Virus record (IMG/VR): IMGVR_UViG_3300023174_000038
Span: 284,702-348,701 of that record
Strand: one strand, 5' to 3'
Length of the DNA stretch: 64,000 bases
This document shows positions 1 through 64,000 of this stretch, in pieces. How positions within the stretch are numbered: the first letter of the stretch is position 1; each line of letters begins with the position of its first letter. A program made the position numbers and the translations under genes. A model generated the notes under the pieces. That model was not told where the DNA came from. It saw only the letters and a program-made list of their open reading frames with translations, and ran no database searches.

Positions 1-271
1 TGGTTATTGCCGTATTACCGGTAGAATACCCGTATCCAAAAATAGCTTTATCTGTACCGTAACCTGCGGCTGCAAGTTGATATCTAGCAGTGCCCACACC
101 AGTTGTATCTGTAGCAACTACACCCGCACTTGTTACTAGGTTGGTTATTGCTGTTACACCTACCCCACCAATGTATCCATATCCAAATATAGCTTTATTA
201 CCGCCTGGAGGTGGTGTAATAGCCCATCCTCCGCCATTTAATGTTATTCCACCTGTAATTGTTATTGACAT
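1..271 (-). CDS. Gly-rich repeat (Kelch/beta-propeller-like) protein, 5' part, runs off window
   Basis: Not in ORF track; hand translation from ATG at 271: MSITITGGITLNGGGWAITPPPGGNKAIFGYG...GTDKAIFGYG; N-terminus matches the 45943..46890 protein. Confidence 0.8.
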   Translation of the reverse strand, partial: MSITITGGITLNGGGWAITPPPGGNKAIFGYGYIGGVGVTAITNLVTSAGVVATDTTGVGTARYQLAAAGYGTDKAIFGYGYSTGNTAIT

Positions 272-281
272 TTTTTAACCT

Positions 282-1235
282 TTATTGAAAAATTTCTGGA
301 TGTGCTTTGCCAAATATCTTAATATACTTGCCAGCCATTACATCCGCTTCAGCTTCTATTGGACTACCAGGATAACTATCACCCGGCTTAATCATATTTA
401 ATTCACCCTGACGTACATGTGTTAATTCATGGAACACAGTACGTAATATATCTACTAAATTTCTATTAGCACAATAAACCCATACTTCACCCGTCTCTGG
501 ATTATGTCTTCCAGTATGATGACCTTCTTGTGCTTCATCACTATCATAACTAAACTCTATCTTTGGAGTATTTTGTAAATTCAACTTCTTACTTGTCCAA
601 GCAAGAAACTTCTGTACAATAGGATTACTATTCAAATCTTCTTGTTCAGCTTCTGTAATGTAGGGCTTTAATAACTCTGGATCATATCCTTTATGTCTAG
701 CAGAATCTCGTAATCGTCTTAACCCTTTAGCTTCAATTTGTCTTATTCTATCTCTAGACAAGTCAAACCTATCACCAATCTGTTGTAATGTCATGTCATA
801 CCAAAATCTTAAAATTAATACTTTTCGTTGGTCATCGGTTAATCTGTCTAAGCCGTTTTGGATAATTTGTTTAATACTATCATCTGTTGCAGGCTCCTCA
901 CCAGCTGGATCTTTATATGGTACTCGTTCTGCCCTATTATAAATATCGTTTGGATCATTTAATGTTGGCATTTTATTATGAGCTCCACGATATGTAGCAC
1001 CATCTGGGTTGTAATGTCGTCCTCCAACCTCATCTAGTTTATCTTTAATCCAATTGTCTGGAGTTTTATGATATTTTCTAACAAATAAATCATGCAATGC
1101 ATCACCAGTAATACGGTGTTTCTTTGCTATGTTTTTCATTAGCTTATCAATGGTATTATAGTCGTGTTTCTCTAAGCTAGGAAGTTTCTTAGCTAGTTCA
1201 ACTGCGGCTGATTCGTATAGTTCTATTGCTCTCAT
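282..1235 (-). CDS. Modular protein: capsid-targeting-like N-terminus, sigma-70 region 4 HTH, C-terminal HExxH metallopeptidase-like domain
   Basis: Likely start MRAIELYE at 1235 (TAAATA 5 nt upstream); LTDDQRKVLILRFWYDMTLQQIGDRFDLSRDRIRQIEAKGLRRLR is a typical sigma region 4; TVFHELTH..EAEA. Confidence 0.75.
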   Translation of the reverse strand: MRAIELYESAAVELAKKLPSLEKHDYNTIDKLMKNIAKKHRITGDALHDLFVRKYHKTPDNWIKDKLDEVGGRHYNPDGATYRGAHNKMPTLNDPNDIYNRAERVPYKDPAGEEPATDDSIKQIIQNGLDRLTDDQRKVLILRFWYDMTLQQIGDRFDLSRDRIRQIEAKGLRRLRDSARHKGYDPELLKPYITEAEQEDLNSNPIVQKFLAWTSKKLNLQNTPKIEFSYDSDEAQEGHHTGRHNPETGEVWVYCANRNLVDILRTVFHELTHVRQGELNMIKPGDSYPGSPIEAEADVMAGKYIKIFGKAHPEIFQ

Positions 1236-1269
1236 ATTAGTATTTATGCTCACTTTTGATTTCACAGTA

Positions 1270-1338
1270 GCGAATTGTTACATCAGGCCAGCAGCCGGCC
1301 CACACTTGAAAACGCAAAGGTCCTAAGGTAGTGTGTTC
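1270..1338. ncRNA. Candidate structured intergenic RNA
   Basis: GC-rich intergenic stretch with adjacent stems GGCC/GGCC and CACACT/AGTGTG; family not recognised. Confidence 0.3.
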
Positions 1339-2151
1339 TTAATCATTCGTCTTACATTTAGCACGTTTAGCATTGGTTAATGCTCCGTAATCTACTGGCC
1401 ATTCTTTACCAGGCTGTAACTCTTTAGCGTTTGCAGGGAAATGGTACTTTACACCTGCATATTCTTGTATCTGTGCTAATGGAGCACGAAACTGTGTCAA
1501 ATCATTACCCAAATTAACATATGGTTTCTTATGTGGGAACTGCCATCCAGCAACTTCATGTGTAACATTGTTAATAACAATCTTGTAGTAACCATGAGGA
1601 ACAACTACACCATTACCAATCTTTTCATTACCTGTACCATAATATGCACCTACATAAATTGTGAATGGTTGTTTTAGTTGTACTGCCCATCCACGTATAC
1701 TTGTTTCTAATAGTTTCCATATGCCACGATTCAATGAACCATGTTGAGGATACATATTAGTCATTAAAAAACTTTCATATTCTACTTGTTGTGTCCAAGA
1801 TAGATCACCATCTGGTGCAGCATGACCTTTGTCATAACCCGTAGCTACATAATCATCAGGCTTTGCACCATCTTTAATACTAGCATCAGCAACAAAAGCG
1901 TTTGTTCTTGGGAAACAACCTAAAGCATTTTCTGGCTTAAGAGTGTATGCTACATATACTGGTATCTTTGCTGGCGAATCATATGCTACAAGATATGCTT
2001 CACGACATATTGGTTGTGATGGTCTTGCTGTTTGTGCAAATCCGTACGGACTATGTATTTGACATTGTTGTACTGGTAAGGGAGCACGTTGATCCCATGC
2101 AAATATATTTGTTGATATTAGTACTGTTGCTATTGCTATTATTTTTTTCAT
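1339..2151 (-). CDS. DNA/RNA non-specific endonuclease (NucA/EndoG family) with signal peptide
   Basis: YDKGHAAP (DRGH-type) and TNMYPQ..LNRGIWKLLE motifs; N-terminal MKKIIAIATVLISTNIFA. Confidence 0.9.
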   Translation of the reverse strand: MKKIIAIATVLISTNIFAWDQRAPLPVQQCQIHSPYGFAQTARPSQPICREAYLVAYDSPAKIPVYVAYTLKPENALGCFPRTNAFVADASIKDGAKPDDYVATGYDKGHAAPDGDLSWTQQVEYESFLMTNMYPQHGSLNRGIWKLLETSIRGWAVQLKQPFTIYVGAYYGTGNEKIGNGVVVPHGYYKIVINNVTHEVAGWQFPHKKPYVNLGNDLTQFRAPLAQIQEYAGVKYHFPANAKELQPGKEWPVDYGALTNAKRAKCKTND

Positions 2152-2161
2152 TCAATCCTCT

Positions 2162-2788
2162 TTATCCTACTACTGTACGATTCTTTACTTTACTAATTTC
2201 TACACTGAGTGGTGTATTAGTTGTTTTTGCTCTAAATATCTTATCAGTCTCACGTACACCTGGCTTAAGTTCAGATGCTACAATTAAGAATCTTGCTCTA
2301 TTCTTTCTCATGCCAATAAACTCACCTACTAATACTTGGTAATTAGGATAGTTAGGTGTTAAATCTATTTTAGGATTTTCTTGTTCATTGATGCTTTCTG
2401 ACACACCTTGTGCAATTGCTTCACGTGCCTGACGTTCATTTTCTTGTTTGAATCGTTGCATGGCTTGACTATCATTTATTTGTCCACGATCCAGTGCTTG
2501 CCAAATTGGCAAATCAAATGTGAGATATTTTTTTTGTACTGCTTGAGCATAACTAACTTCATTGCCACGACCTTGCCAATCAGGTTTATGCCCCCAAACA
2601 ACAGATACAGATTGACCATTTGGGAAGTTGATACGCATACGCTCTCCATAAAATACATATGTACTACCTTGCCATGTAAAAGCAAGATCGCCATTAACTG
2701 TTTTACCCATAGACCAGCCATGCTTTTTTAACAGTGAATCAACTGCGGCTTGATTATCATTCTCAATAATAAACTCTGTTGCTCTCAT
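2162..2788 (-). CDS. Putative head-packaged two-module protein
   Basis: Start MRATEFIIE resembles T4 IPII/IPIII CTS MKTYQEFIAE; internal junction QGVSE-SINE. Confidence 0.6.
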   Translation of the reverse strand: MRATEFIIENDNQAAVDSLLKKHGWSMGKTVNGDLAFTWQGSTYVFYGERMRINFPNGQSVSVVWGHKPDWQGRGNEVSYAQAVQKKYLTFDLPIWQALDRGQINDSQAMQRFKQENERQAREAIAQGVSESINEQENPKIDLTPNYPNYQVLVGEFIGMRKNRARFLIVASELKPGVRETDKIFRAKTTNTPLSVEISKVKNRTVVG

Positions 2789-3228
2789 TACTCACGTTCT
2801 CTTTTTAATGTTGAACGGATAAACCATGCTTTCTTACCGTATAGGTCTTGCAGTTCAGCCATGTAGTTAGCAATACCCTGTTGACGTTCATTTGTTGCTT
2901 CATCAAACATAGCAACAACAAGTTGACCTAATGTTTCACAATCTTGTAGTAACTCAATAAACATGAGTTCAGCTCTTGGAACTTTAGTTTGGTCTTGAAT
3001 GATACTTAATTCAGCATAACGTGTTAGACTGCCAGGAGTATAGTGACCTAATATTCTGATATATTCAGCTACAGGATCAATAGTAGCATTTACATCTTCA
3101 TACAATGTATTAAAGAATTCGTGATATTGTGGGAAGTTACTTCCCTCCACATTCCAATGAAAGTTTTGTGATTTGATAGCAAAGCTTTGTGTACTAGCTA
3201 ATAGTACTTTTAAATTATCTGATAACAT
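2788..3228 (-). CDS. dps: Dps / ferritin-like protein
   Basis: NFHWNVEGSNFPQYHEFF..Y..D.VAE ferroxidase motifs, 146 aa. Confidence 0.92.
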   Translation of the reverse strand: MLSDNLKVLLASTQSFAIKSQNFHWNVEGSNFPQYHEFFNTLYEDVNATIDPVAEYIRILGHYTPGSLTRYAELSIIQDQTKVPRAELMFIELLQDCETLGQLVVAMFDEATNERQQGIANYMAELQDLYGKKAWFIRSTLKRERE

Positions 3229-3237
3229 GATTACTCG

Positions 3238-6200
3238 TTAGTCTTTCTTTTTTGTATTAACATTGATGGCTTTACCACTACGGTCAGGATTAGGATCTTC
3301 TCTACGTTTACGTTGAGCGGCACTTGCACGACCCTTCTTACCTAGACTATGTGCTTTACTTTGTGGCAAGCATTTTGGTTTACCTTCTCCTGGTTCTCTA
3401 GCACATGGACCTTTAATCTTTCCTTTAGTATCCATGCGAACCCACTTTTCTTTATTAAACCAATCATGCAAACTTTCATCTGCCCTTTCAATACCTTCTA
3501 GTATAGAACTTTCATTCTTCTTCCCACCGTTACCCCAGTTACTTGCGCCTTTGTTGCGACACTTAACTAATGCACCACTGGCATAAGCACTTGGCCATAC
3601 TTTATAACGACTCTTTACTTTGTAGTAGCAAGCATCTTTCTTTTCGTTCATTAATTCTTCACTAACCATTTCGCCACCACAGTGTGGGCAACTTTCACTG
3701 TGTTGGTCTTCATTTGTTTTATTTTTAGCACAACTACCCGGAAAGCCTGCTTTAGTACCAGCAACTCTATGATAGCCGGACCAGCATTTCAATTCATCTA
3801 GTTGATCTTTTGAATGGTCACCGTGTGTTTCACACATACCGCAGTCTTCACAGACCATTTCCATTTCAATGCTTTCATTGTGCTTCTTCTTACCTGCACA
3901 ATGAGCCTTTTGACTAAAGCCTTTAGGATGACTACAGTTAATACTGCTCTTATATTTTTGACTCCAGCCTTCATCCATCTCTTGTTCATTAACGTAAATT
4001 GCGGCAGTTGTTTTATTTAAACTTTGTGGATCTTTTACGCCGGCTGCTACTTTAATTGCTTTAACTTTTTGTCTATAGTCATCAGCATATTCGGCTAATC
4101 TGTAGCCTAACATTTTACCAATTTCTTCAGGTGTAGCTGGTTTATCTTGCGGAGTATTTGCACCAAAAGTTGTGTCTAGTATCTTAGGCCATGCCATCCA
4201 GACCATATTTGATAACTCTTTATATGCTTTGCTTCTTAATTCTTTAATTTGAGCTTCAGCCTCATCTTCAGAAATACTAGGTGCGGGTGCAGGAATAGTT
4301 CCTTTGAATGCTTGAGCATTACCGGCACCGCCTAATCCTGCGGCAGCTAATGCGCCGGCGCCTGCTGCCTTACCCATGTTACCTAAAAACCCTCTACGGT
4401 TCATATCAGCTTCTTTCAAACCTGATTTTTTACGTATATACAATCTATCCTGTAATATTGAAATAGCATTGTCTAACTTTTTATTCAATGATTGATAGTT
4501 ATCTTTTGCACCATACTTAACGTGCATACTAGTATCAGTATCATTCTGCATTGCAGGAGTTAACAAACCTTTACGTTCTAATCTATCAACTAACTTATCT
4601 AATAGTTCTTGCTTTTGTATAGCATTATCTAATTGTGCTAATCTAGCTTTTAATACAGAATGTTTTTCACCAGGTTGTGCAACTGGTGTTGGTTGAAATT
4701 CTCTACGTAAACCTTGTTGTGCTTTTTGTACTGTGTTCTTTTCAAAATCTTGTCTCCAAGCTTCTATTTCAGCTTCACGCTGTTTCTCTATAGCTAATTT
4801 AGCTTGAATCAACGCATCCAATGATGTAGATTTTAATTGATCACCTAAGTTTTCATCAATTGATGCATAACGCTTATCATCTAAATCATCGTGGTAACTT
4901 CTTTGTGGTGGTTTTTTTAGCTCTATTGGTTTCTTAGATGAACCTCTATAACCACGTTCCCATGCCGCTGCACCTGCTGCCGCACTTTTACCATTTTTAA
5001 CAAAGTGATTAATGACTTCTTGTTTACTGTTAAATCTAGGTGATTCTATACCTTCATTTGTTGCCATTTCGCCATCATTACTATGACCATAATATTTGGC
5101 TACTTTTTGTAAATCAGCAGAATTTCTATCGTTAAGATAATCAGTTACTAAATCATGTATCTGATATCTTTGTTCTTGCGGGGCTGGTAATTCTATTTCA
5201 CCTTCACTTGCATCAGCAATATGTGCGGCGCCGGGACTGTCTAAGAACCATATCTCATCATCCTCATCCCATTCTAATCCCCATTTGTCTATTGTTGCAG
5301 TTAATACATAGTTGTTAGTAGTACCTACTACAAATTTGTTACCGCCTATATAACGTGAGCTATTTGGTTGACCGTAATCTTTTGGTCCTTTAGGGCCGCC
5401 AGTTTGTACAAATTCATTTATACCTTGACTGATACCAGATTTCTTTGTATCATTAGCAAATTGTTTTTTAGTTGCACGAACAATACCACTGAAACGTTTA
5501 TCACCACGCTTGTAATCGCCCTCTTTATCAGCTTTTCCTGCATCGGCAGCGGCCGCTGTTTTATATTGTGCTAGTTTCTCATTAGAGATTTCATCTAGTT
5601 GTGATTCAGGCATTAATCCGTGCTTTGTAATACGAGCATCTAATTCATCACGCTCTTTGGAATATTTTTGTATAAGTTCTTTATTACCTACTTGAATTGC
5701 TTGTCTAAGTTTTTCCTGAATGGCATCTGCTAAATCATAGTATTGATCCATTTTCATTCTAGTGGTATTATCTTCTTTTATTGTTTTACCTTGACCTAAT
5801 TGTTGTAAATCACTTGTTAATACATCTTGTGTAACACTACCCATACCTTTTGAAATCGTAATGCGAGAATGTTTACGATCCTTACTCATAGCAACTACTT
5901 TTGATGGTTGTCCAAAATACTTAACAGTATCACCTATCTGTATGTTCTTCATAGATACATTACCAACATTAACCGGTTTATCACCTGCAAAGTTACCTTG
6001 ATCTCCCCATGGGTCATCTAAACTTTCATTTGTACCAGTAGCTAATCTATCATGGTCACTATCACGTTGGGCTTTTTCTGCCGCTGCCTTCATAGCACGA
6101 CCTTTAGCAAAATCTTTTTCTTGTCTTATTAAACCATATGGATCATACTCATCATCATCTGTTTGTGTATGTCTACCACGTTTAGGATATGATGGTGCAT

Positions 6201-6282
6201 CTGCCCCGTATTCTCTTGCTGGATCATTATGTCCGTAAAAAGGATTGGATTCGTTTATTATACCTTTTAGAATATTGCTCAT
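3238..6282 (-). CDS. 1014-aa modular polyprotein, putative head cargo
   Basis: More than 15 short unrelated modules separated by x-x-E junctions (IINE, GTNE, QLDE, GINE, SIDE, GLKE, KHNE, LMNE, SILE); internal Tat-like peptide; Cys/Lys-rich C-terminal modules. Confidence 0.7.
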   Translation of the reverse strand: MSNILKGIINESNPFYGHNDPAREYGADAPSYPKRGRHTQTDDDEYDPYGLIRQEKDFAKGRAMKAAAEKAQRDSDHDRLATGTNESLDDPWGDQGNFAGDKPVNVGNVSMKNIQIGDTVKYFGQPSKVVAMSKDRKHSRITISKGMGSVTQDVLTSDLQQLGQGKTIKEDNTTRMKMDQYYDLADAIQEKLRQAIQVGNKELIQKYSKERDELDARITKHGLMPESQLDEISNEKLAQYKTAAAADAGKADKEGDYKRGDKRFSGIVRATKKQFANDTKKSGISQGINEFVQTGGPKGPKDYGQPNSSRYIGGNKFVVGTTNNYVLTATIDKWGLEWDEDDEIWFLDSPGAAHIADASEGEIELPAPQEQRYQIHDLVTDYLNDRNSADLQKVAKYYGHSNDGEMATNEGIESPRFNSKQEVINHFVKNGKSAAAGAAAWERGYRGSSKKPIELKKPPQRSYHDDLDDKRYASIDENLGDQLKSTSLDALIQAKLAIEKQREAEIEAWRQDFEKNTVQKAQQGLRREFQPTPVAQPGEKHSVLKARLAQLDNAIQKQELLDKLVDRLERKGLLTPAMQNDTDTSMHVKYGAKDNYQSLNKKLDNAISILQDRLYIRKKSGLKEADMNRRGFLGNMGKAAGAGALAAAGLGGAGNAQAFKGTIPAPAPSISEDEAEAQIKELRSKAYKELSNMVWMAWPKILDTTFGANTPQDKPATPEEIGKMLGYRLAEYADDYRQKVKAIKVAAGVKDPQSLNKTTAAIYVNEQEMDEGWSQKYKSSINCSHPKGFSQKAHCAGKKKHNESIEMEMVCEDCGMCETHGDHSKDQLDELKCWSGYHRVAGTKAGFPGSCAKNKTNEDQHSESCPHCGGEMVSEELMNEKKDACYYKVKSRYKVWPSAYASGALVKCRNKGASNWGNGGKKNESSILEGIERADESLHDWFNKEKWVRMDTKGKIKGPCAREPGEGKPKCLPQSKAHSLGKKGRASAAQRKRREDPNPDRSGKAINVNTKKKD

Positions 6283-6283
6283 A

Positions 6284-7165
6284 TCACGCTTTCTTATTCT
6301 TGTTATCTAACATGCCACGCTTATTAGCTGTTGCCCAAGCAATGTTCTCCGCTTCTTTTTTACTGTGACCTAATTTCTTTTCACTTTGTGCTACATGCTT
6401 AACCATACGGTCTACTTTAGCACCTTCATCTATTGGTGCATGAACTGGACATTGGTCTTGACCATGTGTTCTACACACACATTTCAAATTAGGTTTGCCT
6501 TCTGCTACGCCCTGTTGACCATACGTATCAAGAATTTGTCTAACATAAAAATTATAAAAACCACGACGGCTATTGTATTCTCTATCTCCAAGTACAGTCT
6601 TTAGTGCTTTTACAGCATCAGTTACTTCTGGGCCACGCATTATTTTTAATGAGTCAGTAACTAGTGTATCACCTCTTTGTGAGCCTTCTGATACACCTTG
6701 AACTTGTTTACCTTCTAAGTATTCACGTATAGTGTTTAGATAATCATTGGCTTTAATAATCTTTTCTTGTACCCAACCATCAAGACCTTCTTCTTCACTA
6801 AGGTCTTTAATCATTGAATAAACTTGTTGAGCATTCTTTGCGGCACTGAATAGATCACTACGTGCCATCTCAACTTCGTGGTCTATACGACTTTGACCAT
6901 GTGGCACAAATCCATTTTTACGACTACGTCCTTGTCCCGGAACGACAATAACATCATCTTCTTGTAGTTCTGCTTCACTTATTTCAGCACTTTCATTAAT
7001 GCTGTTAGCATATGGAGCACTAGTCTTTTTACCCTTGAATAGTGTGCCTACTTTCTTGCCACCATATATGCTAGGATTTCCCCTAGATTGTGTGCCACCT
7101 AATGGTGAATTTACAGTAGCTATTGCACCTGCTGTTGTAGTTTCAGTGATTTGTTTGATTTTCAT
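6284..7165 (-). CDS. Modular putative head-packaged protein
   Basis: MKIKQITE start; junctions SINE, ELQE, QGVSE, QGVAE, PIDE. Confidence 0.65.
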   Translation of the reverse strand: MKIKQITETTTAGAIATVNSPLGGTQSRGNPSIYGGKKVGTLFKGKKTSAPYANSINESAEISEAELQEDDVIVVPGQGRSRKNGFVPHGQSRIDHEVEMARSDLFSAAKNAQQVYSMIKDLSEEEGLDGWVQEKIIKANDYLNTIREYLEGKQVQGVSEGSQRGDTLVTDSLKIMRGPEVTDAVKALKTVLGDREYNSRRGFYNFYVRQILDTYGQQGVAEGKPNLKCVCRTHGQDQCPVHAPIDEGAKVDRMVKHVAQSEKKLGHSKKEAENIAWATANKRGMLDNKNKKA

Positions 7166-7219
7166 AAGGATTTCCGTACTAATAGTGTATTTATCAAAAT
7201 ACCATAATATGGAAACTTA

Positions 7220-8134
7220 TTAGATTTTGCCTGAGGGCTTTGCTGTTGGTGGGATACCTGCTCTACTAGTATTCCAATAGAATGCTTTTGCGTTCTTTTT
7301 GATACTGTCAGGCTTAACATCTACTGTTAATGCTGTACTAAAACGAGGGTCATTCTTCTGTTTTTTGCTTGGGATATAGCCCGAAGCTTCACCTACATAC
7401 ATTTCATCTACATTAGCGTACATATTGTCTAAACTTAAATGTTTGCTATGTAATTTGTCTCTCAAGTCATATAGTTTTGTAATATAGCCCCTGCTACGTA
7501 ATGCTTTATATGCTAAATTTTCAGGGCTAAACTCACCACCTTTATCTAATCCAGCTTGACGATATTGTTTAATCTTTTTTAATACTTTATTGACTTTACT
7601 TATTTTATCAGATTGTAATACTGTATCAATAATGTCTAATAGTTTTATATATTTTGCTTTAGTAGCTGTTTGGTCAAAGTTAGCTCTACGTTTTGCAGGC
7701 ATACGCAACCATTTATTATCTTTAACACTATACTCACCTAAGCTAGTGACAGGTTCTGCCGCATCTTGTATGTATAATTCTACCGGAATTCCATTGATAG
7801 TAATATCATGTGAATCATTGTATAAATCTTTTTTAGCCTTAAAGAATTCATGGTAAATGTCATCGTCAGGTAAATCCTTCATATTGACTAAGATATGTAA
7901 ATCTAAATCACTATGGTCTGTATAACTATAGGCTGCATTACTTCCGGATATAGTAATATCACGTACATCCAAATCATGTATACCCATCTCTTGTAAGAAA
8001 TCTTGTGCTATGTGTTTTAGTTGTAGTTCAACTTCAGGTTGAAGATGTTGTCCACGGAATAACTTTGGATTGAGGTTATCGTGAAATGTCACAGCATCTG
8101 ACATTTTGAATGAATGTAATTCTTTTAAGTCCAT
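7220..8134 (-). CDS. Pol-beta superfamily nucleotidyltransferase with C-terminal E-delimited module
   Basis: ITISGSNA.YSY...SDLDLH (GS + DxD) with downstream ELYIQD. Confidence 0.8.
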   Translation of the reverse strand: MDLKELHSFKMSDAVTFHDNLNPKLFRGQHLQPEVELQLKHIAQDFLQEMGIHDLDVRDITISGSNAAYSYTDHSDLDLHILVNMKDLPDDDIYHEFFKAKKDLYNDSHDITINGIPVELYIQDAAEPVTSLGEYSVKDNKWLRMPAKRRANFDQTATKAKYIKLLDIIDTVLQSDKISKVNKVLKKIKQYRQAGLDKGGEFSPENLAYKALRSRGYITKLYDLRDKLHSKHLSLDNMYANVDEMYVGEASGYIPSKKQKNDPRFSTALTVDVKPDSIKKNAKAFYWNTSRAGIPPTAKPSGKI

Positions 8135-8138
8135 AGAG

Positions 8139-8144
8139 TATTTA
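8139..8144 (-). promoter_or_regulatory. Representative T4-like late promoter (TAAATA, mostly GATAAATA)
   Basis: Same hexamer directly upstream of many genes (1241, 17227, 22729, 36929, 37647, 47666, 54947, 60617 on minus; 18474, 44076, 49588 on plus); T4 consensus is TATAAATA. Confidence 0.75.
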
Positions 8145-8156
8145 TCTAAAAACTAT

Positions 8157-8176
8157 AAAGCCCCTTTCGGGGCTTT
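8157..8176. terminator. Intrinsic terminator hairpin
   Basis: AAAGCCCC-TTTC-GGGGCTTT just after the stop of 8178..9149. Confidence 0.75.
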
Positions 8177-8177
8177 A

Positions 8178-9149
8178 TTATGCGGCAGTAATTTTCTTTA
8201 TTTCGTTACCATCTTTATCGATGAACTTCATTCCGAACTTTTCTTGCTGTTCTTGTAGGAACATAGGACCAACTGTTTTCATTAGATGTTCCTGATTTTC
8301 CATACAGAATACATAAGATCCTGAGTGACGTAATAGAATACGTTTGTCAACCCAAATCTTACCACCTAAATCACGCCAGTTCTCACAGAATGTCCAATCT
8401 TCACTATAATAACGATTCTGACGGACCGCTGTATCAAAGTAGGTTTTTAAGTGTTGGTCAAACTTAGGATCTAATCCAATGTCGTTTTTATATTGCTTAA
8501 CAGCAGGATGCGATTTGAGTTTTTCAAACACATGTTTCTTCATCAATAAGAAACCTGTACCTGCTTTAGATACTTCTTGGAATCCATCTGGTCCTTCTTC
8601 TGCACCTTCAAATCCATTAACAACCCATTTAATTGGCATTGTTTTCATTGGATATAATCCTGCACAAACATCTACGTTACGGTTCAATAGAACTAATAGA
8701 TGCCATGGTTCCCAACCAATGTCAGCATCAACAAAGAATAAATGTGTTGCGTCTGGCATATCTAGGAACTTAGCAGTCAATGTATTTCGTGCTCGGCTAA
8801 TAAGTGATTCATTAACCATTGTTTCTAATGTCCAATCAATACCAAGTTGACGAGCTGTATTAGCCCACTTGATAAATGACATGAATGTTGATTCTGTTAA
8901 CATACCACCATAGCAGGGCATAGCGATATGTACTTTAGTAGTTTTTAAAAAGTCTACATTAACTTGAACTTGTCCGGGACTCGGTGCTTGTTCTTTTGCA
9001 GCCTGTTCAGCGATTTCCTGTATTTTTTCTACGGGAACTGTTTTTTCTGACATGTCTACTTTAGGTGCTTTAGTAGCTTTAGTAGTTGTTTTTGTTGCGG
9101 CTTTTGCAGGTTTGTCTGCTGCCTTGTCGATTGTTTTCTTTGTTGCCAT
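8178..9149 (-). CDS. GT-A fold glycosyltransferase-like protein with Lys/Ala/Thr-rich N-terminal tail
   Basis: IAMPCYGG, LFFVDADIGW (DxD), YSEDWTFC. Confidence 0.75.
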   Translation of the reverse strand: MATKKTIDKAADKPAKAATKTTTKATKAPKVDMSEKTVPVEKIQEIAEQAAKEQAPSPGQVQVNVDFLKTTKVHIAMPCYGGMLTESTFMSFIKWANTARQLGIDWTLETMVNESLISRARNTLTAKFLDMPDATHLFFVDADIGWEPWHLLVLLNRNVDVCAGLYPMKTMPIKWVVNGFEGAEEGPDGFQEVSKAGTGFLLMKKHVFEKLKSHPAVKQYKNDIGLDPKFDQHLKTYFDTAVRQNRYYSEDWTFCENWRDLGGKIWVDKRILLRHSGSYVFCMENQEHLMKTVGPMFLQEQQEKFGMKFIDKDGNEIKKITAA

Positions 9150-9200
9150 TTGATCCTCTTGTTAAGATACTATTATTTACATCAAAACAAGGGGGTCAAA

Positions 9201-10307
9201 TTATTTTTCCTCTAGATAATCCACACTTTCGGTAACCTTAACTGGATCTTCTTCTGCGTTTCTAAACTCAAAACGACTTTGTTGTAGATTGTACTTTTTA
9301 ATAGCTAATTCTAAATATCTATCAATTAAATTGTACGGTACTTTACGATTAACTAACAGAGGTGTTCTTCTTGGACCATCTAAGTAATATACATCTACAT
9401 ATTGTGGATGAAATACTTTAGCTGTTTTTTCTGCTTCTGCCAAACCTTGCTTTACTGTTTTATAAGCACTCTGTAGCACAAACATATATTCTTTATCTGT
9501 TATATCCGGTAGTATACCTTCAACTGCTGTATTGAAAAAGTCATCACCTGCTATCATATTCATAGCATGTATCATACCCAATTCATCAACATTTTTTTGT
9601 TTTGCTACTTGTATAGCAATTTCCAATAGTTTTCTTATTCTACGATTTCTATCATTCTCGCCACCACCATCACCCCTGTCGCTACTCGGCGGGACAAATT
9701 CATTTAATGATCCTTCTGACAATTCATTACCCATACCCATATCTAACATCTTAACAACATTAGCGGCTAGTTTAGGATTCTTTTGTGTTGCAGGATATAA
9801 ACTCATAACCATTGCTGTCTTACGCTTATCATTCAATGTAGGCCATGCATTACGTATCTCTGTGGCACTAGTGATACCAGGACCAAATTCTACTGTGGGT
9901 AAATAAGCCATGTAAGCATGTTTGCCAAATGGTTGTACATTTTCGCCTGTGTATGGTTGAAAGTATGCCGGACTACCGTCTTTCTTTGTACCACCTGGTT
10001 TAGGACTTTCATTACGATCCTTTTCACTACGAACAAAGATTACCACGTCTTGTTCTGGATTAAACTTATCAGTGATTTCTCTAGGTTGAAATGGACTTTT
10101 AACTTGTATAAAATGTCCAGGACTAACTCCTGCTACCTTAGCTAGTTTTTCTTTAATAGCAAAGGGGAAAGGTCTGGTCTTTGTATCATTGGTAGCGGCT
10201 ACATATACATCAGCACCGGGAAATGCTTTAAGTGCGGCTTGGTACAACGATGCATGACCAGCATGAAAAGGATGAAAGCCTCCTGGCATTATAACAACTG
10301 TACTCAT
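9201..10307 (-). CDS. HIGH-motif (cytidylyltransferase-like) nucleotidyltransferase plus C-terminal E-delimited modules
   Basis: Likely start MSTVVIMPGG; GGFHPFHAGH, ITSATEIR; junctions ELSE, SLNE, QGLAE. Confidence 0.8.
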   Translation of the reverse strand: MSTVVIMPGGFHPFHAGHASLYQAALKAFPGADVYVAATNDTKTRPFPFAIKEKLAKVAGVSPGHFIQVKSPFQPREITDKFNPEQDVVIFVRSEKDRNESPKPGGTKKDGSPAYFQPYTGENVQPFGKHAYMAYLPTVEFGPGITSATEIRNAWPTLNDKRKTAMVMSLYPATQKNPKLAANVVKMLDMGMGNELSEGSLNEFVPPSSDRGDGGGENDRNRRIRKLLEIAIQVAKQKNVDELGMIHAMNMIAGDDFFNTAVEGILPDITDKEYMFVLQSAYKTVKQGLAEAEKTAKVFHPQYVDVYYLDGPRRTPLLVNRKVPYNLIDRYLELAIKKYNLQQSRFEFRNAEEDPVKVTESVDYLEEK

Positions 10308-10308
10308 A

Positions 10309-10695
10309 TCAGTATGATAATTTAACAAAATTAACTACACCACCATTAAAGTCTACAACCTTTGCTCTCATATATACAAAATTACCATCTATATTTGTAT
10401 AGACAGAAGCATTACTAGCAATTTGTGGTGCAGAGTTAGCTGCCGCATTTGCATTAGCTTCTAATTCATATACTTTGAACCAATCAGTGCTACTTGGTGT
10501 TGTGGCTAAACTAGCTTCAATTGTGATATTACCTGTACAGTTTGTTACATTGATATTAACAGTTTGCAGTGAACGTGGTGTTATGATATATGATGCACCG
10601 GGTTGGCTATCACCAGTTACAGTATAGGGTGAATTATTGCCTGGATTAATATAGGTAGTTTGCGGCAATAGAATAAGAGTAGTTGTTTGGCTCAT
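10309..10695 (-). CDS. Hypothetical beta-rich protein, probably structural
   Basis: 128 aa Thr/Asn/Val-rich ORF, coupled to downstream gene. Confidence 0.55.
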   Translation of the reverse strand: MSQTTTLILLPQTTYINPGNNSPYTVTGDSQPGASYIITPRSLQTVNINVTNCTGNITIEASLATTPSSTDWFKVYELEANANAAANSAPQIASNASVYTNIDGNFVYMRAKVVDFNGGVVNFVKLSY

Positions 10696-10894
10696 TATGC
10701 TTTTACAACCTCAACAACTACACTATCACCAATTAATTCTTGGGCAACTTGCTCTAAAGCCGCTTGGATATCAGGACTAGTGATACTAGTGCCGGAATCA
10801 TTATCTTTTACTATCTTACTAAAAGTGATTACGATTGATTCTGTTACAATCTTTGCCATGGTAAATCCTCTATTTTATTAGAGTATTTATCATT

Positions 10895-11620
10895 TTAAAT
10901 AGCTTCTGGGCGTTTTTCTAATTTGTAACGTTTTCCAAGAAATTCCCCGTGCATTAGTGCTAGATAGCTTAATAGGGTTTCGTCATCATAATCAATAAAG
11001 TGATTACTATTGGTATAACGATAGCGCCAACTCCATGAAGGAGCAGTATTATTGTATCCTTGTAACCAGTATTTTAATGACGGGCTAGGATGTAAGTCTT
11101 TGGAACGTTTCAATAAATCATCTAATTGCGTAACAAATGATTCTTGGATCATTTTAGATTTCAAATAAACCCTATACTTATGTTTAGGGTCATTAACAAA
11201 TGCTTTTATTCCTACAAAATTATTTGTTTGAGCTTCTGTATAATCATAAAAGATACCATTTTTAATACTTTCACTAGTCTTTAATAAGGCTAAATCATTG
11301 CTAAAGATTGCTATTCTATTACTCTCAATACGAACTAATCCGGTATTGTTTTCTTTAATCATATTACGAAAATCTATAAACTTCCCAAGAGCCTCTAGAT
11401 TTTCTGTAACTACCGGTCTATCTGCATCTTTTATCTTTTTCCAACCAGTTAAGATATTATATCGTTTCATCAACCCATCAAAGTTTTTTTCATACATAGC
11501 ATATCTAACACCCTCTATAGAGAATCTTACACGATACTTGTATTTGCCATAGTAATCACTATCCCGATAATCGTAAAAATCAATACCCGGAGTATCAGTT
11601 GCTAATTTCAATAATCCCAT
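10895..11620 (-). CDS. Hypothetical protein
   Basis: 241 aa ORF with normal composition, follows clpA. Confidence 0.6.
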   Translation of the reverse strand: MGLLKLATDTPGIDFYDYRDSDYYGKYKYRVRFSIEGVRYAMYEKNFDGLMKRYNILTGWKKIKDADRPVVTENLEALGKFIDFRNMIKENNTGLVRIESNRIAIFSNDLALLKTSESIKNGIFYDYTEAQTNNFVGIKAFVNDPKHKYRVYLKSKMIQESFVTQLDDLLKRSKDLHPSPSLKYWLQGYNNTAPSWSWRYRYTNSNHFIDYDDETLLSYLALMHGEFLGKRYKLEKRPEAI

Positions 11621-13871
11621 CGGATCCTACTTTCGCTATTGATTTCTGTACTACATTGAACTCAATTTTATCATCTACTAATACACAAGTTACTGTAGCA
11701 TTTTTAATACGTTCAAACAATACTTTCTTACTGAGAGGTACACGAATCAATTCATCAATCTTCCGAGCTAATGGACGAGCACCCATCTTCTTATCATAAC
11801 CCTGTTCAGCCAAATAATCAATTACTGGCTCAGTTAAATTCAAACTGACATTATACTTGTCAAGTAATGATTTCTTTAGTTCTTCTGTAAACTTAATTAC
11901 AATCTTCTTAATAGCCAATGTATCTAGTTTACCAAACTTACAAATCAAATCAACACGATTTCTAAATTCTGGTTTGAAGAACTCTTTAATTGCTTTATCA
12001 TCCTCACCTGTCTTTTCTTGGCTACCGAATCCGATATTGTTTTTCTCACTATCACTACTACCCAAGTTACTAGTCATAATGATGATAGTATTTTTACAGT
12101 TAACTTCTTTACCATTACTACCAGTGATACGACCTTCATCTAACATCTGTAAGAAGATATTAAAGATATCCGGATGAGCTTTCTCTACTTCATCAAAGAG
12201 TAAGATACTATGTGGGTTCTTGCTCAAATCATTGATTAATCGTCCACCACCTACTTGACTATCACCAAAGCCAACATAGCCAGGAGGAGGACCAATCAAA
12301 CTTGATACAGAATGTTTCTCACTATATTCTGACATATCATACTTAAGTAATGTCATGTCAAGGTTTTTACTTAGTAGTTTAGCTAATTCTGTTTTACCTG
12401 TACCAGTTGGGCCTAAGAAGATAAAGCTTGCTGTAGGTTTGTTCTCATTACCAATACCAGCAAATGACACATATACACGTTCTAATACTTGTTCAACTGT
12501 TTCATCTTGTCCATACAGTTTACCTTTAATGTTAACTTCAAGGCTACTAATACGGTCGTAGTTATCATCGTTTAGTTTATCAGCAGGTACACCAGTGAAT
12601 CGTTCAACTTGTTCGTGTATTAGTTCTTTGGTAATTAATGCACCTTTGTTCATTGCAACACGTTGTTTAGCACAAGCCGCATCTAGCAAATCAATAGATT
12701 TGTCAGGGTTTTTACGGTCATGAATGTAACGTGCTGAACTATCAACTGCGGCAGTTATTGCTTCCTCAGTGATTTCTACTTCATGGAAATCATTCAACCG
12801 TGAGCTTAAACCTTTGAGGATACGAATTGTACTATCATGTGATGGTTCATCAATAGATACACGATAGAATCTACGCATCAATGCACGATCCTTCTCAAAA
12901 CTTTCGTAGTATTCTTCCCAAGTTGTACTAGCAATAACTTTAAGTGTACCTTTAGTGATAGCTGGTTTAATCATATTAGCAAAGTCAATACTTCCACTAG
13001 TAGATGAACCACTACCTTTCATGGTATGTGCTTCATCAATGAATAGTACTGATTTCTTTTTTGTGTTTAATGCATCCAGTACCTGTTTAACTTTTTCTTC
13101 AAAGTCACCACGATATTTACTTCCGGCAAGCAATGCACCTACTTCAAGTGAGTATAGTTCATGTCCGTGTAAGAATTCCGGTACTGTTTTATCAACTAGC
13201 ATTTGTGCTAGACCTTCAGCGATAGCAGTTTTACCTACACCCGGATCACCTACCATCAATACATTTGATTTGAAACGTTTAGCAAGAACATTAATCATAT
13301 CATCAAGTTCTGTACTACGACCAATCAACGGTTCAAGTTTACCTTGTCGTGCAAGATCGGTTAAGTTAGTAGTATATTCTTCAAGGATTTCATCAGCTTG
13401 ACTTTCTGATAGTTTAGCAGTGAACTCTTGACCCTTATATGTTTTTTGCCAATGTGCCACGAAATCATTTTTATTGATACCGTATTTTAATAAGAAATAA
13501 TGTGCATGACTATTGCCCTCACTAGCGATAGAGAGATATAAGTCAATAGTAGTTACTTGTCTACGACCAGTAAACAATACTTGTGTTACAGAACGATTCA
13601 TTACACGTTCCAAGCTATTTGTTTTGCGTGGTTGAACTTCTGTATCTGGATCTACTTTAGCTACAATAGCGTGTAAGCTATCAATATATGAAGTAACCTC
13701 TTGAATCATATTTGGGGTATCGCACCCAAAACTATCCAAACATTTTTTAAATGGTGTATGTGTTATAAGAGATAACAGTAAATGTTCAATTGTACAATAT
13801 TGATGTTTACGTTGTTTAGACAACTCAATAGCCTGTTCAATGATGGCTTCAATTTCGGGTGAATTATTCAC
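11595..13871 (-). CDS. clpA: ClpA-type Hsp100 AAA+ unfoldase
   Basis: GTG start with SD; Clp N-domain; two Walker A (GDPGVGKT, GPTGTGKT) and B (FIDEAH, LFDEVEK); no ClpB middle domain; IGF ClpP-docking loop. Confidence 0.92.
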   Translation of the reverse strand: MNNSPEIEAIIEQAIELSKQRKHQYCTIEHLLLSLITHTPFKKCLDSFGCDTPNMIQEVTSYIDSLHAIVAKVDPDTEVQPRKTNSLERVMNRSVTQVLFTGRRQVTTIDLYLSIASEGNSHAHYFLLKYGINKNDFVAHWQKTYKGQEFTAKLSESQADEILEEYTTNLTDLARQGKLEPLIGRSTELDDMINVLAKRFKSNVLMVGDPGVGKTAIAEGLAQMLVDKTVPEFLHGHELYSLEVGALLAGSKYRGDFEEKVKQVLDALNTKKKSVLFIDEAHTMKGSGSSTSGSIDFANMIKPAITKGTLKVIASTTWEEYYESFEKDRALMRRFYRVSIDEPSHDSTIRILKGLSSRLNDFHEVEITEEAITAAVDSSARYIHDRKNPDKSIDLLDAACAKQRVAMNKGALITKELIHEQVERFTGVPADKLNDDNYDRISSLEVNIKGKLYGQDETVEQVLERVYVSFAGIGNENKPTASFIFLGPTGTGKTELAKLLSKNLDMTLLKYDMSEYSEKHSVSSLIGPPPGYVGFGDSQVGGGRLINDLSKNPHSILLFDEVEKAHPDIFNIFLQMLDEGRITGSNGKEVNCKNTIIIMTSNLGSSDSEKNNIGFGSQEKTGEDDKAIKEFFKPEFRNRVDLICKFGKLDTLAIKKIVIKFTEELKKSLLDKYNVSLNLTEPVIDYLAEQGYDKKMGARPLARKIDELIRVPLSKKVLFERIKNATVTCVLVDDKIEFNVVQKSIAKVGSDGIIEISN

Positions 13872-13895
13872 ATCCAGTTCCTTTTAAAATAATAT

Positions 13896-14693
13896 TTACT
13901 GTGTTTTAGATTGCAAAATGCTATCAGTTATACGACTGTCTATATTATCAGGTATAAAGGGTTTTAGCAAGATGATTTGGTCGCCATATGCATTAGTACC
14001 TTGTATAGGCATTCCATGTCCGGCTAATTTTAAATGCATAAATGGTTGTGTTTTTGATGGGACAGTTACCTCTAGTGATTTCCCATTAATGGTAGTAAAT
14101 TGAAATGTAGATCCTACAATCAAATCCAATACAGATATAGAATGATTAGTATGTAAGTCATTCATTCTTCTTTCATATTTTAAATGATTATGTACCCTAT
14201 ATTCTACTATTAAGTCATGTGAATCAACTACCTTTTCATAACGTACTTGTCCACCATCAGGTATACCTTTTGGAATATTTACCCTTACCATATGTAATCC
14301 AGATGGTGTTTGTAGTTTTAATAGTTCTTCACCGCCATTATAAACTTGTTCTAAACTAATCCAATAGGTAGTCCTATATGTGTTTTGTTGTTGCGGGTGT
14401 TGTTGTCTAAACATTTGTCCAAACAGATCATCCATATTGAAACCATTCATATTGAAATGAAATCCACCACCCGGGAATCCTTGAAACGGATTACCTTGTG
14501 GCATTGGGTTATCATATTGTTGACGTTGTTGTGGGTCTGAAAGAATGCGATATGCTTCTTCAATCTTTTGAAATGTAGAAGTATCGCCGCCCTTATCAGG
14601 ATGATGTTTACCTGCTAATTTTCTATATGCTTTTTTTATGTCGTCGGCATTAGCATTTTTACCAACGCCTAATGTTGAGTAATGGTCTGTCAT
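13896..14693 (-). CDS. dnaJ: DnaJ/CbpA-type co-chaperone (class II, no Zn finger)
   Basis: J domain with HPD, G/F-rich linker, C-terminal substrate-binding domain. Confidence 0.9.
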   Translation of the reverse strand: MTDHYSTLGVGKNANADDIKKAYRKLAGKHHPDKGGDTSTFQKIEEAYRILSDPQQRQQYDNPMPQGNPFQGFPGGGFHFNMNGFNMDDLFGQMFRQQHPQQQNTYRTTYWISLEQVYNGGEELLKLQTPSGLHMVRVNIPKGIPDGGQVRYEKVVDSHDLIVEYRVHNHLKYERRMNDLHTNHSISVLDLIVGSTFQFTTINGKSLEVTVPSKTQPFMHLKLAGHGMPIQGTNAYGDQIILLKPFIPDNIDSRITDSILQSKTQ

Positions 14694-14700
14694 AATATCA

Positions 14701-14729
14701 AGTATAACACAGTTAGTGTGTTAAGTCAA
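14701..14729 (-). promoter_or_regulatory. Sigma70-type promoter of dnaJ-clpA
   Basis: TTGACT-17 nt-TATACT; spacer holds inverted repeat AACACA-N5-TGTGTT. Confidence 0.75.
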
Positions 14730-14735
14730 TATTTA

Positions 14736-15431
14736 TTATGATTTGCCTTCAATTTTTTCTTTTGTTCGGCAGTTTTCAAAGTGCCATCTACCCATAGTAT
14801 TTTTTCCACCAACTTTGTGGCAGTGAGGGCATTCAACTTGTTCTTTTGGTACTCCTTTAAATCGTAATGATGTTTGTTGTCGCAACTCATCCGTATGTTT
14901 TTTACCATAAAAAGGGTTAGTATTGCCTGGTCTACTTAGTTGTTTTCTGACCTCCGGCCTTTTAGCTGGATTGGACTCACCGTATTGCCAGTAGTTTTTT
15001 CTGCCTTTTAATTTAGTAGATACTTTTAACGCAATCTCCGGATCTCTCATAGGATTATTATTTCCTAATTTTTTAGGAGTATTTTTAGAAATTAACATAC
15101 GAACCTCAGGTCGTTTTGCAGGGTTATCCAATCCATATAATGGAGCAATAGAAATATTATCTGTTCTATTAATCCATTTTTCAGAATGTACTACTTTAAT
15201 TCTCTGTAGTACTCGCTGTTCCCATCGTCTAGCAGAAATAGAATTATTAAATATTTTTCGTACTTCAATAATTGAAGGCTCTCCGTACAATTGTACAATG
15301 GTGCTAACATGCCTGCTTGAAGTTTTGTAACTAACCCACAAATCACCCGGGTGACATTTTTTAGCATAGCGGACTCCGTAATACCATCTATTAATTTTTG
15401 GCCAACCTAATAGATATGTATAAGGTATCAT
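14736..15431 (-). CDS. Free-standing GIY-YIG-type homing endonuclease (HEG1)
   Basis: Likely start MIPYTY (ATGA overlap with upstream stop); YTY...YYGVR, NUMOD3-like NPAKRPEV repeats, C-terminal CPHC zinc motif. Confidence 0.75.
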   Translation of the reverse strand: MIPYTYLLGWPKINRWYYGVRYAKKCHPGDLWVSYKTSSRHVSTIVQLYGEPSIIEVRKIFNNSISARRWEQRVLQRIKVVHSEKWINRTDNISIAPLYGLDNPAKRPEVRMLISKNTPKKLGNNNPMRDPEIALKVSTKLKGRKNYWQYGESNPAKRPEVRKQLSRPGNTNPFYGKKHTDELRQQTSLRFKGVPKEQVECPHCHKVGGKNTMGRWHFENCRTKEKIEGKS

Positions 15432-16054
15432 TGTTTTCCTTCTAATTTTTCTTTTGTTCTTCCATAAGCTGCAACTCCTAATACAGCACCCATAGCAATA
15501 TGATAAAGTCCGGCACCTTGTAATGTTAACGGTTGCCATTGATTAGTGACTTGACCCTTACTCATTGCTTGTAATAAACTCCATAATACGGGGAATATAA
15601 CAAAATCACATGTACATGTTATCATATAAACGAATGCCATTAATGGTCGCCATTTTTTATTAATAAAATCTGTGTTATCATTAGCTACTAATACATCTGC
15701 CCCGCTTGCGGCATTTGTTGGGGCTGCTCCTGTGAGGACGGGTTGATTACTGTTTGATTGGTTAATGTTTTGTGTGCTACCAAATCCAGACGTTGGCGCT
15801 CCAAATCCTGAACCACCACCAAAGCCCGTTGATGTTGACGTACCAAAACCACCGGGTGAGCCGAAGCCTCCTGCTGACGGTGAGCCAAATGTTGAAGACC
15901 CGCCAAATGATATGTTGACTGCATTACTATCTCCAAATGAACTGCCTTGCGGAAATTGCTGTATTGTAGGATCAGCCGCTAACATTTCGTGATGGTCATC
16001 ATCTAATGTCATTGGTTGCTCAAATCCTGTTTTCTTAGGTAATATCGTTGCCAT
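15428..16054 (-). CDS. Holin-like membrane protein with FG-rich N-terminal region
   Basis: KWRPLMAFVYM... and YHIAMGAVLGVAAYGRTKEK hydrophobic segments typical of phage 3TM holin-like proteins. Confidence 0.65.
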   Translation of the reverse strand: MATILPKKTGFEQPMTLDDDHHEMLAADPTIQQFPQGSSFGDSNAVNISFGGSSTFGSPSAGGFGSPGGFGTSTSTGFGGGSGFGAPTSGFGSTQNINQSNSNQPVLTGAAPTNAASGADVLVANDNTDFINKKWRPLMAFVYMITCTCDFVIFPVLWSLLQAMSKGQVTNQWQPLTLQGAGLYHIAMGAVLGVAAYGRTKEKLEGKQ

Positions 16055-16611
16055 TATAAACCTGCCATTGCTTTAAATGCTTTAATATCAGCATCTTGTT
16101 TGTCAGCATGAATTACTTTGACTTCTAGTCCAGCACGTTCACGCATTTCATTAATTTCTTCTTCTTCAACTTCTTCTACCTCACGATAATCATGTGGGCT
16201 AATAGTTATTACTTGTTTCAATATATCTTCTTCAGGAGCATGTTCTTCTTCATCAACAACTATTGTCCAATCTTTAACTGGTATTGCTGTTAATGTTTCT
16301 AAATCATCTAGTAATTCTATGATACGTTTAGGTACGCTACTCCTACGATTCATTTCAACGAACACTAAGTATTGTCCGGGCTTTACTTCACCTTCACTTA
16401 CTTGAGCATCTAATACAAAGTCATAACCACGTTCAAACCAATCAACTAAATCATTACCGGCTGCTTCACTTTTAATAGTAAAAGCTAGTGTTACAATTTC
16501 ACTATCACTTCCCATATGTGCGGCATATTCATCTACAGTAACTGTAGGGATCATTTGACCTTCTAGGTCATGATAGTCTAAACCTTCATTTAATATAGTT
16601 TTATTAGTCAT
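16054..16611 (-). CDS. Hypothetical acidic protein, possible CTS-like start
   Basis: MTNKTILNE start; 185 aa. Confidence 0.55.
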   Translation of the reverse strand: MTNKTILNEGLDYHDLEGQMIPTVTVDEYAAHMGSDSEIVTLAFTIKSEAAGNDLVDWFERGYDFVLDAQVSEGEVKPGQYLVFVEMNRRSSVPKRIIELLDDLETLTAIPVKDWTIVVDEEEHAPEEDILKQVITISPHDYREVEEVEEEEINEMRERAGLEVKVIHADKQDADIKAFKAMAGL

Positions 16612-16612
16612 A

Positions 16613-17221
16613 TTACATTGCCGGTAATGGAGGAGGCATTCCCATGCCAGGTGCTGCTGTACCAGTTTGATCCATCATATCGTCTTGTTGATCGTCCTCT
16701 TCACCGGTATCTTCTTTATCTAAATCGTCATCATAAGCATCATCTAACTCATTCAAGTCAATATTCTGACCTGCTAAATCAACTGATCCTTCACGTATAT
16801 CATCCATCAATTCTTTAGGCATTTCAATGTAAACTAGCCATACTTCACGCATAGCAGTCTTTGGATATCTTGTACCGGGAATATAATCATCTGGATTTTC
16901 AACCGCTACAGGTACTTTAATCTTAGTTTTTTTGAACTTGATTTTGCAACCAACGCCGGCCAAACGTTTAGCACCACGTGGATCAGGCATTAATTTATAT
17001 GGGTACATGAATATACATGCTACTGTATAGCGTCTAACGTCAGGACCTTGAACTAATTCGCCCAATTCCCAATTTTTAAATGCATATAAGTCGGCTTCAT
17101 CTAGGACTCGCTCGTAGTCTAGTAGAACAGCCATTGATCCGTCGCTGGTAAATATACCTTTTACGGTGTCAATTATGCTTACATAATCAACGTTGTCAAA
17201 AAATTCGTCTGCGGTTTTCAT
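16613..17221 (-). CDS. Hypothetical protein
   Basis: Likely start MKTADEFF at 17221 (TAAATA 5 nt upstream); acidic and Pro/Met-rich tail. Confidence 0.6.
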   Translation of the reverse strand: MKTADEFFDNVDYVSIIDTVKGIFTSDGSMAVLLDYERVLDEADLYAFKNWELGELVQGPDVRRYTVACIFMYPYKLMPDPRGAKRLAGVGCKIKFKKTKIKVPVAVENPDDYIPGTRYPKTAMREVWLVYIEMPKELMDDIREGSVDLAGQNIDLNELDDAYDDDLDKEDTGEEDDQQDDMMDQTGTAAPGMGMPPPLPAM

Positions 17222-17391
17222 ATATATATTTATCTTTTGTAGTTTGAATACATCAAATAACGATATTTGATACCGTAGCCTAATATTTATCATTAATAGC
17301 TACACAATAAGTATGCTACTATGTCTCTATGTATTGACCTTAAATAAACTTGAGTGTTATGAGAACTCACGCTCTACAAAGGAGAATTAAC

Positions 17392-18174
17392 TTGAGCAAA
17401 AGAAAAACTAGCGCATTACGTACACAAGACACACGGTTTTCACACAATAAAAAACAAGATAATCAAACTTTTTATACACATGAATCAAAAACGATAGATT
17501 TCTCACAAGCACAGAGGGAAATGCGGGTCAATAAAAAGCCCGTTCAACTTATCCCCAAGTCAGTTAACCAAGAAAATTACATCCTCGCACTACTGGACGA
17601 AGAGACAGATATTGTCGTAGTCACAGGTCCTGCGGGTACTGGTAAAACTTACTTAGCTATGCTTGCTGCCATAAAAGCTATGCGTAATGGTGAATGTGAT
17701 AGAATTATATTATCTAGGCCAGCAGTAGGTGTTGATGATGAAAAACACGGTTTCTTACCGGGAGATATCAATCAAAAGATGGAACCATGGACTAGGCCGT
17801 TATTAGACGTTCTGCGTGAATACTACACCACAAAGGAAATAGCCCACATGCTAGAAGAACAGATAGTGGAAATTGCACCTCTAGCATTCTGTCGAGGAAG
17901 AAATTTCAAACATAGTTGGGTAGTATTAGACGAGGCACAAAACGCAACCCCGGGTCAACTCAAAATGATTATGACCAGAATCGGCGTCGGTAGTAAGATT
18001 GTAATTACTGGCGATATTGAACAAGCCGATCGTAAAACAGCCGACAACGGGCTATTAGATTTACAAAATAGGTTGAGGAAGGGGGTGATTCCGGGATTGC
18101 AATTATGTAAGTTTGAACTGAAAGATGTTCAACGACATAAAATAATTGAACATGTGCTTAACTTATATAGTTAA
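17392..18174 (+). CDS. phoH: PhoH-family ATPase
   Basis: TTG start after AAGGAG; GPAGTGKT, RPAV...GFLPG, RGR, LDEAQN, GDIEQAD. Confidence 0.93.
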   Translation: MSKRKTSALRTQDTRFSHNKKQDNQTFYTHESKTIDFSQAQREMRVNKKPVQLIPKSVNQENYILALLDEETDIVVVTGPAGTGKTYLAMLAAIKAMRNGECDRIILSRPAVGVDDEKHGFLPGDINQKMEPWTRPLLDVLREYYTTKEIAHMLEEQIVEIAPLAFCRGRNFKHSWVVLDEAQNATPGQLKMIMTRIGVGSKIVITGDIEQADRKTADNGLLDLQNRLRKGVIPGLQLCKFELKDVQRHKIIEHVLNLYS

Positions 18175-18176
18175 CA

Positions 18177-18205
18177 AAATGGGGCTTAGGCCCCATTTGT
18201 TTTTT
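18177..18205. terminator. Terminator hairpin between convergent genes
   Basis: AAATGGGGC-TTAG-GCCCCATTT followed by T-run. Confidence 0.75.
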
Positions 18206-18458
18206 CAGTAATAGTTGCTTCTTTTTCAAGTTGTGCAATAAGATTAGGATAAATTCGTACATAATAATCATGCATCCTATCCCACTCACGTTCTAATGAC
18301 TTACCTTCAATTACACATTTATCTACTTTTTTCTTAGCATAATCTAATATAACATTGCAGGTCTGTAAGTCGCTTGGCTTAACTTTTTTAGCAACAGTAA
18401 CTTGTTCATCAATTTGCCCGCCGGGCTTCCTCAGGAATTGGATTAGTAAATAACGCAT
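18186..18458 (-). CDS. Hypothetical protein
   Basis: 90 aa ORF. Confidence 0.6.
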   Translation of the reverse strand: MRYLLIQFLRKPGGQIDEQVTVAKKVKPSDLQTCNVILDYAKKKVDKCVIEGKSLEREWDRMHDYYVRIYPNLIAQLEKEATITEKTNGA

Positions 18459-18471
18459 TTTAATCTTTCTG

Positions 18472-18552
18472 TATAAATAGTAGTGTAGCCCACGAGAATC
18501 TGACCTCTCCGACTACTCTAATGCTCATATCTTGAAAGGAAGCACCAGCATG
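18472..18552 (+). promoter_or_regulatory. Late promoter plus conserved structured HEG leader (copy 1)
   Basis: TATAAATA then AGT-GTAG..CAC-GAGA/TCTC-C..CTAC-TCTAA-TGCT..AAGGA-AGCA-CCAGC-ATG. Confidence 0.8.
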
Positions 18553-19383
18553 ACTATTTATTATTTAATGATTAAGACGCATAATATTACGGGTCTTAAA
18601 TATTTGTGTCAAACTAAACAAAAGAATCCTATTAATTACACAGGTTCCGGAGTTGATTGGAAAATACACTTAAAAGAGCACGGCATAGATATTAGGACTA
18701 GTATCATTAAAGCATCAACTGATAAACATATCATCAATGAGTTAGGAAGACATCTCAGTAATCTATGGAAAATAACTACTGCCATGAATGATTACGGGGA
18801 CAGAATATGGGCTAATAAAATACCTGAAACGGGCGGTGGTGCAGGAGTTACTAGTGATATAGCAAAACAAAGATACGTAGATCATCCTGAGTTGATTGAA
18901 CAATTCAAGAAAACAATGACATTGCCGCAAAGTGTTCAGAGAAGAAAAAAATCTAGGGCTGTTACAGTTTCACAACCTGAATTTAGAGAAAAATTCAAAT
19001 CAACAATGAAACTTGCCATGAATAGACCAGAAGTCAGATTGAATAATAGCATCAATCAGACGAAAGCTCAAAATAGACCCGACGTAAAACTGAATAAAAG
19101 TATTAAACAAAAGGAAGCTCAAAATAGACCCGAAGTTAAGATGCTCAAGAGTAAAAATGGCAAAATAGCACAGAATAGACCAGAGGTTAAAGATTCCAAA
19201 TCAGGTAAAAATAATTATAGATACGATCCAACAATTCGCACATTTATTCATTCTGACGGAACGATAGAAAAAATGCCAGCTAACGATTTCAGTCTAAAGT
19301 ACAACTTAGATCGCGGGTGGCTATCCAATGTAATTCTTGGAAATAGAAAAACAATAAAAGGTTGGTCTGTTAAAGTGCAGTAA
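18550..19383 (+). CDS. Free-standing GIY-YIG (Seg-like) homing endonuclease (HEG2)
   Basis: IYYLMIKTHNITGLKYLCQT..YTGSG..WKIHL; ANKIPETGGG; five tandem NRP(E/D)V repeats. Confidence 0.8.
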   Translation: MTIYYLMIKTHNITGLKYLCQTKQKNPINYTGSGVDWKIHLKEHGIDIRTSIIKASTDKHIINELGRHLSNLWKITTAMNDYGDRIWANKIPETGGGAGVTSDIAKQRYVDHPELIEQFKKTMTLPQSVQRRKKSRAVTVSQPEFREKFKSTMKLAMNRPEVRLNNSINQTKAQNRPDVKLNKSIKQKEAQNRPEVKMLKSKNGKIAQNRPEVKDSKSGKNNYRYDPTIRTFIHSDGTIEKMPANDFSLKYNLDRGWLSNVILGNRKTIKGWSVKVQ

Positions 19384-20296
19384 GTTCACAAAGAGTTGCC
19401 GCCAAACTTATTTCAGGGATACCTACCATACTTAAATTAGCTAAACCATTTCTAATAACAATAATACTAGCATCACGCTTTTCATTAGACTTACCCCATA
19501 AATCTAAATTCTGATACATCCATGCATATGTATCTTCAATACGTGTAGGATACAATGCAATATATTGTAATAACTGTTGTCTGCCTTCAAGGATTTTACC
19601 CGCTTTAAACAAAGTAGTTGCTTCTACTAATAACTCATCTTCACCGCTACTTTGAGTTTGTGCTGATAACAATGTTCCTGTACTACTGTTAACTTGTAAT
19701 TGATTTAAACATTTACGCAAGTCTGGATACGTAGCACGTACATAATTATCCAAATCATCTAAATCAAATACAATGTTTTCACTCACTAACACAGTTGCCG
19801 CTCTCGCAGTGAACTCTGTTTTATCTGTTTTTGTAATGTGAAACTCATGGCATCGTGACTTTAATGCAGGGATAATCCTATGTTGATAGTTACATGTTAG
19901 AATAAATCGTGCGGTCATATGATATGCTTCCATATCGTTACGCAATGCCGCTTGCCCAGCTGGTGTCAAATAATCTGCTTCATCTAGTAATACTACTTTG
20001 AAGTTACCGAAAGGCATTGTTTGTACAAAGTTAACAATCTTGTTACGTACAACATCTACACTATTCTCACGTGATGCATTGATTTCTAATACATCATATT
20101 CACTTACATCAAGTTCATGGATCAATACTTTAGCAAGAGTTGTTTTACCTGTACCCGGATCACCTGATAGTAATAGATGAGGGATAGAGCCATCTTTAAC
20201 CCAACCATGTACTTGATTCTTTTGTCGTTCATCTACAAACACGTAGTCTGCTACTGTTGATGGCCTGTATGATTCTACCCAAAGTTTCTTATTCAT
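19370..20296 (-). CDS. Clamp loader ATPase subunit (gp44/RFC-small type)
   Basis: LWVESYRP, GDPGTGKTT, INAS, LLDEAD, SRC motif, PDLRKCLN. Confidence 0.92.
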   Translation of the reverse strand: MNKKLWVESYRPSTVADYVFVDERQKNQVHGWVKDGSIPHLLLSGDPGTGKTTLAKVLIHELDVSEYDVLEINASRENSVDVVRNKIVNFVQTMPFGNFKVVLLDEADYLTPAGQAALRNDMEAYHMTARFILTCNYQHRIIPALKSRCHEFHITKTDKTEFTARAATVLVSENIVFDLDDLDNYVRATYPDLRKCLNQLQVNSSTGTLLSAQTQSSGEDELLVEATTLFKAGKILEGRQQLLQYIALYPTRIEDTYAWMYQNLDLWGKSNEKRDASIIVIRNGLANLSMVGIPEISLAATLCELTAL

Positions 20297-20586
20297 TTTC
20301 TTAACATTTCTAGTGTAATTATGTGAGCTATGCCCTGACCCATATCTTGGTCAGATGGGATGATATGTAAATTGTGATTGTGTCTATCTGTCTTGTCGTC
20401 ATATGCTGAGTATTCTAGGACATATCCACCACTAGCCATATGAATAGTAAAACTCATACCTCTACTATCAAGGCTTGATCCTCTAACAAGAACGCCTCTT
20501 CTGGTATGTTGTTTTGATTCTACTAGACAATCATTATCTTGTGGATACAGAAAATCACGTAGTTTTTGTCTAAACCAATTTATCAT
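20293..20586 (-). CDS. Hypothetical protein
   Basis: 97 aa, ATGA-coupled to clamp loader. Confidence 0.6.
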   Translation of the reverse strand: MINWFRQKLRDFLYPQDNDCLVESKQHTRRGVLVRGSSLDSRGMSFTIHMASGGYVLEYSAYDDKTDRHNHNLHIIPSDQDMGQGIAHIITLEMLRK

Positions 20587-20963
20587 TAAAATACCTTATC
20601 ACCCATTGTTTCATCCTCCATCGGTTCATCCGATACTAATAGTATATCACCGGGATCAACTTTACGCAATGTTTGTTTACCCAAAGGTGTCTCAACTGTA
20701 ATACCCCTTGTCCAACGCCCGTGACTGATAAGAATCCATTTACCAATTTCTAATTGCGGATCATCCTGTTCTGGACCCAAACCATAAATCTTTGCCCAAC
20801 GTGGACGAATGCCTGAACTTTTTTTATCATCATCTGGTATAATGATACCACCTTTACTGATACGTTCATCAAAATGCATCTCGGATACAATGATATGATC
20901 CTTAAAGAATCTCATTGTATCTACTTTAGTAGGGCTAAATGCTGGTTTACTATATTGGTTCAT
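20586..20963 (-). CDS. groES: GroES-like co-chaperonin
   Basis: D.IIV...E..SKGGIIIPD..K; GPE; ..GD.LLV pattern of Cpn10. Confidence 0.75.
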   Translation of the reverse strand: MNQYSKPAFSPTKVDTMRFFKDHIIVSEMHFDERISKGGIIIPDDDKKSSGIRPRWAKIYGLGPEQDDPQLEIGKWILISHGRWTRGITVETPLGKQTLRKVDPGDILLVSDEPMEDETMGDKVF

Positions 20964-21319
20964 TTCTTTTTAAGTTCCTGTAATTTAATTTGTTCAACTT
21001 CTAATTCATCTTCTAACGATTCTTCTAGTTCACGCTCAATTTCATTAAGTTCTGATAAATCAATCGCTGGTTTGGGAGGAGCAGGTGGTGCAGATGTTTT
21101 TGGTTTGTTACGTATTAGTTGTGCTGAACGATTACCTACAGTTTTATTGTATGAATCGTTTACTTTAGTTGTTGCAGTTTTTATAATACGACCTTGTGCA
21201 TCAATTGTGTCTCCACGTGCATTAACTTTCATATTACCCACTGCTCTAGTTTTTTCATTTTTAGCAGTTAGTGCTGCCATGTCAACGATTTTGCCCATTG
21301 CTGTTTTGTAATTAGCCAT
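20960..21319 (-). CDS. Hypothetical protein
   Basis: 119 aa with SD (AGGAG). Confidence 0.6.
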   Translation of the reverse strand: MANYKTAMGKIVDMAALTAKNEKTRAVGNMKVNARGDTIDAQGRIIKTATTKVNDSYNKTVGNRSAQLIRNKPKTSAPPAPPKPAIDLSELNEIERELEESLEDELEVEQIKLQELKKK

Positions 21320-21329
21320 TATGTTCTCC

Positions 21330-21836
21330 TTATTTTAAAAACTCATCTATAGACAAGTCATAGTACAAGCTATTTATACGGTGTATTCCTATTATAAACA
21401 ATACAAAACTAGCTACACTACTACCACGACCTACACCCCAAACAACATTATTCTTACGCATTGTGTCAACTAAGTATTTCAAATACTGCAATAGTACAAA
21501 CATATTACGTTCTTGAAATTTAATTAGTTCATCACCGGCACGTTGCAACTCTGCTTCATTTTTGCATTGATCTAATACCCATTTAGCAATATCAAACTCA
21601 TAATACTCTTTGGGCATATGCCATTTTGTTTGATTTAATCTATCAAACTCTTCCAAAGAAATAGTTGAAGTGGTGTATTGTTTTAGATTTGGGATATTCT
21701 CTAATGAGAGAAACCCATTAAATTCTATGGGACTATCTACTAATGCGTTAGAGATTGTACGTGTTGGGTCTTGTAAGAACAATTCACATAAATCGTTCTG
21801 ATTGTAAATTAATTGACCATACTTATCTGTTTTCAT
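21330..21836 (-). CDS. Stand-alone fragment of a family C (DnaE-like) DNA polymerase
   Basis: VWGVGRGSSVASFVLFIIGIHRINSLYYDLSIDEFLK matches DnaE GRGS..GSLV.Y.LGIT.VDP....L.FERFL; only 168 aa. Confidence 0.8.
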   Translation of the reverse strand: MKTDKYGQLIYNQNDLCELFLQDPTRTISNALVDSPIEFNGFLSLENIPNLKQYTTSTISLEEFDRLNQTKWHMPKEYYEFDIAKWVLDQCKNEAELQRAGDELIKFQERNMFVLLQYLKYLVDTMRKNNVVWGVGRGSSVASFVLFIIGIHRINSLYYDLSIDEFLK

Positions 21837-21842
21837 TTATGT

Positions 21843-21871
21843 ATTATAGCACAACTGTTACTAAAATACAA
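21843..21871 (-). promoter_or_regulatory. Sigma70-type promoter
   Basis: TTGTAT-17 nt-TATAAT with TGn extension. Confidence 0.75.
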
Positions 21872-21884
21872 TATGTTTGGATAA

Positions 21885-22487
21885 TTACTTTTCCTGTTCA
21901 GTTGTAAAAACAATTTCACAATTAGCTGTGTGTTCTTTTTCTTTCCAAACTAAATTATATTCTGCCCAATCTGTTGTGGGTGTTTTAAACAGTTTGACAA
22001 TCTTGTCTTTTCTTATTGATTTTTTGATAGGGTCGGATATAGAAGTTCCACTATCTGTCCACCATCCGGGAGACTCTAACGGACCACGTGGACTTTCAAT
22101 ATCACATATGAATTTAACCTCATCACTTATACGTGAACCCAATGTCATATCAGTAATAATCAATCTACCCTCAGTAATGCTATTGAGTTTAGTTAATAAT
22201 AACAATGTTATAATTTGGTCATAAGGTTCTTCAGGAACAGTACATACCTTAAATCCACATGTGTTATATTTTTCAATAACTTTATGTTCAGTATCCTGAA
22301 CAAAAATACCATTTTCTAAACAATCACTTAGGAAGTATTTTATTCGTTCCATTGCTACATTTTGTTCTCGGATGGATTGAGTTTCTACTTCCATATACAA
22401 TGTTATTGTATATAGATTCATTAAAAATTCTTCCTTAAAATAAACGCCCGCTTGAAATGAAAATTCTCGTTCTATACGTGTGGTCAA
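21885..22487 (-). CDS. Hypothetical protein
   Basis: 200 aa, TTG start. Confidence 0.6.
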   Translation of the reverse strand: MTTRIEREFSFQAGVYFKEEFLMNLYTITLYMEVETQSIREQNVAMERIKYFLSDCLENGIFVQDTEHKVIEKYNTCGFKVCTVPEEPYDQIITLLLLTKLNSITEGRLIITDMTLGSRISDEVKFICDIESPRGPLESPGWWTDSGTSISDPIKKSIRKDKIVKLFKTPTTDWAEYNLVWKEKEHTANCEIVFTTEQEK

Positions 22488-22489
22488 TT

Positions 22490-22723
22490 TTAGCTTTCTT
22501 TTTGAATATTAATTTGTGTCCGATCACCTTGCTTTTTAAGCAGTTCGTCCATTTTGCGGCCGTATTCAGCTTTATAGCTAGCTATAACCATATTTAGTTG
22601 ATGAATCATAGCACTATTTTGCATACGATATGCAAAGTTAAGTTTTTTGGTCAAGTCTGATATAGAACCTTGAAGTTCTTCTAAGGTTTTATCAGATAGT
22701 GATGAAATGAACGGGTGTTCCAT
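22490..22723 (-). CDS. Hypothetical small helical protein
   Basis: 77 aa; TAAATA 5 nt upstream. Confidence 0.6.
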   Translation of the reverse strand: MEHPFISSLSDKTLEELQGSISDLTKKLNFAYRMQNSAMIHQLNMVIASYKAEYGRKMDELLKKQGDRTQINIQKES

Positions 22724-22734
22724 TCAAATATTTA

Positions 22735-24000
22735 TTACCAAGAAGTAAGTGCAATTCTTTTCCAAATGTCCGAACCCACATATGCAGTCGCTACACATGT
22801 ACCGGATGCAGTTGTTAATGTTAATGCTGTACCCGCAACTCCATTTGTCCTAGATTGACTGATAGTGATATTACCACCTGTTCCGATTGCTTTAATGTAA
22901 TATACTGTATTTGCTGTTATTCCACCAAACGTAGTACCAGTAAACACAACGGGAGCATTATTAGCCAATGAAGTTGTATTATTTAAAGTAATATTACCTG
23001 TACTATTAGTAGCTGTTGCTGATTTATCATATGCTGTAGAGTTATAATCATCAGTACACACGTATAGATATGACACTGGGTTAGCATACATTGGAATTGT
23101 TGGGCTAGCATTTCCTGCTAAATTAACATTTGCTCCACCTAATGTTGATGATACTGTAAAATATGTATTAGCTGAAACATTACGTACATAATAAGTTGTA
23201 CCAACAGTAATATTAGCTTCCATAGTAACACCGGTGAATACAATTGGCATATCTGTATACAATTGTACTGTATTGGCAGTATTAAAATAATCTGCGGCAT
23301 TAGAACTAGTTATTGTTAGTTGATTTACCCCATTACTAGTTGCGATATCACCTACCATATCACCTTGATTACCGGTAGGTATAACGTCACGAGTTTTTAT
23401 TTGGGACGCTATTCTATTATTATTAAATGGCTCTACTGTAATTGTATTACCGCAATCAAGCGTACTAAATCTATAGTCTAATTGAGTCACCCCATATGGT
23501 ACAGTAACTGTATTTGTGTTAGCTATATTAGCATAATTTTCTAAAGTAGTTACACCGTCAGTAACTTGACTAGGGAAAGATAATACTGCTAAATTGTTTG
23601 AGACAGCGAGTTGAAGTTGTACATTGCTTTGTGTACTAGTAGGTGCCCATCCTGTAAACTGAATAGTTGTGTTACCTGCGATAGTACCATATTGAACATC
23701 ACCCAATGATACATTTACTGATACAACACCTGATAAAGCATTACCCAAATTATAAGTACTAGCACGAAAACTACGTGTTAATGCATTACTAATAAGAGTA
23801 TTAGCCATATCGTTATTAACAGTAGAATTAGCTAGTGCAGACTTGACTACAACTTTATTTTGTAGGTCTGTTATTTCTGTGCCAGCTGTATTCAAGTTAG
23901 TTCTAATAGATGCAAAGTTATCTCTGAATCCTTGACTATTGTTGTTTATCCCCGGTACAGGGTAATTTACATTGATGCCGTTTGTGTTAATTGTACTCAT
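22735..24000 (-). CDS. Virion structural protein (baseplate/fibre-associated)
   Basis: Thr/Asn/Gly-rich beta protein, N-terminal coiled coil, C-terminal WKRIALTSW; next to baseplate gene. Confidence 0.65.
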   Translation of the reverse strand: MSTINTNGINVNYPVPGINNNSQGFRDNFASIRTNLNTAGTEITDLQNKVVVKSALANSTVNNDMANTLISNALTRSFRASTYNLGNALSGVVSVNVSLGDVQYGTIAGNTTIQFTGWAPTSTQSNVQLQLAVSNNLAVLSFPSQVTDGVTTLENYANIANTNTVTVPYGVTQLDYRFSTLDCGNTITVEPFNNNRIASQIKTRDVIPTGNQGDMVGDIATSNGVNQLTITSSNAADYFNTANTVQLYTDMPIVFTGVTMEANITVGTTYYVRNVSANTYFTVSSTLGGANVNLAGNASPTIPMYANPVSYLYVCTDDYNSTAYDKSATATNSTGNITLNNTTSLANNAPVVFTGTTFGGITANTVYYIKAIGTGGNITISQSRTNGVAGTALTLTTASGTCVATAYVGSDIWKRIALTSW

Positions 24001-24023
24001 ATTTTTGTTGTTCCGTTATATAT

Positions 24024-26501
24024 TTAGTATTGTGTTTTGTTTGGTAAAATTGTTTGTCTAGGGAACAATACATAGAAATCCTTGCTATCTAATGGATCGG
24101 GTACAGGTGTTGCACTCGGTAAGCCTGTCCAAGCAGGTGGATTTAATTTCTTATCATAATTATAAGTTTCGCTCTTATCTACACTAAATCTATCAATTCT
24201 AAAGTTAATTTCATTCAATGTATATGGCCAATTAGTATTAATATTATTTTTAATAATATCGGCAAATCCCGGTTTAGTGTAACATATTACCCAAGCTTGA
24301 GTATAACCTAATGTACCACCGTTAGCTTGTTGACTTGTCATCCATAATGGTAATAATCTACTATCAAATTCTTGACCTACAACTTGACCCACACGATTAC
24401 GCATATTAAATAGACTATTTGGATATAGTGTTCTTGCATATCCGGGTGTTAAACTAGTATAGTAATCCTGTCCCAATACATTTTCATAACTTGTAAATGT
24501 ATCAGTAACACTTGTATACCATGGACCTAATTGTAAATCAATTGGGCGGGGCCAGTATATTTGTTGTTGTATACTTACTCCAGCTGGATTAACTAAGTTA
24601 TCAATAACTTCGCTATATACTACTTCATATATTATTTCACCTGCATTATTTTTTGCCACAGCAGTTTTTATTTCACCTAATGTTATATTTCTCCAATAGT
24701 GATTTTGTGTTACCGCTAGCAAATATTCATCAATCTCACTAGCATATATACCATATGCATGGTCATATATTATACTAGTTGCTTTACCAAAATATATATC
24801 ATTAGGTCTATAAACCATTGATTCCGGAATTAATGTTTCACTTGATAATAAAGTGTTTAATATAGTTCTATCATTTATACTAGGTGTTGCCTTAATATAT
24901 AATGTATCAGTTGGCTGGGTATATTCTTGTAATACTGTTACTGTAAAAGTTTTAGTAGATTGAACTACAGGATATATTAGTGAATAAGCTTGAATGGTAA
25001 ATGTGAAAACAGTTTGAGCATTTTGTTCTAATAATGTGTCTGTAGGTTGATCCGCTACTCTACCGGTTATTTCTCCGTTATCTAGTAATATTAGATTAGG
25101 TGGAAGTGCTCCACTAGTTATTCTATATGATAAACTAGTATCAGCTTCTGCAAGGACATTTAAAGTACTTACTGTACTATTAAATATTGTTCCTAAATTA
25201 CTTGGTGTTATCCATATTATAGTATCAGTTACCTGATTACTTAAGTTATATCTAAAATTAAAATTAGTTGTACCTATACTAGGATTATTTGTTTTATATA
25301 CATTTACCGCAAAATTAAAAGTGCTTAAACCAGTTGAATTTAATGTGGGTGTTCCTGTAATCCATCCTGTGTCAGGGTCACCGTCTAAATTAGAAGGTAA
25401 ATCAACATATTCATATGTTAATGGATTACCATCAAAATCATAACCTATTATTTTAAATGTGAAATATTCACCACTACGTATTGTGCCAATAAAAGCATTA
25501 ACAGTAGGGTTTACCGGTGGTAAAATATAATACCCATAATATGGATCACTATCTGTAATTATAAATGTTTTTGGTCTAGTATTAAGTATAGTAGGGATGC
25601 GTGAATTAGGCGTATATCCCGGTCCACCTTGACTTACTGGAGTATTTTGATTTACTACGGTAATAGTATATGTAGCGGTATCACCTCCTAAATTACTTGA
25701 TAATCTAAGAACAAATGAATAAGTACGTATTGTAGGTTGACCAACTGATATAGCCGGCAATGTAACAGTCATTGATCCGGTAGCAGATGTTAGTGGGAAT
25801 ACTTCACCATTTTGAGTAGCGGCTATTGTAAATGTTGTAGTGCTATCAATAGTTTTAATGTAGTAAGTCTCACCTTCACTTATACCACCAAATGCAGTAG
25901 AGGTAAAAATTACAGGTCTTCCTATAGTGAATTGAATAGTAGTAGTACATGTTATTAAGTTAGTAGTACTATCTGTAATAGTTGCATTAGTTTGTACTTG
26001 ATTTAAAGTAATATTAACAGTGGGCGGGTTAGCATAACCTCTAATTAAACCCTCAGCATTTATTTCTAAACCCGGTGGTAAAAGACCTTCTTGCAATTCT
26101 ATTACCACAGCATTAGTATTATCTGGGTTTGAATATGTTATAGGTAACTCAATCCAAACACTATCTAATGTGTTTAAAATACTGCCGGCAGGTGTGGTGA
26201 ATGCTGGAATGGCTACACCAGAAATAGTCATTGAAAATGTTCTATCACGCAAATTAGAATTATTATCAGTAGCTCTAATTGTAAAAGTACTAGTTGTATC
26301 GGCAGTAACTAATGTAGGAGTCCCGCTTATTAATCCACTAGTACTAATAGATATTCCAGGTGGTAGTGTACCACTTAGTAGAGTATATGTTATTGTTGTA
26401 GCGGGAAATACAGCCGAAGCTGATAATTGATTTACCATTACAATAGTAGCAGGATATCTACCTATAGAACCAGCGGGTGTGTTCCAAATTGGTTGTGCCA
26501 T
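24024..26501 (-). CDS. Baseplate wedge-like protein with repeated Ig-like domains
   Basis: Repeated LPPG(L/I)...GxIxG(T/Y)P..FTI.A Ig-like motifs. Confidence 0.7.
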   Translation of the reverse strand: MAQPIWNTPAGSIGRYPATIVMVNQLSASAVFPATTITYTLLSGTLPPGISISTSGLISGTPTLVTADTTSTFTIRATDNNSNLRDRTFSMTISGVAIPAFTTPAGSILNTLDSVWIELPITYSNPDNTNAVVIELQEGLLPPGLEINAEGLIRGYANPPTVNITLNQVQTNATITDSTTNLITCTTTIQFTIGRPVIFTSTAFGGISEGETYYIKTIDSTTTFTIAATQNGEVFPLTSATGSMTVTLPAISVGQPTIRTYSFVLRLSSNLGGDTATYTITVVNQNTPVSQGGPGYTPNSRIPTILNTRPKTFIITDSDPYYGYYILPPVNPTVNAFIGTIRSGEYFTFKIIGYDFDGNPLTYEYVDLPSNLDGDPDTGWITGTPTLNSTGLSTFNFAVNVYKTNNPSIGTTNFNFRYNLSNQVTDTIIWITPSNLGTIFNSTVSTLNVLAEADTSLSYRITSGALPPNLILLDNGEITGRVADQPTDTLLEQNAQTVFTFTIQAYSLIYPVVQSTKTFTVTVLQEYTQPTDTLYIKATPSINDRTILNTLLSSETLIPESMVYRPNDIYFGKATSIIYDHAYGIYASEIDEYLLAVTQNHYWRNITLGEIKTAVAKNNAGEIIYEVVYSEVIDNLVNPAGVSIQQQIYWPRPIDLQLGPWYTSVTDTFTSYENVLGQDYYTSLTPGYARTLYPNSLFNMRNRVGQVVGQEFDSRLLPLWMTSQQANGGTLGYTQAWVICYTKPGFADIIKNNINTNWPYTLNEINFRIDRFSVDKSETYNYDKKLNPPAWTGLPSATPVPDPLDSKDFYVLFPRQTILPNKTQY

Positions 26502-26502
26502 G

Positions 26503-27123
26503 TTATGCGCCTAAATAGTCTAATGCTATATGATAGTGATGTTGTCTATCTTCTAAACCAATAGTACCACCATTAATACGTTTTGTTAATGTAATAAAAT
26601 CATCTTTATCACAGAACTGATTTAGTTTGTTATTATCCCAGAACCAACCAGCACTAGCAACAGCACCATTAGGTGTCTCTAAGTATCTAACTGTATCTTC
26701 AATACTCATGTCTAGTGCTTCAGCAAAACGTGTATAGTTATCACGACCAGTTAACTGAATCAATCCGCGACCTCTGAATCTAAATCCATCACCACTGTTC
26801 TCATCACCGTTTTTCATCCGATTAGCATAAACACGATTAGCAATCATTTCTGGCTTACGTTCATATTGTTTAGCAATATCTTCAGTTGGGAAATATTTTT
26901 TAAATGTACCCATTAATCCTTTTGCTGAATAGTTCAAATTTTCAATTACAGCATTAAAGCCACCACTTTCATGTGCTACTTGTGCTAAAAAGCCCGCAAC
27001 ACGTTTTGGATTGTCAAACATTTCGTAGTATTCTGCTACAGTGTTTAGTGGCTCAACAAAACCCTCTAATGTAGAGCGTTTTGTTTTTGGACACATTGCT
27101 GTTAATAATTCTATTGTTACCAT
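26503..27123 (-). CDS. GH19 lysozyme/chitinase-fold lysin
   Basis: FLAQVAHESGGF, FRGRGLIQLTGRDNY, TKRINGG. Confidence 0.9.
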   Translation of the reverse strand: MVTIELLTAMCPKTKRSTLEGFVEPLNTVAEYYEMFDNPKRVAGFLAQVAHESGGFNAVIENLNYSAKGLMGTFKKYFPTEDIAKQYERKPEMIANRVYANRMKNGDENSGDGFRFRGRGLIQLTGRDNYTRFAEALDMSIEDTVRYLETPNGAVASAGWFWDNNKLNQFCDKDDFITLTKRINGGTIGLEDRQHHYHIALDYLGA

Positions 27124-27132
27124 TTGTTTTCC

Positions 27133-30100
27133 TTATGCGTATGTTCCACCAACAGTGTACCATTGGGTTGCGGTTGGTGCAATAAATTGTATAGTTGCTC
27201 CGGTTGTTTGAGTAAACCCTACATTAATTGCAAGCGTATTAATAGCTGTACTAGCTGCCGGATAAACTAATAAGCTATTAGCACTTGTATTAGTAATAGT
27301 TATAACCATGCCAGCAACTGCAGTTGGTAATTGTACACCTGATGCACTAGCTACGGTTGATACAATATTAATTTCTTTAGATAATATAGTTGCTGTACCT
27401 TGAGTAGAACCAGCTGAAGATATACCTGTACCTACTGAACGAATATGATAACCCGTTGCAATTATATTAGCGCCCTGAATATTTCCGCTAGATATCATTG
27501 ATGTTAGGGTGCCAACACTTGTAATATTAGGCTGTGCTGCCGTTGTTACAGTACCGGCCGTTGTAGCAGATGTAGCACTAGGTACTGTTCCTGTTACATT
27601 AGCACCAGTAATTGAAGTTAGTCCACTACCATTACCAGTAAACACACCAATCGTAGAAGTAATGTTTACAGCGGATATATTACCATTTACACCTAGTGCA
27701 GTTAGTGTTCCTACTGACGTAATATTAGGTTGTGCTCCGGTAGTTACTGTACCTGCAGTTGTTGCACTAGTAGCAACAGTCGCAGAGTTGGCTGTGCCAT
27801 ATAAAGTACCAATAAAATAATTAGCTGTTACTGCATTGCCCAAAGTAGCATTACCACTAGTGATATTACCAGATGCTGTAAATGTATTTGCAGATATTAC
27901 ATTAGCATTAGTAATATTACCACCGGATCCACTACTATTAACATTGGTTGCAGTAATATTTCCGGATGCAGTAATAAAGTTAGCACTAATTAAATTAGCA
28001 CCAGATATATTACCTGTAGTAATATTACCTGAGACGGTTAAACTAGTTAATGAGCCAACACTTGTAATATTAGGTTGTGCTGCCGTTGTTACTGTAGCAG
28101 CCGTAACTGCAGTTGTTGCTGTAGTAGCAGTGCCTGCTGTAGTGGAGTATGTAGCATTAGCTACAGTACCTGTTACATTAGCACCTGGTATAGAAGTTAA
28201 TCCAGTTGCCGCACCATAATGAGTACCTGTTACATTACCAGTTGTTGTAATATTACCAGATGCAGTTAATGATGTTAATGTACCGGTACTAGTTATGTTT
28301 GGTTGAGAAGAATTAGTTACAGTGCCAGCAGTTGTAGCAGCACCACTTAGTGCTCCTACAAATGTAGTTGCCGCTAACGATCCATTAGCAATATTAGCAA
28401 CATATACTCCATTGGCAACTTTTGCTAAATTACCACTGGTAGCATTAACAAATGTTGGATAATAAGTACCGGTAGTAACTAAAGTAATGTTGGCAAATTC
28501 ACTTACATTAGCACGGGCAACATACAAGTTAGGAACTAAGGTAGTTGAAGTAACTGTAATTGGAGCAGTACCTGTAGCAATGTTAGAAGTTAAAGTAGAA
28601 CCTTGAACAGCACCAGATGCATATAAAGCACCCACGTTAGCATTTGCTGTTACTGCTAACGAACCTAAAGTACCAACTGCTGTAATTTGAGTTTGTGAAG
28701 CATTTACACTAAATGTTGTACTTGTTAATGTTAAACCAGTACCTGCTGAATATGTTTGTGAACTGCTAAATTGACTAAATGTAATAGCAGTTGTACCAAA
28801 TATAATAGTGCCTGCTGTAGTAACTACCCATGAAGTACCCCTATTAACACTTCCATTATTAACAAAGAAATAATCGTTTTCACTTAAGTCAGTAGCTCCG
28901 GCAGGACCATACGTATCTGCATCTGTGGCACGTACAATAGTTGTAGCATTTGCCCAAGTATAAACACCATTCCAAGCTTGAGTTATTTCGTCTTTAACTA
29001 AGATACGTGTACCAACTGTTTGAACGTTTGCTGTATCAATTAAATTAAATGAACCAGTTGTAACTAAGTTAGCACCTACACCACTTGCACCATTATTATA
29101 AGTAATTGTACCGCCGGTCGTACTAGCTAATGTTGTTGTAGTGGCTGCTGAAACAGCAGGGTGATATGCTATTCCTGTAGAAACTAATGTGTCAACATAA
29201 TTCTTTGTTGCGGCATCTTGTGCATTAACTGGATCAGATACAGAAACAACATATTTGCTGTTCATATTTAAATTACCATTAATGGAACTTACACCAGTAC
29301 CATTAACGGTTAATGTTCCACCTGTTGATAAATTACCTGAATTAATTGTACCAGTAACTGTTAGTGAAGTTAATGTTCCAACACTTGTAATATTTGGTTG
29401 AGCATTAGTTGTTACTGTGGCTGCCGTAGTAGTTGAACCTGAGGTTACTGCATATGTTGCATTAGCTACAGTACCTGTTACATTAGCACCTGGTATAGAA
29501 GTTAATCCAGTTGCCGCACCATAATGAGTACCTATTATATTAGCACCAGTAACATTACCTGTAACAGTTAATGATGCTAGAGTACCTATACTTGTTATAT
29601 TGGGTTGAGCGGCAGTAGTTAATGTTCCTGTTAAAAAGTTAGCACTAACTGTATTGCCACCATTTACATTGGCTGCACTTATTGAGCCTGATACAATCAA
29701 TGATGTTAATGTACCTACAGCATTAATACCCGTTTGTGGCCCTGCAGTTAATGTGGCCGCTATATTGGGAACAGTTAGTGTACTAAGTGCTGAGTTATAA
29801 GTAAAATTAGAGTTACTACCATATGAACCAGCATTGTTAAATATGACTTGAGTATTAACACCCGGTACCGGAACTAATGCGGCATTAGTCCAAAGTAAAT
29901 TACCTGAGCCATCAGTTTGTAGGAAGTAGCCATTTGTTCCGCCAGTAATACGAACATTACTATTGGATCCTAAATTAACATTGGATGCATTAGCAAAATT
30001 AACAGTACCGTTACTTGTTAGTCCAGTTAATGTACCTAAACTTGTTATATTAGCCTGAGCGGCTGTAGTTACGTTACCACTAAAGTTACCACTATGATTA

Positions 30101-32418
30101 CCACTAATAATTCCAGTAGCATTTAATGTACCTGTAATATTTGCACCAGTTCCTGTTACAACTAAAATATTTGCATTGCCTGCAACAGATGTTAATACAT
30201 TACCATTAGCAGTAACAATTACGTTACTGTTACCATTAACAATTGCACTACCGGCTGCAATATTAATATTACTTAAACCCCCTCCATCACCAATAAAGTA
30301 ATTACCCTTAATAGTGCCTGAGTTAGCATATACATTACCTGCTGTTACGTTAGCAGTTACTGCCAATGAACTTAATGTACCAACTGAAGTTATGTTTGGT
30401 TGTGTATTAGTTGTTACAGTGCCGGCTGTTGTAGCAGTACCGGCTGTAGCTACACTTAAATTAGCTACTTGAGTTGTGCTTGTTACTGTGAACGGGGCAG
30501 TACCTGTTGCAATGTTAGATGTAAATGAGTTTGCAGTCACAGTTCCATTTACTGCTAAACTAGTTAATGTACCAGTACTAGTTATGTTTGGTTGAGCATT
30601 AGTTGTAACAGTTCCGGCAGTTGTGGCAGAATTTGCAGTGCCTGCAGTTGCAACATTTAAGTTTGCAACTTGAGTAGTAGAGTTTACAACAAAAGGTGCT
30701 GTACCTGTAGCCAATGTTGTTATATATTGACCTGTAATATTAGATGTAGTACCTGTATGATTTGTAGCACTAATATTACCTGTATTAACATTACCTGTTA
30801 CAGTTAATGATGTTAATGTACCAACACTTGTAATATTTGGTTGAGCATTTGTTGTTACTGTGGCTGCAGTATTTGCACTACCAGAAGATACTGCATATGT
30901 TGCATTAGCTACTGTGCCGGATACATTAGCCCCGGCTACACTGTTAGCTGTTGTAGCAAATGCCACTGCACCCGATACATTAGAACCAGATACACTATTA
31001 GCTGTTGTTGCATATGTTACTGCACCTAATACATTAGCACCTTGAATATTACTTAGATTATTACCAGATCCTATAAAGAAATTAGCAATTGCTGCATTAC
31101 CTAAATTAGCATTAGCTGATGTTAAATTACCTGTAATTGAAACAAGATTTGTTAACTTATTAAAAGTAAATCCTGCTGTAGCGTTTGCATTACCAGCATC
31201 ATTAAACAACACTTGTGTGTTAGACCCATTAACTGTAATATTACCAGAAATATTACCTTGAAAATTACCTACAAAGGTAGTTGCTATAAATGCACCGTTA
31301 GCTAAATTAGCACTAAATAAGGTATTTGACGCAATAGTATAATTACCATTTGCAGTTGAAGATATAAAGGCAGGGTAATATGTTCCAGTTGTTTGTACAT
31401 TGTTTAATACTGCACTTGAATTGGTTGCACTAGGAACAGTGCCGGATACATTAGAACCGGCTACTGCATTTGCTGTTGTTGCATATGTTGCTAAACCTGC
31501 GGTTGCTACATTTAAATTAGCAACTTGCGTAGTAGAAGTAACAGTTAATGGAGCAGTACCTGTTGCAACAGTTGATATAAATCTGTTGCCAGTAACATTT
31601 TGAGTGGCAGTTAAATATCCGGCAATATTAACACCGGTACCGGTTGCAACAATAATATTTGCATTACCAGTAACACTGGTTGTTACATTACCATTAAGAC
31701 CTACTACAATATTACTATTTCCATTAATAAGATTACTACCCGAGGCAAAACCTAAATTGGTCAATAAACTACCATCACCAATAAAGTAATTAGCAGTAGC
31801 CGAATTGCCTAAATTACTATTACCAGCACCAGTTACTGATAAATTACTTAGTGTACCAATAGTAGTAATATTTGGTTGTGAAGATGCGGCTGTTGTTAAT
31901 GTACCAATTAGTGATGTAGCTACTACTATTCCTGAATTAGCATATATATTCCCTGCGGTTATATTAGCAGTTACTGCTAAACTACCTAATGTACCAACAG
32001 TTGTAATGTTTGATTGTGCTGATGCGGCAGCAGTTAATGTGCCCGTAAGATTGGCTAATCCACCTCCCACTGCCGCAAAATTATTTGAAAATACATTAGC
32101 TGGATTAATATCTACCACTAATGTTTGAGCAGAACCGGTAATAGTTGCTGACGTTCCACCATTACCACCTTGTCCAATACTTAATGAGCTTGTAGAAACC
32201 TGAACACATGCAATATTTGCAGTAACAATAACATTTCCAGTAGGGCTATTAACCTGTATACCAGCCCCAGGAGATCTATTAATTGATATTACTTGTCCAG
32301 CAACAGTAGTACTGAATAACTCATCAAAATTATTCTGTACTTTTTGAAATGCTGTTCTTATTGCATCTGCATCCGGATCATCCGGAAATGTACCAAAGTC
32401 TATGTTTTGTTGCGCCAT
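27133..32418 (-). CDS. Long tail fibre-like protein (1761 aa)
   Basis: T/A/N/G/S-rich; about 14 copies of xxQPNITSVGTLTSL; N-terminal DADAIRTAFQKVQNNF anchor. Confidence 0.8.
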   Translation of the reverse strand: MAQQNIDFGTFPDDPDADAIRTAFQKVQNNFDELFSTTVAGQVISINRSPGAGIQVNSPTGNVIVTANIACVQVSTSSLSIGQGGNGGTSATITGSAQTLVVDINPANVFSNNFAAVGGGLANLTGTLTAAASAQSNITTVGTLGSLAVTANITAGNIYANSGIVVATSLIGTLTTAASSQPNITTIGTLSNLSVTGAGNSNLGNSATANYFIGDGSLLTNLGFASGSNLINGNSNIVVGLNGNVTTSVTGNANIIVATGTGVNIAGYLTATQNVTGNRFISTVATGTAPLTVTSTTQVANLNVATAGLATYATTANAVAGSNVSGTVPSATNSSAVLNNVQTTGTYYPAFISSTANGNYTIASNTLFSANLANGAFIATTFVGNFQGNISGNITVNGSNTQVLFNDAGNANATAGFTFNKLTNLVSITGNLTSANANLGNAAIANFFIGSGNNLSNIQGANVLGAVTYATTANSVSGSNVSGAVAFATTANSVAGANVSGTVANATYAVSSGSANTAATVTTNAQPNITSVGTLTSLTVTGNVNTGNISATNHTGTTSNITGQYITTLATGTAPFVVNSTTQVANLNVATAGTANSATTAGTVTTNAQPNITSTGTLTSLAVNGTVTANSFTSNIATGTAPFTVTSTTQVANLSVATAGTATTAGTVTTNTQPNITSVGTLSSLAVTANVTAGNVYANSGTIKGNYFIGDGGGLSNINIAAGSAIVNGNSNVIVTANGNVLTSVAGNANILVVTGTGANITGTLNATGIISGNHSGNFSGNVTTAAQANITSLGTLTGLTSNGTVNFANASNVNLGSNSNVRITGGTNGYFLQTDGSGNLLWTNAALVPVPGVNTQVIFNNAGSYGSNSNFTYNSALSTLTVPNIAATLTAGPQTGINAVGTLTSLIVSGSISAANVNGGNTVSANFLTGTLTTAAQPNITSIGTLASLTVTGNVTGANIIGTHYGAATGLTSIPGANVTGTVANATYAVTSGSTTTAATVTTNAQPNITSVGTLTSLTVTGTINSGNLSTGGTLTVNGTGVSSINGNLNMNSKYVVSVSDPVNAQDAATKNYVDTLVSTGIAYHPAVSAATTTTLASTTGGTITYNNGASGVGANLVTTGSFNLIDTANVQTVGTRILVKDEITQAWNGVYTWANATTIVRATDADTYGPAGATDLSENDYFFVNNGSVNRGTSWVVTTAGTIIFGTTAITFSQFSSSQTYSAGTGLTLTSTTFSVNASQTQITAVGTLGSLAVTANANVGALYASGAVQGSTLTSNIATGTAPITVTSTTLVPNLYVARANVSEFANITLVTTGTYYPTFVNATSGNLAKVANGVYVANIANGSLAATTFVGALSGAATTAGTVTNSSQPNITSTGTLTSLTASGNITTTGNVTGTHYGAATGLTSIPGANVTGTVANATYSTTAGTATTATTAVTAATVTTAAQPNITSVGSLTSLTVSGNITTGNISGANLISANFITASGNITATNVNSSGSGGNITNANVISANTFTASGNITSGNATLGNAVTANYFIGTLYGTANSATVATSATTAGTVTTGAQPNITSVGTLTALGVNGNISAVNITSTIGVFTGNGSGLTSITGANVTGTVPSATSATTAGTVTTAAQPNITSVGTLTSMISSGNIQGANIIATGYHIRSVGTGISSAGSTQGTATILSKEINIVSTVASASGVQLPTAVAGMVITITNTSANSLLVYPAASTAINTLAINVGFTQTTGATIQFIAPTATQWYTVGGTYA
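28154..29533. repeat. 75-bp exact direct repeat within fibre gene (28154..28228 and 29459..29533)
   Basis: GCATTAGCTACAGTACC...CATAATGAGTACCT read at both positions. Confidence 0.85.
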
Positions 32419-32470
32419 ATCTATATCACCTTATTTAGTATTTATCGTTTTCCTATAAACACTATAGCCG

Positions 32471-32501
32471 AAAAAATACCCGACTAAAGCCGGGTACTTT
32501 T
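32471..32501 (-). terminator. Intrinsic terminator
   Basis: On minus strand TACCCG-GCTTTAGT-CGGGTA then T-run, after the 746-aa gene. Confidence 0.75.
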
Positions 32502-32513
32502 GACTAGTATTAA

Positions 32514-34754
32514 TTACTTAATACCACTTAATTTACGCCAATCTGTTAACAAATCAGTAGATTCTCTCATTGGATTGCCTAAACGATTTACTTGTGTAGA
32601 GACAACTGGAATTGTTGTTTGACCAGTAGATTTTTGCTTGTTTAAACCACCAGAAATAACTTTAGTCATAAAGTCAATATCAGACTCAAATGTATCATCT
32701 GCACCATTGGCTAACGATTCTTCTAATTCTTCATCGCTTTCATTTTGTGCGGCATCTACTGTAGCTAGTGCTTGGTCTTCTGAAGCTTCTGCATTTTCAT
32801 CGGCAGTAGTTTCAGCTTGTCCATCATCTTGCGCCGCATCTTCTGCTACTTCATACTCACGTTGATCCATTGTCTCATTCTCATCAACAGCTTCTTCGCT
32901 ATCACAATCACAAGGTGATGCGCCACATGTTCCGCATGCTTCTTCATGACCGTGATCTTCATGTCCACCTTCTTCTTCATAATCGCCGGATGCTTGTGCA
33001 GGGCCTTGACCAGTCATTTTACGGATTAATGATAACATGTCATCATGGTCATCAACTACTTCAATCTCAGCTTGAGGACCTTCACCACCATCAACTGTCA
33101 TCGGAGCTGTTGCTTGAGCATGTCCAGCATCATCACCACCAAACAAGCCTAAACCTGATTGTTTAATGATACTTAATAATTGGTCAGCTTCACCGTCTTG
33201 TGCAGAAACACTTACTGAATCAGGAGTACCTTGTTGACCTTTACTGATAGAAACTGTCATTCCCTCAGTAACATCTTTACCTTCTAAGATAGCATTCAAC
33301 TCTTTATCCCATGCTTCAAAAGCAAATGGGCTTTCTACTACTTCTTTATCTTTAAAAGTTTGACCAAATGCTTTGAATGTATCGCCCGGAGTCTTAATTG
33401 CTTGTTGCTTCATGTAACTAGTTTTATCCATCTCGTACATGTCATCTTCCATAGTAGGCGTATGAGCACCGTAACTAGCCATATCAGCTACTTCATTATT
33501 TGCTTCACCAACATAACCTTGAATTGGCATTTGACCATAGCACTCATCCAGACCTTCTTTGAAGCCTTCATGGTAATGTCTTGCTTCTTCCATATCATCA
33601 TAACGGCAGTTATAACTTTCTTTAGCCAAAGCATGTGCCTTACCTATATGGCGAGCTGCTTTTAGTTTATGTTCCATACCTTCTTTTACTTTCTTTTTGT
33701 CTGTTGCGGCTTTTTTCATTGGTTCTTTCTTGTTGCCGTCTTTGTCTAGGTCTAAAAAGTCTGGCTTAGCCGCTTCTTTAACTGTTTTTTTCTTCTCATC
33801 ATACTCAATGTCTTTGGTAACTTTTTTGCCAGCTTTTTCAGCTTTATTGTCATCTTTACCTTTATGTTTCATATCGTATTCTAAGTCTTTAGTAACTTTC
33901 TTACCTGCTTTTTCAGCTTTGTCATCAGCTTTAGCACGTGCTTCACTGATTGGACTCATCAAACTATCGTTTGGTGGTTGATCGGCTTCACGAATTTTCT
34001 TCAATTGTGCACCGGCAATACGTTTTGCTGCCTCTACACCATACTTAGGTGTTAACTTCTTAACTAATGCATCAAAGCCAGTAGTAGCATTGTTGTGTTT
34101 ACCGATATCTTCTTCGTGCATCTGATCAGGCATTAGTGTCATTTCACCTTTGCCAATAGATTGTTTAATCTGTTGTGCTAGTTGTGGATTGTCAACTGTA
34201 CCTAATGTTTTATTGCCTTGAGCAATAACTTGTGTTTGTTTTTGTGGCTGACCGGCAACTTGTTGCTGTCCTGGAGGTGTCATTTGACCAGGTTGTTTAG
34301 GCATTTGACTTGCTGGTTTGATTTGAATCTGTTCAGCTTCGTTTAATGCTTTGTCTAATGAATCAAAATATTCTTTTAGACCTTTCTTCTTTGTTTTAGG
34401 TTCTTCACCAGGATCAGTACCATCATCTACTTTATTAGAAGCATGGCTTTGTGATTTACCTTTAACTACTGTAGTTTTCTTTTTATCATGTTTAGGTAAC
34501 TTAACATCTTTGCCAGACTTAACACCAAACGCACTGAAGTCATACTTTTTAGTTTCACCAGAATCATCAGCATCTTTCTTAGGACGACCTTTACCTTTTT
34601 TGACAGCAGTGGCTTTAACTTTATTGCCTTCGTCATCTTCATCATCTTTACGACCGTAACCACCTGGCTCAGCAGTATGCTTTAATCCAGTTTTAGTTTT
34701 TTCTTTTGCTTCGTTCAACTGGTCTAGTTGTGATAATAAACTTTTAAAATCCAT
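32514..34754 (-). CDS. 746-aa charged modular protein, putative prohead core/head cargo
   Basis: QLNE, GLKE, ALNE, PISE, TVKE, KVKE, AILE, ELEE junctions; alternating Lys-rich and acidic blocks; DLDKDG EF-hand-like loop. Confidence 0.65.
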   Translation of the reverse strand: MDFKSLLSQLDQLNEAKEKTKTGLKHTAEPGGYGRKDDEDDEGNKVKATAVKKGKGRPKKDADDSGETKKYDFSAFGVKSGKDVKLPKHDKKKTTVVKGKSQSHASNKVDDGTDPGEEPKTKKKGLKEYFDSLDKALNEAEQIQIKPASQMPKQPGQMTPPGQQQVAGQPQKQTQVIAQGNKTLGTVDNPQLAQQIKQSIGKGEMTLMPDQMHEEDIGKHNNATTGFDALVKKLTPKYGVEAAKRIAGAQLKKIREADQPPNDSLMSPISEARAKADDKAEKAGKKVTKDLEYDMKHKGKDDNKAEKAGKKVTKDIEYDEKKKTVKEAAKPDFLDLDKDGNKKEPMKKAATDKKKVKEGMEHKLKAARHIGKAHALAKESYNCRYDDMEEARHYHEGFKEGLDECYGQMPIQGYVGEANNEVADMASYGAHTPTMEDDMYEMDKTSYMKQQAIKTPGDTFKAFGQTFKDKEVVESPFAFEAWDKELNAILEGKDVTEGMTVSISKGQQGTPDSVSVSAQDGEADQLLSIIKQSGLGLFGGDDAGHAQATAPMTVDGGEGPQAEIEVVDDHDDMLSLIRKMTGQGPAQASGDYEEEGGHEDHGHEEACGTCGASPCDCDSEEAVDENETMDQREYEVAEDAAQDDGQAETTADENAEASEDQALATVDAAQNESDEELEESLANGADDTFESDIDFMTKVISGGLNKQKSTGQTTIPVVSTQVNRLGNPMRESTDLLTDWRKLSGIK

Positions 34755-34766
34755 TTTATATTCCTT

Positions 34767-35396
34767 TTATTTTGATACGCTAGCGCCAGTTGCTGGCTTT
34801 GGTGGGCGTTTAATTGTACTCATTGGACTCTTATCGCCCATTTTTTCGTCATCCAAATATGGCTTGAACGGATCAAACGCATTAGGAGTCTTTTGTCCTG
34901 CATAAGGGATATCAATAGTTGAACCCTTCATTTGGTCTTTGATGCTTGATAGATAACTATCACCATATGCTTTATTTGCTTCTTTAGCACCAGGTTGCTC
35001 ACCCATTTCTTCATGTGTAAGTAGTGGGCTATCTTTCATTTCATTAGCGTAGCCTTCAGCTTCACTATTAATGCTATCATCATATTGACTGCTGATAACA
35101 CGAACCATGTTAACATTGTAACCTAGTAACTGTGCAATTTGCTGAATCATTGGTTCAGTAGCTGGGTATCTAAAGTCTGCTTTAATAATAGTTACAGATT
35201 GATTATTCAAATTAGGAAATCCGTATGGATCTTTCTGTATAGGTGTTTTAGTTGGCTCGCTGATTCTGATCGGGTCAAACTTGTTTAGATTGTATTTAAA
35301 CATATCTATAAAGTTTTTATCCACATCACCAGCAATCTTTATAGTATAGTTGTAACTTTTAAGACTTTCGGTTATGTATTGTTTTAGACTACGCAT
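34767..35396 (-). CDS. Putative head-associated protein with CTS-like start
   Basis: MRSLKQYITE. Confidence 0.55.
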   Translation of the reverse strand: MRSLKQYITESLKSYNYTIKIAGDVDKNFIDMFKYNLNKFDPIRISEPTKTPIQKDPYGFPNLNNQSVTIIKADFRYPATEPMIQQIAQLLGYNVNMVRVISSQYDDSINSEAEGYANEMKDSPLLTHEEMGEQPGAKEANKAYGDSYLSSIKDQMKGSTIDIPYAGQKTPNAFDPFKPYLDDEKMGDKSPMSTIKRPPKPATGASVSK

Positions 35397-35466
35397 AGGT
35401 ATCCTTTTTCTTATATATATTTATCTATTTATGATTTTTATTTGCATTTCGTAAAATGCTTGAGAG

Positions 35467-36420
35467 TTATTGACTGCCTGAAGTTGCCGCTAAATATCTT
35501 CCGGCAGCTGCTAATGGACCCCTAGCTGTAGCGGTAGCAGTATCAGTTGCATATGTAATACGGTTTACTGTAGATAATGCACCACCTAAATATCCTCCTC
35601 CGTTCCATCCATAATTAGCATCGGTCATTGCCGCTCCGGATTGTATTACTGTAATTGGTAATGGACCGCGTACACTAGCAGTAACAAGATCATTTGCATA
35701 TGTAATGCGTTGTATTGTACTAGATGGATTATTTGTAGCATCATATCCGCCTATTATCCAACCGTTAGTTGTATTACCGGTTCCCGATGTAAAGTATGTT
35801 CCGGTGTTTAATGGACCACGTGCTGATGCAGTATTTGTATCAGTTGCGTATGTAATTCGATCTATTACAGTGGTCATTGGAAAACCTTGATAACCTCCTC
35901 CAAACCATCCATAAGTAGTACCATCTGATGATGCGGCTAACCCCCTTCTTGTTAAACTTAATGGTCCACGTACACTTGCAGTTGCTGTATCTGTTGCAAA
36001 TGTAATTCTATCTACAGTTGATACCGCTGGGTAGGCCTGACCACCAGCAAACCAACCGGCTGTTGTAGTACCAGTCGCCCCATATTGACTTCTAGCTAAA
36101 CTTAGCGGCCCGCGAATGCTTGCAGTAGCCGTGTCAGTTGCATATGTGATACGTTGTACCGTTGTTGAACTGGTTGTAGAGCCAAACCATCCGTCAGTAA
36201 AATTACCAGTGCCGGCTGCTGACAATGTGTTTTGACTTAGTACTCCTCGTAAACTTGCAGTAGCAGTATCAGTTGCAAAAGTTATACGTTGAATAGAACT
36301 CATAGCACTAGAACCAAAACCGCCTGCTGCCCAGCCTGCAGTGTTTGTTGACGGCGGTGCCAATGTAGCTGTAAACCCACCACCGGTAAATGTAAATGCT
36401 CCACTAAATGTTACTGACAT
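35467..36420 (-). CDS. Six-repeat Kelch/beta-propeller-like protein
   Basis: Six units GW..GG-loop-(D/Q)RIT(F/Y)ATDTATAS.RGPL. Confidence 0.8.
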   Translation of the reverse strand: MSVTFSGAFTFTGGGFTATLAPPSTNTAGWAAGGFGSSAMSSIQRITFATDTATASLRGVLSQNTLSAAGTGNFTDGWFGSTTSSTTVQRITYATDTATASIRGPLSLARSQYGATGTTTAGWFAGGQAYPAVSTVDRITFATDTATASVRGPLSLTRRGLAASSDGTTYGWFGGGYQGFPMTTVIDRITYATDTNTASARGPLNTGTYFTSGTGNTTNGWIIGGYDATNNPSSTIQRITYANDLVTASVRGPLPITVIQSGAAMTDANYGWNGGGYLGGALSTVNRITYATDTATATARGPLAAAGRYLAATSGSQ

Positions 36421-36438
36421 ATTTTTATTCCCATATCA

Positions 36439-36924
36439 TTATTTATCTGACGGTTCTTTACTGGCCAACATCTTAAGCAACTCGTTGCGGTCTAAAGCTT
36501 TACCCTCACCAACTGGCGTGTTCTCTATCTCTTCGGCTTTTCCAGCCAACTTCTGGTCTAACTGTGCTTTCTTAAGCTGTAAATCAATCATCTTTAACTT
36601 CTTATTCAATTTAGCAGTCTTTGCTGTAATAGCATGACCTAACATGTTACTAGCAACACTAAAAATCTCACTACTAAATCTACTATCAACTTGCATACCC
36701 AAATCACTTAAATCTTTAAAACTATCTACAGCCATCTGCGCTAATTCATCTAACTCATTATCACTAGCATCTAATCCACGTACTTGTGGCAATGCATTAT
36801 CAATCTTCTCTAACGCACTTAATGCATCAGTGGTTATATCACGTGCATTTTCTGGTATAGGAATATGCAAGCTGTCAATCTCATCTTGCGGTAGCTCAAA
36901 TAATTCGTTTAATTTTTTCGTCAT
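36439..36924 (-). CDS. Hypothetical helical protein, possibly terminase small subunit-like
   Basis: 161 aa helical/coiled-coil; position near head-completion gene; weak resemblance only. Confidence 0.45.
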
Positions 36925-37586
36925 ATGTTATTTATTCGGTCTCTGTTATCCAAAATGTATTTTACCCTATCCCATGAGATTTGAAGTTTAATAGATATCT
37001 GTCTAATATTTGTACCACTATCAGCTAATTCAAACACTTGAGGGAATAAGTGTTTGTTCTTGTCAATATATGTTGTAACCATCTGTTCTCTTTTTTCATC
37101 AGACCAGGTAGATCCTTTTCTATTTTCTGCAGCCTTCAAGCAATTATTAAGTCTATTTTCTAGTGCCTTTTCAGACCAAACTTTGTATTCTGTTTGGTAT
37201 ATTTTAATTTTTTCTTTAGTGGACTCTTTACGTTTTATACCAGTACGTTGCTCGGTAAATAATTTTTTAGTATGTTCATAATGTTTAAATCCAGATACTC
37301 CTTCTCCACCATCGGTTCTATTTTGTAGTATACCGGTATTATTATTCTTTCTACCATACCATTTAATCATCCTTCGTTCTATTGCAAATGCACCTATTTC
37401 TGTTAAACCGGATTCTAATATAATAATCCTAGACGTGTCTTTTGGAGTTTTAAATCGTTCAGTATTTGCGTGACCCCACGCTCTATATCCGTGTCCTTTA
37501 CCGATGTAATACGGTGTGTTATCTTTCCGTAGATAGGCATATACATAAAACCCCGCAGGATATAATTTTTTATAATAAATAGTCAT
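36921..37586 (-). CDS. Free-standing GIY-YIG homing endonuclease (HEG3)
   Basis: [21 protein letters not shown]....I...[11 protein letters not shown]. Confidence 0.85.
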
Positions 37587-37652
37587 GCTGACATTCCCTT
37601 ACAATGTTAGAGTAGTTGGGGTTCCGACGCCCGCGAACTACACTTTTATTTA
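37584..37652 (-). promoter_or_regulatory. Late promoter plus conserved structured HEG leader (copy 2)
   Basis: TAAATA-AAAGT-GTAGTT-CGC-GGG/CCC-C-AACTAC-TCTA-ACATT..AAGGG-AATGT-CAGC-ATG. Confidence 0.8.
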
Positions 37653-38096
37653 TCTTTTGTTCTTTGGATTACCATTGTGGAAGATATCATCTTCCGTCAA
37701 CACTCTAAAGGTATATCCATGATGCTTACAATAGGCCATTGCAGCTTGCCATTTAGCATGGTTGATTGCTACTACCATTCTATCTTTAGCATTAGCAACT
37801 TTACTTTCTATAAGACTTTGTTTCTTGGGTTTAATCTCAACTATCTCAGCAATATTTTTACCATACTTGTTTTGATAAACTACAAAGAAGTCTGGGATAT
37901 ATGTTTTTGGTTGTCCAGTAAACGGATTACGATAAGGTACACTTATTGCTTCACTAGCCCAATACAATACGTTTTTGTTAGTATCACAAAAATTCATAAA
38001 TGTTAGTTCCCATCCACTACGATATCTAGGGGTATGTTTACCTACATATTTTTGACTATTCTTTGGGGTAAATAAACCTTGAGCAAACTTTGCCAT
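37650..38096 (-). CDS. Head completion nuclease (T4 gp4-like, TnsA-type PD-(D/E)xK)
   Basis: F.PKN..KYVG...YRSGWE..FM.FCD....WASE; YIPDF; EIKP. Confidence 0.85.
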   Translation of the reverse strand: MAKFAQGLFTPKNSQKYVGKHTPRYRSGWELTFMNFCDTNKNVLYWASEAISVPYRNPFTGQPKTYIPDFFVVYQNKYGKNIAEIVEIKPKKQSLIESKVANAKDRMVVAINHAKWQAAMAYCKHHGYTFRVLTEDDIFHNGNPKNKR

Positions 38097-38098
38097 GA

Positions 38099-38461
38099 TT
38101 ATTGCACGATATTACGTGCTACGGGTTGATTAGATTGTGGTACTGTGCTTACACCATACAAACTTGTTTTAGATTTAAAACTGTTTAGATAGTATGATAT
38201 AACTTGATTCATTTGTAGTTTAGTACCAGTACCTTGAATTTGTGCTAATAAATCTAGTACAGGGATACCTGTTTCTTGTGATATTCTGAATAGAAATGCG
38301 GTAAAATTTCCTGCGATAACTTTAGTATCGCATACAGATTTAAAATAGCCATTGACAATATCAAATTCATTACCGTTTACTGTCATATTAAATGAGTAGA
38401 AATCGTCAAATATTTTAACTGTTAAGTCAGTTGCTGTTCGGTCGTCTATAATTCTTGCCAT
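38099..38461 (-). CDS. Hypothetical protein in tail module
   Basis: 120 aa. Confidence 0.6.
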   Translation of the reverse strand: MARIIDDRTATDLTVKIFDDFYSFNMTVNGNEFDIVNGYFKSVCDTKVIAGNFTAFLFRISQETGIPVLDLLAQIQGTGTKLQMNQVISYYLNSFKSKTSLYGVSTVPQSNQPVARNIVQ

Positions 38462-38464
38462 AAG

Positions 38465-39655
38465 TTATGCTCCTGTACTATTTATATCAGGGGGAACTAC
38501 AGCTCTACCATTAGCTTGTTGATACTGATTTGGTGTAGAACCAAATATAGGTAAATTAAATAATACATTTCTACCAGTATTGTTTAATGGATTCATAATA
38601 GCATTAGTAATACCAGCAGTTACTTCACTTCTAATAGCTTGTTTTAGATTTATATTTTTAAGAGTATTATATGTAGCACCGGCTTTTTGTATAGCACCTA
38701 GTATATTTGTATTTTCACCAGATAAGTCATCAATTACACCATTGACACCGTCTACTAAACCGCCTTGACCCAATATACTAGCTTGACTACCCGGTCTAGT
38801 AATAGGACTGGCAACTCTATCATAGTGTTCGCTTAATCCAAATCCGGCAACAATATTACTAGGTTCCTTACCACTAATAGCACCCTGAAAATACTTAACA
38901 GTTTCATAGTCCAATGTCATTGTATTTTCCATAGTACCATTACCTTCTGCATAATTGTATGTATCATGTGCAAATCTATTAATTATAGGATTAATTAATG
39001 TATAAGCCGCATAGTTATGTTGATTAAAACCAAATATTGTGATATTTTTAAAAAATGGAATTTTTGTTTGACCATTACTAGCTTGAATGCTATTTGCAGG
39101 AGTATCAGGTGTTTCTCCTATATAGCCCCAATTTGTATCACCAGTAATAGATTGTGAATAAATGTTTCTTAAATTGTAATTTGCATTATTAGGACTATTA
39201 GTACTACCATTACCTGTTTGTTGTGCTTGACGACCAGAAACAGAAGCTACAGGAATACTAGCATCTTTATAATAATATGTATAGTAGTTATACCACATAT
39301 TACGTATTAGATTTCCATTATCGTCATGGAAGTTAATATCTATTGGATCGTATTTAATTTTTGTTTGCACGATACGTTTACGATTATATTGATTCATCGT
39401 ATGTGTATCAAAACTATAGCTTGGTAACTTAACAGATTTAACAGCTAGACCAAAATTTGCACCTTGTGGTAATCCTACTGCATATGCACTTTGATTGATT
39501 TCAAAATACACATGGAATAGGAACTTAAATTTAGGTGCATATTGATATGCATTAGGTCTGAATGTCTTACTAGCATGAGTATAATCACGAAGGTAGTCGT
39601 TGCCAAAGAATCCATTGGCAGCGTCTGTTACTAAGTTTTGAAAGAAACCAGCCAT
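38465..39655 (-). CDS. Tail-tube-fold baseplate hub/tube initiator (gp48/gp54-like)
   Basis: PKFKFLFHV.F, VKLPSYSFDT..MNQYNRKRIVQTKI.YDPI...FHDD; next to tube gene. Confidence 0.7.
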   Translation of the reverse strand: MAGFFQNLVTDAANGFFGNDYLRDYTHASKTFRPNAYQYAPKFKFLFHVYFEINQSAYAVGLPQGANFGLAVKSVKLPSYSFDTHTMNQYNRKRIVQTKIKYDPIDINFHDDNGNLIRNMWYNYYTYYYKDASIPVASVSGRQAQQTGNGSTNSPNNANYNLRNIYSQSITGDTNWGYIGETPDTPANSIQASNGQTKIPFFKNITIFGFNQHNYAAYTLINPIINRFAHDTYNYAEGNGTMENTMTLDYETVKYFQGAISGKEPSNIVAGFGLSEHYDRVASPITRPGSQASILGQGGLVDGVNGVIDDLSGENTNILGAIQKAGATYNTLKNINLKQAIRSEVTAGITNAIMNPLNNTGRNVLFNLPIFGSTPNQYQQANGRAVVPPDINSTGA

Positions 39656-39673
39656 TTAATATATTAAAATATA

Positions 39674-40312
39674 TTAAGCTTGACCGGCACCAATACCCGT
39701 TGTTGATGTACCACCTAAAGCACGACCAACACTTGTGCCAACACCAGAACTCAACGGTGATTGAACCGCATTGTCAAAGCGAATTGATAATTGTATTGTT
39801 ACAACTTCATTAGAGCTATAAGCCAAATTATTGTAATTTGCTGCCTGCAAGAAACAACCATATACTTCCCAAGTTTCTAGTACGACCGGAGTAGCAGTAC
39901 CGTTACCACCGTCTAAGATTTCAATATTTGTTTGAAATTTATAGTCTTGACCAGTTGCGGCTGAAGCTTGTTCAACAAAGTCCATTTGCTTCTGTAATTG
40001 TTGACCAACTAATGCTGAAACACTACCTGAAGCATCATCTCTAACATTAACAGTTAGTGGTTGCCATTCGTGTCTGCCTGCCAAATACATAGTAGAGTTA
40101 TAAACTGGGATATTAATTTCACCAAAACTAACTGATGGGCGTGTTACATCAATAACTTGCTTTGTTAATTCATTAGTAGCGTTATTAGTACCAAAGTTTA
40201 GAAAATTAACTCTAAAACGATATTGTAGTTTGGGCATTAGCAAGCCCTGATTTCCGCCTGCGTTGTCTGACGCTACGGTCATGTTAAACAATGATTGTGA
40301 GGCTATTGCCAT
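39674..40312 (-). CDS. Tail tube protein (gp19-like)
   Basis: PKLQYRFRV, RPSVSF.EI, W.PLTVNVRDD, ETWEVYGCF, I.LSIRFDNA. Confidence 0.85.
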   Translation of the reverse strand: MAIASQSLFNMTVASDNAGGNQGLLMPKLQYRFRVNFLNFGTNNATNELTKQVIDVTRPSVSFGEINIPVYNSTMYLAGRHEWQPLTVNVRDDASGSVSALVGQQLQKQMDFVEQASAATGQDYKFQTNIEILDGGNGTATPVVLETWEVYGCFLQAANYNNLAYSSNEVVTIQLSIRFDNAVQSPLSSGVGTSVGRALGGTSTTGIGAGQA

Positions 40313-40349
40313 GTTTTTCTCCTGTTATTAATATTTATCTATTTAAATA

Positions 40350-40369
40350 GATACCCCTCTCGGGGTATC
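40350..40369 (-). terminator. Terminator-like hairpin after sheath gene
   Basis: GATACCCC-GAGA-GGGGTATC on minus strand. Confidence 0.65.
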
Positions 40370-40377
40370 ATATTTTA

Positions 40378-43300
40378 TTATTGTCCACCAAGCTCGCCTG
40401 TGTTCAATATACGAACTGGGATATAGATGAATTCAGCTGCCTTAACAGGCTCTACTGCAACGTCAATCCACAATTCATTTCTATCAATTCTTGCTGGCGT
40501 GTTGTTACTTTCGTCACACACTACAAGATAATCATATAGACCGCGTTTAGCAACTAAATCAACCATCAATGTTTGTACAACACCTGCAATTTGATTACGT
40601 GTTAGTGCATCGTTAGGTTCAAATACAAACGGTCTTGCCGCTAATGTTAATTGTCTACGTATATACGCAACTAAACGAGCAACGTTAGTTCTGTCTAATG
40701 CACTTGAACTATTAAAACTAGTTTTGTTACCATAATTCAATAAACCAACACCAGTAAAGAATACTAATGGATTAATGAAATTTATATACAATACATCACG
40801 TATACCTAAACGTGTTTTGATAGATTGCCACTCACCTGTTGTAGCGTCAACATAACCAATGCTTAATGCATTGTCAATTGTACCACGACGAGTACCTGCT
40901 GCCGCTAACCAAGGATAACTAATAGTATCATTACGCAAGAATGTACGCAACATCATATATGATGGGGGTACTGCAACTTGATTACCTTGTAAGTCAGTTG
41001 CTAATCCACTTGGATAGAATAGACCCATGTATGTATCACGGTTAACTAAACCTTCTTCACCTGTACTTGATGCACCTGCTTCGTTATTAGCCCATGCTTG
41101 AATTGCAGTAGCACTATCCGGTAAACGCATTGGTGTATCACCTAAGATATAACCAGTTTGACCGCGGTCATTATTCAATGTAATCATACCGGGCTGTAGT
41201 TCTGGATAGTTAGGTGTTGCAATCAAGTTGAAGAAATTATCTTCATCACGTATTGCTGTGTTAGTAGCAATTGCCGCATTCAATGATTGAACAACCATTG
41301 CACGTTGTGCCTTACGACCCATATATGGTGCACCGTTTGTTTGATTACCACTAACTGTTACCCAAGTACTAGTATATGTAGGTAATGTGTCATCTGGGAA
41401 ACTTGTACTGTTGAAGTAATCAACCATATACTGTTTTACATTATAACCATTACGGCGTGTGTTGAACAACAACATACCAGATGGATATAGTGTTGGATCC
41501 GGAGCATCTAAATCAAGATTGTTACTAGTTAACAAACTAACGATTGTTGGGATAGGATCATCAACTGGACTAATAGTATTTTGATTACTTGACCAACGTG
41601 CATCAGCAAATACTACACCAGTGCTACTTGTTTGGTCTGTGTTATCAATCAATACCCATTGATCGGTACCACTAACACTTTGCCAACGATTAATTACTGG
41701 ATAATTTTCTAAATCACTAGTATCGATCCATAAATCACCGTATACTAATGCGGTAGTACCGTCACTTTGTGTTGTTGGTGCAGTTGCACTAATTAATGGT
41801 CCATTAGGATCAGTTTCATTAGTTCCACTTGGAAGAGGGAAACCACTACTGTCATAATCTCTATTGCCATAACCATACCAAGCACCAGAGAAGTTAATCA
41901 TAATATCAACCTGGTCAACTACTGAGTAGTACCAATTTGTATCATTAGCAGGAGCAACTGCAGGTTGTCCTTCATTAGAAATATATGTAAATTCAACCCA
42001 GTTACTTAACTGTGTTCTATACTTAGCAGTGGGTAAACCTAAACTATATGTAATTGCAGTAGCTACACCACCTGATACGGCTGTCACTTCAACAATCAAA
42101 TCATTAGTTATTGATGTTCCACCTAAATCAGCACCGTCAATTGTAATTAAATCACCAACTGTATAACCACTACCGCCAGCATTTACACCTGCACCATTTA
42201 TAATGTAAGCACCACTGGATACAATAATGTTAAAAGTAGCATTAGCACCTGGGCTAGATGTACCAGATACACCTGTAAATACGCTTGTTACAAAAGGACC
42301 AAATTTTACACCAGATGTTGTACCAATTACAAATCCAGCTGTTTCAATTAATCCATTAGATACACCTGTTGATAGATATGAGGAATTTACAGTATCATCT
42401 AATATAATTGTACCACCCTCAGTGTGTGATAATTGTATAGCACCGTCACTTGTTACACTTGCCGTTGTGTAGGGGATATTGGCCGCTGCCCAAGCAGTTA
42501 CAAAATTTGTAGCGGTAGTGTTATCTGCTAATGTAAAGGGATATGCAGAACTCAATGTGCTACTTCCAGGAACACTTACATATACATTCATATAGTATCT
42601 ACCAGAATTAAATTCAGGATCAGTAACATCACCTGTTACAATAGTTGCACCTGTAGCAATTCTTTCCCAAATATAAATTGGGACAGCAGATCCCGTACCA
42701 TTAAAGCCATACTGTGCATATACAGTATTTGCCGGAATAGCTTGTCCGCCAGTTGCATCTATACCTGCTGATGCAGCCCAATCACTTTCATATAATGAAA
42801 CATTTTTATTTAACCAAGTTTGAGTTACTCCATTAAACTCTGCCATTATAGGATCTAATCCAGTGCCAGCAGAACCTACTTTAATCCAAACACTGCCTGT
42901 TGGACGAGGAGCTGATTGACTTGAAGTCCATAATGGCATTTGAGCACTTGTTCCATATTGTGATAAAGGTTGATAATATGTAGATTGTACACTTACATTT
43001 ATACCCATAGTTGCTAATGGAGTACCAGTTCCTTCTGCTAAAACCAATCTTCCGTTTGAACTACCGGCTGACAATACTTGGCTAGAAAAAATACATAACT
43101 TACCACTACGTACTGATGCTGATAGATATGGCCAATCTAAAGCATTAATAACTCCGGCCACACCTGCTACCGTATTATTCGGTGATGCTGGAACTGAAAT
43201 TGTTGCTGTAACACCTGCCAACCCAGATAGATTTATAGTAAATGTATTTCCTGCAACTAATGTAGGATTAGAAACTGATCCCTGTACTGTAGGAATATCT

Positions 43301-43965
43301 CTTTGCCAAGCAGGTGTACCTACTGCGACCCATGTATTAGATGTGGTTTTATAATAATATGTTTTATATGTTGATGCAGGTGTTTCATTAATCTGTATTG
43401 CATTTATAGCATAATCACCAATGTTACCTATACTACTTAATGGAACCCCTGCTGATAAATCACTAGCCATTGTTATAACAATAGGATTTTGTAAAGTGAA
43501 TTGGCCAGTTGTTTGATTAAACTCATATATACCCCATGTGCTTGTTGTAGTATCTAACCACCATGTACCAGCATCTGGATTACCAGTTGGACGACCAGTT
43601 TGACCAACTAAACTAGCTAGGTCAATGTCTGCACGTAAAACATAACAACGGTTTGTTACACCTAATGTACTATAGGCTGCTAACAATCCATATTCATTTA
43701 ACTCATAACCTTGAATTGGTGTACCATTTGCTGTTGTATAAAAGAATGGACTACCATACAAGTTTACCAAATCTCGTTGACTTGTTACTTGGAATAACTT
43801 ATTTGCGTTAGCGGCCGTTGTTGCGGCTGCTACACCTGTTCCAGATGCATCAGCTTTGTTTTGCGCTGTTGCTAATAGAATAAGTGGGACTGAATTCGTT
43901 GGGGCTGGAAGATATTGACTCTGGTCAATGATCGTTACTTCTACGCCTGGAGATGTTAATGCCAT
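40378..43965 (-). CDS. Contractile tail sheath protein (gp18-like) with insertion domains
   Basis: L.SPGVEVT.IDQS start; PWLAAAG..RG, INP, LDRTNVARL, FVFEPND, CDESNNT...IDRNELW.DVAVEPVK.AEFIYIP. Confidence 0.93.
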   Translation of the reverse strand: MALTSPGVEVTIIDQSQYLPAPTNSVPLILLATAQNKADASGTGVAAATTAANANKLFQVTSQRDLVNLYGSPFFYTTANGTPIQGYELNEYGLLAAYSTLGVTNRCYVLRADIDLASLVGQTGRPTGNPDAGTWWLDTTTSTWGIYEFNQTTGQFTLQNPIVITMASDLSAGVPLSSIGNIGDYAINAIQINETPASTYKTYYYKTTSNTWVAVGTPAWQRDIPTVQGSVSNPTLVAGNTFTINLSGLAGVTATISVPASPNNTVAGVAGVINALDWPYLSASVRSGKLCIFSSQVLSAGSSNGRLVLAEGTGTPLATMGINVSVQSTYYQPLSQYGTSAQMPLWTSSQSAPRPTGSVWIKVGSAGTGLDPIMAEFNGVTQTWLNKNVSLYESDWAASAGIDATGGQAIPANTVYAQYGFNGTGSAVPIYIWERIATGATIVTGDVTDPEFNSGRYYMNVYVSVPGSSTLSSAYPFTLADNTTATNFVTAWAAANIPYTTASVTSDGAIQLSHTEGGTIILDDTVNSSYLSTGVSNGLIETAGFVIGTTSGVKFGPFVTSVFTGVSGTSSPGANATFNIIVSSGAYIINGAGVNAGGSGYTVGDLITIDGADLGGTSITNDLIVEVTAVSGGVATAITYSLGLPTAKYRTQLSNWVEFTYISNEGQPAVAPANDTNWYYSVVDQVDIMINFSGAWYGYGNRDYDSSGFPLPSGTNETDPNGPLISATAPTTQSDGTTALVYGDLWIDTSDLENYPVINRWQSVSGTDQWVLIDNTDQTSSTGVVFADARWSSNQNTISPVDDPIPTIVSLLTSNNLDLDAPDPTLYPSGMLLFNTRRNGYNVKQYMVDYFNSTSFPDDTLPTYTSTWVTVSGNQTNGAPYMGRKAQRAMVVQSLNAAIATNTAIRDEDNFFNLIATPNYPELQPGMITLNNDRGQTGYILGDTPMRLPDSATAIQAWANNEAGASSTGEEGLVNRDTYMGLFYPSGLATDLQGNQVAVPPSYMMLRTFLRNDTISYPWLAAAGTRRGTIDNALSIGYVDATTGEWQSIKTRLGIRDVLYINFINPLVFFTGVGLLNYGNKTSFNSSSALDRTNVARLVAYIRRQLTLAARPFVFEPNDALTRNQIAGVVQTLMVDLVAKRGLYDYLVVCDESNNTPARIDRNELWIDVAVEPVKAAEFIYIPVRILNTGELGGQ

Positions 43966-44085
43966 TTTATGTTTCCTTTATGTAAAATTTTAAGGTTTAC
44001 TACCTGTTTGCATACTAATATTTATCAAATACCTTTAAAAAGACATACTTACCGTGCCTTTAAAGGTTCCTAGAGTAAATACACA

Positions 44086-44430
44086 ATGAGACCTATATGC
44101 AATACTTGTGGAAAGAATCACTGTGCCGTTAACTATAAACGGCTAGGAGTAACACACTATAGAAGCATGTGCGATGAGTGTGGACGAAAGAAAAATAAAC
44201 TTAAACCCAGAACTCCTAAATGGAAAAGTAAAGGTTATAAGAAAAAAACCGCATGTGATTTATGCGGCTTTAAGGGTTTATTTACTAGTCAAATCACCGT
44301 CTTTCATATTGACGGTAATTTAGAAAACACTGATTTGGTTAACTTGCGTAGTATATGTCTTAACTGTGTAGAAGTAGTTAAAAAGAAAGAAGTTAATTGG
44401 AAACGAGGGGACTTACAGGTTGACCACTGA
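44086..44430 (+). CDS. Small HNH/zinc-finger protein
   Basis: CxxC pairs and HIDGNLEN...NLRSIC.NC. Confidence 0.7.
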   Translation: MRPICNTCGKNHCAVNYKRLGVTHYRSMCDECGRKKNKLKPRTPKWKSKGYKKKTACDLCGFKGLFTSQITVFHIDGNLENTDLVNLRSICLNCVEVVKKKEVNWKRGDLQVDH

Positions 44431-45045
44431 GTTAACTTGTTTATGTAACTCATCAATTGATCCATTGTTATCAATATAATAGTCATACAACAATCCTACA
44501 CTACTATACTCACTAGCGTGTACGGCATAGTTACCTAACTCTACCATAGCTTTTAATCTTTGTTCACTACCTTCAGGCTCATTATTATAGTCTACTGCGG
44601 CACTATACCATATAGGACGTTCACCCCTGCTTACACGCATTGTGATACCACCTACACTTTTGATAGAATTAACTTCATTAGCAAAACGGCAATCGGTAAT
44701 AACAATGTTTTCATCTGTTTGGCGTAGCTTATTTTCTACACTAGCTACCCAAATATCTTTATGAAACCCATTACGACATACTTCTGTACCCCAGTATTGT
44801 AATACCCATCTTGGAGTAATATCCATTCCTAATCGTTCACTCCACCATTCATCACGTTGTTCACGCCAAGCTCTACTGGTTTTAGTAGAACCTTCTAAGT
44901 ATTCTCTATTCCAACCAAATACTGCGGCTACTGCGTCTTTTAAACTTGCCGCAAAACTAACACGTTTGAACCCGTGAAATGTAGTAAGATAGTTTGCAAT
45001 AGTGTCCTTGCCCGAACCGATTTGGCCAGTGATTCCTATTATCAT
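44413..45045 (-). CDS. Deoxynucleoside monophosphate kinase (T4 gp1-like)
   Basis: Likely start MIIGITGQIGSGKDT; SFAASLKD, R.VLQYWGTE, ITDCRF.NE, HASE. Confidence 0.9.
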   Translation of the reverse strand: MIIGITGQIGSGKDTIANYLTTFHGFKRVSFAASLKDAVAAVFGWNREYLEGSTKTSRAWREQRDEWWSERLGMDITPRWVLQYWGTEVCRNGFHKDIWVASVENKLRQTDENIVITDCRFANEVNSIKSVGGITMRVSRGERPIWYSAAVDYNNEPEGSEQRLKAMVELGNYAVHASEYSSVGLLYDYYIDNNGSIDELHKQVNSVVNL

Positions 45046-45049
45046 ATGG

Positions 45050-45097
45050 TAACTCCTGTAATACATTTATTATACTACAGGAGAGTTGTAAAGTAAA
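45050..45097 (-). promoter_or_regulatory. Sigma70-type promoter inside an RBS-occluding hairpin
   Basis: TTTACT-17-TATAAT; stem CTCCTGTAGTA/TATTACAGGAG covers the SD. Confidence 0.7.
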
Positions 45098-45106
45098 GTG
45101 TTTAGG

Positions 45107-45904
45107 TTAACCTTGCACCCATGTCAAGGGTTGTGATCCATCTACATACCGTTTTAGTTCTTCAATGAGTTCTTGCTGTAGTTGTTTAGATTCTGCTTTC
45201 ATTGCCGCACCATTTAAACTTGTGCCGCCACCCGGACCTGCAATACTAGCAAACTTCTCACGTGCTTCACCAATAATACCTTTTAATACAGCAAATACCC
45301 AATCACCAATCCAAACACCAGTGCTTGGATCTTGTAATAATACTTCTTGTGTTCTTTGTACATCTGCCCAAATTAATATACGTTCACCGGATCCTTTTGG
45401 ATCACGAACAATACGTAATACTTTGGTTACTGGATCAAATGTATAAACAACATATCCACCAAACATACGTGCGGCTAATTCAACATAACCAGCATAAAAG
45501 TCATATGTTGCCATACCACCAGCATAGTTATAGTTTAGCAAATATGTGTTTAGAATAGCTGAACTGAATGGGTCAAAACTACTACTTGAAGGGCCTGTTT
45601 CTAGTCCAACTGTTCTACGATATAAACATCTGACGTTAATGAATTCTTGTGGTAGTGTATATGTATCAACATTCTTTTCTATTGTGAAAAGAGTATAAGA
45701 TTCTGCCGTAGCATTTTGCGCTCGTTGACGATAGACTTTGATAGCATAGTTGTATGCTGCCTCATAGTGTTGAGGATCTAATTCCAAATCAATGATACCA
45801 TCTCCTAGACGATATCTAACGTTTTGGAATAATGCTTGTTTTAGTTCATCTAGTGTTAGACCAGATGGAGTAGATAGTATATTTGCAGTAGCTGATATTG
45901 TCAT
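45107..45904 (-). CDS. Neck/head-tail adaptor protein (gp13-like)
   Basis: RLGDGIIDLELDPQHYE, G..GE.R.KF..I.GP.GGT.LNG..MK.E, PL.WV.G. Confidence 0.8.
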   Translation of the reverse strand: MTISATANILSTPSGLTLDELKQALFQNVRYRLGDGIIDLELDPQHYEAAYNYAIKVYRQRAQNATAESYTLFTIEKNVDTYTLPQEFINVRCLYRRTVGLETGPSSSSFDPFSSAILNTYLLNYNYAGGMATYDFYAGYVELAARMFGGYVVYTFDPVTKVLRIVRDPKGSGERILIWADVQRTQEVLLQDPSTGVWIGDWVFAVLKGIIGEAREKFASIAGPGGGTSLNGAAMKAESKQLQQELIEELKRYVDGSQPLTWVQG

Positions 45905-45942
45905 AGTTGTTTACCTGTATGTTGTATTTAATGTAAAAATTC

Positions 45943-46890
45943 TTATGGTGTGCCACCGGTTGCTCCCAGCTGTGTAGCTTGAACAGTCATAGGTCCACGT
46001 GTTGTTGCAGTAGCAGTATCAGTTGCATAAATTATCCGCTGTGTTGTGGCTTGATTAGATCCGTATACCCATCCATAACTAGTATCACCGGTACCACATA
46101 TATACGGTGCAGGATTGGCCAACGGGCCTCTAATGCTAGCGGTTGCTGTATCCGTTGCATATGTTATTCTTTCAACCATGCTAGAATTGTAATTTCCTCC
46201 AAAAAACCAGCCATACGTAGAATTATCAGTAGTTGCGGCAAGGGCATATCTTACACCACTAAGTGGACCACGTGTACTTGCGGTAGCAGTATCTGTTGCA
46301 TAGGTGATACGAGAGACTTTAGATTGGGATACACCACCGGCAAACCAGCCGGATGTACTAAGCCCGGTTGCGGCATTCCACTGCACAGCAAAACTTAATG
46401 GGCCACGTGTGGTTGCATTAGCAGTATCTGTTGCGTATGTAGTTCTGTCTACGGTTGATATGGTTCCGGGACCAATTGGGTAATTATATCCGCCACCCCA
46501 CCAGCCATATGTAGCACCATCTGTGGAGGCGGCCAACTGTCTTACTCCACCGGATAATGATCCTCTAAGGCTGGCTGTTGCAGTATCAGTTGAAAAAGTA
46601 ACTCTTTGAACCGCAGAGATAATAGAAGATTGAAAGCTTGATTGCTGTCCTCCTCCCCACCATCCATATGTTAAAGTGCCTGCGGCTGTTAGCTGTCTTG
46701 CTATAAGGGATAATGGGCCCCGTATTGAGCTAGAGGCAGTATCTGTTGCAAAAGTTATACGCTGTACGGTGGATATAGAACCATATCCGCCACCCCACCA
46801 ACCTGCAGTAGCGGTGGACGGAGGTGCCGGAGGTGCTACTATACCCACTCCACCACTAAATGAAATTCCACCTGTTATCGTTATTGACAT
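45943..46890 (-). CDS. Six-repeat Kelch/beta-propeller-like protein (paralogue)
   Basis: Six GW..GG...RIT(F/Y)ATDTATAS.RGPL units; visibly more GC-rich than flanks. Confidence 0.8.
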   Translation of the reverse strand: MSITITGGISFSGGVGIVAPPAPPSTATAGWWGGGYGSISTVQRITFATDTASSSIRGPLSLIARQLTAAGTLTYGWWGGGQQSSFQSSIISAVQRVTFSTDTATASLRGSLSGGVRQLAASTDGATYGWWGGGYNYPIGPGTISTVDRTTYATDTANATTRGPLSFAVQWNAATGLSTSGWFAGGVSQSKVSRITYATDTATASTRGPLSGVRYALAATTDNSTYGWFFGGNYNSSMVERITYATDTATASIRGPLANPAPYICGTGDTSYGWVYGSNQATTQRIIYATDTATATTRGPMTVQATQLGATGGTP

Positions 46891-46941
46891 AATTGTTACC
46901 CTTAAATACGTATATTGTATTTATCGGGCAACAATTATTAC

Positions 46942-47604
46942 TTACAAATCGCCTTCTTTACGATTCTCACTATAATATGCATCAAAACTACCAATATCTT
47001 TCATTTTACAATTATTTCCGTGCCATCTTACGTAATTACCTTTAGAAATAATTTTATCGCAATATTCACACGTAATCTGATACTCAGGTTTACACATTGG
47101 ATTGTTACTACCGGTCTTTAATGCATTTAATTTTGAAAGTTTTGGATTTTTCTTTCCGCGCATTGCACTTACTTTTCCAAACATTGGATTTTTATTACCA
47201 ACATTAGCAGAATTTCTAGCACTAAGTTGCGGATTCTTTTTTCCATACATGGGATGTTTATCACCAGCCCTGAGTGAGTTTCTTTCTCCTACTGTAGTAT
47301 TTTTTCTTCCGTAACAAGGATGATTCTCACCTCTATCCGAACCACCTGTTTCAGGTATCTTGTTTGCCCACTCATTACTTTTAACAATATTCCACAGTGT
47401 ACTGTAGTATCTCCCCCAAATACTCAATTCTTCTTTAGAGTGACATTCCCTAATAATTTCAGTATCAATGAATTTACCAAACTCTTTTAAATGAGATTTC
47501 CATTCTAATCCTGAACCCAAATATTTGTAGGGATCTTTAGTTGTTTTGCCGAGATATTTAATCCCAGTAACTTGGTGGGTCTTTTTGTATAGATAAATAA
47601 TCAT
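46942..47604 (-). CDS. Free-standing GIY-YIG (Seg-like) homing endonuclease (HEG4)
   Basis: IYLYKKTHQVTGIKYLGKT..YLGSG..WK.HL; ANKIPETGG; NUMOD3-like G..(H/N)PM(Y/F)GK repeats; C-terminal CEYC. Confidence 0.85.
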   Translation of the reverse strand: MIIYLYKKTHQVTGIKYLGKTTKDPYKYLGSGLEWKSHLKEFGKFIDTEIIRECHSKEELSIWGRYYSTLWNIVKSNEWANKIPETGGSDRGENHPCYGRKNTTVGERNSLRAGDKHPMYGKKNPQLSARNSANVGNKNPMFGKVSAMRGKKNPKLSKLNALKTGSNNPMCKPEYQITCEYCDKIISKGNYVRWHGNNCKMKDIGSFDAYYSENRKEGDL

Positions 47605-47671
47605 GCTGATTGCTCCTTCAAAGCATTAGAGTAACTGGGAAGTCTAATTCCGCGAGTTACACTATTATTTA
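47602..47671 (-). promoter_or_regulatory. Late promoter plus conserved structured HEG leader (copy 3)
   Basis: TAAATA-ATAGT-GTAACT-CGC-GGAA/TTCC-C-AGTTAC-TCTAA-TGCT..AAGG-AGCA-ATCAGC-ATG. Confidence 0.8.
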
Positions 47672-47673
47672 TC

Positions 47674-48105
47674 TTAAATATCACCATCCTTACGATGTTC
47701 TGAGTGGTAAGCATCAAATGACCCGCCGGGATATCTAGACTCAAGTTTTTTAATATTTTCTTGAATCACATGATTTGGATCTACATTGAGGGCCCTGCAG
47801 GCTGTAATCCAGTACCACATAATGTCACCTAATTCCCTAACCATATGGTAGGCATTCTCATCAGTTAATGGTTTACCCTGAAAAAACATCTTTTTGGGCA
47901 CTTCAATAAACTCACCTGCTTCAGCCGCTAATCCAAGACAAGCGGTTAATAACAATGGTACATTGATATCAGGACCATGTACCCCATCACCAATGTAATT
48001 AGCATCTAGCTCATCACACCGGTCCATAAACGTAGTCAAGTCATTGCTTGCTTTGCTTGTTACTGCTTCTACAAAATCTTTGTATTTGTTCAAATCAATA
48101 TTCAT
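47674..48105 (-). CDS. mazG: MazG-like nucleotide pyrophosphohydrolase
   Basis: LGLAAEAGEF.E..KK, ELGDIMWY, N..KL..RYP. Confidence 0.85.
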   Translation of the reverse strand: MNIDLNKYKDFVEAVTSKASNDLTTFMDRCDELDANYIGDGVHGPDINVPLLLTACLGLAAEAGEFIEVPKKMFFQGKPLTDENAYHMVRELGDIMWYWITACRALNVDPNHVIQENIKKLESRYPGGSFDAYHSEHRKDGDI

Positions 48106-48284
48106 ACTAAATCCTTAAACATTTGTTTCCTACCTTCTTCTCCTACTAGCGCATCAAATAGTTCTCGGACACGCTGTAGCATAACACAATTAAACATAAG
48201 TAACTCACGCCTATCATCACACATATAAATTTGCTGGTCTATAGGCTTAATTAATTCTTCCATTCGTTCTTGTATATCACTCAT
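48102..48284 (-). CDS. Hypothetical small protein
   Basis: 60 aa, coupled on both sides. Confidence 0.55.
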   Translation of the reverse strand: MSDIQERMEELIKPIDQQIYMCDDRRELLMFNCVMLQRVRELFDALVGEEGRKQMFKDLV

Positions 48285-49474
48285 TAAAATGCTTTCAAAA
48301 TAATCATTGCGTCATTAAACCTACCATTAGGTGTTGTACTAACTGCTTTAATATCTTTAAAATACTTACGTGCGGCTGGCTTGCTACCCATAACTTCTTT
48401 AATCTGTTCACTAGGTTTACGTAATGTCTTTACTTCACTTTGTGCAGTATCAAATCCTAACAACGTGCTACCTTTAACTGTAAAGGTTTTGCTATAATCA
48501 TCGGCAATGTAATGATGTAACTTGCGCTTTGCAGTGTCATATACCCATGCTTCACTTGCACCATGAAGCTTAATTGGGCTAATACTTACTAAATCAAGTT
48601 TACTTGCAGTATCTTTAAATGTTTTAAGATACTTAAGTTTTGCTACTTGTTTCTCCACTGGTACTGCCTTACGTGCCCTAGGAGCTTTTGCGGCTTTCTT
48701 AACACTAATGTAACTGTTCAAGTCACTAATAACTAACTCAATAAACTTTACAACGTTTTTCAGTTGTGTTTTAGTCAAGTGTGAATATCCCTGTACTAGT
48801 TGTGCATCAGTACCTTTTAATACTTCTTCAATTTCATTTAGTTTCTTTTTCCATACATCGGTTAACAAACTGATATGTTGTGGCATTACATTCTTTTTAG
48901 CGACTTCATCCATTGGTCGTAATGTATGTTTTGTACTAGCACCTGATGTAATATATTCATCAAACAATCCTTCAAGTTCACCGCCGGCTTCACGTGCTTT
49001 ATCTTTAAGAATGTCCTGAATATTGGGACGTGCAGTAACTGGTGCACCGGTCACTGTTGCTTCAATAACTTCAGGCTTGTTTACTGTTTCCAATAAACGT
49101 TTGATTTCATTTTGCAATGTATCTGATTCGGTTTCAGATAGTTCTAGTCCACGCAATTCCATACGTGCTAACCAGGCTAGAGTATTGATACATTCTTTCT
49201 CATCAATCTTACGCATGATTTTAGCCTCTTGTGGGCGTTCACGTAGGTCTAAGTATTGTGCTAAGAATTCTTTAGCATCTTTTTTACCATAGAATCTTCC
49301 ATACCAGGTGAAACTACGCATAAGTGCTACTCGGCGTCTATCTGGATCGGGTTGTACGGCAAACATAGGTTCAGGGCCTAAGTATTCAGTGTCCGGGTCT
49401 CTGGGGTTAAGTGTCTTAACCTGTGAATAATCACTAGCTTTAATGATTTTCTTTGCGGGTTTACGTGTTGCCAT
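48284..49474 (-). CDS. Hypothetical early protein (basic)
   Basis: 396 aa, AGGAG SD, consensus sigma70 promoter upstream. Confidence 0.7.
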   Translation of the reverse strand: MATRKPAKKIIKASDYSQVKTLNPRDPDTEYLGPEPMFAVQPDPDRRRVALMRSFTWYGRFYGKKDAKEFLAQYLDLRERPQEAKIMRKIDEKECINTLAWLARMELRGLELSETESDTLQNEIKRLLETVNKPEVIEATVTGAPVTARPNIQDILKDKAREAGGELEGLFDEYITSGASTKHTLRPMDEVAKKNVMPQHISLLTDVWKKKLNEIEEVLKGTDAQLVQGYSHLTKTQLKNVVKFIELVISDLNSYISVKKAAKAPRARKAVPVEKQVAKLKYLKTFKDTASKLDLVSISPIKLHGASEAWVYDTAKRKLHHYIADDYSKTFTVKGSTLLGFDTAQSEVKTLRKPSEQIKEVMGSKPAARKYFKDIKAVSTTPNGRFNDAMIILKAF

Positions 49475-49506
49475 TAAGTTCTCCTAAATTTATAGCGCAT
49501 TTATGT

Positions 49507-49535
49507 ATTATAGCAGATGTTCCATTTGTTGTCAA
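49507..49535 (-). promoter_or_regulatory. Consensus sigma70 promoter
   Basis: TTGACA-17 nt-TATAAT with TGn extension. Confidence 0.85.
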
Positions 49536-49599
49536 CCTTAAAATTAACCCATTTTCTAATTCTATTTACTGAACCGACTATAAACGATAAATAATAGAT

Positions 49600-51318
49600 A
49601 TGCCTAGACTCTCACTATATCACCCCACGAAATCAAATGATTATCGTTTCTTTGATAGGACAATATCAGAGATGTTTACTGTTGGTGCCACTGATTTATA
49701 TATCCATAAATATTTGGGTCCTACAGATCAGGGTGCAAGTATTGATTATACACAACCACAATATGATATATTAGATCCTACTAATATACAGGATTTATTA
49801 TTTTTAGAGAATAGAGATAGGACATATGATCCTAATATTTATAGATTACGTGGACATTATAATGTACAGAATTTAGATTTTGATTTAAGTCAATTTGGTT
49901 TATTCTTAAATAACGACATTATCTTTATTACTATTCATTATAATGATATGATTGATTTAATTGGTCGTAAGTTAATGGTAGGTGATGTATTAGAATTACC
50001 TCATCTATTAGATTATAATCCATTAAAAGAAACCATACCAGTAGCTTTAAAAAGATTCTATCAGATTACTGATGGTAATTTTGCTAGTGAAGGATTTAGT
50101 CCCACATGGTATCCGCATTTATGGCGTATTAAGTGTGAACCATTAGTTGATAGTGAAGAATTTAGTCAGATATTAGCCGAGCCAATTGATCAGGATAATT
50201 ATCTTGGATTATGGGATGCTACTAGAACATATCCAGCTGGTTATACTATTACATTTGGTGATAAGAATTATATATCTACACAAGAAGTACCAATTGGTAT
50301 TAGTCCTCCAAATACAGTATTTTGGGAACTTGATCCTAATCAAAATCTTAAAGATATTCTTGCTACATATAATAAAAATCTACAAATCAATAATGCTATT
50401 ATTGAAGAGGCTGATAGATTAGTACCTAAATCAGGGTATGATAGAAGTAATTTATATATTGTACCTACATATGGTGAGTTTGAAACTAATACAGAATTAT
50501 CAGGTAAATATAATCAACCTGCTCCACCAATAAATGTTCTTGCTAATAATGGTGGTGCACCTGTTGTTGCAACCGGAGTAGTATCAATAGTACGTAGTGC
50601 AAATTACAAAAACGCAAGTCCTATACTACGTATACCTAAAGCAACAATACAAAGTATTTGGGATATGTCAGCAGACATGACATTTGATCCATTACAAGTT
50701 GCAAGACAAATCAATTTAGAAACTGCTACAATTGCACCAACAGTCATTGGTAATGGTTCAGGAGCAGTTGAAGGGGAAGTAGTATTAACTGCATTACCAA
50801 CAGGACCGATTACAGGACCATATGGTACATCAGATAACACATATGCATTTGCCGATCAGAATCCAGTAGCACCAAACTTTACTGGAACACAACCATATGG
50901 TCCAAATACAATGGACTATCGTGCGGATTGCGATCCAAGATTCCAATTCATTGCACGTAGTAGCCCAAGAAGTTTTGGATATACAACTGGTTACTTAGAT
51001 GGTACAGGCGAAGCACCAAACGGATTCCCAACAGGAGCAGGTATTGCTTTCCCACAAAATCCACAAGTAGGTGCATATTTCTTACGTACAGATTATCTAC
51101 CTCAAATTCTCTATCGTTGGGATGGAAGAATATGGGTTCGTATATCTAAAAACGTCAGAACACAAACAGGATTCACTGAGGGAGATTTGTCACAACAATC
51201 TAGCTTCATAAATAACAGTAATGTTACAGTAACAACAAATGGTACAGAGATACCACAAAAACAAGCGTTGTCAACTATTTTGACAATAGCACCAGATTCA
51301 ATTCCACCGGTAATATAA
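49600..51318 (+). CDS. Neck/head closure protein (gp14-like) with extra domains
   Basis: IHKYLG, IQDLLFLENRDR.YD, DLSQFGLFL, GDVLELPHL, PHLWRIKC. Confidence 0.75.
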   Translation: MPRLSLYHPTKSNDYRFFDRTISEMFTVGATDLYIHKYLGPTDQGASIDYTQPQYDILDPTNIQDLLFLENRDRTYDPNIYRLRGHYNVQNLDFDLSQFGLFLNNDIIFITIHYNDMIDLIGRKLMVGDVLELPHLLDYNPLKETIPVALKRFYQITDGNFASEGFSPTWYPHLWRIKCEPLVDSEEFSQILAEPIDQDNYLGLWDATRTYPAGYTITFGDKNYISTQEVPIGISPPNTVFWELDPNQNLKDILATYNKNLQINNAIIEEADRLVPKSGYDRSNLYIVPTYGEFETNTELSGKYNQPAPPINVLANNGGAPVVATGVVSIVRSANYKNASPILRIPKATIQSIWDMSADMTFDPLQVARQINLETATIAPTVIGNGSGAVEGEVVLTALPTGPITGPYGTSDNTYAFADQNPVAPNFTGTQPYGPNTMDYRADCDPRFQFIARSSPRSFGYTTGYLDGTGEAPNGFPTGAGIAFPQNPQVGAYFLRTDYLPQILYRWDGRIWVRISKNVRTQTGFTEGDLSQQSSFINNSNVTVTTNGTEIPQKQALSTILTIAPDSIPPVI

Positions 51319-51321
51319 TAT

Positions 51322-52698
51322 ATGGCAGCTTTCTTTTATGATAATCAGGTCCGCAGATTTCTAATTCAATTTGGTAAAATTTTTAGTAATTGGTATGTTA
51401 CTAAAGGTAAAGATCCTGCAGGTAATGAAATACTCGTCCGTGTACCAATTATGTACGGTGATAGTAGTCGTCAAGCGGCTACTATCATTGCTAATAATAG
51501 TGCTAGTAATTTACCTAGCGCACCACTAATCACTTATTACATTACTGGTTTAGAATATGACCAACGCAGAACACAAGATCCTACATTTATTGATAAGATT
51601 CAAGTTCGTCAACGTAGCTATAACGCAGAAACACAAAGTTATGAAACTGTACAAGGACAAGCATTTACTGTAGAAAGATTAATGCCAGTACCCTATACAT
51701 TACGTATAAGTGTAGATTTGTGGACAACTAACTATAATCAAAAACTACAATTGATTGAACAACTTGGTACATTGTTTAACCCATCAATGGAAATACAAAG
51801 TACTGATAACTTTATTGATTGGACTTCACTAAGTGTTGTTTACCAAGATGGACTAACATTCAGTAGTCGTAGCATACCACAAGGTACAGGCAATCCTATT
51901 GATGTAATGAGTTGGAAATTTTATATGCCTATATGGATTAGCAATGCCGCTAAACTTAAAAAGATGGGTGTTATTGAAAAGATTATTGCAAGTATCTTCT
52001 CTGGTAAAGCACTAGATGATATACAGAATGACGATTTATTATTGGGTACAAGACAAAAGATTACACCATACGGATATAAATTGTTATTGATAGGTAATAG
52101 TTTACAATTATTACCAGCTAATCAGGATTTCTATCCAAGTAATGAAGATTTAGATTTACCACCTAGTCCTAATACAAGTTTATATTGGAGTAGTCTATTA
52201 AATGTATATGGTACATTAAGACCGGGCATTAGTCAGATATGGTTACAGAATCCATATATGGATACAGAGATTGTTGGTACAATTGTACCCGACCCAGTTG
52301 ATGATAGATTATTGATATATGATATTGACCCAGATACCCTGCCTCAAAATACATTGGATCCCGTAGACAGCGTGATTAACCCATTAGTCACAGGACCAAA
52401 TGCAGGGTTACCTCCCGCAGAAAATGGAATGAGATATCTTATTGTAGATAACATTGGTCATGAAGGTGATACAACCATTGCATGGGGTAATGTAATAGCA
52501 TATGCTAATGACATTATTGAATATGATGGTAGTATGGGAGAATGGTTTGTATCATTTGATAGTGCCCAGGCTACTACGGTAGAATATGTTACCAATTTAA
52601 CAACCAGTATTCAATATCGTTATGTCAATACTGAAGGTGCATGGATGAAATCGTGGGAAGGCTGGTACGATCAGGGTGATTATAGTATTGTAATCTAA
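51322..52698 (+). CDS. Tail terminator/sheath stabiliser (gp15-like)
   Basis: FFYDNQVRRFLIQFGKIFS, VPIMYG, PVPYTL..SVDLW, QLIEQL..LFNP. Confidence 0.8.
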   Translation: MAAFFYDNQVRRFLIQFGKIFSNWYVTKGKDPAGNEILVRVPIMYGDSSRQAATIIANNSASNLPSAPLITYYITGLEYDQRRTQDPTFIDKIQVRQRSYNAETQSYETVQGQAFTVERLMPVPYTLRISVDLWTTNYNQKLQLIEQLGTLFNPSMEIQSTDNFIDWTSLSVVYQDGLTFSSRSIPQGTGNPIDVMSWKFYMPIWISNAAKLKKMGVIEKIIASIFSGKALDDIQNDDLLLGTRQKITPYGYKLLLIGNSLQLLPANQDFYPSNEDLDLPPSPNTSLYWSSLLNVYGTLRPGISQIWLQNPYMDTEIVGTIVPDPVDDRLLIYDIDPDTLPQNTLDPVDSVINPLVTGPNAGLPPAENGMRYLIVDNIGHEGDTTIAWGNVIAYANDIIEYDGSMGEWFVSFDSAQATTVEYVTNLTTSIQYRYVNTEGAWMKSWEGWYDQGDYSIVI

Positions 52699-52716
52699 TT
52701 TACTTTATGCTATAAT
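52688..52716 (+). promoter_or_regulatory. Sigma70-type promoter of NUDIX gene
   Basis: TTGTAA-17-TATAAT with TGn. Confidence 0.65.
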
Positions 52717-52726
52717 GTCTTAGCAT

Positions 52727-53143
52727 ATGAACAATATCTCGGCAGGCGTTTTCTTTTACGCTAAAAACACACAACGATTCTTATATCTACTTAGAACGGA
52801 CAACAAAAATCCGGGTAATTGGGGTATACCAGGTGGTAAGATTGAGAATGGTGAAACATTACTTGTGGGTATTGAAAGAGAATGTACGGAAGAAATTGGA
52901 TACTTCCCTAAAAATCCAAAACTAGTACCAATACAAAAGTTTGTTAATAATACATTTACATATCATACATTCTTTTGTGCAATAGATGAAGAATTTATCC
53001 CAGTATTAAATTATGAACATTGCGGATATGCATGGGTAGGTGATACTCAATATCCTAAACCATTACATCCCGGATTGTTTAGTACAGTAAATTTTGATGT
53101 TGTGCAGAAGAAATTAAAAGCACTTACGAAAAAACGGTCCTAA
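52727..53143 (+). CDS. NUDIX hydrolase
   Basis: WGIPGGKIENGETLLVGIERECTEEIG Nudix box. Confidence 0.9.
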   Translation: MNNISAGVFFYAKNTQRFLYLLRTDNKNPGNWGIPGGKIENGETLLVGIERECTEEIGYFPKNPKLVPIQKFVNNTFTYHTFFCAIDEEFIPVLNYEHCGYAWVGDTQYPKPLHPGLFSTVNFDVVQKKLKALTKKRS

Positions 53144-53155
53144 GACCGTTTTTTT
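53129..53155. terminator. Bidirectional terminator between convergent genes
   Basis: AAAAAACGGTC-CTAA-GACCGTTTTTT. Confidence 0.8.
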
Positions 53156-53468
53156 ATTTTAGTAGTTTTGCTATTGTATCAAAACCAAGTGACCCTATCA
53201 CTATGCCTGCCCCCATCATCATCCATCTCCACTTTTCTAGTGCAGAGACTTTTGATCCCAGTTCCTTATGAGCAATAACATCTTCGTTACGCATATTATT
53301 TAGAAGTGTTCTAGTTTCTTCTGCGTTACGGTCAAGACATTCATGCATCTCTTTAAGACTACTTTTGATTTCGCTGACATCTTGTTCAATGTTTTTAAAT
53401 TGAACTTGAAGTACAGCGATATCAGTTTTAGTAGTCTGTGCCGGCATCTTAATAGTTTTCGTAATCAT
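53154..53468 (-). CDS. Coiled-coil protein with C-terminal TM helix (XhlA/holin-like)
   Basis: Heptad region then WRWMMMGAGIVIG. Confidence 0.55.
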   Translation of the reverse strand: MITKTIKMPAQTTKTDIAVLQVQFKNIEQDVSEIKSSLKEMHECLDRNAEETRTLLNNMRNEDVIAHKELGSKVSALEKWRWMMMGAGIVIGSLGFDTIAKLLK

Positions 53469-54862
53469 TAAGCATTAGCAATCGTTACGATTGGGTTAGG
53501 CTGACCGTTAGCAGCATTAGCGGCGTAAGCAGTATTGAATGTAGCAATAACGTCAGGGTTAACGCTATAAACAACAGCAGTACCTGTACCAGATCCTGAA
53601 GCAGTAGCAGTAAATGTTACACCTGTCATATTAGATGATGCACCAACTGCTGTCCAGTTAGTTGTACCAGTAGAATAAATTGTATATACTGTACCTGCTG
53701 ATATTGATCCGGCTGCAACTTGCGCTGGGAATATTTCACTGTTATAATCATTAATACTTGAAACATATGCTGTAGCTGATGCATCATCAGTAGAAAGAAT
53801 GTTCATTGTATTTGGTGTCAATGCTGTATTTGCTACGTTAGCAGTATAGCATTGTGCTGTTAAACCAGTTGTACCACCTGTAACTAGATATTTTGTTTTG
53901 CCTTTTTGACGAACAATATAACCAGCTTCATCATTAGCATAAACATATGCGGCATTACTTGCTACAACATTTGCATTAGCTGTTAATACAACACGATTCA
54001 TAAGAGCATTGGCTGTTACAGACGCATTGGCTGTGACAGCTTGTACAGCACCACCTTGACTAGTAGAAACCGTGAACGCGGCTGCGTTAGCAATAGTTTT
54101 AACAAAATATGTTGTACCTGTAGTTAAACCACCAAAATTAGCACTAAACTGAATTGGCATATCTTCTATAAGAGTTTGTGCATTACCTGAAGTTCCAATA
54201 ATGCTACCTGATACTGTAGTATTTGCTACTGCAACACTAACATTACCTTTTGTTGCACTTGCAAAACCTAGATTAACATAATCAGTACTACCATTAATAT
54301 TAGCAACAGCAACTTGAAGTGCTGCGCCAGTAGTCAAATTAGCTAAATCAGTACCTACACCTACTACTACATTACTAGTGTTAACCGCTACTGGTGTGTA
54401 TAATGTACCTGTTCCATTAATACCAATTGCAACTTGTGCTAATACTTGTTTACCAACAATAGCTGTATTACCACCAACTACACCGTATGTAGCTGAGTTA
54501 GTTGCCGGAAAACCTGCACCGGATACTGGGTTATTGAAATAAGCATCAACAACACCAAATGACACTCTAACTGATTGAGTAGTAGTATCAGTCATTGTTG
54601 CCAAAACTTGCGGTTGAACACTTAAGTCTGTTGCAGATACACTAAATGTAGTATTTGATAATATTACATTTACGAAATATGTAACACCTGCTGTTAGACC
54701 ACCAACTGTAGTAGCTACTTGGAATGGCATTCCTTTAGCTACACCAACTGTTGGACTAGTTGTTAGATTTCCACCTGATACTGTAACGATACTGCCTGTT
54801 TGTGCTGTATCAGTAATTGTTAAGACTGCTTGAGCCTTTGCGATTTTTAGAGGACGTCCCAT
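53468..54862 (-). CDS. Virion structural protein
   Basis: 464 aa T/A/V/N/G-rich, repeated GGLT.GTTYFV motif, strong SD, late promoter. Confidence 0.65.
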   Translation of the reverse strand: MGRPLKIAKAQAVLTITDTAQTGSIVTVSGGNLTTSPTVGVAKGMPFQVATTVGGLTAGVTYFVNVILSNTTFSVSATDLSVQPQVLATMTDTTTQSVRVSFGVVDAYFNNPVSGAGFPATNSATYGVVGGNTAIVGKQVLAQVAIGINGTGTLYTPVAVNTSNVVVGVGTDLANLTTGAALQVAVANINGSTDYVNLGFASATKGNVSVAVANTTVSGSIIGTSGNAQTLIEDMPIQFSANFGGLTTGTTYFVKTIANAAAFTVSTSQGGAVQAVTANASVTANALMNRVVLTANANVVASNAAYVYANDEAGYIVRQKGKTKYLVTGGTTGLTAQCYTANVANTALTPNTMNILSTDDASATAYVSSINDYNSEIFPAQVAAGSISAGTVYTIYSTGTTNWTAVGASSNMTGVTFTATASGSGTGTAVVYSVNPDVIATFNTAYAANAANGQPNPIVTIANA

Positions 54863-54871
54863 TTGATTTTC

Positions 54872-54952
54872 CTTTATAAAATTAGCGGGTTCTAGCCGCT
54901 ACGCAGTGGGTTACTGCATAAACTCTCCGAATGAGAATGTATTATATATTTA
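54872..54952 (-). promoter_or_regulatory. Late promoter with three-hairpin 5' leader
   Basis: TAAATA then stems ATTCTC/GAGAGT, TGCAGT/ACTGCG, TAGCGG/CCGCTA before AAAGGA SD. Confidence 0.6.
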
Positions 54953-54968
54953 TCTAAAAAGGTAAAAT

Positions 54969-55523
54969 TTAAGACAGAGGTCCGCCCAATGCCGGTGTAG
55001 CATTTACACCAGATGTACCTGTATTAGGATGAGGGGCTCCTAATTCGGTAATACTTATCTGATCGGTGCCGGCGCCGTTTTTAAGAAATGATACGATATT
55101 ACCTTGGCCTACAATAATACTATTTAAAATAGTATTTTTAGGAATAATAGTGCTGTTAGCATCTGCTATTGTGTATGGAACACCATATGGATTATATCTT
55201 GCTGTTGCATTACTAATTGCTACGGCTGAATTAGTAGTCAGTGTCAGGCTTATATTATTGGCGATTGCTTTTACAACACCTGCAGTATTTCCTGCAGTAT
55301 TACCAATCCAGGCACCAACATTTAATTGAGTAGTAAATGATGTTCCTGATCCAGTTACTGTATTACTATTTGTTGCACAAGTTAATGTACCTGTCAATGC
55401 AACATTGGGGAAACTAGTTGTGTATTGAATTGCAGTATCAGTTGTAGCAATTTGTACTTTATCAGTAGCAATGTTTCCTGATGTTATTACTGCTGAACTC
55501 GGTGTATATACATATGATGCCAT
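54969..55523 (-). CDS. Virion structural protein (fibre-associated)
   Basis: 184 aa Thr/Asn-rich, VTGSGTSFT motif. Confidence 0.6.
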   Translation of the reverse strand: MASYVYTPSSAVITSGNIATDKVQIATTDTAIQYTTSFPNVALTGTLTCATNSNTVTGSGTSFTTQLNVGAWIGNTAGNTAGVVKAIANNISLTLTTNSAVAISNATARYNPYGVPYTIADANSTIIPKNTILNSIIVGQGNIVSFLKNGAGTDQISITELGAPHPNTGTSGVNATPALGGPLS

Positions 55524-55541
55524 TTTATTTTTCCTATTATT

Positions 55542-57479
55542 TTAAAGTCTGCCGACTGCTACTTCAATGATACCTTCTATACCATCAAAGTTTTCTAATG
55601 ATTTACCAATTACTGTACCCAATATTGGAAAGAGTGCTTGCCGTGCAAAGCCATAACCTGCACTAACAAGCATATCACCCTTTTTAATATTTCCACGTAC
55701 TTTACATGGAACACGACCTTGTAATGCTAACGCAACTGTATGTTCACCTGCACATGCGCTATTCATTACATATGCTGGATTAGTTGAGACTATGCCTGCA
55801 ACCTTTGTTGTAGCATCATCTGCTATAGTAACTTCTTTTTCACCGCCGAATGCCAATACAGTACCCGGTTCATAATGTTGGTCAGCTTCGTAATATTCTG
55901 CTAAGTCAGCATAGGTTGCTAGTAATCTAGAACCAGTAGTTAATGACCAATTACCAGTAATATTACCTACTGTAACGTTAGATCCTGTTGTAAGATTTGC
56001 ACCATAGAATGTTGCCGCACCAGTTCCTACTTGACCAGTATATGTTGGTAAATATGCCGCAACATTTGAATTACTATATGCACCTGCAAAACTTATTGAT
56101 ACACCATTAGCATAGTAATAATTATCTGTTTTAATACCACCAGTAGCTACGTTAGCAGATACCGTTAAACTAGTTAATGTACCTGTACTAGTAATATTGG
56201 GTTGTGCCGCGGTATATACTGTTCCAGCTACTAATGCATTAGCTACTTGACCTGATATGTTAGCGGCTGGTATAGATGTTAATCCAGTTGCCGCACCATA
56301 ATGTGTGCCAGTTACATTAGCACCACTTATATTGCCTGTAACTGCTAATGATGTTAGTGTACCTACACTCGTGATATTTGGTTGTGCCGCGGTATACACA
56401 GTACCTGCTACTAATGCATTAGCTACTTGTCCGGATACATTAGCTCCGGCTACTGAGTTAGCAGTACCTGCTGTTACCGCATATGTTGCGTTAGCAACTG
56501 TACCTGTAACGTTAGCACCTGGTATTGATGTTAATCCAGTGCCTGTTCCAAAATGATTACCAATTAAGTTTGCACCACTTATATTACCAGTAACTGCAAG
56601 TGAAGTTAATGTTCCCACTGAAGTAACGTTAGGTTGTGCCGCAGTTGTTAATGTACCAGTAACTAATGTACCTATTACATTTCCAGCTGTTACATTACCG
56701 GGAATAGCTACTGCGCCTGTAATTTTATTGAATGTAAATCCCGCATTGCCTTGAATTACATTATTATCGTTAAATTGAATTGTAGTATTACTACCACCGG
56801 CTGCACTAGTTCCAGCACCACCTACACTAGCAATTACTCTACCACCGCTTGTATATGTTGTGTATCCACTAGTATCTACTGGAGTAGTTAATCCGGAATC
56901 TGAATATAATGAAAAGGTATTAGAAGTTAGTACATTTACATAATAACTATTACCATTAAGCTGTGTCATACCAAGAACATTAGTAATGGTTATTGCGGCG
57001 CCCTCAGTAAAGAAATTATCTTGTGTAGTAGTTACTACGCCCGGATTAGCTTTTGTTACAGCACTAATATATGCAGTAATTGTTGATTTAGGTGTCCAAC
57101 TTAAATTACCTACACCATCTGTTTCTAAAACGTAACCAATAGCACCGCCGGTAATAGTAATATTACCAACACTTCCTAAATTTATTTCCCCACCAGCTGA
57201 TCCACCTTTGTTAACCCAATTAGTTCCGTCATAACTCAATACTTGACCAGAGCCGGCTGCTACAATATTTAAATTGCCTTCACTGCCATTAATTTGACTA
57301 AAAGTTATGTTTGAATATGCAGTTAATACTTCAACATTTTCGTTTGGATTGGGTGTTGTAGTACCTATAAAAAGACGTTTAGCGTCATTAGCCCAACCTA
57401 ATTGGGCTTCATCTAATTGTGGCAGGTCTACAAGGTTACCTGTACGTTGTTGGATTTTAGATATCTGTATAATGGCCAT
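55542..57479 (-). CDS. Tail fibre/spike with C-terminal intramolecular-chaperone-like domain
   Basis: N-terminal LPQLDEAQLGWA.D..RLFIG; AQPNITS repeats; C-terminal YADLAEYY...GRVPCKV..GD.LV. Confidence 0.75.
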   Translation of the reverse strand: MAIIQISKIQQRTGNLVDLPQLDEAQLGWANDAKRLFIGTTTPNPNENVEVLTAYSNITFSQINGSEGNLNIVAAGSGQVLSYDGTNWVNKGGSAGGEINLGSVGNITITGGAIGYVLETDGVGNLSWTPKSTITAYISAVTKANPGVVTTTQDNFFTEGAAITITNVLGMTQLNGNSYYVNVLTSNTFSLYSDSGLTTPVDTSGYTTYTSGGRVIASVGGAGTSAAGGSNTTIQFNDNNVIQGNAGFTFNKITGAVAIPGNVTAGNVIGTLVTGTLTTAAQPNVTSVGTLTSLAVTGNISGANLIGNHFGTGTGLTSIPGANVTGTVANATYAVTAGTANSVAGANVSGQVANALVAGTVYTAAQPNITSVGTLTSLAVTGNISGANVTGTHYGAATGLTSIPAANISGQVANALVAGTVYTAAQPNITSTGTLTSLTVSANVATGGIKTDNYYYANGVSISFAGAYSNSNVAAYLPTYTGQVGTGAATFYGANLTTGSNVTVGNITGNWSLTTGSRLLATYADLAEYYEADQHYEPGTVLAFGGEKEVTIADDATTKVAGIVSTNPAYVMNSACAGEHTVALALQGRVPCKVRGNIKKGDMLVSAGYGFARQALFPILGTVIGKSLENFDGIEGIIEVAVGRL

Positions 57480-57523
57480 AAGTATAATTCTTTAGAAGAT
57501 TTATACTTATTTATCATTATTTC

Positions 57524-58210
57524 TTACAAGAACTGTTCATAATACTTCTCAACACGACTAAACCAAATATCACTATACTTGTCAAACTCAGTACCCTCTA
57601 GGATAAATTCCTGATATTCATTTGCGGCAGAACACATAAAAATAACACCTTTACGTATCTTTGTACCATGAACTTCATTATGTGCATTAGCATAAGCGGC
57701 TAATTGAACAAAATAATCTTCAATCCACTCACGTTTTTTAGGTTTATTTGTTTGTTTGTGATCCATGATAGCTTCATTACCGTCATGTATGCCTGCTAGG
57801 TCTGTTGTCCCTGCGTAAATTTTCGGATAATAGAGAGGAACTTCTGTGCCCCAATATTCATTGCATTTAACAAGACCTTGATTAATGATTGATTTGGCCA
57901 TTTGATGGCTTTGGATGCTATACGGATTGCTTCCGGGCTCATTGAGTACTCCTGTCTTAATGTAATCTTCTAGCCACTTGTGCATTCGTGTTCCACGACC
58001 TGCGGCTTCTGTTGTGATTTCTTGTGCTTTCTGAACACCAACTCGCTTTCGCCAGTTTTGCAATGCTTGTTTAGATTCTTCACTTTTAGTAGCATCTAGT
58101 ATTGTAGTTACACTAGGAAGTTTCTCGCCATCAGGTGTTGCATATTTACGTGACCCGTTTATTGTTTCTCTAAGTAAAGGAACATAATTATATTTGTTTG
58201 GAATGTACAT
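57524..58210 (-). CDS. PD-(D/E)xK exonuclease
   Basis: Likely start MYIPNKY; LPSVTTIL, RGTRMH, EVPL, YAGTTD, DHKQ, YFVQLAAYA. Confidence 0.85.
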   Translation of the reverse strand: MYIPNKYNYVPLLRETINGSRKYATPDGEKLPSVTTILDATKSEESKQALQNWRKRVGVQKAQEITTEAAGRGTRMHKWLEDYIKTGVLNEPGSNPYSIQSHQMAKSIINQGLVKCNEYWGTEVPLYYPKIYAGTTDLAGIHDGNEAIMDHKQTNKPKKREWIEDYFVQLAAYANAHNEVHGTKIRKGVIFMCSAANEYQEFILEGTEFDKYSDIWFSRVEKYYEQFL

Positions 58211-58254
58211 TAGACTATTATAATTTATTTTATAATTTAATGCTAGCATTTAGG

Positions 58255-58581
58255 TTAAACTCTAAAACTCTCTCCGCAACCGCATCGGTCACGCTCATTT
58301 GGGTTACTAAATTCAAACCCTTCATTTAACCCATTACGAACATAATCTACTATCATGTTCTTTAAGTATACATCATGTTTTTTATCTACTAGTACAATAA
58401 AATTTGGTTGTGCATAATTAATAGCAGATTCATCATAACTGTATTCATCAACATACTCTAATACATATGCCAAACCACTACATCCAGTGGTCTTGACGCC
58501 TATTCGTATTCCTAGACCCTTACCACGTTTTTTAATTATTTGTTGTATTTTATTGGAAGCTTTTTCGGTGATTGTAATCAT
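58255..58581 (-). CDS. iscA: IscA/HesB Fe-S cluster carrier
   Basis: GVKTTGCSGLAY and NPNERDRCGCGESF. Confidence 0.95.
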   Translation of the reverse strand: MITITEKASNKIQQIIKKRGKGLGIRIGVKTTGCSGLAYVLEYVDEYSYDESAINYAQPNFIVLVDKKHDVYLKNMIVDYVRNGLNEGFEFSNPNERDRCGCGESFRV

Positions 58582-58582
58582 C

Positions 58583-58906
58583 TTACTTCATTGCTTTGTG
58601 TGCCATTTGTTTGACAACTTTTTTACTATCTTCTTCTTCTGGTTCAACTGGAGTTTCTTGACCTTTAAATATAACCTTATCACCTTGAATATTTGATATT
58701 TTATTCTTCAATGGTGGCTTTTTAATCATATCATACAAATCTTGTTTTGCTAGTATGATATCATTATCTTTATAATATTGTAATAATTCATCAACTGACC
58801 AATCCGAATGTTGGTCACCACTATCAATTTCACTAGTGAGCTGACTTGTGACAGCTACTAATCTAACTAATAGTGGATTCGGATTTGATAGTTCAAATAA
58901 ACGCAT
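58583..58906 (-). CDS. Putative head-associated protein, CTS-like start
   Basis: MRLFELS start, 107 aa. Confidence 0.55.
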   Translation of the reverse strand: MRLFELSNPNPLLVRLVAVTSQLTSEIDSGDQHSDWSVDELLQYYKDNDIILAKQDLYDMIKKPPLKNKISNIQGDKVIFKGQETPVEPEEEDSKKVVKQMAHKAMK

Positions 58907-59631
58907 TATCTCTTTAAACGGCCAGCACCACCAACGGGTACTTCTTCGTCTGGTTCTTCAACGGAAATATCATCGTCAACACTGAAATCATCTTCACCGT
59001 CACCAGCTAAATCGCCAGACATATCTAAATCAGCAGATACATCTTCATCACCAAATGCATCATCTGCAGGGTTACCACCCATCATGTCACCACCTTGGCC
59101 AGTGATACCATTTAAAGCAGATTGCATTGTGCCTTTGCTTTGTGTTAATGCGGCTTGTACAGAAGTTAATGCTTCAGTAACTTGTTGGTTGAAAGTTTCA
59201 CTTTCATTTACACCAATCTCGCTTTGAACACCTGATGTTAATGCCGGTAATTCTTTTACTAACATATCAGATACTTCTTCAACCATCTTTTGTATTTGGT
59301 CGACCATGTCTTGGGCGGCAAGAACAACTTGTGACTTCTCAACTTCTTCGTTCTCTACCATAATACGAGTTCTAGGTAGTGATTGCAAATAGCTAAAATG
59401 GTCAGCTAATGCTTGTTCCATAAACACTAGTTTCATGTATGATGGACTAGTTTGGCTTTGGTAAAATTCAGTAGATGATTTAGTTTCATTAATCAATCCG
59501 CGAACTTTACTAAGCATAGACTTAGTTTCCGTAACGGTCATTCTCTTTGTATTGAACGGAAGAGAATAGTGTTCATTCAACGCCTGTTTAGCAGTTGATA
59601 TTTTTTTGTTGTCAAATTCAGTTAGTTTCAT
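58906..59631 (-). CDS. Putative prohead core/scaffold-like protein
   Basis: MKLTEF start, ALNE, LINE, MVENEE junctions, helical body, very acidic tail. Confidence 0.55.
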   Translation of the reverse strand: MKLTEFDNKKISTAKQALNEHYSLPFNTKRMTVTETKSMLSKVRGLINETKSSTEFYQSQTSPSYMKLVFMEQALADHFSYLQSLPRTRIMVENEEVEKSQVVLAAQDMVDQIQKMVEEVSDMLVKELPALTSGVQSEIGVNESETFNQQVTEALTSVQAALTQSKGTMQSALNGITGQGGDMMGGNPADDAFGDEDVSADLDMSGDLAGDGEDDFSVDDDISVEEPDEEVPVGGAGRLKR

Positions 59632-59680
59632 AGTTATATTCCAAGACTAATATAAAGTATTTATCTTTTTTGTTTTATTG

Positions 59681-60160
59681 TTAGGGTTTTGTGTTAAATC
59701 TTTTAGTTTGCCATTTTTTGGAATCATTAATATATGTGTACAATTCATCCGTAAATTGTCTCTTTTTTAGCTTATCTTCACTTAATTTGGACAAAAATAT
59801 TAACCGATCATCAGTATTTTTGGCATTTTTAAACATCTTTGTATGCAATGATATATCTACTTCTAATCCAGCTAATAGATTGTCTAATTTAAGTATTCGG
59901 TTAGACTGATATAATAGATTTCTTTTATCAAATGTACACCAAGCTACGGCATGTTTAAGTACATTAAAGTTATGTGTAGTGAATGTAGTGTGCATTTTCA
60001 CTATATATTCATTGGTGCTAGACTTATTAATATGATACATATTGAATAATTCATAGCTATTGTCAGGGTTCTGAAAAATGATAACATCTTCTAATTGCCC
60101 TACAAAGTCAGTTTTCATTAGCTTTTCTAATTGCTTTTCTGGATTAGTACGTTTAACCAT
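59681..60160 (-). CDS. Hypothetical protein
   Basis: 159 aa. Confidence 0.55.
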   Translation of the reverse strand: MVKRTNPEKQLEKLMKTDFVGQLEDVIIFQNPDNSYELFNMYHINKSSTNEYIVKMHTTFTTHNFNVLKHAVAWCTFDKRNLLYQSNRILKLDNLLAGLEVDISLHTKMFKNAKNTDDRLIFLSKLSEDKLKKRQFTDELYTYINDSKKWQTKRFNTKP

Positions 60161-60611
60161 ATTTCACTACCTTAAAATATATGTTTTTAAGTTCATCAGA
60201 TGTATCTAAAAATGAGGGTAATTTGTCCCAAATCGTATCTGTTTTAATCATTGGTACTGTATCACAATCACTATATAATGATCCTAATTCATTAGTGCCA
60301 TCATAAAATACACTAGCATGTTGTATTTCAAAATCAAATGACCAGCAATTATATAACTCATTTTCTTGTTGTTGATATAGAAAGCCAAAGTCTGTAAATT
60401 CATCAAATCGTATTTGTATTTTTTTAGGAGTTCTAGTAATTTCAGGTTGACTACGTAATGATATAGCTTGTAATACTGTATCAAAATTACATTGTGTATT
60501 TCTTTTATGTAGCCAAGGTATCAATTCTTCATCCTCAACTGGACGACTTCTATTGACTACTCCTGTAGGGGTAATATCAAATAGTGTATAGCAAGTAATA
60601 GTGTAACTCAT
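60153..60611 (-). CDS. Hypothetical protein
   Basis: 152 aa; TAAATA 5 nt upstream. Confidence 0.6.
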   Translation of the reverse strand: MSYTITCYTLFDITPTGVVNRSRPVEDEELIPWLHKRNTQCNFDTVLQAISLRSQPEITRTPKKIQIRFDEFTDFGFLYQQQENELYNCWSFDFEIQHASVFYDGTNELGSLYSDCDTVPMIKTDTIWDKLPSFLDTSDELKNIYFKVVKYG

Positions 60612-60630
60612 ACTACTATTTAATAGAGGT

Positions 60631-60655
60631 AAAAAAACCCGAGAAATTCTCGGGT
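60631..60655 (-). terminator. Intrinsic terminator
   Basis: ACCCGAGA-ATT-TCTCGGGT then T7 on minus strand. Confidence 0.8.
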
Positions 60656-60674
60656 CCTTTTAATTAAGTTAAAA

Positions 60675-61058
60675 TTAACCTGTGAATGTAGCTGTAGCTG
60701 TTGTAGTTACAGAATTAGACAAGCTAGCTGCCGTTAGAACTGCTTCTACAGCGGCATCTAAGGTTGTAGTTGTCCATGCGCCAACTGGATATACAGCCAT
60801 TGCTAGTGTATCATTAGTTGTATCTGTATACTCATACAAGTAAACTGTAGCTAATTGTTGTGTAGCTTGGATGATCAAATTAACTTGTGTACCTGTCAAA
60901 GCGCCAGTAGCTGTAATCGTGAAGAAGTCTAGCTTAGGACCTTGTGGTTGTACCGTAGCTCCTGAGGTAACAGCGTTTGCACCACTGTTTGTGTAAGCTG
61001 GGCTATCATAGTTAATTACCGGTAGTAAGTCACCGTTTGTTTTTGTAAATTGTGCCAT
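60675..61058 (-). CDS. Small abundant virion protein (possible capsid decoration)
   Basis: Monocistronic: own TAAATA, AAAGGA SD and terminator; Thr/Ala-rich. Confidence 0.55.
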   Translation of the reverse strand: MAQFTKTNGDLLPVINYDSPAYTNSGANAVTSGATVQPQGPKLDFFTITATGALTGTQVNLIIQATQQLATVYLYEYTDTTNDTLAMAVYPVGAWTTTTLDAAVEAVLTAASLSNSVTTTATATFTG

Positions 61059-61135
61059 TTTAAAATTCCTTTAAGTTTGTGAGCATATAGCTCTACTCTT
61101 ATTTATGCCTGGCACAAAAAAATCCAGGATTTGGC

Positions 61136-62284
61136 TTATCTTCTGGCGAGATTTTGACGACTAAATCCCATTCTATCTACAAATTTTAAGCCATTTGATA
61201 CAAAACCTTCATGCGTTTCGGTTCCGTCTTCTAAATATCCTTTAACAGGACTAACTTCAGCGGCTTTATTCAATTGATTAACCACTGACATTTTTAGTTT
61301 ATACATCTCAATCCATATAGTAAAAGCACCAACTAATCCAGCTTCATTGGCTTGTAAATGCTCAACTATCTTCGCTTTCATTTTATCAGTCATTGGTCTA
61401 TTCTGTACAAAATCCATAAACCCAGCAAGTAGATTGTTCAAATCACCTGCAACAATCTTCTTGTTAATATATACGGTAAACAATTGATTAAATGTATTAC
61501 GTGCTTGTGGTGCACTATTCATTAATTGGTCTACTGCAGGACCATATTTCTTAACTGCATTCTGTGCATTCTTTACTAATGCAGTATCTATTTTAAGCTT
61601 AGGTGCTGTTGGCATAGCACTAGGAACAATTGCAACATCACTATTATTCTTTAGTTGTCCTATATTACCATTCAATGTAACTGCTTCATCAGTGGTCATT
61701 GCATTAGGATCAATATACTGATGTACTGCAATACCAGCACGTTTACCACCCATTAATTTACCAATTGGACTATTAACTTCTACTTTGTAAGTAATACCAT
61801 TGGGATTAGCTTTGAAAACATAGTTACCGTTTTGGTCGTTTAATGGTTGATGAAATAACAAATCACCCCAATAATAACCCTTAGCACCTTTGCTAGCTTT
61901 TTCTAACCCAGGCCATATCTCATTGATAATAGGCCATAAACTATCACGCTCTACCCCACGTGCTTGGTCATATTGAACAAATTGTTCTGGACTGAATACT
62001 TGACGTCCTGTCCCGTCTTTCTTATTGAACATATGTTTGTCCATAATACTAAACTTACCTGAACTATTACGTCCAAATATCAATGCAGGATATCCATCCC
62101 ATTTGATTGTAACTGTTGCTGGATTCTTTACTGTAGCAATAGTAGCTTGTATGGCACGACTAGCACCTTCACTTCCACCTAAAAATATTAAATCTTCTGG
62201 ATGGTCTAAATGACCTTTATCTTCATTTATAGATAGTTTGTCAATTTTAGATTTAAGTAATGCTAATGCTTCCGATAAATTCAT
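61136..62284 (-). CDS. Covalent nucleotidyltransferase (ligase-like) protein with E-terminated propeptide
   Basis: KWDG (motif I), WGDLLF (III), EGFV (IV), KFVDR (V); N-terminal MNLSE..SINE then DKGHLDHPED. Confidence 0.65.
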   Translation of the reverse strand: MNLSEALALLKSKIDKLSINEDKGHLDHPEDLIFLGGSEGASRAIQATIATVKNPATVTIKWDGYPALIFGRNSSGKFSIMDKHMFNKKDGTGRQVFSPEQFVQYDQARGVERDSLWPIINEIWPGLEKASKGAKGYYWGDLLFHQPLNDQNGNYVFKANPNGITYKVEVNSPIGKLMGGKRAGIAVHQYIDPNAMTTDEAVTLNGNIGQLKNNSDVAIVPSAMPTAPKLKIDTALVKNAQNAVKKYGPAVDQLMNSAPQARNTFNQLFTVYINKKIVAGDLNNLLAGFMDFVQNRPMTDKMKAKIVEHLQANEAGLVGAFTIWIEMYKLKMSVVNQLNKAAEVSPVKGYLEDGTETHEGFVSNGLKFVDRMGFSRQNLARR

Positions 62285-62535
62285 AACTGCTCTTTGTCGC
62301 TATTTTTCTTTATTGATTTAGAAAACTTTCCTTGGTCACGGGATTTAATTGCACCCAGCAATTTTCTCTCTAATATTTCTGCTTGCTCTTTAGGATAATT
62401 CCTATTAATCATCTCTAATAGATTAATAGCACTAGTAATGATGTTGTGGGCTCTACTCTCAATAACATGACTTGTATCACGGTTATTGCCAATAGCTTCC
62501 AATTCCTGAAGCAGGCTGCGAGTTTGTTTTTGCAT
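62281..62535 (-). CDS. Hypothetical protein
   Basis: 84 aa, ATGA-coupled. Confidence 0.6.
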   Translation of the reverse strand: MQKQTRSLLQELEAIGNNRDTSHVIESRAHNIITSAINLLEMINRNYPKEQAEILERKLLGAIKSRDQGKFSKSIKKNSDKEQL

Positions 62536-62564
62536 AATAGTTTCCTAATAGTATTTATCTACTT

Positions 62565-64000
62565 TTAGGATTTGTTCTTTAAACCATTCAATATTGACTT
62601 TAATTTTGACCCCTGTACATCAACTACAATACGCTTGTTTTCAGGCTCTAATATTTCTCCTGTAGTTTGATCTATGATAGGTTCTGTTGATATTAATGTA
62701 CTTTGCGGCTTTAATTTATTCATAATATCTGTAGCACTAGGTTGTGGTCTATAATTATCTTCCCCGTCACCCCCATTGTCACTAATACGCATAGTTTCAA
62801 CATTGTATTCTAAGTCAATCTTCATACCCACCCCGGTTGAACTACGACTTTTCATACATTGTATCTGATACTTACCACGCTCACGCATACTACGACTTGT
62901 AAAAATACCAAACACATTGTCTGCTGTGTTAATCTTACTGATACCACCTGCAATATGACTATGATCAAATTCTTGTTCGTCAACAGCACTACGATTTAAC
63001 TGTGACGCCGTTACCATCAGTATGCTCATTTCTTTTGCAAGATTACGCAATTCTTCAGCAACATACTTGTCTTTAATAAACTGATCGTTAGGATTAACTT
63101 TAACAGATACTGGCATTACTAAATCCAAATAATCAATCATTACAAAGTCAATGTTAATACCTGTTTGAATCTGTACCTCTTTTAAATAAGCACGAATATC
63201 ATTTACATTACTTTGTGCAGGTAATGCTTTAACACGATATTGTCCTGCTTTCTTACCAACCATTTTAACTTTAAGTTCGGTTGATCCAATATCTTTACGA
63301 ATATCTCTTGTGCCCATATTAGTTAACATAGCATCAGTACGCAAACTAGTTAGTTCTTCACTCAATTCTAATGTTACATATACTCCGCTCATTCCTGTCT
63401 GTAACCAATTCAATGCTATATTCATCATAACAAGACTTTTGCCTGAACCACTACCACCTGCAAAGATATTCAATTCACCACGACTCATACCACCATACAG
63501 TATCTTATCCATCTGTGGCCAGCCTGTACTAACTTGTCCACCACTGTTAAAGTATTTGTTAATACGACCGGCCGGATCAGCAAAATAATCTGTGCCCATA
63601 TCTTTTTGTAAACTGATTTGTACTGCTTCTTTAATTAGTTTCTCAACGGGACCAAAATCACCCTTCTCAAGTAAGTCAGCACTCTTTAATATCGCTCTTT
63701 CTAATTCTTGTCGTTTAGTAAAACTTTCAAATTCTTCAAAGAACCAATCATAATGTCCCTGACTCAATTCAGGTATGACTTCAAGATCCATGCCAGTTAA
63801 TGCTTTAATTTGTGTGCTATCAGGCAATACATTATATTTTGTTGTATGTTCTTTAAATAGTTCTGCTACTGGGCGCAATGATTTATCAAAGTTTTCAGAG
63901 TTCATAATATTCATAACTCTGGTATACAGTTCGGCATTTGTAATCATCATTTGCAAAAACAACTTCTGCAATTCTACACTATATTCTTTATTATCCGATT
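62565..64000 (-). CDS. Replicative helicase (DnaB/gp41 type), start beyond window
   Basis: GGSGSGKS Walker A, LELSE, MIDYLDL, TASQLNR, KSR; frame stays open to the window edge (SDNKEYSVELQKL). Confidence 0.92.
   Translation of the reverse strand, partial: SDNKEYSVELQKLFLQMMITNAELYTRVMNIMNSENFDKSLRPVAELFKEHTTKYNVLPDSTQIKALTGMDLEVIPELSQGHYDWFFEEFESFTKRQELERAILKSADLLEKGDFGPVEKLIKEAVQISLQKDMGTDYFADPAGRINKYFNSGGQVSTGWPQMDKILYGGMSRGELNIFAGGSGSGKSLVMMNIALNWLQTGMSGVYVTLELSEELTSLRTDAMLTNMGTRDIRKDIGSTELKVKMVGKKAGQYRVKALPAQSNVNDIRAYLKEVQIQTGINIDFVMIDYLDLVMPVSVKVNPNDQFIKDKYVAEELRNLAKEMSILMVTASQLNRSAVDEQEFDHSHIAGGISKINTADNVFGIFTSRSMRERGKYQIQCMKSRSSTGVGMKIDLEYNVETMRISDNGGDGEDNYRPQPSATDIMNKLKPQSTLISTEPIIDQTTGEILEPENKRIVVDVQGSKLKSILNGLKNKS

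What the first reader, a model, noticed from the sequence alone, without database searches (positions are those of the whole stretch)
14736..15460. HEG1 likewise ends with a copy of the upstream holin C-terminus
Seen: HEG1 ends RTKEKIEGKS* and the holin ends RTKEKLEGKQ*; 14736-14768 versus 15428-15460 match at 26/33 nt. HEG1 lacks the structured leader and is coupled to the holin stop by ATGA. A second independent case of the same footprint suggests a general insertion mechanism that duplicates gene ends.
Basis: partly seen in the sequence, partly recalled or inferred. Interest (0 to 1): 0.62.

Follow-up and report, generated by a model that had tools for sequence, protein, structure and literature searches.

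The report
Homing endonuclease gene swaps host-gene tail
A selfish endonuclease gene in a 349-kb lake phage sits inside the last ten codons of a holin-like gene, brings its own replacement copy of those codons, and leaves the original ones fused to its own end; this layout is known from fungal mitochondria, and I found no report of it in phages.

Summary
Window 14736-14768 and 15428-15460 match at 26/33 nt (codon-shuffle P = 3e-5). Of 80 related viral contigs, 79 lack HEG1. Their holin-like gene ends RTKEKIEGKS* and is followed directly by the dnaJ promoter, matching the window's HEG1 tail plus downstream DNA (33/33 nt to L007, 32/33 to L017).

So the HEG1 tail is the resident, original holin end. 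The end now on the holin (RTKEKLEGKQ*) came in with the endonuclease gene and holds its ribosome-binding site and ATG (ATGA overlap). The net insert is 692 nt.

Eight other loci carry this HEG family at the same site. Most have the same imported tail, and their relics and junctions vary. The holin body is mosaic (co-converted), and HEG-positive loci are not one clade in the upstream gene (AU p = 6e-5).

HEG2, downstream of the MazG-like gene, shows the same layout with a 16-codon relic. Three different right junctions occur among its relatives.

Best reading: a GIY-YIG homing cassette that spreads by a homologous join on the left. The right join was first formed illegitimately, at microhomology. 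Cleavage is untested. The closest precedent is the fungal mitochondrial mORF gene hybrids.

The parts
15428..16054 (-). Holin-like membrane protein gene (208 aa), the host gene of HEG1
   Evidence: PF11351 GTA_holin_3TM 25.4 bits against a cut-off of 24.8. PHROG 3427 holin, E 3e-4. Found in 349 related viral stretches, always upstream of dnaJ in those examined.
15461..16050 (-). Holin body of the HEG-linked allele type (co-conversion tract; the left end is approximate)
   Evidence: At sites that separate the groups, 23 of 26 follow HEG+ loci L002/L242 rather than the closest HEG-less genomes L017/L025. The gene upstream follows the HEG-less type. The same pattern holds in L321 against its HEG-less twin L003: about 12% mismatches in the holin against 2-4% in the flanks.
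15428..15460 (-). Imported replacement tail of the holin (RTKEKLEGKQ*), holding a purine-rich GAAGGA box (read by eye as the HEG1 ribosome-binding site) and the HEG1 ATG (ATGA)
   Evidence: 33/33 nt identical in L002 and 31/33 in L242, although the flanks are 84-92% alike. All eight substitutions fixed in HEG+ alleles and present in at most 10% of HEG-less ones lie at 15432-15481.
14769..15431 (-). HEG1's own coding part (221 codons): GIY-YIG domain, NUMOD3 region, C2HC zinc finger ending WHFENC
   Evidence: PHROG 314/655 homing endonuclease. NUMOD3 24.9 bits. Model residues 1-96 align to the I-TevI catalytic domain 1mk0, Z 8.9, rmsd 2.7 A over 89 residues. Absent from 79 of 80 related loci.
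14736..14768 (-). Relic: the original last 10 codons and stop of the holin, now read in frame as the end of HEG1
   Evidence: 33/33 nt to the holin end of HEG-less L007 and 32/33 to L017, with the downstream DNA continuing to match. BLAST aligns the single tail of HEG-less loci to both window copies. Residues 227-231 have pLDDT below 50.
14701..14729 (-). Sigma-70-like promoter in front of dnaJ, left untouched by the insertion
   Evidence: TTGACT-17-TATACT with TG, 10 of 12 matches. A TTGAC-type box followed by a TATA-type box lies at this spot directly after the holin stop in most of the HEG-less loci.
13896..14693 (-). dnaJ-like gene, the right flank
   Evidence: PF00226 and PF01556. Nearest to HEG-less L017 from the junction onward.
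47674..48105 (-). MazG-like gene, the host gene of HEG2; its last 16 codons (47674-47724) are the imported tail
   Evidence: PHROG 229 MazG-like, E 8e-45. Its ...SEHRKDGDI* ending is the type of other lineages (L184, L188, L200, L219), not that of the loci sharing this window's downstream DNA.
47605..47673 (-). Leader between the MazG stop and the HEG2 ATG
   Evidence: Folded with flanks (47590-47685): -22.5 kcal/mol, z -2.6, 3 of 200 shuffles as good. Conserved in L329 and L330. No Rfam match.
46942..47604 (-). HEG2 (220 aa); its last 16 codons and stop (46942-46992) are the relic of the original MazG end
   Evidence: The relic and the DNA downstream match HEG-less loci L161, L163-166, L192-193. 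Relatives L329 (no relic) and L330 (4-codon relic) have other right junctions.

Best explanation
HEG1 is a free-standing GIY-YIG (I-TevI/Seg-like) homing endonuclease gene. Its mobile unit is not the ORF alone. It is a cassette made of a donor allele of the host gene's 3' part, including the last ten codons and stop, plus the endonuclease ORF, which has no stop codon of its own.

Shown: the cassette lies inside the holin-like gene, directly before its original last ten codons. The imported tail completes the holin and contains the HEG's ATG and a purine-rich box upstream of it. The original tail stays behind and is read in frame as the end of HEG1, up to the old stop, 6 nt before the -35 box of the dnaJ promoter. 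The same layout holds for HEG2 behind the MazG-like gene.

Inferred: the enzyme cuts HEG-less alleles in or near the last ~50 bp of the holin gene, where all HEG-specific substitutions cluster. The break is repaired from a HEG+ genome during co-infection. The left side uses homology in the holin, giving a co-conversion tract of up to about 500-600 nt. The right join was first made by illegitimate, microhomology-guided repair inside the recipient's tail (one-sided homing). The HEG's native end, NCKxK(E), resembles RTKEK; the HEG2 end AAT-TGT-AAA resembles the MazG AAT-CGT-AAA. Once formed, the relic serves as the start of the right homology arm in later ordinary homing. This would explain why it is sometimes the recipient's allele and sometimes travels with the cassette.
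For: HEG-less junction: 79 of 80 related loci have a single tail followed by the dnaJ promoter, matching the window's relic plus downstream DNA. BLAST maps that single tail onto both window copies.

Cassette linkage: the imported tail is 33/33 nt identical in the window and L002. Six of nine HEG+ loci have exactly RTKEKLEGKQ*. Substitutions fixed in HEG+ alleles occur only at 15432-15481.

Mobility: the last 240 nt of the holin are nearest to other HEG+ loci and to the distant L036/37 lineage, while the flanks are nearest to HEG-less L017/L025. The AU test rejects a HEG+ clade in the upstream gene (p 5.9e-5) but not in the holin 3' part. L321 against its HEG-less twin L003 shows a diverged holin body, with the boundary at the relic.

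Relic origin: the relic is the local allele in the window (32/33 to L017) and in L321 (27/27 nt after two codons to L003).

Variable right joins: HEG1 family NC|RTKEK, NCKx|KEK, NC|KEK and none (L323). HEG2 family none (L329), 4 codons joined at an 8/9-nt match (L330), and 16 codons in the window.

Enzyme: I-TevI-like fold, Z 8.9. Residues Y4, Y6, Y17, Y18, G19, R21, E71 and N88 are invariant in 26 relatives.

Opportunity: a HEG-less relative occurs in the same lake sample.

Precedent: one-sided homing with microhomology junctions in T4 (review PMC2988022); the same architecture in fungal mitochondria (PMC3630166).
Against: No cleavage was tested, and the cut site is inferred only from where the substitutions cluster.

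In L002 and L242 the relic (VAG type) fits neither the window's relic nor the tails of their nearest sampled HEG-less relatives. So 'relic = recipient allele' is shown clearly in only two loci.

The dnaJ flank does not significantly reject a HEG+ clade (p 0.10).

For HEG1, most junction variety could come from one old event followed by gene conversion and small deletions in an A-rich run. Independent illegitimate joins are well supported only for HEG2.

The HEG+ group for the AU test was named after identity tables had been seen.

HEG1 itself does not reach any Pfam GIY-YIG threshold.
Confidence: 0.72

Rival explanations
1. Single ancient insertion inherited vertically. Most relatives later lost the HEG, for example by recombination between the two tail copies, and there is no ongoing homing. 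The differences among relics and junctions would be drift.
For: The HEGs at this site are old (57-85% aa identity among loci). L321 carries a decayed copy, called as 154 aa. The two direct repeats could support precise loss. dnaJ does not reject a HEG+ clade (p 0.10).
Against: A HEG+ clade is rejected in the upstream gene (p 5.9e-5). The holin body is mosaic relative to the flanks in the window and in L321. The window's relic is undecayed and matches the local allele at 32-33/33 nt, which points to a recent arrival. Loss between the repeats would leave the HEG-linked holin body in HEG-less genomes; the closest HEG-less relatives do not show this.
Confidence: 0.13
2. The insertion process itself copies the recipient's gene end, as a long target-site duplication or replication slippage would. 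Both tails were then originally the same local sequence and have diverged since.
For: Two HEGs in one genome show direct repeats flanking the insert.
Against: The two copies are different alleles from the outset. The upstream copy is identical between genomes whose flanks differ by about 14%, whereas the downstream copy follows the local lineage. Repeat length differs between loci of the same HEG (0, 4 and 16 codons for HEG2; 0, 8 and 10 for HEG1). Solved and mapped GIY-YIG enzymes such as SegB leave 2-nt overhangs, not 30-50 nt (abstract of PMC2330249, listed).
Confidence: 0.05
3. The tail is a selected, functional C-terminal module of the endonuclease, and its likeness to the holin end is convergence or domain sharing.
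For: The relic is always in frame and ends at the old stop.
Against: The tail varies with the host-gene allele. It is missing in L323, L327, L329, P0008 and P0015. It is predicted disordered, with pLDDT below 50. The DNA after it matches HEG-less loci, so the match is not confined to the tail codons.
Confidence: 0.04
4. Chance similarity of two A-rich Lys/Glu-rich gene ends.
For: Both ends are A-rich and short (33 nt).
Against: Codon-shuffle P = 3e-5. Only 1 of 4371 A-rich end pairs reaches 26/33, and it is this pair. The homology to HEG-less loci decides the matter.
Confidence: 0.01

Closest known systems
Mobile ORF (mORF) 'gene hybrids' of fungal mitochondria: Allomyces macrogynus atp6; Glomus atp6, atp9, cox2 and nad3; Rhizopus atp9; Mortierella cox2 (Beaudet et al. 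2013, PMC3630166, read)
   Same: An endonuclease ORF is inserted near the 3' end of a protein gene. It carries a foreign C-terminal coding piece in phase with the host gene. The native C-terminus is kept downstream and is closest to the allele of near relatives, while the inserted one is divergent. The ORF is sometimes in phase with host-gene sequence. One of the Glomus cases uses a GIY-YIG enzyme.
   Different: Here the host is a jumbo phage, not an organelle. The duplicated pieces are only 10-16 codons, against 50-280 nt or more. The HEG's start codon lies inside the imported tail. The native tail is translated as the HEG's own C-terminus. Several alternative right junctions are seen for the same HEG and host-gene pair.
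Free-standing Seg (GIY-YIG) and Mob (HNH) homing endonucleases of T4-like phages (review PMC2988022, read)
   Same: Sporadic presence between conserved genes. Co-conversion of flanking markers. Overlap of the start with the upstream stop (mobE UAAUGA), read as translational coupling. RNA hairpins in front of some HEGs. Zinc finger and NUMOD-type DNA-binding parts.
   Different: The T4 examples are described as intergenic or as splitting genes. The word 'duplicat' does not occur in that review. No replacement tail or in-frame relic is described there.
One-sided intron homing with illegitimate double-strand-break repair in T4 (work of Parker and Belfort, as summarised in PMC2988022)
   Same: Homology on one side only still supports homing. 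The other junction forms at microhomology. This was proposed as a route to ectopic sites.
   Different: That was an engineered intron system. Here the footprints are natural, involve free-standing HEGs, and became fixed as a heritable arrangement.
I-TevI (PDB 1mk0, 1ln0 catalytic domain; 1i3j DNA-binding domain)
   Same: The fold of residues 1-96 (Z 8.9 and 8.5). A NUMOD3-type stretch matches the I-TevI DNA-binding domain in a profile search (E 0.004).
   Different: I-TevI is intron-encoded. Sequence identity is 12-14%. HEG1 ends with a C2HC zinc finger rather than a helix-turn-helix.

Membership tests
GIY-YIG homing endonucleases (I-TevI / Seg-like) | GIY-YIG alpha/beta catalytic fold | tested here: met
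   AlphaFold model, pLDDT above 90 over residues 1-90. VIA-align Z 8.9 (1mk0) and 8.5 (1ln0), followed by UvrC, Slx1 and PD-T4-3 GIY-YIG domains. Foldseek E-values alone were not significant.
GIY-YIG homing endonucleases (I-TevI / Seg-like) | Conserved motif residues (GIY-type Tyr, YIG-type Tyr-Gly, Arg, Glu, Asn) | tested here: met
   Y4, Y6, Y17, Y18, G19, R21, E71 and N88 are invariant in 26 aligned relatives. Their equivalence to I-TevI Y6, Y17, R27, E75 and N90 is by position and my own knowledge, not by residue-level superposition.
GIY-YIG homing endonucleases (I-TevI / Seg-like) | Curated profile match (PF01541 or PF19835) | tested here: inconclusive
   HEG1 itself matches neither profile. 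11 of 26 relatives match PF19835 SegE_GIY-YIG, best E 3.9e-8.
GIY-YIG homing endonucleases (I-TevI / Seg-like) | Presence/absence polymorphism at a fixed site among close relatives, with co-conversion of flanks | tested here: met
   79 of 80 viral loci lack it. Mosaic holin body. AU test.
GIY-YIG homing endonucleases (I-TevI / Seg-like) | Site-specific cleavage of the HEG-less allele and resistance of the HEG+ allele | not testable with these tools
   Only an inference is available: all substitutions specific to HEG+ alleles lie at 15432-15481.
Mitochondrial mORF gene hybrids (Allomyces atp6 type) | Foreign C-terminal piece in phase with the host gene, endonuclease ORF, and native C-terminus retained downstream and closest to relatives | tested here: met
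   for HEG1; for HEG2.
Mitochondrial mORF gene hybrids (Allomyces atp6 type) | Resident of an organelle genome | tested here: not met
   The genome is a 348,701-bp phage-like contig from lake water with capsid, tail and ClpA/DnaJ/PhoH genes. It therefore works like a mORF but is not filed as one.
Intron- or intein-borne HEG | Group I/II intron RNA or intein splicing domains around the HEG | tested here: not met
   No Rfam intron match at either site at E up to 1. The 692-nt insert is fully accounted for by the tail plus the ORF. The holin has its own stop codon.
Holin (PF11351 GTA_holin_3TM) | Profile match and C-terminal membrane helices | tested here: inconclusive
   25.4 bits against a cut-off of 24.8. 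PHROG holin E 3e-4. A homologue in PA5oct is annotated 'structural protein'. The hydrophobic stretches were seen by eye only. The name 'holin' is provisional.

The most novel reading that the evidence does not exclude
Tail-swap homing may be a distinct strategy in large phages that needs neither intron nor intein. A free-standing HEG would target the conserved last codons of a gene. It would survive there because its cassette carries a cleavage-resistant replacement tail that also contains its own translation start. The leftover direct repeat would provide both the right homology arm for later homing and a route to scarless loss. If so, gene 3' ends are systematic entry points for HEGs and for allele exchange in phage genomes.
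Probability: 0.3. Interest if true: 0.62.

Novelty: new variant of a known kind. Interest (0 to 1): 0.48.

Why it matters
It shows, from natural sequence alone, how a selfish endonuclease gene can settle inside a protein-coding gene of a phage without an intron or intein and without destroying the gene. It imports a spare gene end.

It gives natural footprints of one-sided, microhomology-joined homing. According to the one T4 review I read, that process was shown with an engineered intron system.

It explains short in-frame 'foreign' extensions on HEG ORFs that would otherwise mislead annotation.

It marks HEGs as drivers of allele replacement in neighbouring genes: here the whole holin-like gene body.

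It also yields a concrete target prediction for an uncultured phage enzyme, namely the last ~50 bp of the HEG-less holin gene.

Tried and rejected
DNA search of the locus against 50,697 phage records found no match. A protein search found only remote C-terminal matches in PA5oct-like and Atu_ph07-like jumbo phages.

A genome-wide scan of end-aligned ORF tails found, apart from this pair, only paralogue families. One weak pair at genome 16385-17154 was not pursued. That scan missed HEG2 because its threshold was too strict.

The other HEGs of this genome have no tail copy: window 18532-19383 (+), genome 170856-171563 (+, HNH) and genome 172899-173501 (-).

Among 32 more distant loci of the two HEG families with a same-strand upstream ORF, none is convincing. 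The best, L311, scores 27 against a null 99.9th percentile of 28.

None of the 80 MazG loci held two tail copies under my pattern.

A sequence search of HEG1 against PDB gave nothing. Foldseek alone was not significant.

The T4 review and the ICP1 HEG paper do not describe such duplications. Three further word searches found no phage report. The library covers open-access papers only, so this is not proof of absence.

The large representative-protein search was not used, as asked. No alternative genetic code was used.

Full report
SETTING. The window is the last 64 kb of a single 348,701-bp contig with 36% G+C. It is the lake-water metagenome contig Ga0214921_10000017. The gene content is that of a large tailed phage.

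Around the finding, all genes are on the - strand. In order they are two unnamed genes, a holin-like gene (15428..16054), HEG1 (15431 to 14736), dnaJ (13896..14693) and a ClpA-like gene.

HEG1 ends RTKEKIEGKS* and the holin-like protein ends RTKEKLEGKQ*. The two 33-nt ends match at 26/33, and the likeness stops exactly at the Arg codon. The HEG1 ATG overlaps the holin TGA as ATGA.

The match is not what A-rich Lys/Glu codons give by chance. A codon shuffle gives a mean of 17.3, sd 1.9, P(>=26) = 3e-5. Among 4371 pairs of A-rich ORF ends in this genome, only this pair reaches 26.

HEG-LESS RELATIVES. A search of viral contigs with the holin-like protein returned 80 loci at 53-86% identity. In 79 of them there is no HEG. 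In most of these loci dnaJ follows, preceded by a promoter-like TTGAC box.

In the closest lineages the gene ends RTKEKIEGKS*. The nucleotides of that tail and of the DNA after it match the window's HEG1 tail and what follows it: 33/33 nt for L007 and 32/33 for L017. BLAST aligns the single tail of each HEG-less locus to both window copies.

The difference between the two states is 692 nt (14769-15460). So the tail on HEG1 is the original end of the holin gene, and the tail now on the holin arrived with the HEG.

THE IMPORTED TAIL TRAVELS WITH THE HEG. Eight further loci carry a HEG of this family between holin and dnaJ: L002, L242, L321, L322, L323, L325, L326 and L328. HEG identity ranges from about 52% (P0013 in L326) to about 85%.

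- Six of the nine HEG+ loci (these eight plus the window) have exactly RTKEKLEGKQ* on the holin.
- Window and L002 are 33/33 nt identical there, although their flanks are about 86% alike.
- The final CAA-TGA supplies the HEG's ATG. A GAAGGA box lies a few bases upstream of that ATG; I read it by eye as the ribosome-binding site.
- All eight positions fixed in five HEG+ alleles and present in at most 10% of 24 HEG-less alleles lie at 15432-15481.

THE RELIC VARIES. After the zinc-finger motif WHFxNC, the HEG ORFs continue in several ways:

| Continuation after WHFxNC | Loci |
|---|---|
| RTKEKIEGKS | window |
| K-x-KEK plus a tail | L002, L242, L321, L325, L328 |
| KEK plus a tail | L322, L326 |
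| no relic; ORF reads straight into promoter DNA | L323 |

In the window and in L321 the relic is the allele of the nearest HEG-less genome. L321 matches L003 at 27/27 nt after the first two codons, with flanks 94-98% identical. In L002 and L242 the relic is a VAG-type allele that their nearest sampled relatives do not have. So the relic can also travel with the cassette.

Family members at other sites end NCKNKE*, NCKHK* or NCKYK*. The native end therefore resembles the holin's RTKEK. This offers microhomology for the first join.

EVIDENCE OF MOBILITY.
- In the gene upstream of the holin and in dnaJ, the window is nearest to HEG-less L017/L025. In the last 240 nt of the holin it is nearest to L002, L242 and the otherwise distant L036/37.
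- Informative sites switch from the HEG-less type to the HEG+ type near the holin start. Within the holin, 23 of 26 sites are of the HEG+ type.
- L321 against L003 shows about 12% mismatches in the holin body and 2-4% in both flanks, and the right-hand alignment begins at the relic.
- An AU test rejects a clade of window, L002 and L242 in the upstream gene (p 5.9e-5). It does not reject it in dnaJ (p 0.10), and it is compatible with it in the holin 3' part. The group was named after identity tables had been seen.
- A HEG-less relative with a VAGVAS-type tail occurs in the same sample, at about half the contig depth. Contigs of a run from another study reproduce both HEG+ junctions without differences.

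THE SECOND CASE. HEG2 (46942..47604) follows a MazG-like gene (47674..48105) and a 69-nt leader. HEG-less loci L161, L163-166 and L192-193 end GSFDAYYSENRK(L/P)GDL*. Their downstream DNA matches what follows the window's HEG2 relic. The present MazG end (...SEHRKDGDI*) is the type of other lineages.

Relatives of HEG2 at this site have different right junctions:

| Locus | Right junction |
|---|---|
| L329 | intergenic, ends NNCKSK*, no relic |
| L330 | only EGDL*, joined where the HEG's AAT-TGT-AAA meets the MazG AAT-CGT-AAA |
| window | 16 codons after a 4-residue filler |

The genes downstream of MazG differ between these lineages. A right homology arm was therefore lacking. This is the condition under which one-sided, illegitimate repair at microhomology was observed in T4 (PMC2988022).

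THE ENZYME.
- HEG1 matches PHROG homing-endonuclease families and NUMOD3.
- 11 of 26 relatives match SegE_GIY-YIG.
- The motif residues are invariant.
- The model's first 96 residues superpose on the I-TevI catalytic domain: Z 8.9, rmsd 2.7 A, 89 residues.
- The last five residues of the relic have pLDDT below 50.
- There is no intron at either site.

LIMITS. Cleavage and its position are inferred, not shown. For HEG1, one old illegitimate event followed by gene conversion and small deletions could explain most of the junction variety. Independent events are clear only for HEG2. The footprint is not general: three other HEGs in this genome and 32 more distant family loci lack it. 'Holin' rests on a borderline profile match.

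COMPARISON WITH WHAT IS KNOWN. The architecture equals that of the mitochondrial mORF gene hybrids: Allomyces atp6 and Glomus atp6, atp9, cox2 and nad3. There, a mobile endonuclease ORF brings a foreign C-terminus and leaves the native one downstream (PMC3630166).

The components are standard for T4-type free-standing HEGs: a Seg-like GIY-YIG HEG, co-conversion, coupling to the upstream stop, and a leader hairpin. I found no description of this layout in phages in the open-access library. I therefore rate it a new variant of a known kind, of moderate interest.

Noticed in passing
window 46942-48105: HEG2 behind the MazG-like gene shows the same imported-tail and relic layout, with a 16-codon relic. 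Its relatives have three different right junctions.
   Followed up: yes
window 18532-19383 (+), with L001 and L002 near the equivalent of window 18173-18198: A third NUMOD-repeat HEG lies antisense between - strand genes and overlaps the 3' end of ORF 19370-20296 by 14 nt. It has no tail copy. L001 and L002 carry an extra 0.8-0.9 kb next to phoH that the window lacks, possibly another mobile gene.
   Followed up: no
L321:2270-2965: The HEG at the holin site of this contig has an in-frame stop near its start and is called only from an internal Met (154 aa). This looks like a decaying copy, as expected in the HEG life cycle.
   Followed up: partly
L275:2150-2926, L276:2195-2959, genome 170856-171563: HNH-type HEGs, two of them between the frd and td genes, end with the same C2HC zinc finger (CPHC...HFxxC) as the GIY-YIG HEG1. 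The DNA-binding end appears to be shared between nuclease families.
   Followed up: no
genome 120000-149500 (outside the window): Long arrays of ORFs with near-identical C-termini (for example ...PDPSVDRY* and ...SSGSITF*). These are tandem paralogues or repeats, and some may be wrong-strand frames.
   Followed up: no
window 14736-15447, run X1: A contig in the probable source sample joins 14736 to 15447 with 18 other letters between. This is a HEG-less relative with a VAGVAS-type holin end, at roughly half the depth of the HEG+ genome.
   Followed up: partly
window 11595-18174: ClpA-like, DnaJ and PhoH genes lie side by side. These are among the core genes listed for the recently described aquatic 'moraphage' lineage (PMC12619734). 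Membership was not tested.
   Followed up: no
window 15700-16054: The N-terminal half of the holin-like protein is a Gly/Ser/Phe-rich low-complexity stretch that varies strongly in length and sequence among relatives.
   Followed up: no
L327:1236-3202: A HEG1 relative (P0010) sits behind a glycoside hydrolase 19 gene and a DUF4337 membrane protein gene, that is, in another lysis-type module. It has a 100-nt gap and no tail copy.
   Followed up: partly

What the first reader, a model, noticed from the sequence alone, without database searches (positions are those of the whole stretch)
18472..47671. Covarying structured RNA leader shared by three separate homing endonuclease genes
Seen at 18472-18552 (+), 37584-37652 (-) and 47602-47671 (-): TAAATA, AGT, stem P1 (GTAG-CC/GA-CTAC, GTAGTT/AACTAC, GTAACT/AGTTAC), internal loop C-R-C opposite C, stem P2 (GAGA/TCTC, GGG/CCC, GGAA/TTCC) with a variable 6-8 nt loop, invariant TCTA(A), stem P3 (TGCT/AGCA or ACATT/AATGT) that encloses or overlaps the SD, then CAGC-ATG-A(C/T)T-ATT-TAT. 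Compensatory changes occur in all three stems. Known: T4 HEGs use RBS-sequestering hairpins, but there the late promoter lies within the hairpin region to relieve it; here the promoter is upstream of the whole fold. Inference: a dedicated regulatory RNA (protein-binding or autoregulatory switch) or an RNA cofactor of the nuclease.
Basis: partly seen in the sequence, partly recalled or inferred. Interest (0 to 1): 0.86.

Follow-up and report, generated by a model that had tools for sequence, protein, structure and literature searches.

The report
Antisense RNA module fronting homing endonucleases
The three look-alike "leaders" are copies of a widespread ~80-bp cassette placed in front of many unrelated homing-endonuclease genes of uncultured T4-like phages, and its conserved fold fits the opposite strand, pointing to a small antisense RNA that would cover the nuclease gene's ribosome-binding site.

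Summary
The window holds exactly three copies (covariance-model E 1e-21, 3e-19, 4e-12). The same module recurs in more than 170 distinct copies on IMG/VR viral contigs, in front of GIY-YIG, HNH and PD-(D/E)XK-type homing endonucleases. All three stems covary strongly. Rfam and cultured-phage genomes have no match.

The interpretation needs revision. Non-Watson-Crick cells in the stems are almost all A.C on the mRNA strand, which is G.U on the complementary strand. Pairing is 99.0-99.5% read as antisense and about 90% read as sense. Consensus energy is -19.8 against -12.0 kcal/mol.

The invariant TATTTAT after the start codon is conserved in all three reading frames. It is an inverted copy of the phage's late-promoter core, 5 nt before a conserved T|G. 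Invariant CAG and CTA pair to give an 8-bp antisense hairpin. The P1/P2 hairpin is followed on that strand by a U-rich tail.

Best reading (inferred, no transcript data): face-to-face late promoters make the endonuclease mRNA and a ~67-nt cis-antisense RNA covering its 5' UTR and Shine-Dalgarno, as in IS10 RNA-OUT. A nuclease cofactor or cognate autoregulation is unlikely. Dassa et al. 2009 noted similar hairpins.

The parts
18473..18561 (+). Module copy c1, from the sense ATAAATA (18473-18479) to TATTTAT (18555-18561). P1 is 18485-18490 with 18511-18516. P2 is 18494-18497 with 18506-18509. P3 is 18518-18525 with 18541-18548. CAGC is 18546-18549.
   Evidence: R1 E 3.9e-12; R2 66.8 bits
18473..18549 (-). 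Predicted antisense RNA of c1 (about 77 nt). Its inferred start is the G opposite C18549 and its U-rich tail is opposite the sense promoter. Its promoter core ATAAATA lies on the - strand at 18561-18555.
   Evidence: inferred; no transcript data
18550..19383 (+). Homing-endonuclease-like gene of c1 (277 aa, Seg-like family).
   Evidence: fold hits I-TevI catalytic domain prob 0.90, I-HmuI DNA-binding prob 1.00
37575..37653 (-). Module copy c2. Sense ATAAATA is 37653-37647. P1 is 37641-37636 with 37617-37612. Extended P3 is 37610-37588. CAGC is 37590-37587. ATG is 37586-37584. TATTTAT is 37581-37575.
   Evidence: E 1.1e-21; 96.5 bits
37587..37653 (+). Predicted antisense RNA of c2 (67 nt). Its promoter core ATAAATA lies on the + strand at 37575-37581.
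   Evidence: inferred (MFE -17.9, z -2.3)
36921..37586 (-). GIY-YIG-type homing endonuclease gene of c2 (221 aa).
   Evidence: phrog_314 homing endonuclease, weak; family profile hits PDB GIY-YIG protein E 8e-4
47593..47672 (-). Module copy c3. Sense ATAAATA is 47672-47666. P1 is 47660-47655 with 47636-47631. CAGC is 47608-47605. ATG is 47604-47602. TATTTAT is 47599-47593.
   Evidence: E 3.1e-19; 86.9 bits
47605..47672 (+). Predicted antisense RNA of c3 (68 nt). Its promoter core ATAAATA lies on the + strand at 47593-47599.
   Evidence: inferred
46942..47604 (-). Seg-like homing endonuclease gene of c3 (220 aa, NUMOD3).
   Evidence: (NUMOD3 E 6.5e-6)

Best explanation
Each copy is a compact expression-and-control cassette carried at the 5' end of a free-standing homing endonuclease gene in T4-like phages.

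Two late-type promoter cores (ATAAATA) face each other 65-85 bp apart. The left one starts the endonuclease mRNA at about the first base of P1. The right one lies inside codons 2-4 of the endonuclease gene and points backwards.

The right promoter would start a short antisense RNA at the G opposite the last C of CAGC. That RNA (64-86 nt, median 67) would fold into three parts:
- an 8-bp 5' hairpin whose loop is the complement of the Shine-Dalgarno sequence;
- a one-base linker;
- the P1'/P2' hairpin followed by a U-rich tail (ACU-UU-UAUUUAU). The tail is the complement of the sense promoter and looks like an intrinsic terminator.

This RNA is fully complementary to the whole 5' UTR of the late endonuclease mRNA, up to position -1. 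By loop-loop and then full pairing it would block ribosome binding or trigger duplex cleavage. Closely opposed promoters could add transcriptional interference. The result would be low nuclease output.

Shown here: the module, its spread, the covariation, the strand on which the fold is selected, and the frame-independent inverted promoter motif.

Inferred: that the inverted motif fires, that the RNA terminates at the tail, and that its role is repression of the endonuclease.
For: (1) Strand of selection, first set. In 109 distinct copies the 18 pairs are 99.0% paired on the antisense strand (WC 1726, G.U 189, A.C 7, other 13). The same pairs read as sense are 89.6% paired.

(2) Strand of selection, independent set. 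In 73 further copies with entirely different P1 arms, pairing is 99.5% and P1' is 99.8% paired, including 48 G.U cells. Five of 6 P1 pairs are compensatory. Per distinct P1 arm combination, sense mismatches are A.C 21 against G.U 3.

(3) Energies. RNAalifold on identical columns gives -19.82 for antisense and -12.02 kcal/mol for sense. Single-sequence folds favour antisense in 92 of 99 copies.

(4) CAG and CTA. The invariant sense CAG (of CAGC) and CTA (of CTCTAA) pair with an invariant A.C in sense, which is G.U in antisense. This extends P3' to 8 bp and explains two otherwise unexplained invariant blocks.

(5) TATTTA. It is kept in about 98% of copies although it sits in reading frame 2, 0 or 1 in 56, 10 and 14 ORFs, and the start codon floats around it. 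Its complement is the same ATAAATA that precedes the tail sheath, tail tube and other genes of this phage. It lies 5 nt before a conserved T|G (T 101/109, G 106/109). This matches the geometry of the sense promoter relative to the first G of P1.

(6) Terminator-like end. The antisense terminal hairpin has a mean dG of -10.8 kcal/mol, followed by 5-7 U in the next 9 nt. The two bases after the sense ATAAATA are AA in 52 of 112 module copies against 0 of 28 generic ATAAATA sites in the window. That makes the antisense tail more U-rich.

(7) Downstream genes. The same module precedes nucleases of unrelated superfamilies: NUMOD3/GIY-YIG, several HNH families, TnsA-like and DUF559. This argues for a generic controller rather than a partner of one enzyme.

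(8) Precedent. An antisense RNA over a homing endonuclease gene exists in the T4-like cyanophage S-PM2 (CfrI; PMC2984593).
Against: - No transcript data exist. Promoter use, start site and termination are inferred from motifs only.
- The simple terminator scan does not call the hairpin, because of its internal loop and AU-rich base.
- The first base of the antisense ATAAATA is A in only 79% of copies, against 95% for the sense promoter.
- About a third of copies have a divergent neighbour gene. Where the gap is only 14-33 nt there is no separate promoter, so an efficient terminator there would silence that gene. The antisense transcript may therefore serve, at least in part, as that gene's leader.
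- If the start is at the predicted G, the RNA stops 1 nt short of the AUG in the main class.
- Both promoters are of the same temporal class, so the regulatory logic (dampening rather than switching) is conjecture.
Confidence: 0.5

Rival explanations
1. Sense-strand cis-regulatory leader. The late mRNA starts with the P1/P2 hairpin, acting as a 5' stabiliser or the binding site of a common phage or host protein. P3 presents or masks the Shine-Dalgarno to set translation.
For: The fixed 2-nt spacing between ATAAATA and AGTG puts the likely start at the first base of P1 (T4 promoter geometry from PMC2988020). The SD lies in the P3 loop and 3' arm. Covariation is also significant when read as sense: 94.9% paired against 78.7% shuffled.
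Against: On this strand the non-canonical cells are A.C, not G.U: 80 against 13 in set 1, 21 against 3 per P1 arm type in set 2, and 48 P1 cells in A11. Sense consensus energy is much poorer. This view does not explain the frame-independent TATTTAT, the invariant CAG/CTA with an invariant A.C, or the AA preference after the promoter.
Confidence: 0.12
2. Outward-facing promoter plus structured leader or insulator for the neighbouring gene. The inverted ATAAATA restores transcription of the gene next to the insertion. The antisense fold is that transcript's 5' stabiliser or attenuator, not a regulator of the endonuclease.
For: 35-50 of 101 evaluable copies have a divergent ORF of 80 aa or more starting within 150 nt. 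With gaps of 14-33 nt there is no separate promoter: c1 ORF 18458-18186, L063 306 aa, L103 300 aa, and L106, a gp41-like gene with a split intein. With gaps of 40 nt or more, 10 of 19 have their own ATAAATA. T4 endonuclease genes are known to embed promoters for neighbours (PMC2988022).
Against: At least 28 copies abut the stop codon of a co-oriented upstream gene, c2 and c3 among them. There an outward transcript has no gene to serve and would be antisense to that gene unless terminated. This view does not need the full complementarity to the SD, nor the conserved anti-SD loop.
Confidence: 0.15
3. Classical T4 temporal control. In read-through transcripts ATAAATA pairs with TATTTAT (helix P0) and closes a three-way junction over the start region. 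Late transcripts lack the 5' arm and are translated.
For: The two 7-mers are perfect complements. The MFE of c1 and c3 with upstream sequence contains P0, extended to 9-10 bp with a G-C to A-T change between them. The mechanism is known for I-TevI, segB and mobE (PMC2988022).
Against: Across 94 copies P0 has a mean pair probability of 0.20 and a median of 0.009. Mutating it changes predicted start-site accessibility only from 0.436 to 0.451. Flanking bases are mostly non-complementary. c2 and c3 sit among late structural genes, so read-through transcripts are late too. It does not explain the strand asymmetry.
Confidence: 0.04
4. A recombination adapter, PeSL-like. The conserved 80 bp mainly serves as shared homology that lets endonuclease ORFs be swapped or moved between sites. 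Structure is secondary. This is not exclusive of the other readings.
For: The same P2 or P3 haplotype occurs with different endonuclease families. For example, the P2 type with loop TTGGCG occurs with GIY-YIG, HNH and a third family. The 3' boundary of conservation at TATTTAT is sharp, with ORFs fused in three frames. Solo or decayed modules occur in L008, L113, L149 and L106. PeSL promoter-terminator motifs play this role in T4-like phages (PMC4122927).
Against: Homology alone does not produce compensatory changes or a strand-specific wobble pattern.
Confidence: 0.08
5. A single-stranded DNA hairpin, attC-like, recognised by a recombinase or by replication or packaging machinery.
For: Strand-specific folding with tolerated G.T mismatches is also seen in folded DNA sites. 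This is general knowledge and was not tested here.
Against: No recombinase is associated with the module. Promoter cores sit at both ends at fixed start-site geometry. A U(T)-rich tail and an SD-complementary loop fit RNA.
Confidence: 0.03

Closest known systems
IS10/Tn10 RNA-OUT / RNA-IN antisense control (my own knowledge of the literature; not retrieved here)
   Same: A selfish element's DNA-cutting enzyme gene carries face-to-face promoters at its 5' end. The outward one makes a short, stable stem-loop RNA (about 70 nt) complementary to the 5' end and ribosome-binding region of the enzyme mRNA. This keeps expression low and allows inhibition between copies.
   Different: There is no sequence or structural homology. 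Here there are two hairpins plus a terminator-like tail, both promoters are T4 late-type, and the hosts are phage homing endonucleases of several families. Nothing has been shown experimentally.
RBS-sequestering hairpins of T4-family homing endonucleases (I-TevI, I-TevII/III, segB, Aeh1 mobE; PMC2988022)
   Same: A late promoter lies immediately upstream of the endonuclease ORF. RNA structure around the SD is used to restrain a potentially harmful nuclease.
   Different: In those systems one stable hairpin on the mRNA contains the promoter, so late transcripts escape. Here the stable stems lie downstream of the promoter, the SD hairpin is weak on the mRNA, the fold is selected on the other strand, and there is a second, inverted promoter core.
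Conserved hairpins upstream of free-standing endonucleases in 'fractured genes' (Dassa et al. 2009, PMC2677866)
   Same: The sources are environmental T4-like phage sequences. Hairpins occur in 15 of 16 endonuclease 5' UTRs and 10 include the TATAAATA-type late promoter. [quoted passage not shown] The endonucleases are GIY-YIG and Vsr-like. A hairpin is retained after loss of the endonuclease.
   Different: Identity with this module could not be verified, because the figures and supplement are not held. The one split-intein locus found here (L106) carries a different upstream sequence. That paper read the hairpins as mRNA translational hairpins. It reported no covariation, strand analysis, P3, inverted promoter or HNH association.
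CfrI antisense RNA of cyanophage S-PM2 (Millard et al. 2010, as summarised in PMC2984593)
   Same: It is an experimentally detected antisense RNA overlapping a homing endonuclease gene in a T4-like phage, and it is co-expressed with that gene.
   Different: CfrI is about 225 nt, links the endonuclease gene to psbA, and is a single locus of unknown function. It is not a portable 5' module shared by many endonuclease families.
PeSL composite promoter-terminator cassettes of T4-like phages (PMC2839356, PMC4122927)
   Same: These are short conserved promoter-plus-stem-loop units repeated through T4-like genomes. They flank variable genes and act as points of genetic exchange.
   Different: PeSLs combine a terminator with an early sigma-70-type promoter on one strand, and they flank ORFans in hyperplastic regions. 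Here late-type cores sit on both strands, the start codon is included, and the association is strictly with endonuclease genes.

Membership tests
Any Rfam 15 family | Match to a curated covariance model at gathering score, or at least a suggestive E-value, on either strand | tested here: not met
   Whole window at gathering thresholds: only freshwater-2 at 54860-54938, nothing at the three sites. Permissive scan of c3 on both strands: only noise, E above 8.
T4-type RBS-sequestering hairpin with embedded late promoter (I-TevI/segB/mobE type) | The late promoter lies inside the inhibitory hairpin, so late transcripts cannot form it | tested here: not met
   P1, P2 and P3 all lie downstream of ATAAATA. 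The only promoter-containing helix is 7 A-U pairs with a median pair probability of 0.009.
T4-type RBS-sequestering hairpin with embedded late promoter (I-TevI/segB/mobE type) | A very stable mRNA hairpin sequesters the SD | tested here: not met
   Sense P3 has a mean MFE of -2.4 kcal/mol. The SD is mostly in the loop. The extended sense helix carries 1-2 A.C mismatches.
IS10 RNA-OUT-like cis-antisense control | Face-to-face promoters giving 5'-overlapping transcripts | tested here: inconclusive
   An inverted ATAAATA core is present in 79-98% of copies depending on position. It has the same 5-nt spacing to a conserved T|G as the sense promoter and is independent of reading frame. Promoter activity was not measurable here.
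IS10 RNA-OUT-like cis-antisense control | The antisense RNA has a conserved stable stem-loop structure of its own | tested here: met
   99.0% and 99.5% of cells are paired on the antisense strand in two sets. Covariation scores are 0.463 and 0.691 against 0.138 and 0.213 in shuffles. G.U greatly outnumbers A.C. Consensus energy is -19.8 against -12.0 kcal/mol.
IS10 RNA-OUT-like cis-antisense control | Complementarity covers the ribosome-binding region of the nuclease/transposase mRNA | tested here: met
   The predicted RNA spans from position -1 of the AUG to beyond the sense start site. The SD complement sits in the P3' loop. The AUG itself is only covered if initiation is 1-3 nt earlier than predicted.
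IS10 RNA-OUT-like cis-antisense control | The antisense RNA is made and lowers enzyme expression | not testable with these tools
   Needs transcript mapping and reporter assays.
Intrinsic (Rho-independent) terminator, for the antisense 3' end | A G+C-rich hairpin immediately followed by a U tract | tested here: inconclusive
   Hairpin dG has a mean of -10.8 kcal/mol and 5-7 U follow in the next 9 nt. The stem base is AU-rich with an internal loop, and the consensus scan does not call it.
Free-standing homing endonuclease genes (downstream ORFs) | A recognised endonuclease catalytic or DNA-binding domain | tested here: met
   Of 87 distinct downstream ORFs, 32 have NUMOD3 and about 24 have HNH, HNH_3 or HNH_5. 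Others have GIY-YIG, I-TevI DNA-binding, TnsA-like or DUF559. c3 has NUMOD3. The c2 family hits a PDB GIY-YIG protein. The c1 model resembles I-TevI and I-HmuI modules, with weak E-values.
PeSL cassettes | An early sigma-70-type promoter joined to a terminator stem-loop on the same strand | tested here: not met
   The promoter cores are the late-type ATAAATA that precedes structural genes. No sigma-70-like site lies at the module. The hairpin follows the sense promoter rather than preceding it.

The most novel reading that the evidence does not exclude
A previously unrecognised, abundant family of phage small RNAs. Every homing-endonuclease cassette of this kind would encode its own ~67-nt late antisense RNA with an exposed anti-Shine-Dalgarno loop. 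Many copies per genome share conserved blocks, so the RNAs could act in trans as a copy-number-sensing brake on all endonucleases of unrelated families. This would be a phage-wide 'multicopy inhibition' of selfish genes. Alternatively they could act more broadly on SD-containing mRNAs. The variable P2 and P3 loops would give each cassette its own specificity.
Probability: 0.15. Interest if true: 0.85.

Novelty: new variant of a known kind. Interest (0 to 1): 0.7.

Why it matters
Homing endonucleases must be expressed enough to spread and little enough not to harm their phage. The only established solutions in T4-type phages are mRNA hairpins with embedded promoters, and autorepression.

A portable cassette shared by GIY-YIG, HNH and PD-(D/E)XK-type endonucleases would be a different solution. 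It would bring its own promoter, ribosome-binding site, first codons and, apparently, an antisense RNA. That would be a general, transposon-like answer (IS10-like) to the same problem. It would also explain how unrelated nucleases can invade late operons in either orientation.

It is also a textbook case where wobble asymmetry assigns the functional strand.

Finally, it makes testable predictions for lake metatranscriptomes and for simple T4-based reporter assays.

Tried and rejected
1. ATAAATA:TATTTAT long-range helix as classical temporal control. This was attractive at first but is thermodynamically weak and has no extension or covariation.

2. Rfam membership. There is none.

3. Cultured relatives. 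Megablast of 3 kb and blastn of the module against INPHARED phages gave no match.

4. Literal sequence search of the literature for the conserved blocks. Only unrelated primer hits were found.

5. Link to the Dassa et al. hairpins through split inteins. The endonuclease remnant between the L106 halves has a different upstream sequence. A search for relatives found only near-identical contigs. Identity of the two elements therefore remains unverified.

6. A fourth window copy at 10645-10724 (E 0.29). It lies inside coding sequence and is a chance match.

7. Scan for copies lacking the promoter A (BNNAGTG...). Seventy-six hits were found, but nearly all are chance 15-mers in unrelated genes. The few real ones show CTAAATA, or spacing of 0, 1 or 10 nt.

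8. The consensus terminator scan does not flag the hairpin.

9. A profile-profile link of the c1/c3 protein family to the c2 GIY-YIG family was weak, at probability 20%. A sequence search of PDB with the c1/c3 family found nothing. A structure model was used instead.

10. Self-cleaving ribozyme, K-turn and tRNA-like readings were considered from the anatomy. They were dropped for lack of the defining cores and of any Rfam signal.

Full report
WHAT IS THERE

The three sites share one architecture: ATAAATA, two bases, AGT, a 6-bp stem P1, a C-R-C/C internal loop, a 3-4-bp stem P2 with a variable loop, TCTAA, a short hairpin P3 around the Shine-Dalgarno sequence, CAGC, the start codon, and TATTTAT.

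A covariance model built only from other loci (R1) finds exactly these three in the window, at E 1.1e-21, 3.1e-19 and 3.9e-12. The next hit (E 0.29, 10645-10724) lies inside a coding region. Rfam has nothing on either strand. Cultured phage genomes have no match.

HOW WIDESPREAD

A second scan for copies with a different P1 again hit the limit and added 62 distinct full copies. Model searches raised these to 109 and 73 distinct aligned sequences.

Neighbouring genes are T4-like: UvsY, T4-type terminase, gp15, UvsW. In the window they are the clamp loader, tail sheath and tail tube.

ATAAATA, usually GATAAATA, precedes the tail sheath, tail tube and about twenty other genes in the window. It behaves as this phage's late-type promoter core. 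T4 late promoters are a TATA box about one helical turn upstream of the start site (PMC2988020).

Almost every true copy has ATAAATA exactly 2 nt before AGTG. Rare variants have CTAAATA or other spacing.

WHAT FOLLOWS THE MODULE

Of 87 distinct downstream ORFs, 32 have NUMOD3 and about 24 have HNH-type domains. Others have GIY-YIG, I-TevI DNA-binding, TnsA-like or DUF559 (Vsr-like) domains.

The window's three proteins fit this picture:
- c3 has NUMOD3.
- The c2 family profile hits a solved GIY-YIG protein.
- A model of c1 (pLDDT 80) most resembles the I-HmuI DNA-binding module and the I-TevI catalytic domain.

One leader in front of mechanistically unrelated nucleases argues against an RNA cofactor or cognate autoregulation.

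COVARIATION

Read as mRNA, 94.9% of cells pair against 78.7% in shuffles. Thirteen of 17 pairs have double-sided changes, with 273 such cells against 54.5 in shuffles. Register shifts drop pairing to 21-61%.

P3 alone shows about 16 different compensatory arm types. The second set replaces P1 wholesale, for example GAGGAT/ACCCTC, GCCGAT/ACCGGC and GCAGGT/ACCTGC.

WHICH STRAND

The exceptions to Watson-Crick pairing are the key.
- On the mRNA strand they are A.C/C.A in 80 cells and G.U in 13.
- In antisense orientation the same 18 pairs give WC 1726, G.U 189, A.C 7 and other 13. That is 99.0% paired, against 89.6% if read as sense.
- In the independent set pairing is 99.5%. P1' is 99.8% paired with 48 G.U cells that would be A.C mismatches in the mRNA.
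- Per distinct P1 arm combination, sense mismatches are A.C 21 against G.U 3.
- RNAalifold on identical columns gives -19.82 kcal/mol for antisense and -12.02 for sense.
- Single-sequence folds favour antisense in 92 of 99 copies.

Single-step intermediates of a selected RNA helix should be G.U on the strand that folds. The fold under selection is therefore on the strand complementary to the endonuclease mRNA.

WHAT THE ANTISENSE READING EXPLAINS

1. CAG of CAGC and CTA of CTCTAA pair, with an invariant G.U, to extend P3' to 8 bp.

2. TATTTA(T) is conserved at the nucleotide level. It is read as I-Y, Y-L or x-F in 56, 10 and 14 ORFs, and the start codon can even lie upstream of CAGC. Its complement is the late-promoter core, followed after 5 nt by a conserved T|G. 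This mirrors the sense side, where ATAAATA-N5 is followed by the first G of P1.

3. On the antisense strand the P1'/P2' hairpin (mean -10.8 kcal/mol) is followed by ACU-NN-UAUUUAU, with 5-7 U in the next 9 nt.

4. The NN are AA on the sense strand in 52 of 112 copies, against 0 of 28 generic promoter sites. This enriches U in that tail.

The predicted RNA is 64-86 nt (median 67). In the window it spans 37587-37653 (+), 47605-47672 (+) and 18549-18473 (-). It would have a 5'-terminal hairpin whose loop is the SD complement, and a terminator-like 3' hairpin. It would be complementary to the entire 5' UTR of the late endonuclease mRNA.

MECHANISM (INFERRED)

Face-to-face late promoters would make the endonuclease mRNA and a stable cis-antisense RNA. 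The antisense RNA would pair with the SD region through loop-loop contacts, and perhaps provoke duplex cleavage. Promoter interference could add to this.

The analogy is IS10 RNA-OUT/RNA-IN (my own knowledge, not retrieved here). Antisense transcription over a homing endonuclease gene has one precedent in a T4-like phage, CfrI of S-PM2 (PMC2984593).

CAVEATS AND ALTERNATIVES

- No transcript data exist.
- The terminator scan does not call the hairpin.
- The first A of the inverted core is less conserved, at 79%.
- About a third of copies face a divergent gene. With gaps of 14-33 nt that gene has no promoter of its own. Examples include c1, whose 90-aa ORF 18458-18186 starts 14 nt after the tail. 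With longer gaps about half have their own ATAAATA. The backward promoter may therefore also, or instead, feed the neighbour.
- The classical T4 scheme is not met. The promoter-containing helix ATAAATA:TATTTAT has a median pair probability of 0.009 and hardly changes predicted accessibility.
- The module may additionally serve as shared homology for cassette shuffling, like PeSLs (PMC4122927). Identical leader haplotypes occur with different endonuclease families, and solo remnants exist.

PRIOR WORK

Dassa et al. 2009 (PMC2677866) reported hairpins upstream of free-standing GIY-YIG and Vsr-like endonucleases in ocean and lake metagenomes. Ten of them contained the late-promoter motif, and two conserved motifs were complementary on the stem. 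The authors read them as translational mRNA hairpins.

This is probably the same or a related element. I could not verify that.

Not found in the searched literature or in Rfam:
- the three-helix architecture;
- its spread to HNH and other families;
- the inverted promoter;
- the antisense-strand selection.

VERDICT

I rate the element a new variant of a known kind: cis-antisense or structured control of a selfish nuclease gene. Interest is 0.7.

Noticed in passing
window 54860-54938 (-): A freshwater-2 RNA motif (RF02980, 67.2 bits, E 4.6e-8) sits directly after an ATAAATA promoter core at 54953 (-). It lies upstream of a 464-aa ORF (53468-54862) with no PHROG match. The motif therefore looks like a 5' leader of a late phage gene.
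   Followed up: partly
window 37650-38096 (-): A TnsA-like endonuclease N-terminal domain protein (E 3.5e-19) lies immediately upstream of module c2. The same family is the upstream neighbour of the module in 6 of 41 other loci. It may be a recurrent partner or a tandem selfish gene.
   Followed up: partly
window 36929-36935 (-) and 46918-46924 (-): A further sense-strand ATAAATA sits at the 3' end of endonuclease genes c2 and c3, just before the next gene's start. Across loci, 15 of 87 endonuclease ORFs have one within -12 to +55 of the stop, against 0.6 expected. The cassettes appear to carry a promoter for the downstream gene.
   Followed up: partly
window 18186-18458 (-): A 90-aa ORF with no family match starts 14 nt after the antisense tail of c1, with an AAAGA-type ribosome site. 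The c1 endonuclease is inserted in opposite orientation between the clamp-loader gene and this ORF.
   Followed up: partly
L106:13114-13834 (+); L023:9352-9783 (+): A gp41-1-like split intein (N half 45% and C half 71% identical to the remembered sequences) has a truncated NUMOD-like ORF between the halves. An NrdJ-1-like intein has halves only 40 nt apart. Both lie on contigs that also carry the module elsewhere.
   Followed up: partly
L008:773-794, L113:1146-1216, L149:5083-5157, L106:12132-12232, L124:7647-7723: These are solo or decayed modules. The promoter plus P1/P2 hairpin is kept, while P3, CAGC, TATTTAT and the endonuclease are lost or replaced. They look like footprints of endonuclease loss.
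   Followed up: no
L018 (11.8 kb), L063, L072, L065, L061, L026: Several contigs carry two or three modules within a few kb, with different P2 and P3 loops. The window has three in 64 kb. The same loop haplotype also recurs with different endonuclease families on different contigs.
   Followed up: no
module columns AG (before P1) / CU (after P1) / AG (of CAGC): The invariant CU after P1 can pair either with the invariant AG before P1, extending the terminal hairpin to the U tail, or with the AG of CAGC, extending P3. The two are mutually exclusive, and both partners are invariant. A conformational switch is possible but cannot be tested by covariation.
   Followed up: no

What the first reader, a model, noticed from the sequence alone, without database searches (positions are those of the whole stretch)
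21330..21836. DnaE polymerase piece that stops just before the catalytic aspartates
Seen: 168-aa ORF with its own promoter, ending at ...LSIDEFLK*, with no intein motif and no other DnaE part in the window. Known: in DnaE the PDxDxD catalytic motif follows shortly after GRGS...FERFL. Inference: a naturally split family C polymerase assembled non-covalently from dispersed genes, or a module that binds host Pol III, used with a phage clamp loader and gp41-like helicase.
Basis: partly seen in the sequence, partly recalled or inferred. Interest (0 to 1): 0.6.

Follow-up and report, generated by a model that had tools for sequence, protein, structure and literature searches.

The report
N-half of split mini Pol III
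This 168-residue gene of an uncultured freshwater jumbo phage is the front half of a tiny two-piece relative of the bacterial replicative DNA polymerase. The back half, which starts at the catalytic aspartates, sits about 44 kb away in a stretch missing from this assembly, and this arrangement was predicted in 2021 but has never been tested at the bench.

Summary
Window 21330-21836 (minus strand) is a 168-aa ORF ending ...LSIDEFLK. Residues about 70-168 are the N-terminal palm of DNA Pol III alpha, including the GRGS triphosphate loop, and they stop 7 residues before the DxD aspartates.

It is neither an artefact nor a pseudogene. There are 6402 protein clusters, nearly all of 168 aa. The stop lies 33 residues after GRGS in 116 of 118 unique sequences. 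Median dN/dS is 0.09.

The partner exists. It is a 187-aa protein that starts MRIDSDIDIDF and keeps the third aspartate and the RPG and FKKSH finger motifs. The 348.7-kb record lacks it only because both contig ends fall in the block that carries it. A 99.99%-identical contig bridges a 7,545-bp gap and contains it.

The two halves co-occur in 95 and 96 cultured jumbo phages. Both fold onto DnaE/PolC, and they co-fold with ipSAE 0.92 against 0.00 for controls.

There is no PHP domain, thumb, clamp-binding motif or OB domain, and the phage has its own family B polymerase.

Iyer et al. 2021 already predicted this split minimal Pol III in group 2.2 jumbo phages, so this is a new member of a known but untested kind.

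The parts
21330..21836 (-). N-unit of the split minimal Pol III alpha, 168 aa. Residues 1-69 form a small alpha/beta domain with no match in DnaE structures. Residues about 70-168 are the N-terminal palm (E. coli alpha 279-393), with the invariant GVGRGS at 134-139. The protein ends at EFLK, equivalent to E. coli RFLN390-393.
   Evidence: ORF. (PF07733, E 2.9e-8). (phrog_11127, E 1.5e-38, full length). (hhalign against a DnaE family alignment, 96.3%). (AF2, pLDDT 91.0). (Foldseek top 16 rows are all DnaE/PolC; VIA Z 10-12, rmsd 2.3-2.5 A over 93-96 residues, to E. coli 279-393 and M. tuberculosis 307-413). (invariant G134 G136 R137 G138 S139). (dN/dS 0.088).
21843..21871 (-). Promoter-like element in front of the N-unit: -35 TTGTAT (21866-21871), a 17-nt spacer, and an extended -10 TGcTATAAT (21843-21851). 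The -10 ends 6 nt before the ATG and there is no Shine-Dalgarno sequence. This implies a leaderless or nearly leaderless mRNA.
   Evidence: Read directly; 47 of 54 unique upstream sequences of relatives keep TTG-N20-22-TAnnnT-N5-7-ATG, and none of the 54 has an SD-like 4-mer in the last 16 nt. The generic scan does not list it and is not enriched over shuffles. The transcription start is inferred, not measured.
19370..20296 (-). Context: RFC/gp44-like clamp-loader ATPase, about 1 kb downstream of the N-unit. The order N-unit, small ORF, GroES-like gene, small ORF, clamp loader is conserved in distant relatives.
   Evidence: phrog_168, E 3.4e-73. (AAA, DNA_pol3_delta2). Synteny in Paride, RaK2, Phosso, SCTP-2 and Atu_ph07.
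20586..20963 (-). Context: GroES/gp31-like co-chaperonin gene lying between the N-unit and the clamp loader.
   Evidence: phrog_931, E 6.4e-15. (Cpn10, E 6.6e-4, below the Pfam cut-off).
62565..64000 (-). DnaB/gp41-type helicase gene, cut at its 5' end by the end of the window, which is also the end of the contig. The C-unit (187 aa, L341:5469-6032:+) lies 2.25-2.8 kb beyond this end, in a 7,545-bp block that the record lacks. That places it about 44.4 kb from the N-unit on the same strand.
   Evidence: frame open to the end. (DnaB_C, E 5.1e-20). ENA contig ERZ2680843 NODE_543 is 12,864/12,865 identical to the contig end and 739/739 identical to the contig start; the same syntenic block holds the C-unit in four cultured relatives.

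Best explanation
The ORF encodes the N-terminal subunit of a two-subunit, minimal family C (Pol III alpha-type) nucleotidyl transferase, typical of RaK2/PA5oct-like ('group 2.2') jumbo phages.

The N-unit supplies the first half of the Pol-beta-like palm: two long helices and the GRGS loop, which in DnaE holds the triphosphate of the incoming dNTP.

A separately encoded 187-aa C-unit starts two residues after the point where the N-unit ends (E. coli alpha numbering). It supplies:
- the DxDxD strand (D6/D8, equivalent to D401/D403);
- the KxD strand (D71, equivalent to D555);
- the RPG and FKKSH finger motifs.

The two chains associate non-covalently, with the GRGS loop packed on the DxDxD strand, and so rebuild one active site. 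About 355 residues stand in for the 1160-residue cellular enzyme. There is no PHP domain, the thumb is reduced to a short turn, about 90 finger residues are deleted, and there is no clamp-binding motif, HhH or OB domain.

The phage replicates with its own family B polymerase, so the heterodimer is most likely an accessory DNA polymerase for repair, gap filling or one step of replication.

Shown here:
- homology of both halves to DnaE;
- the conserved split point;
- co-occurrence and purifying selection;
- presence of the partner in the same phage;
- a confident co-fold.

Inferred, not shown: physical binding, catalytic activity, the substrate and the biological role.
For: - Identity of the N-unit.
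- Published prediction of exactly this split system in group 2.2 jumbo phages: PMC7824862, sections 3.4.1 and 3.5.
- C-unit family found with my own DnaE HMM in RaK2, Paride, SCTP-2 and Atu_ph07. It matches phrog_11778 'DNA polymerase', E 3.5e-56. hhalign against a DnaE family alignment gives 96.5%, E 8.8e-10.
- C-unit structure: AF2 pLDDT 92.9. The Foldseek top 11 rows are all Pol III alpha. VIA gives Z 8.5-9.4 over 177-184 residues to E. coli 399-776, Taq 458-833 and PolC 968-1291, while the best non-polymerase row has Z 3.1.
- Same phage: the bridging contig L341 is 99.99% and 100% identical to the two ends of the record and carries the C-unit.
- Conservation: GxGRGS in 118/118; the end lies 33 aa after GRGS in 116/118; DxDxD in 129/131; KxD in 129/131; RPxK in 131/131; FK[KRQ]xH in 131/131.
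- Selection: median dN/dS is 0.088 for N and 0.111 for C.
- Co-occurrence: 95 against 96 phage records with the same host distribution. IMG/VR contigs that hold both have them 41-47 kb apart.
- Co-fold: ipSAE 0.92 in three runs, best of 3 controls 0.00. In the tool's calibration the mark was reached by 58 of 80 solved complexes and 2 of 110 mismatched pairs. The runs agree in at least 96% of contacts and the partner pLDDT is at least 92. N residues 129-142 touch C residues 1-12.
- Family B polymerase of about 905-915 aa elsewhere in the genome.
Against: - There is no biochemical evidence for binding or activity anywhere that I could find.
- The co-fold may score high from memory, because the two chains are contiguous parts of one fold in solved DnaE structures. 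My own alignments were used, so the calibration counts hold only roughly.
- The enzyme lacks a thumb, clamp-binding motif, HhH and OB domains, so stable primer-template binding is not obvious.
- Pfam does not recognise the C-unit at all. A profile search of PDB sequences is weak: E 0.19, four short collinear motif matches.
- The C-unit comes from a near-identical contig of another sample, not from this record itself.
Confidence: 0.78

Rival explanations
1. The heterodimer forms as described but is not a templated DNA polymerase. It would be a Pol-beta-fold nucleotidyl transferase with another job, such as untemplated tailing of DNA ends, priming-like synthesis, or making a nucleotide product.
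For: The thumb is reduced to about 8 residues between strand 24-28 and HATGVY37-42, where E. coli has 434-510. About 90 finger residues are missing. No clamp-binding motif, HhH or OB domain is present. A complete family B replicase already exists in the genome.
Against: The finger motifs that DnaE uses at its dNTP and template site (RPG, FxKSH) are invariant. Both genes sit in replication modules: the N-unit next to the clamp loader, the C-unit next to primase and DnaB. All structural matches are to replicative polymerases.
Confidence: 0.15
2. The N-unit works alone as a decoy or adaptor that binds host Pol III or phage replisome parts. It would be a fragment mimic rather than a half-enzyme.
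For: It is a stand-alone gene with its own conserved promoter. It lies far from the C-unit. It carries an extra 69-residue N-terminal domain of unknown role.
Against: The catalytic GxGRGS loop is kept in 118 of 118 unique sequences, which a mere binding module would not need. It co-occurs one-to-one with the C-unit. The co-fold places the loop on the DxDxD strand.
Confidence: 0.05
3. The ORF is an assembly or frameshift artefact, a decaying pseudogene, or the exon or extein of a gene joined by an intron or a split intein.
For: The record is incomplete at both ends. No second DnaE piece is found in it.
Against: The same stop position occurs in 116 of 118 unique sequences from independent assemblies and in cultured phage genomes. 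There are 6402 clusters, nearly all of 168 aa. dN/dS is 0.088. The downstream ORF is an unrelated conserved gene, phrog_14844. The C-unit starts with Met, 2-8 residues before DxDxD, and the N-unit ends at EFLK, which leaves no room for intein halves.
Confidence: 0.02

Closest known systems
Split minimal DNA Pol III alpha of group 2.2 jumbo phages (Iyer, Anantharaman, Krishnan, Burroughs, Aravind 2021, Viruses 13:63, PMC7824862); PHROG families phrog_11127 (N) and phrog_11778 (C)
   Same: It has the same two-gene architecture: an N-terminal NTP-binding unit and a C-terminal Mg2+- and template-binding unit encoded far apart. It sits in the same kind of phage background, with a family B polymerase, an RFC-like clamp loader and DnaB. 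The synteny matches RaK2, PA5oct/Paride, Atu_ph07 and SCTP-2. The N-unit matches phrog_11127 at E 1.5e-38 and the C-unit matches phrog_11778 at E 3.5e-56.
   Different: This copy is from an uncultured freshwater lineage, only 35-47% identical to the cultured examples. In this lineage a Rv2179c-like DEDD exonuclease gene overlaps the start of the C-unit. That holds for 61/64 loci here and 0/76 distant loci. The published description is a prediction without accession numbers in the text I could read, so the identity of families is my inference.
Bacterial DnaE (Pol III alpha) and PolC, family C replicative polymerases (e.g. PDB 2HNH, 3E0D, 5LEW, 3F2B)
   Same: It shares the Pol-beta-like palm with the GS loop, the three catalytic aspartates, and the RPG and FxKSH finger motifs in the same order. 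Structural superposition covers N residues 70-168 on E. coli 279-393 and C residues 1-187 on E. coli 399-776.
   Different: It is two chains instead of one, 355 aa instead of 1160. There is no PHP domain, the thumb is reduced to a turn, there are large finger deletions, and there are no beta-clamp motif, HhH, OB or tau-binding domains. It has an extra 69-aa N-terminal domain.
Cyanobacterial split DnaE joined by the DnaE split intein (from my own knowledge, not tested here)
   Same: A family C polymerase encoded by two distant genes.
   Different: In the cyanobacterial case the split lies far downstream of the active site, and the halves carry intein fragments that splice them into one chain. 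Here the split cuts the active site between the GS loop and the DxD strand, and no intein sequence is present.

Membership tests
Family C DNA polymerase catalytic core (DnaE/PolC) | N-terminal palm with the hG[GS] triphosphate loop (GPGRGS in E. coli, 359-364) | tested here: met
   GVGRGS at 134-139 of the N-unit. GxGRGS is present in 118 of 118 unique family members. PF07733 matches above its cut-off. VIA gives Z 10-12 to DnaE 279-393.
Family C DNA polymerase catalytic core (DnaE/PolC) | Three catalytic aspartates (E. coli D401, D403, D555) | tested here: met
   They are not in the window ORF itself. They are in the partner C-unit: D6/D8 (DxDxD) and D71 (KxD), kept in 129 of 131 unique sequences. 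The two exceptions were not examined and may be loci cut at an edge.
Family C DNA polymerase catalytic core (DnaE/PolC) | Finger motifs RPG and FxKSH in the same order | tested here: met
   IRPGK at 138-142 and FKKSH at 167-171 of the C-unit, in 131 of 131 sequences. They align to E. coli 638-642 and 756-760.
Family C DNA polymerase catalytic core (DnaE/PolC) | Single polypeptide with PHP domain, thumb, beta-clamp-binding motif and OB domain (the cellular architecture) | tested here: not met
   PF02811, PF17657 and PF14579 are absent from the record, and PF07733 positions beyond about 96 are absent from the record and from 5 cultured relatives. The 7.5-kb gap was not scanned with these models. 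The gene calls precomputed on L341 list no such family. The C-unit ends at the equivalent of E. coli 776. The thumb segment 434-510 is replaced by about 8 residues.
Family C DNA polymerase catalytic core (DnaE/PolC) | Template-directed DNA synthesis | not testable with these tools
   This needs a reconstitution assay. No experimental report was found.
Split minimal Pol III alpha of group 2.2 jumbo phages (Iyer et al. 2021) | Separate N (NTP-binding) and C (Mg2+/template-binding) proteins encoded by distant genes | tested here: met
   The N-unit is in the window. The C-unit lies about 44.4 kb away on the bridging contig of the same phage. The same arrangement is found in 4 cultured relatives, 34-182 kb apart.
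Split minimal Pol III alpha of group 2.2 jumbo phages (Iyer et al. 2021) | Phage background: family B polymerase, RFC-like clamp loader, DnaB helicase, and no other Pol III domains | tested here: met
Split minimal Pol III alpha of group 2.2 jumbo phages (Iyer et al. 2021) | The two proteins form one enzyme | tested here: inconclusive
   The co-fold gives ipSAE 0.92 against 0.00 for the best of 3 controls, with the active-site halves apposed. This is a prediction and it may reflect memory of intact DnaE structures.
Split-intein DnaE | Intein N- and C-fragments at the split | tested here: not met
   The N-unit ends at EFLK and the C-unit begins with Met 2-8 residues before DxDxD. There is no extra sequence.

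The most novel reading that the evidence does not exclude
The 355-residue N+C pair would be the smallest active family C DNA polymerase. In this freshwater lineage it would work with the translationally coupled Rv2179c-like DEDD exonuclease as a three-piece 'mini Pol III core'. Its activity would be gated by assembly, because the N-unit is made from its own leaderless transcript about 44 kb from the C-unit. That would give the phage a switchable second polymerase beside its family B replicase.
Probability: 0.25. Interest if true: 0.7.

Novelty: new member of a known kind. Interest (0 to 1): 0.45.

Why it matters
If the pair is active, it would define the minimal catalytic core of the bacterial-type replicative polymerase: palm plus a stump of fingers, in two chains. 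It would also offer a natural, already split scaffold for asking which parts of Pol III alpha chemistry needs and which parts replisome coupling needs.

It raises the question of why a large and abundant clade of jumbo phages keeps a second, unrelated polymerase under strong purifying selection next to a complete family B replisome. The clade is well sampled here: 6402 clusters of the N-unit alone.

There is a practical lesson as well. The apparent absence of the partner from a record that CheckV rates '100% complete' was an assembly gap. Absence calls in viral contigs need a synteny check.

Tried and rejected
- Pfam models for the rest of DnaE found nothing beyond the N-unit in the record or in five relatives.
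- A regular-expression search for PDxDxD plus KxDxLG in ORFs of the record found nothing useful.
- phmmer with E. coli DnaE 390-930 against the ORFs of five genomes gave only noise, apart from Atu_ph07 58304-58879 at E 0.56. That ORF later proved to be a true C-unit.
- HMMs of 64 core gene families against E. coli DnaE recovered only the N-unit. A scan for conserved DxD in those families gave no candidate.
- The weak hit own 176911-177549 (E 0.12 to the C-unit HMM) was rejected. It lacks the KxD aspartate and the N-terminal DxDxD, and its N-terminus looks like a hydrophobic membrane segment.
- A profile of the C-unit against PDB sequences gave only E 0.19 to M. tuberculosis DnaE1. Pfam gave nothing for the C-unit.
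- The generic promoter scan was not above its shuffles.
- Complex prediction was unreachable twice before it ran.
- Fused single-chain forms and relatives longer than 294 aa were therefore not looked for.
- Literature searches for experimental follow-up of the split Pol III found none.

Full report
**The observation**

Window 21330-21836 on the minus strand holds a 168-aa ORF with an ATG start, ending ...GIHRINSLYYDLSIDEFLK*. Pfam PF07733 (DNA_pol3_alpha) matches residues 89-167 to profile positions 16-94 of 260, E 2.9e-8, above the curated cut-off. A direct comparison with solved DnaE sequences aligns residues 120-167 with E. coli alpha 345-392. In E. coli, GPGRGS is at 359-364, FERFLN at 388-393 and PDFDVDF at 400-406. 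PHROGs has a family of just this size: phrog_11127, 171 positions, 'DNA polymerase', E 1.5e-38 over the full length.

**Where it comes from**

The window is the last 64 kb of a 348,701-bp IMG/VR virus record that CheckV rates 100% complete. Its source contig is jgi:3300023174 Ga0214921_10000017.

- tblastn of the protein against 50,697 phage records finds 95 records. Every listed one of 280 kb or more is a RaK2-, PA5oct-, Atu_ph07-, SCTP-2- or BF-type jumbo phage, and a few shorter records are listed too. Identities are 35-47%.
- In Paride, RaK2, Phosso, SCTP-2 and Atu_ph07 the homologue is an ORF of 169-181 aa.
- In all five it sits in the same gene order: N-unit, a small ORF, a GroES-like gene, one or more small ORFs, and an RFC-like clamp loader.
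- PF07733 matches each of those genomes once, always ending at profile position 95-98.
- The word search finds 6402 clusters at E <= 1e-3 within the length window of 92-294 aa. Nearly all of the 120 listed are 168 aa.
- In 118 unique sequences from IMG/VR loci, GxGRGS is present in all. The protein ends exactly 33 residues after GRGS in 116.
- Median dN/dS against relatives is 0.088, maximum 0.26.

The ORF is therefore a real gene, conserved at this length. It is not a frameshift, an assembly error or a decaying fragment.

**What is already published**

Iyer et al. [quoted passage not shown] No accession numbers were available in the text held, and no supplementary files are held. I found no experimental follow-up.

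**Finding the partner**

Pfam models for PHP, fingers and HhH find nothing in the record. Simple motif and single-sequence searches also failed.

I then built a DnaE profile from 80 viral DnaE loci plus E. coli DnaE. I searched it, with filters off, against all ORFs of this record and of four complete relatives fetched whole. One family of 191-213-aa ORFs stood out:

- Paride 15226-15828
- RaK2 115150-115791
- SCTP-2 158346-158927
- Atu_ph07 58304-58879

The members start ...(T/P)D(I/V)DIDx and contain K(V/I/L/F)D(I/L/F)L, AMIRPxK and FKKxHxxxY.

**Why the record lacks the partner**

The record itself has no member of this family, even in a six-frame search. Synteny explains this. In all four relatives the C-unit lies between the orthologues of two particular genes. 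One is cut by the start of this contig. The other, a DnaB-type helicase at window 62565-63998, is open at its 5' end and cut by the end of this contig.

Exact-protein look-ups recovered contigs that span this block. One of them, ENA ERZ2680843 NODE_543 (locus L341), matches the record at both ends:

- 12,864 of 12,865 bases identical to the last 12.9 kb of the record;
- 739 of 739 bases identical to its first 739 bases.

It bridges a 7,545-bp gap. Inside the gap is a 187-aa ORF, L341:5469-6032, reading MRIDSDIDIDFGDRD...GYFKLDLLNV...AVIRPGKKH...FKKSHSLAY. It lies about 44.4 kb from the N-unit on the same strand. Six further contigs 85-90% identical to the record carry the same gene in the same place.

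The 'missing' half is therefore an assembly gap.

**Evidence that the partner is the rest of the DnaE core**

- The C-unit matches phrog_11778 'DNA polymerase', E 3.5e-56.
- Pfam does not see it, and a profile search of PDB sequences is only suggestive (E 0.19, four collinear motif matches to M. tuberculosis DnaE1).
- Profile-profile comparison with my DnaE alignment gives 96.5% probability, E 8.8e-10. It pairs HATGVY with HAGGVV (E. coli 511), KLD with KFD (D555), RPG with RPG (639) and FKKSH with FNKSH (756).
- The AF2 model has pLDDT 92.9 and pTM 0.82.
- The first 11 Foldseek rows are all Pol III alpha (best E 2.7e-3, probability 1.00).
- VIA-align superposes residues 1-187 on E. coli 399-776 (Z 8.5, rmsd 3.5 A, 177 residues), Taq 458-833 (Z 9.3) and PolC 968-1291 (Z 9.4). 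The best non-polymerase row has Z 3.1.

For the N-unit, the model has pLDDT 91.0. Residues about 70-168 superpose on E. coli 279-393 (Z 10-11, rmsd about 2.5 A over 93 residues) and on M. tuberculosis 307-413 (Z 12.1). Residues 1-69 have no counterpart in the rows returned.

**Anatomy**

Put together, N residues 70-168 plus C residues 1-187 correspond to E. coli alpha 279-776. The cut falls between N393 and about R396.

- The thumb (434-510) is replaced by about 8 residues.
- About 90 finger residues between RPG and FxKSH are missing.
- Everything after 776 (clamp motif, HhH, OB, tau-binding) and the PHP domain is absent.
- All catalytic and dNTP-site motifs are kept: DxDxD in 129/131, KxD in 129/131, RPxK in 131/131 and FK[KRQ]xH in 131/131 unique C-units.
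- C-unit dN/dS is 0.111.
- There is no room for split-intein fragments at either side of the cut.

**Do the halves belong together?**

- The C-unit occurs in 96 phage records and the N-unit in 95, with the same host distribution.
- IMG/VR contigs that contain both have them 41-47 kb apart.
- In cultured phages the distance ranges from 34 kb (RaK2) to 182 kb (Atu_ph07).
- A co-fold of N (alignment A3) and C (A4) gave ipSAE 0.92 in three runs against 0.00 for the best of 3 controls.
- In the tool's calibration that mark was reached by 58 of 80 solved complexes and 2 of 110 mismatched pairs. Because my own alignments were used, those counts hold only roughly.
- The runs agree in at least 96% of contacts, and the partner pLDDT is at least 92.
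- N residues 129-142, the GRGS loop, touch C residues 1-12, the DxDxD strand.

The two chains are contiguous in solved DnaE structures, so this pass may come from memory. It shows that the pieces are compatible with rebuilding one palm, not that they bind.

**Most likely mechanism**

The most likely mechanism is a non-covalent heterodimer that rebuilds a Pol-beta-like active site from two chains. This would give a minimal family C polymerase beside the phage's own family B replicase, an ORF of 905-915 aa at about G000 277.5-280.2 kb.

Both genes lie in replication modules. The N-unit is next to the clamp loader. The C-unit is next to primase and DnaB, and in this freshwater lineage it sits directly behind a Rv2179c-like DEDD exonuclease whose gene overlaps it by 4 nt. 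That adjacency holds in 61 of 64 loci of this lineage and in 0 of 76 distant loci.

The role (repair, gap filling or a share of replication) is inferred, as it is in Iyer et al. The lack of a thumb and of clamp contacts leaves open a non-replicative nucleotidyl-transferase activity.

**Promoter**

The generic scan shows no enrichment. But TTGTAT (21866-21871), a 17-nt spacer and TGcTATAAT (21843-21851) end 6 nt before the ATG. Of 54 unique upstream sequences from relatives, 47 keep TTG-N20-22-TAnnnT-N5-7-ATG while the spacer varies, and none has a Shine-Dalgarno-like 4-mer. This fits a conserved sigma-70-type promoter that gives a leaderless or nearly leaderless mRNA. The transcription start was not measured.

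**Verdict**

- The system is a new member, from an uncultured freshwater lineage, of a kind predicted in 2021 and still untested.

Noticed in passing
window 21837-21871 (- strand): A conserved sigma-70-type promoter (TTGTAT, 17 nt, TGcTATAAT) ends only 6 nt before the N-unit ATG, with no Shine-Dalgarno sequence. The same architecture is kept in 47 of 54 unique upstream sequences of relatives. This implies a leaderless mRNA.
   Followed up: partly
window 62565-64000; G000 positions 1-448: Both ends of the 348,701-bp record cut genes: a DnaB helicase at the window end and a 166-aa gene at the start. A 99.99%-identical contig (L341) shows that 7,545 bp, holding about 15 genes, is missing, although CheckV rates the record 100% complete.
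   Followed up: yes
L341:4924-5472 (+), in the gap beyond the window end: A Rv2179c-like DEDD 3'-5' exonuclease gene (Pfam E 2.3e-31) overlaps the start of the C-unit by 4 nt. This adjacency is present in 61 of 64 loci of this lineage and in 0 of 76 distant loci. It could be a lineage-specific proofreading partner.
   Followed up: partly
window 21630-21836 (N-unit residues 1-69): The N-terminal 69 residues form a confident small alpha/beta domain with no counterpart in DnaE structures among the rows returned. In the co-fold this domain touches C-unit residues 43-51 and 65-68. Its origin and role are unknown.
   Followed up: no
window 19370-21836 (- strand): The gene order N-unit, 119-aa ORF (phrog_14844), GroES/gp31-like gene, 97-aa ORF, RFC-like clamp loader is conserved in Paride, RaK2, Phosso, SCTP-2 and Atu_ph07. 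A chaperonin gene embedded in a replication cluster is unexplained.
   Followed up: partly
window 18532-19383 (+ strand): A 283-aa ORF on the opposite strand to its neighbours carries QNRPEV(K/R)-like repeats. It has no Pfam hit. It might be a mobile or homing-type insertion next to the clamp loader.
   Followed up: no
window 17350-18174 (+ strand): A PhoH-like ATPase (PF02562, E 1.1e-68) is conserved in all four cultured relatives compared.
   Followed up: no
L175:486-1091 and 6002-6640; L179:1194-1787: Some close relatives carry NUMOD3 or HNH_3 homing-endonuclease-like genes inserted in the block that holds the C-unit. Such variable insertions may be why assemblies break here.
   Followed up: no
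G000:C1:57050-75040 (- strand), outside the window: A 5,996-aa ORF with homologues of 3,300-4,450 aa in Paride, RaK2, SCTP-2 and Atu_ph07.
   Followed up: no
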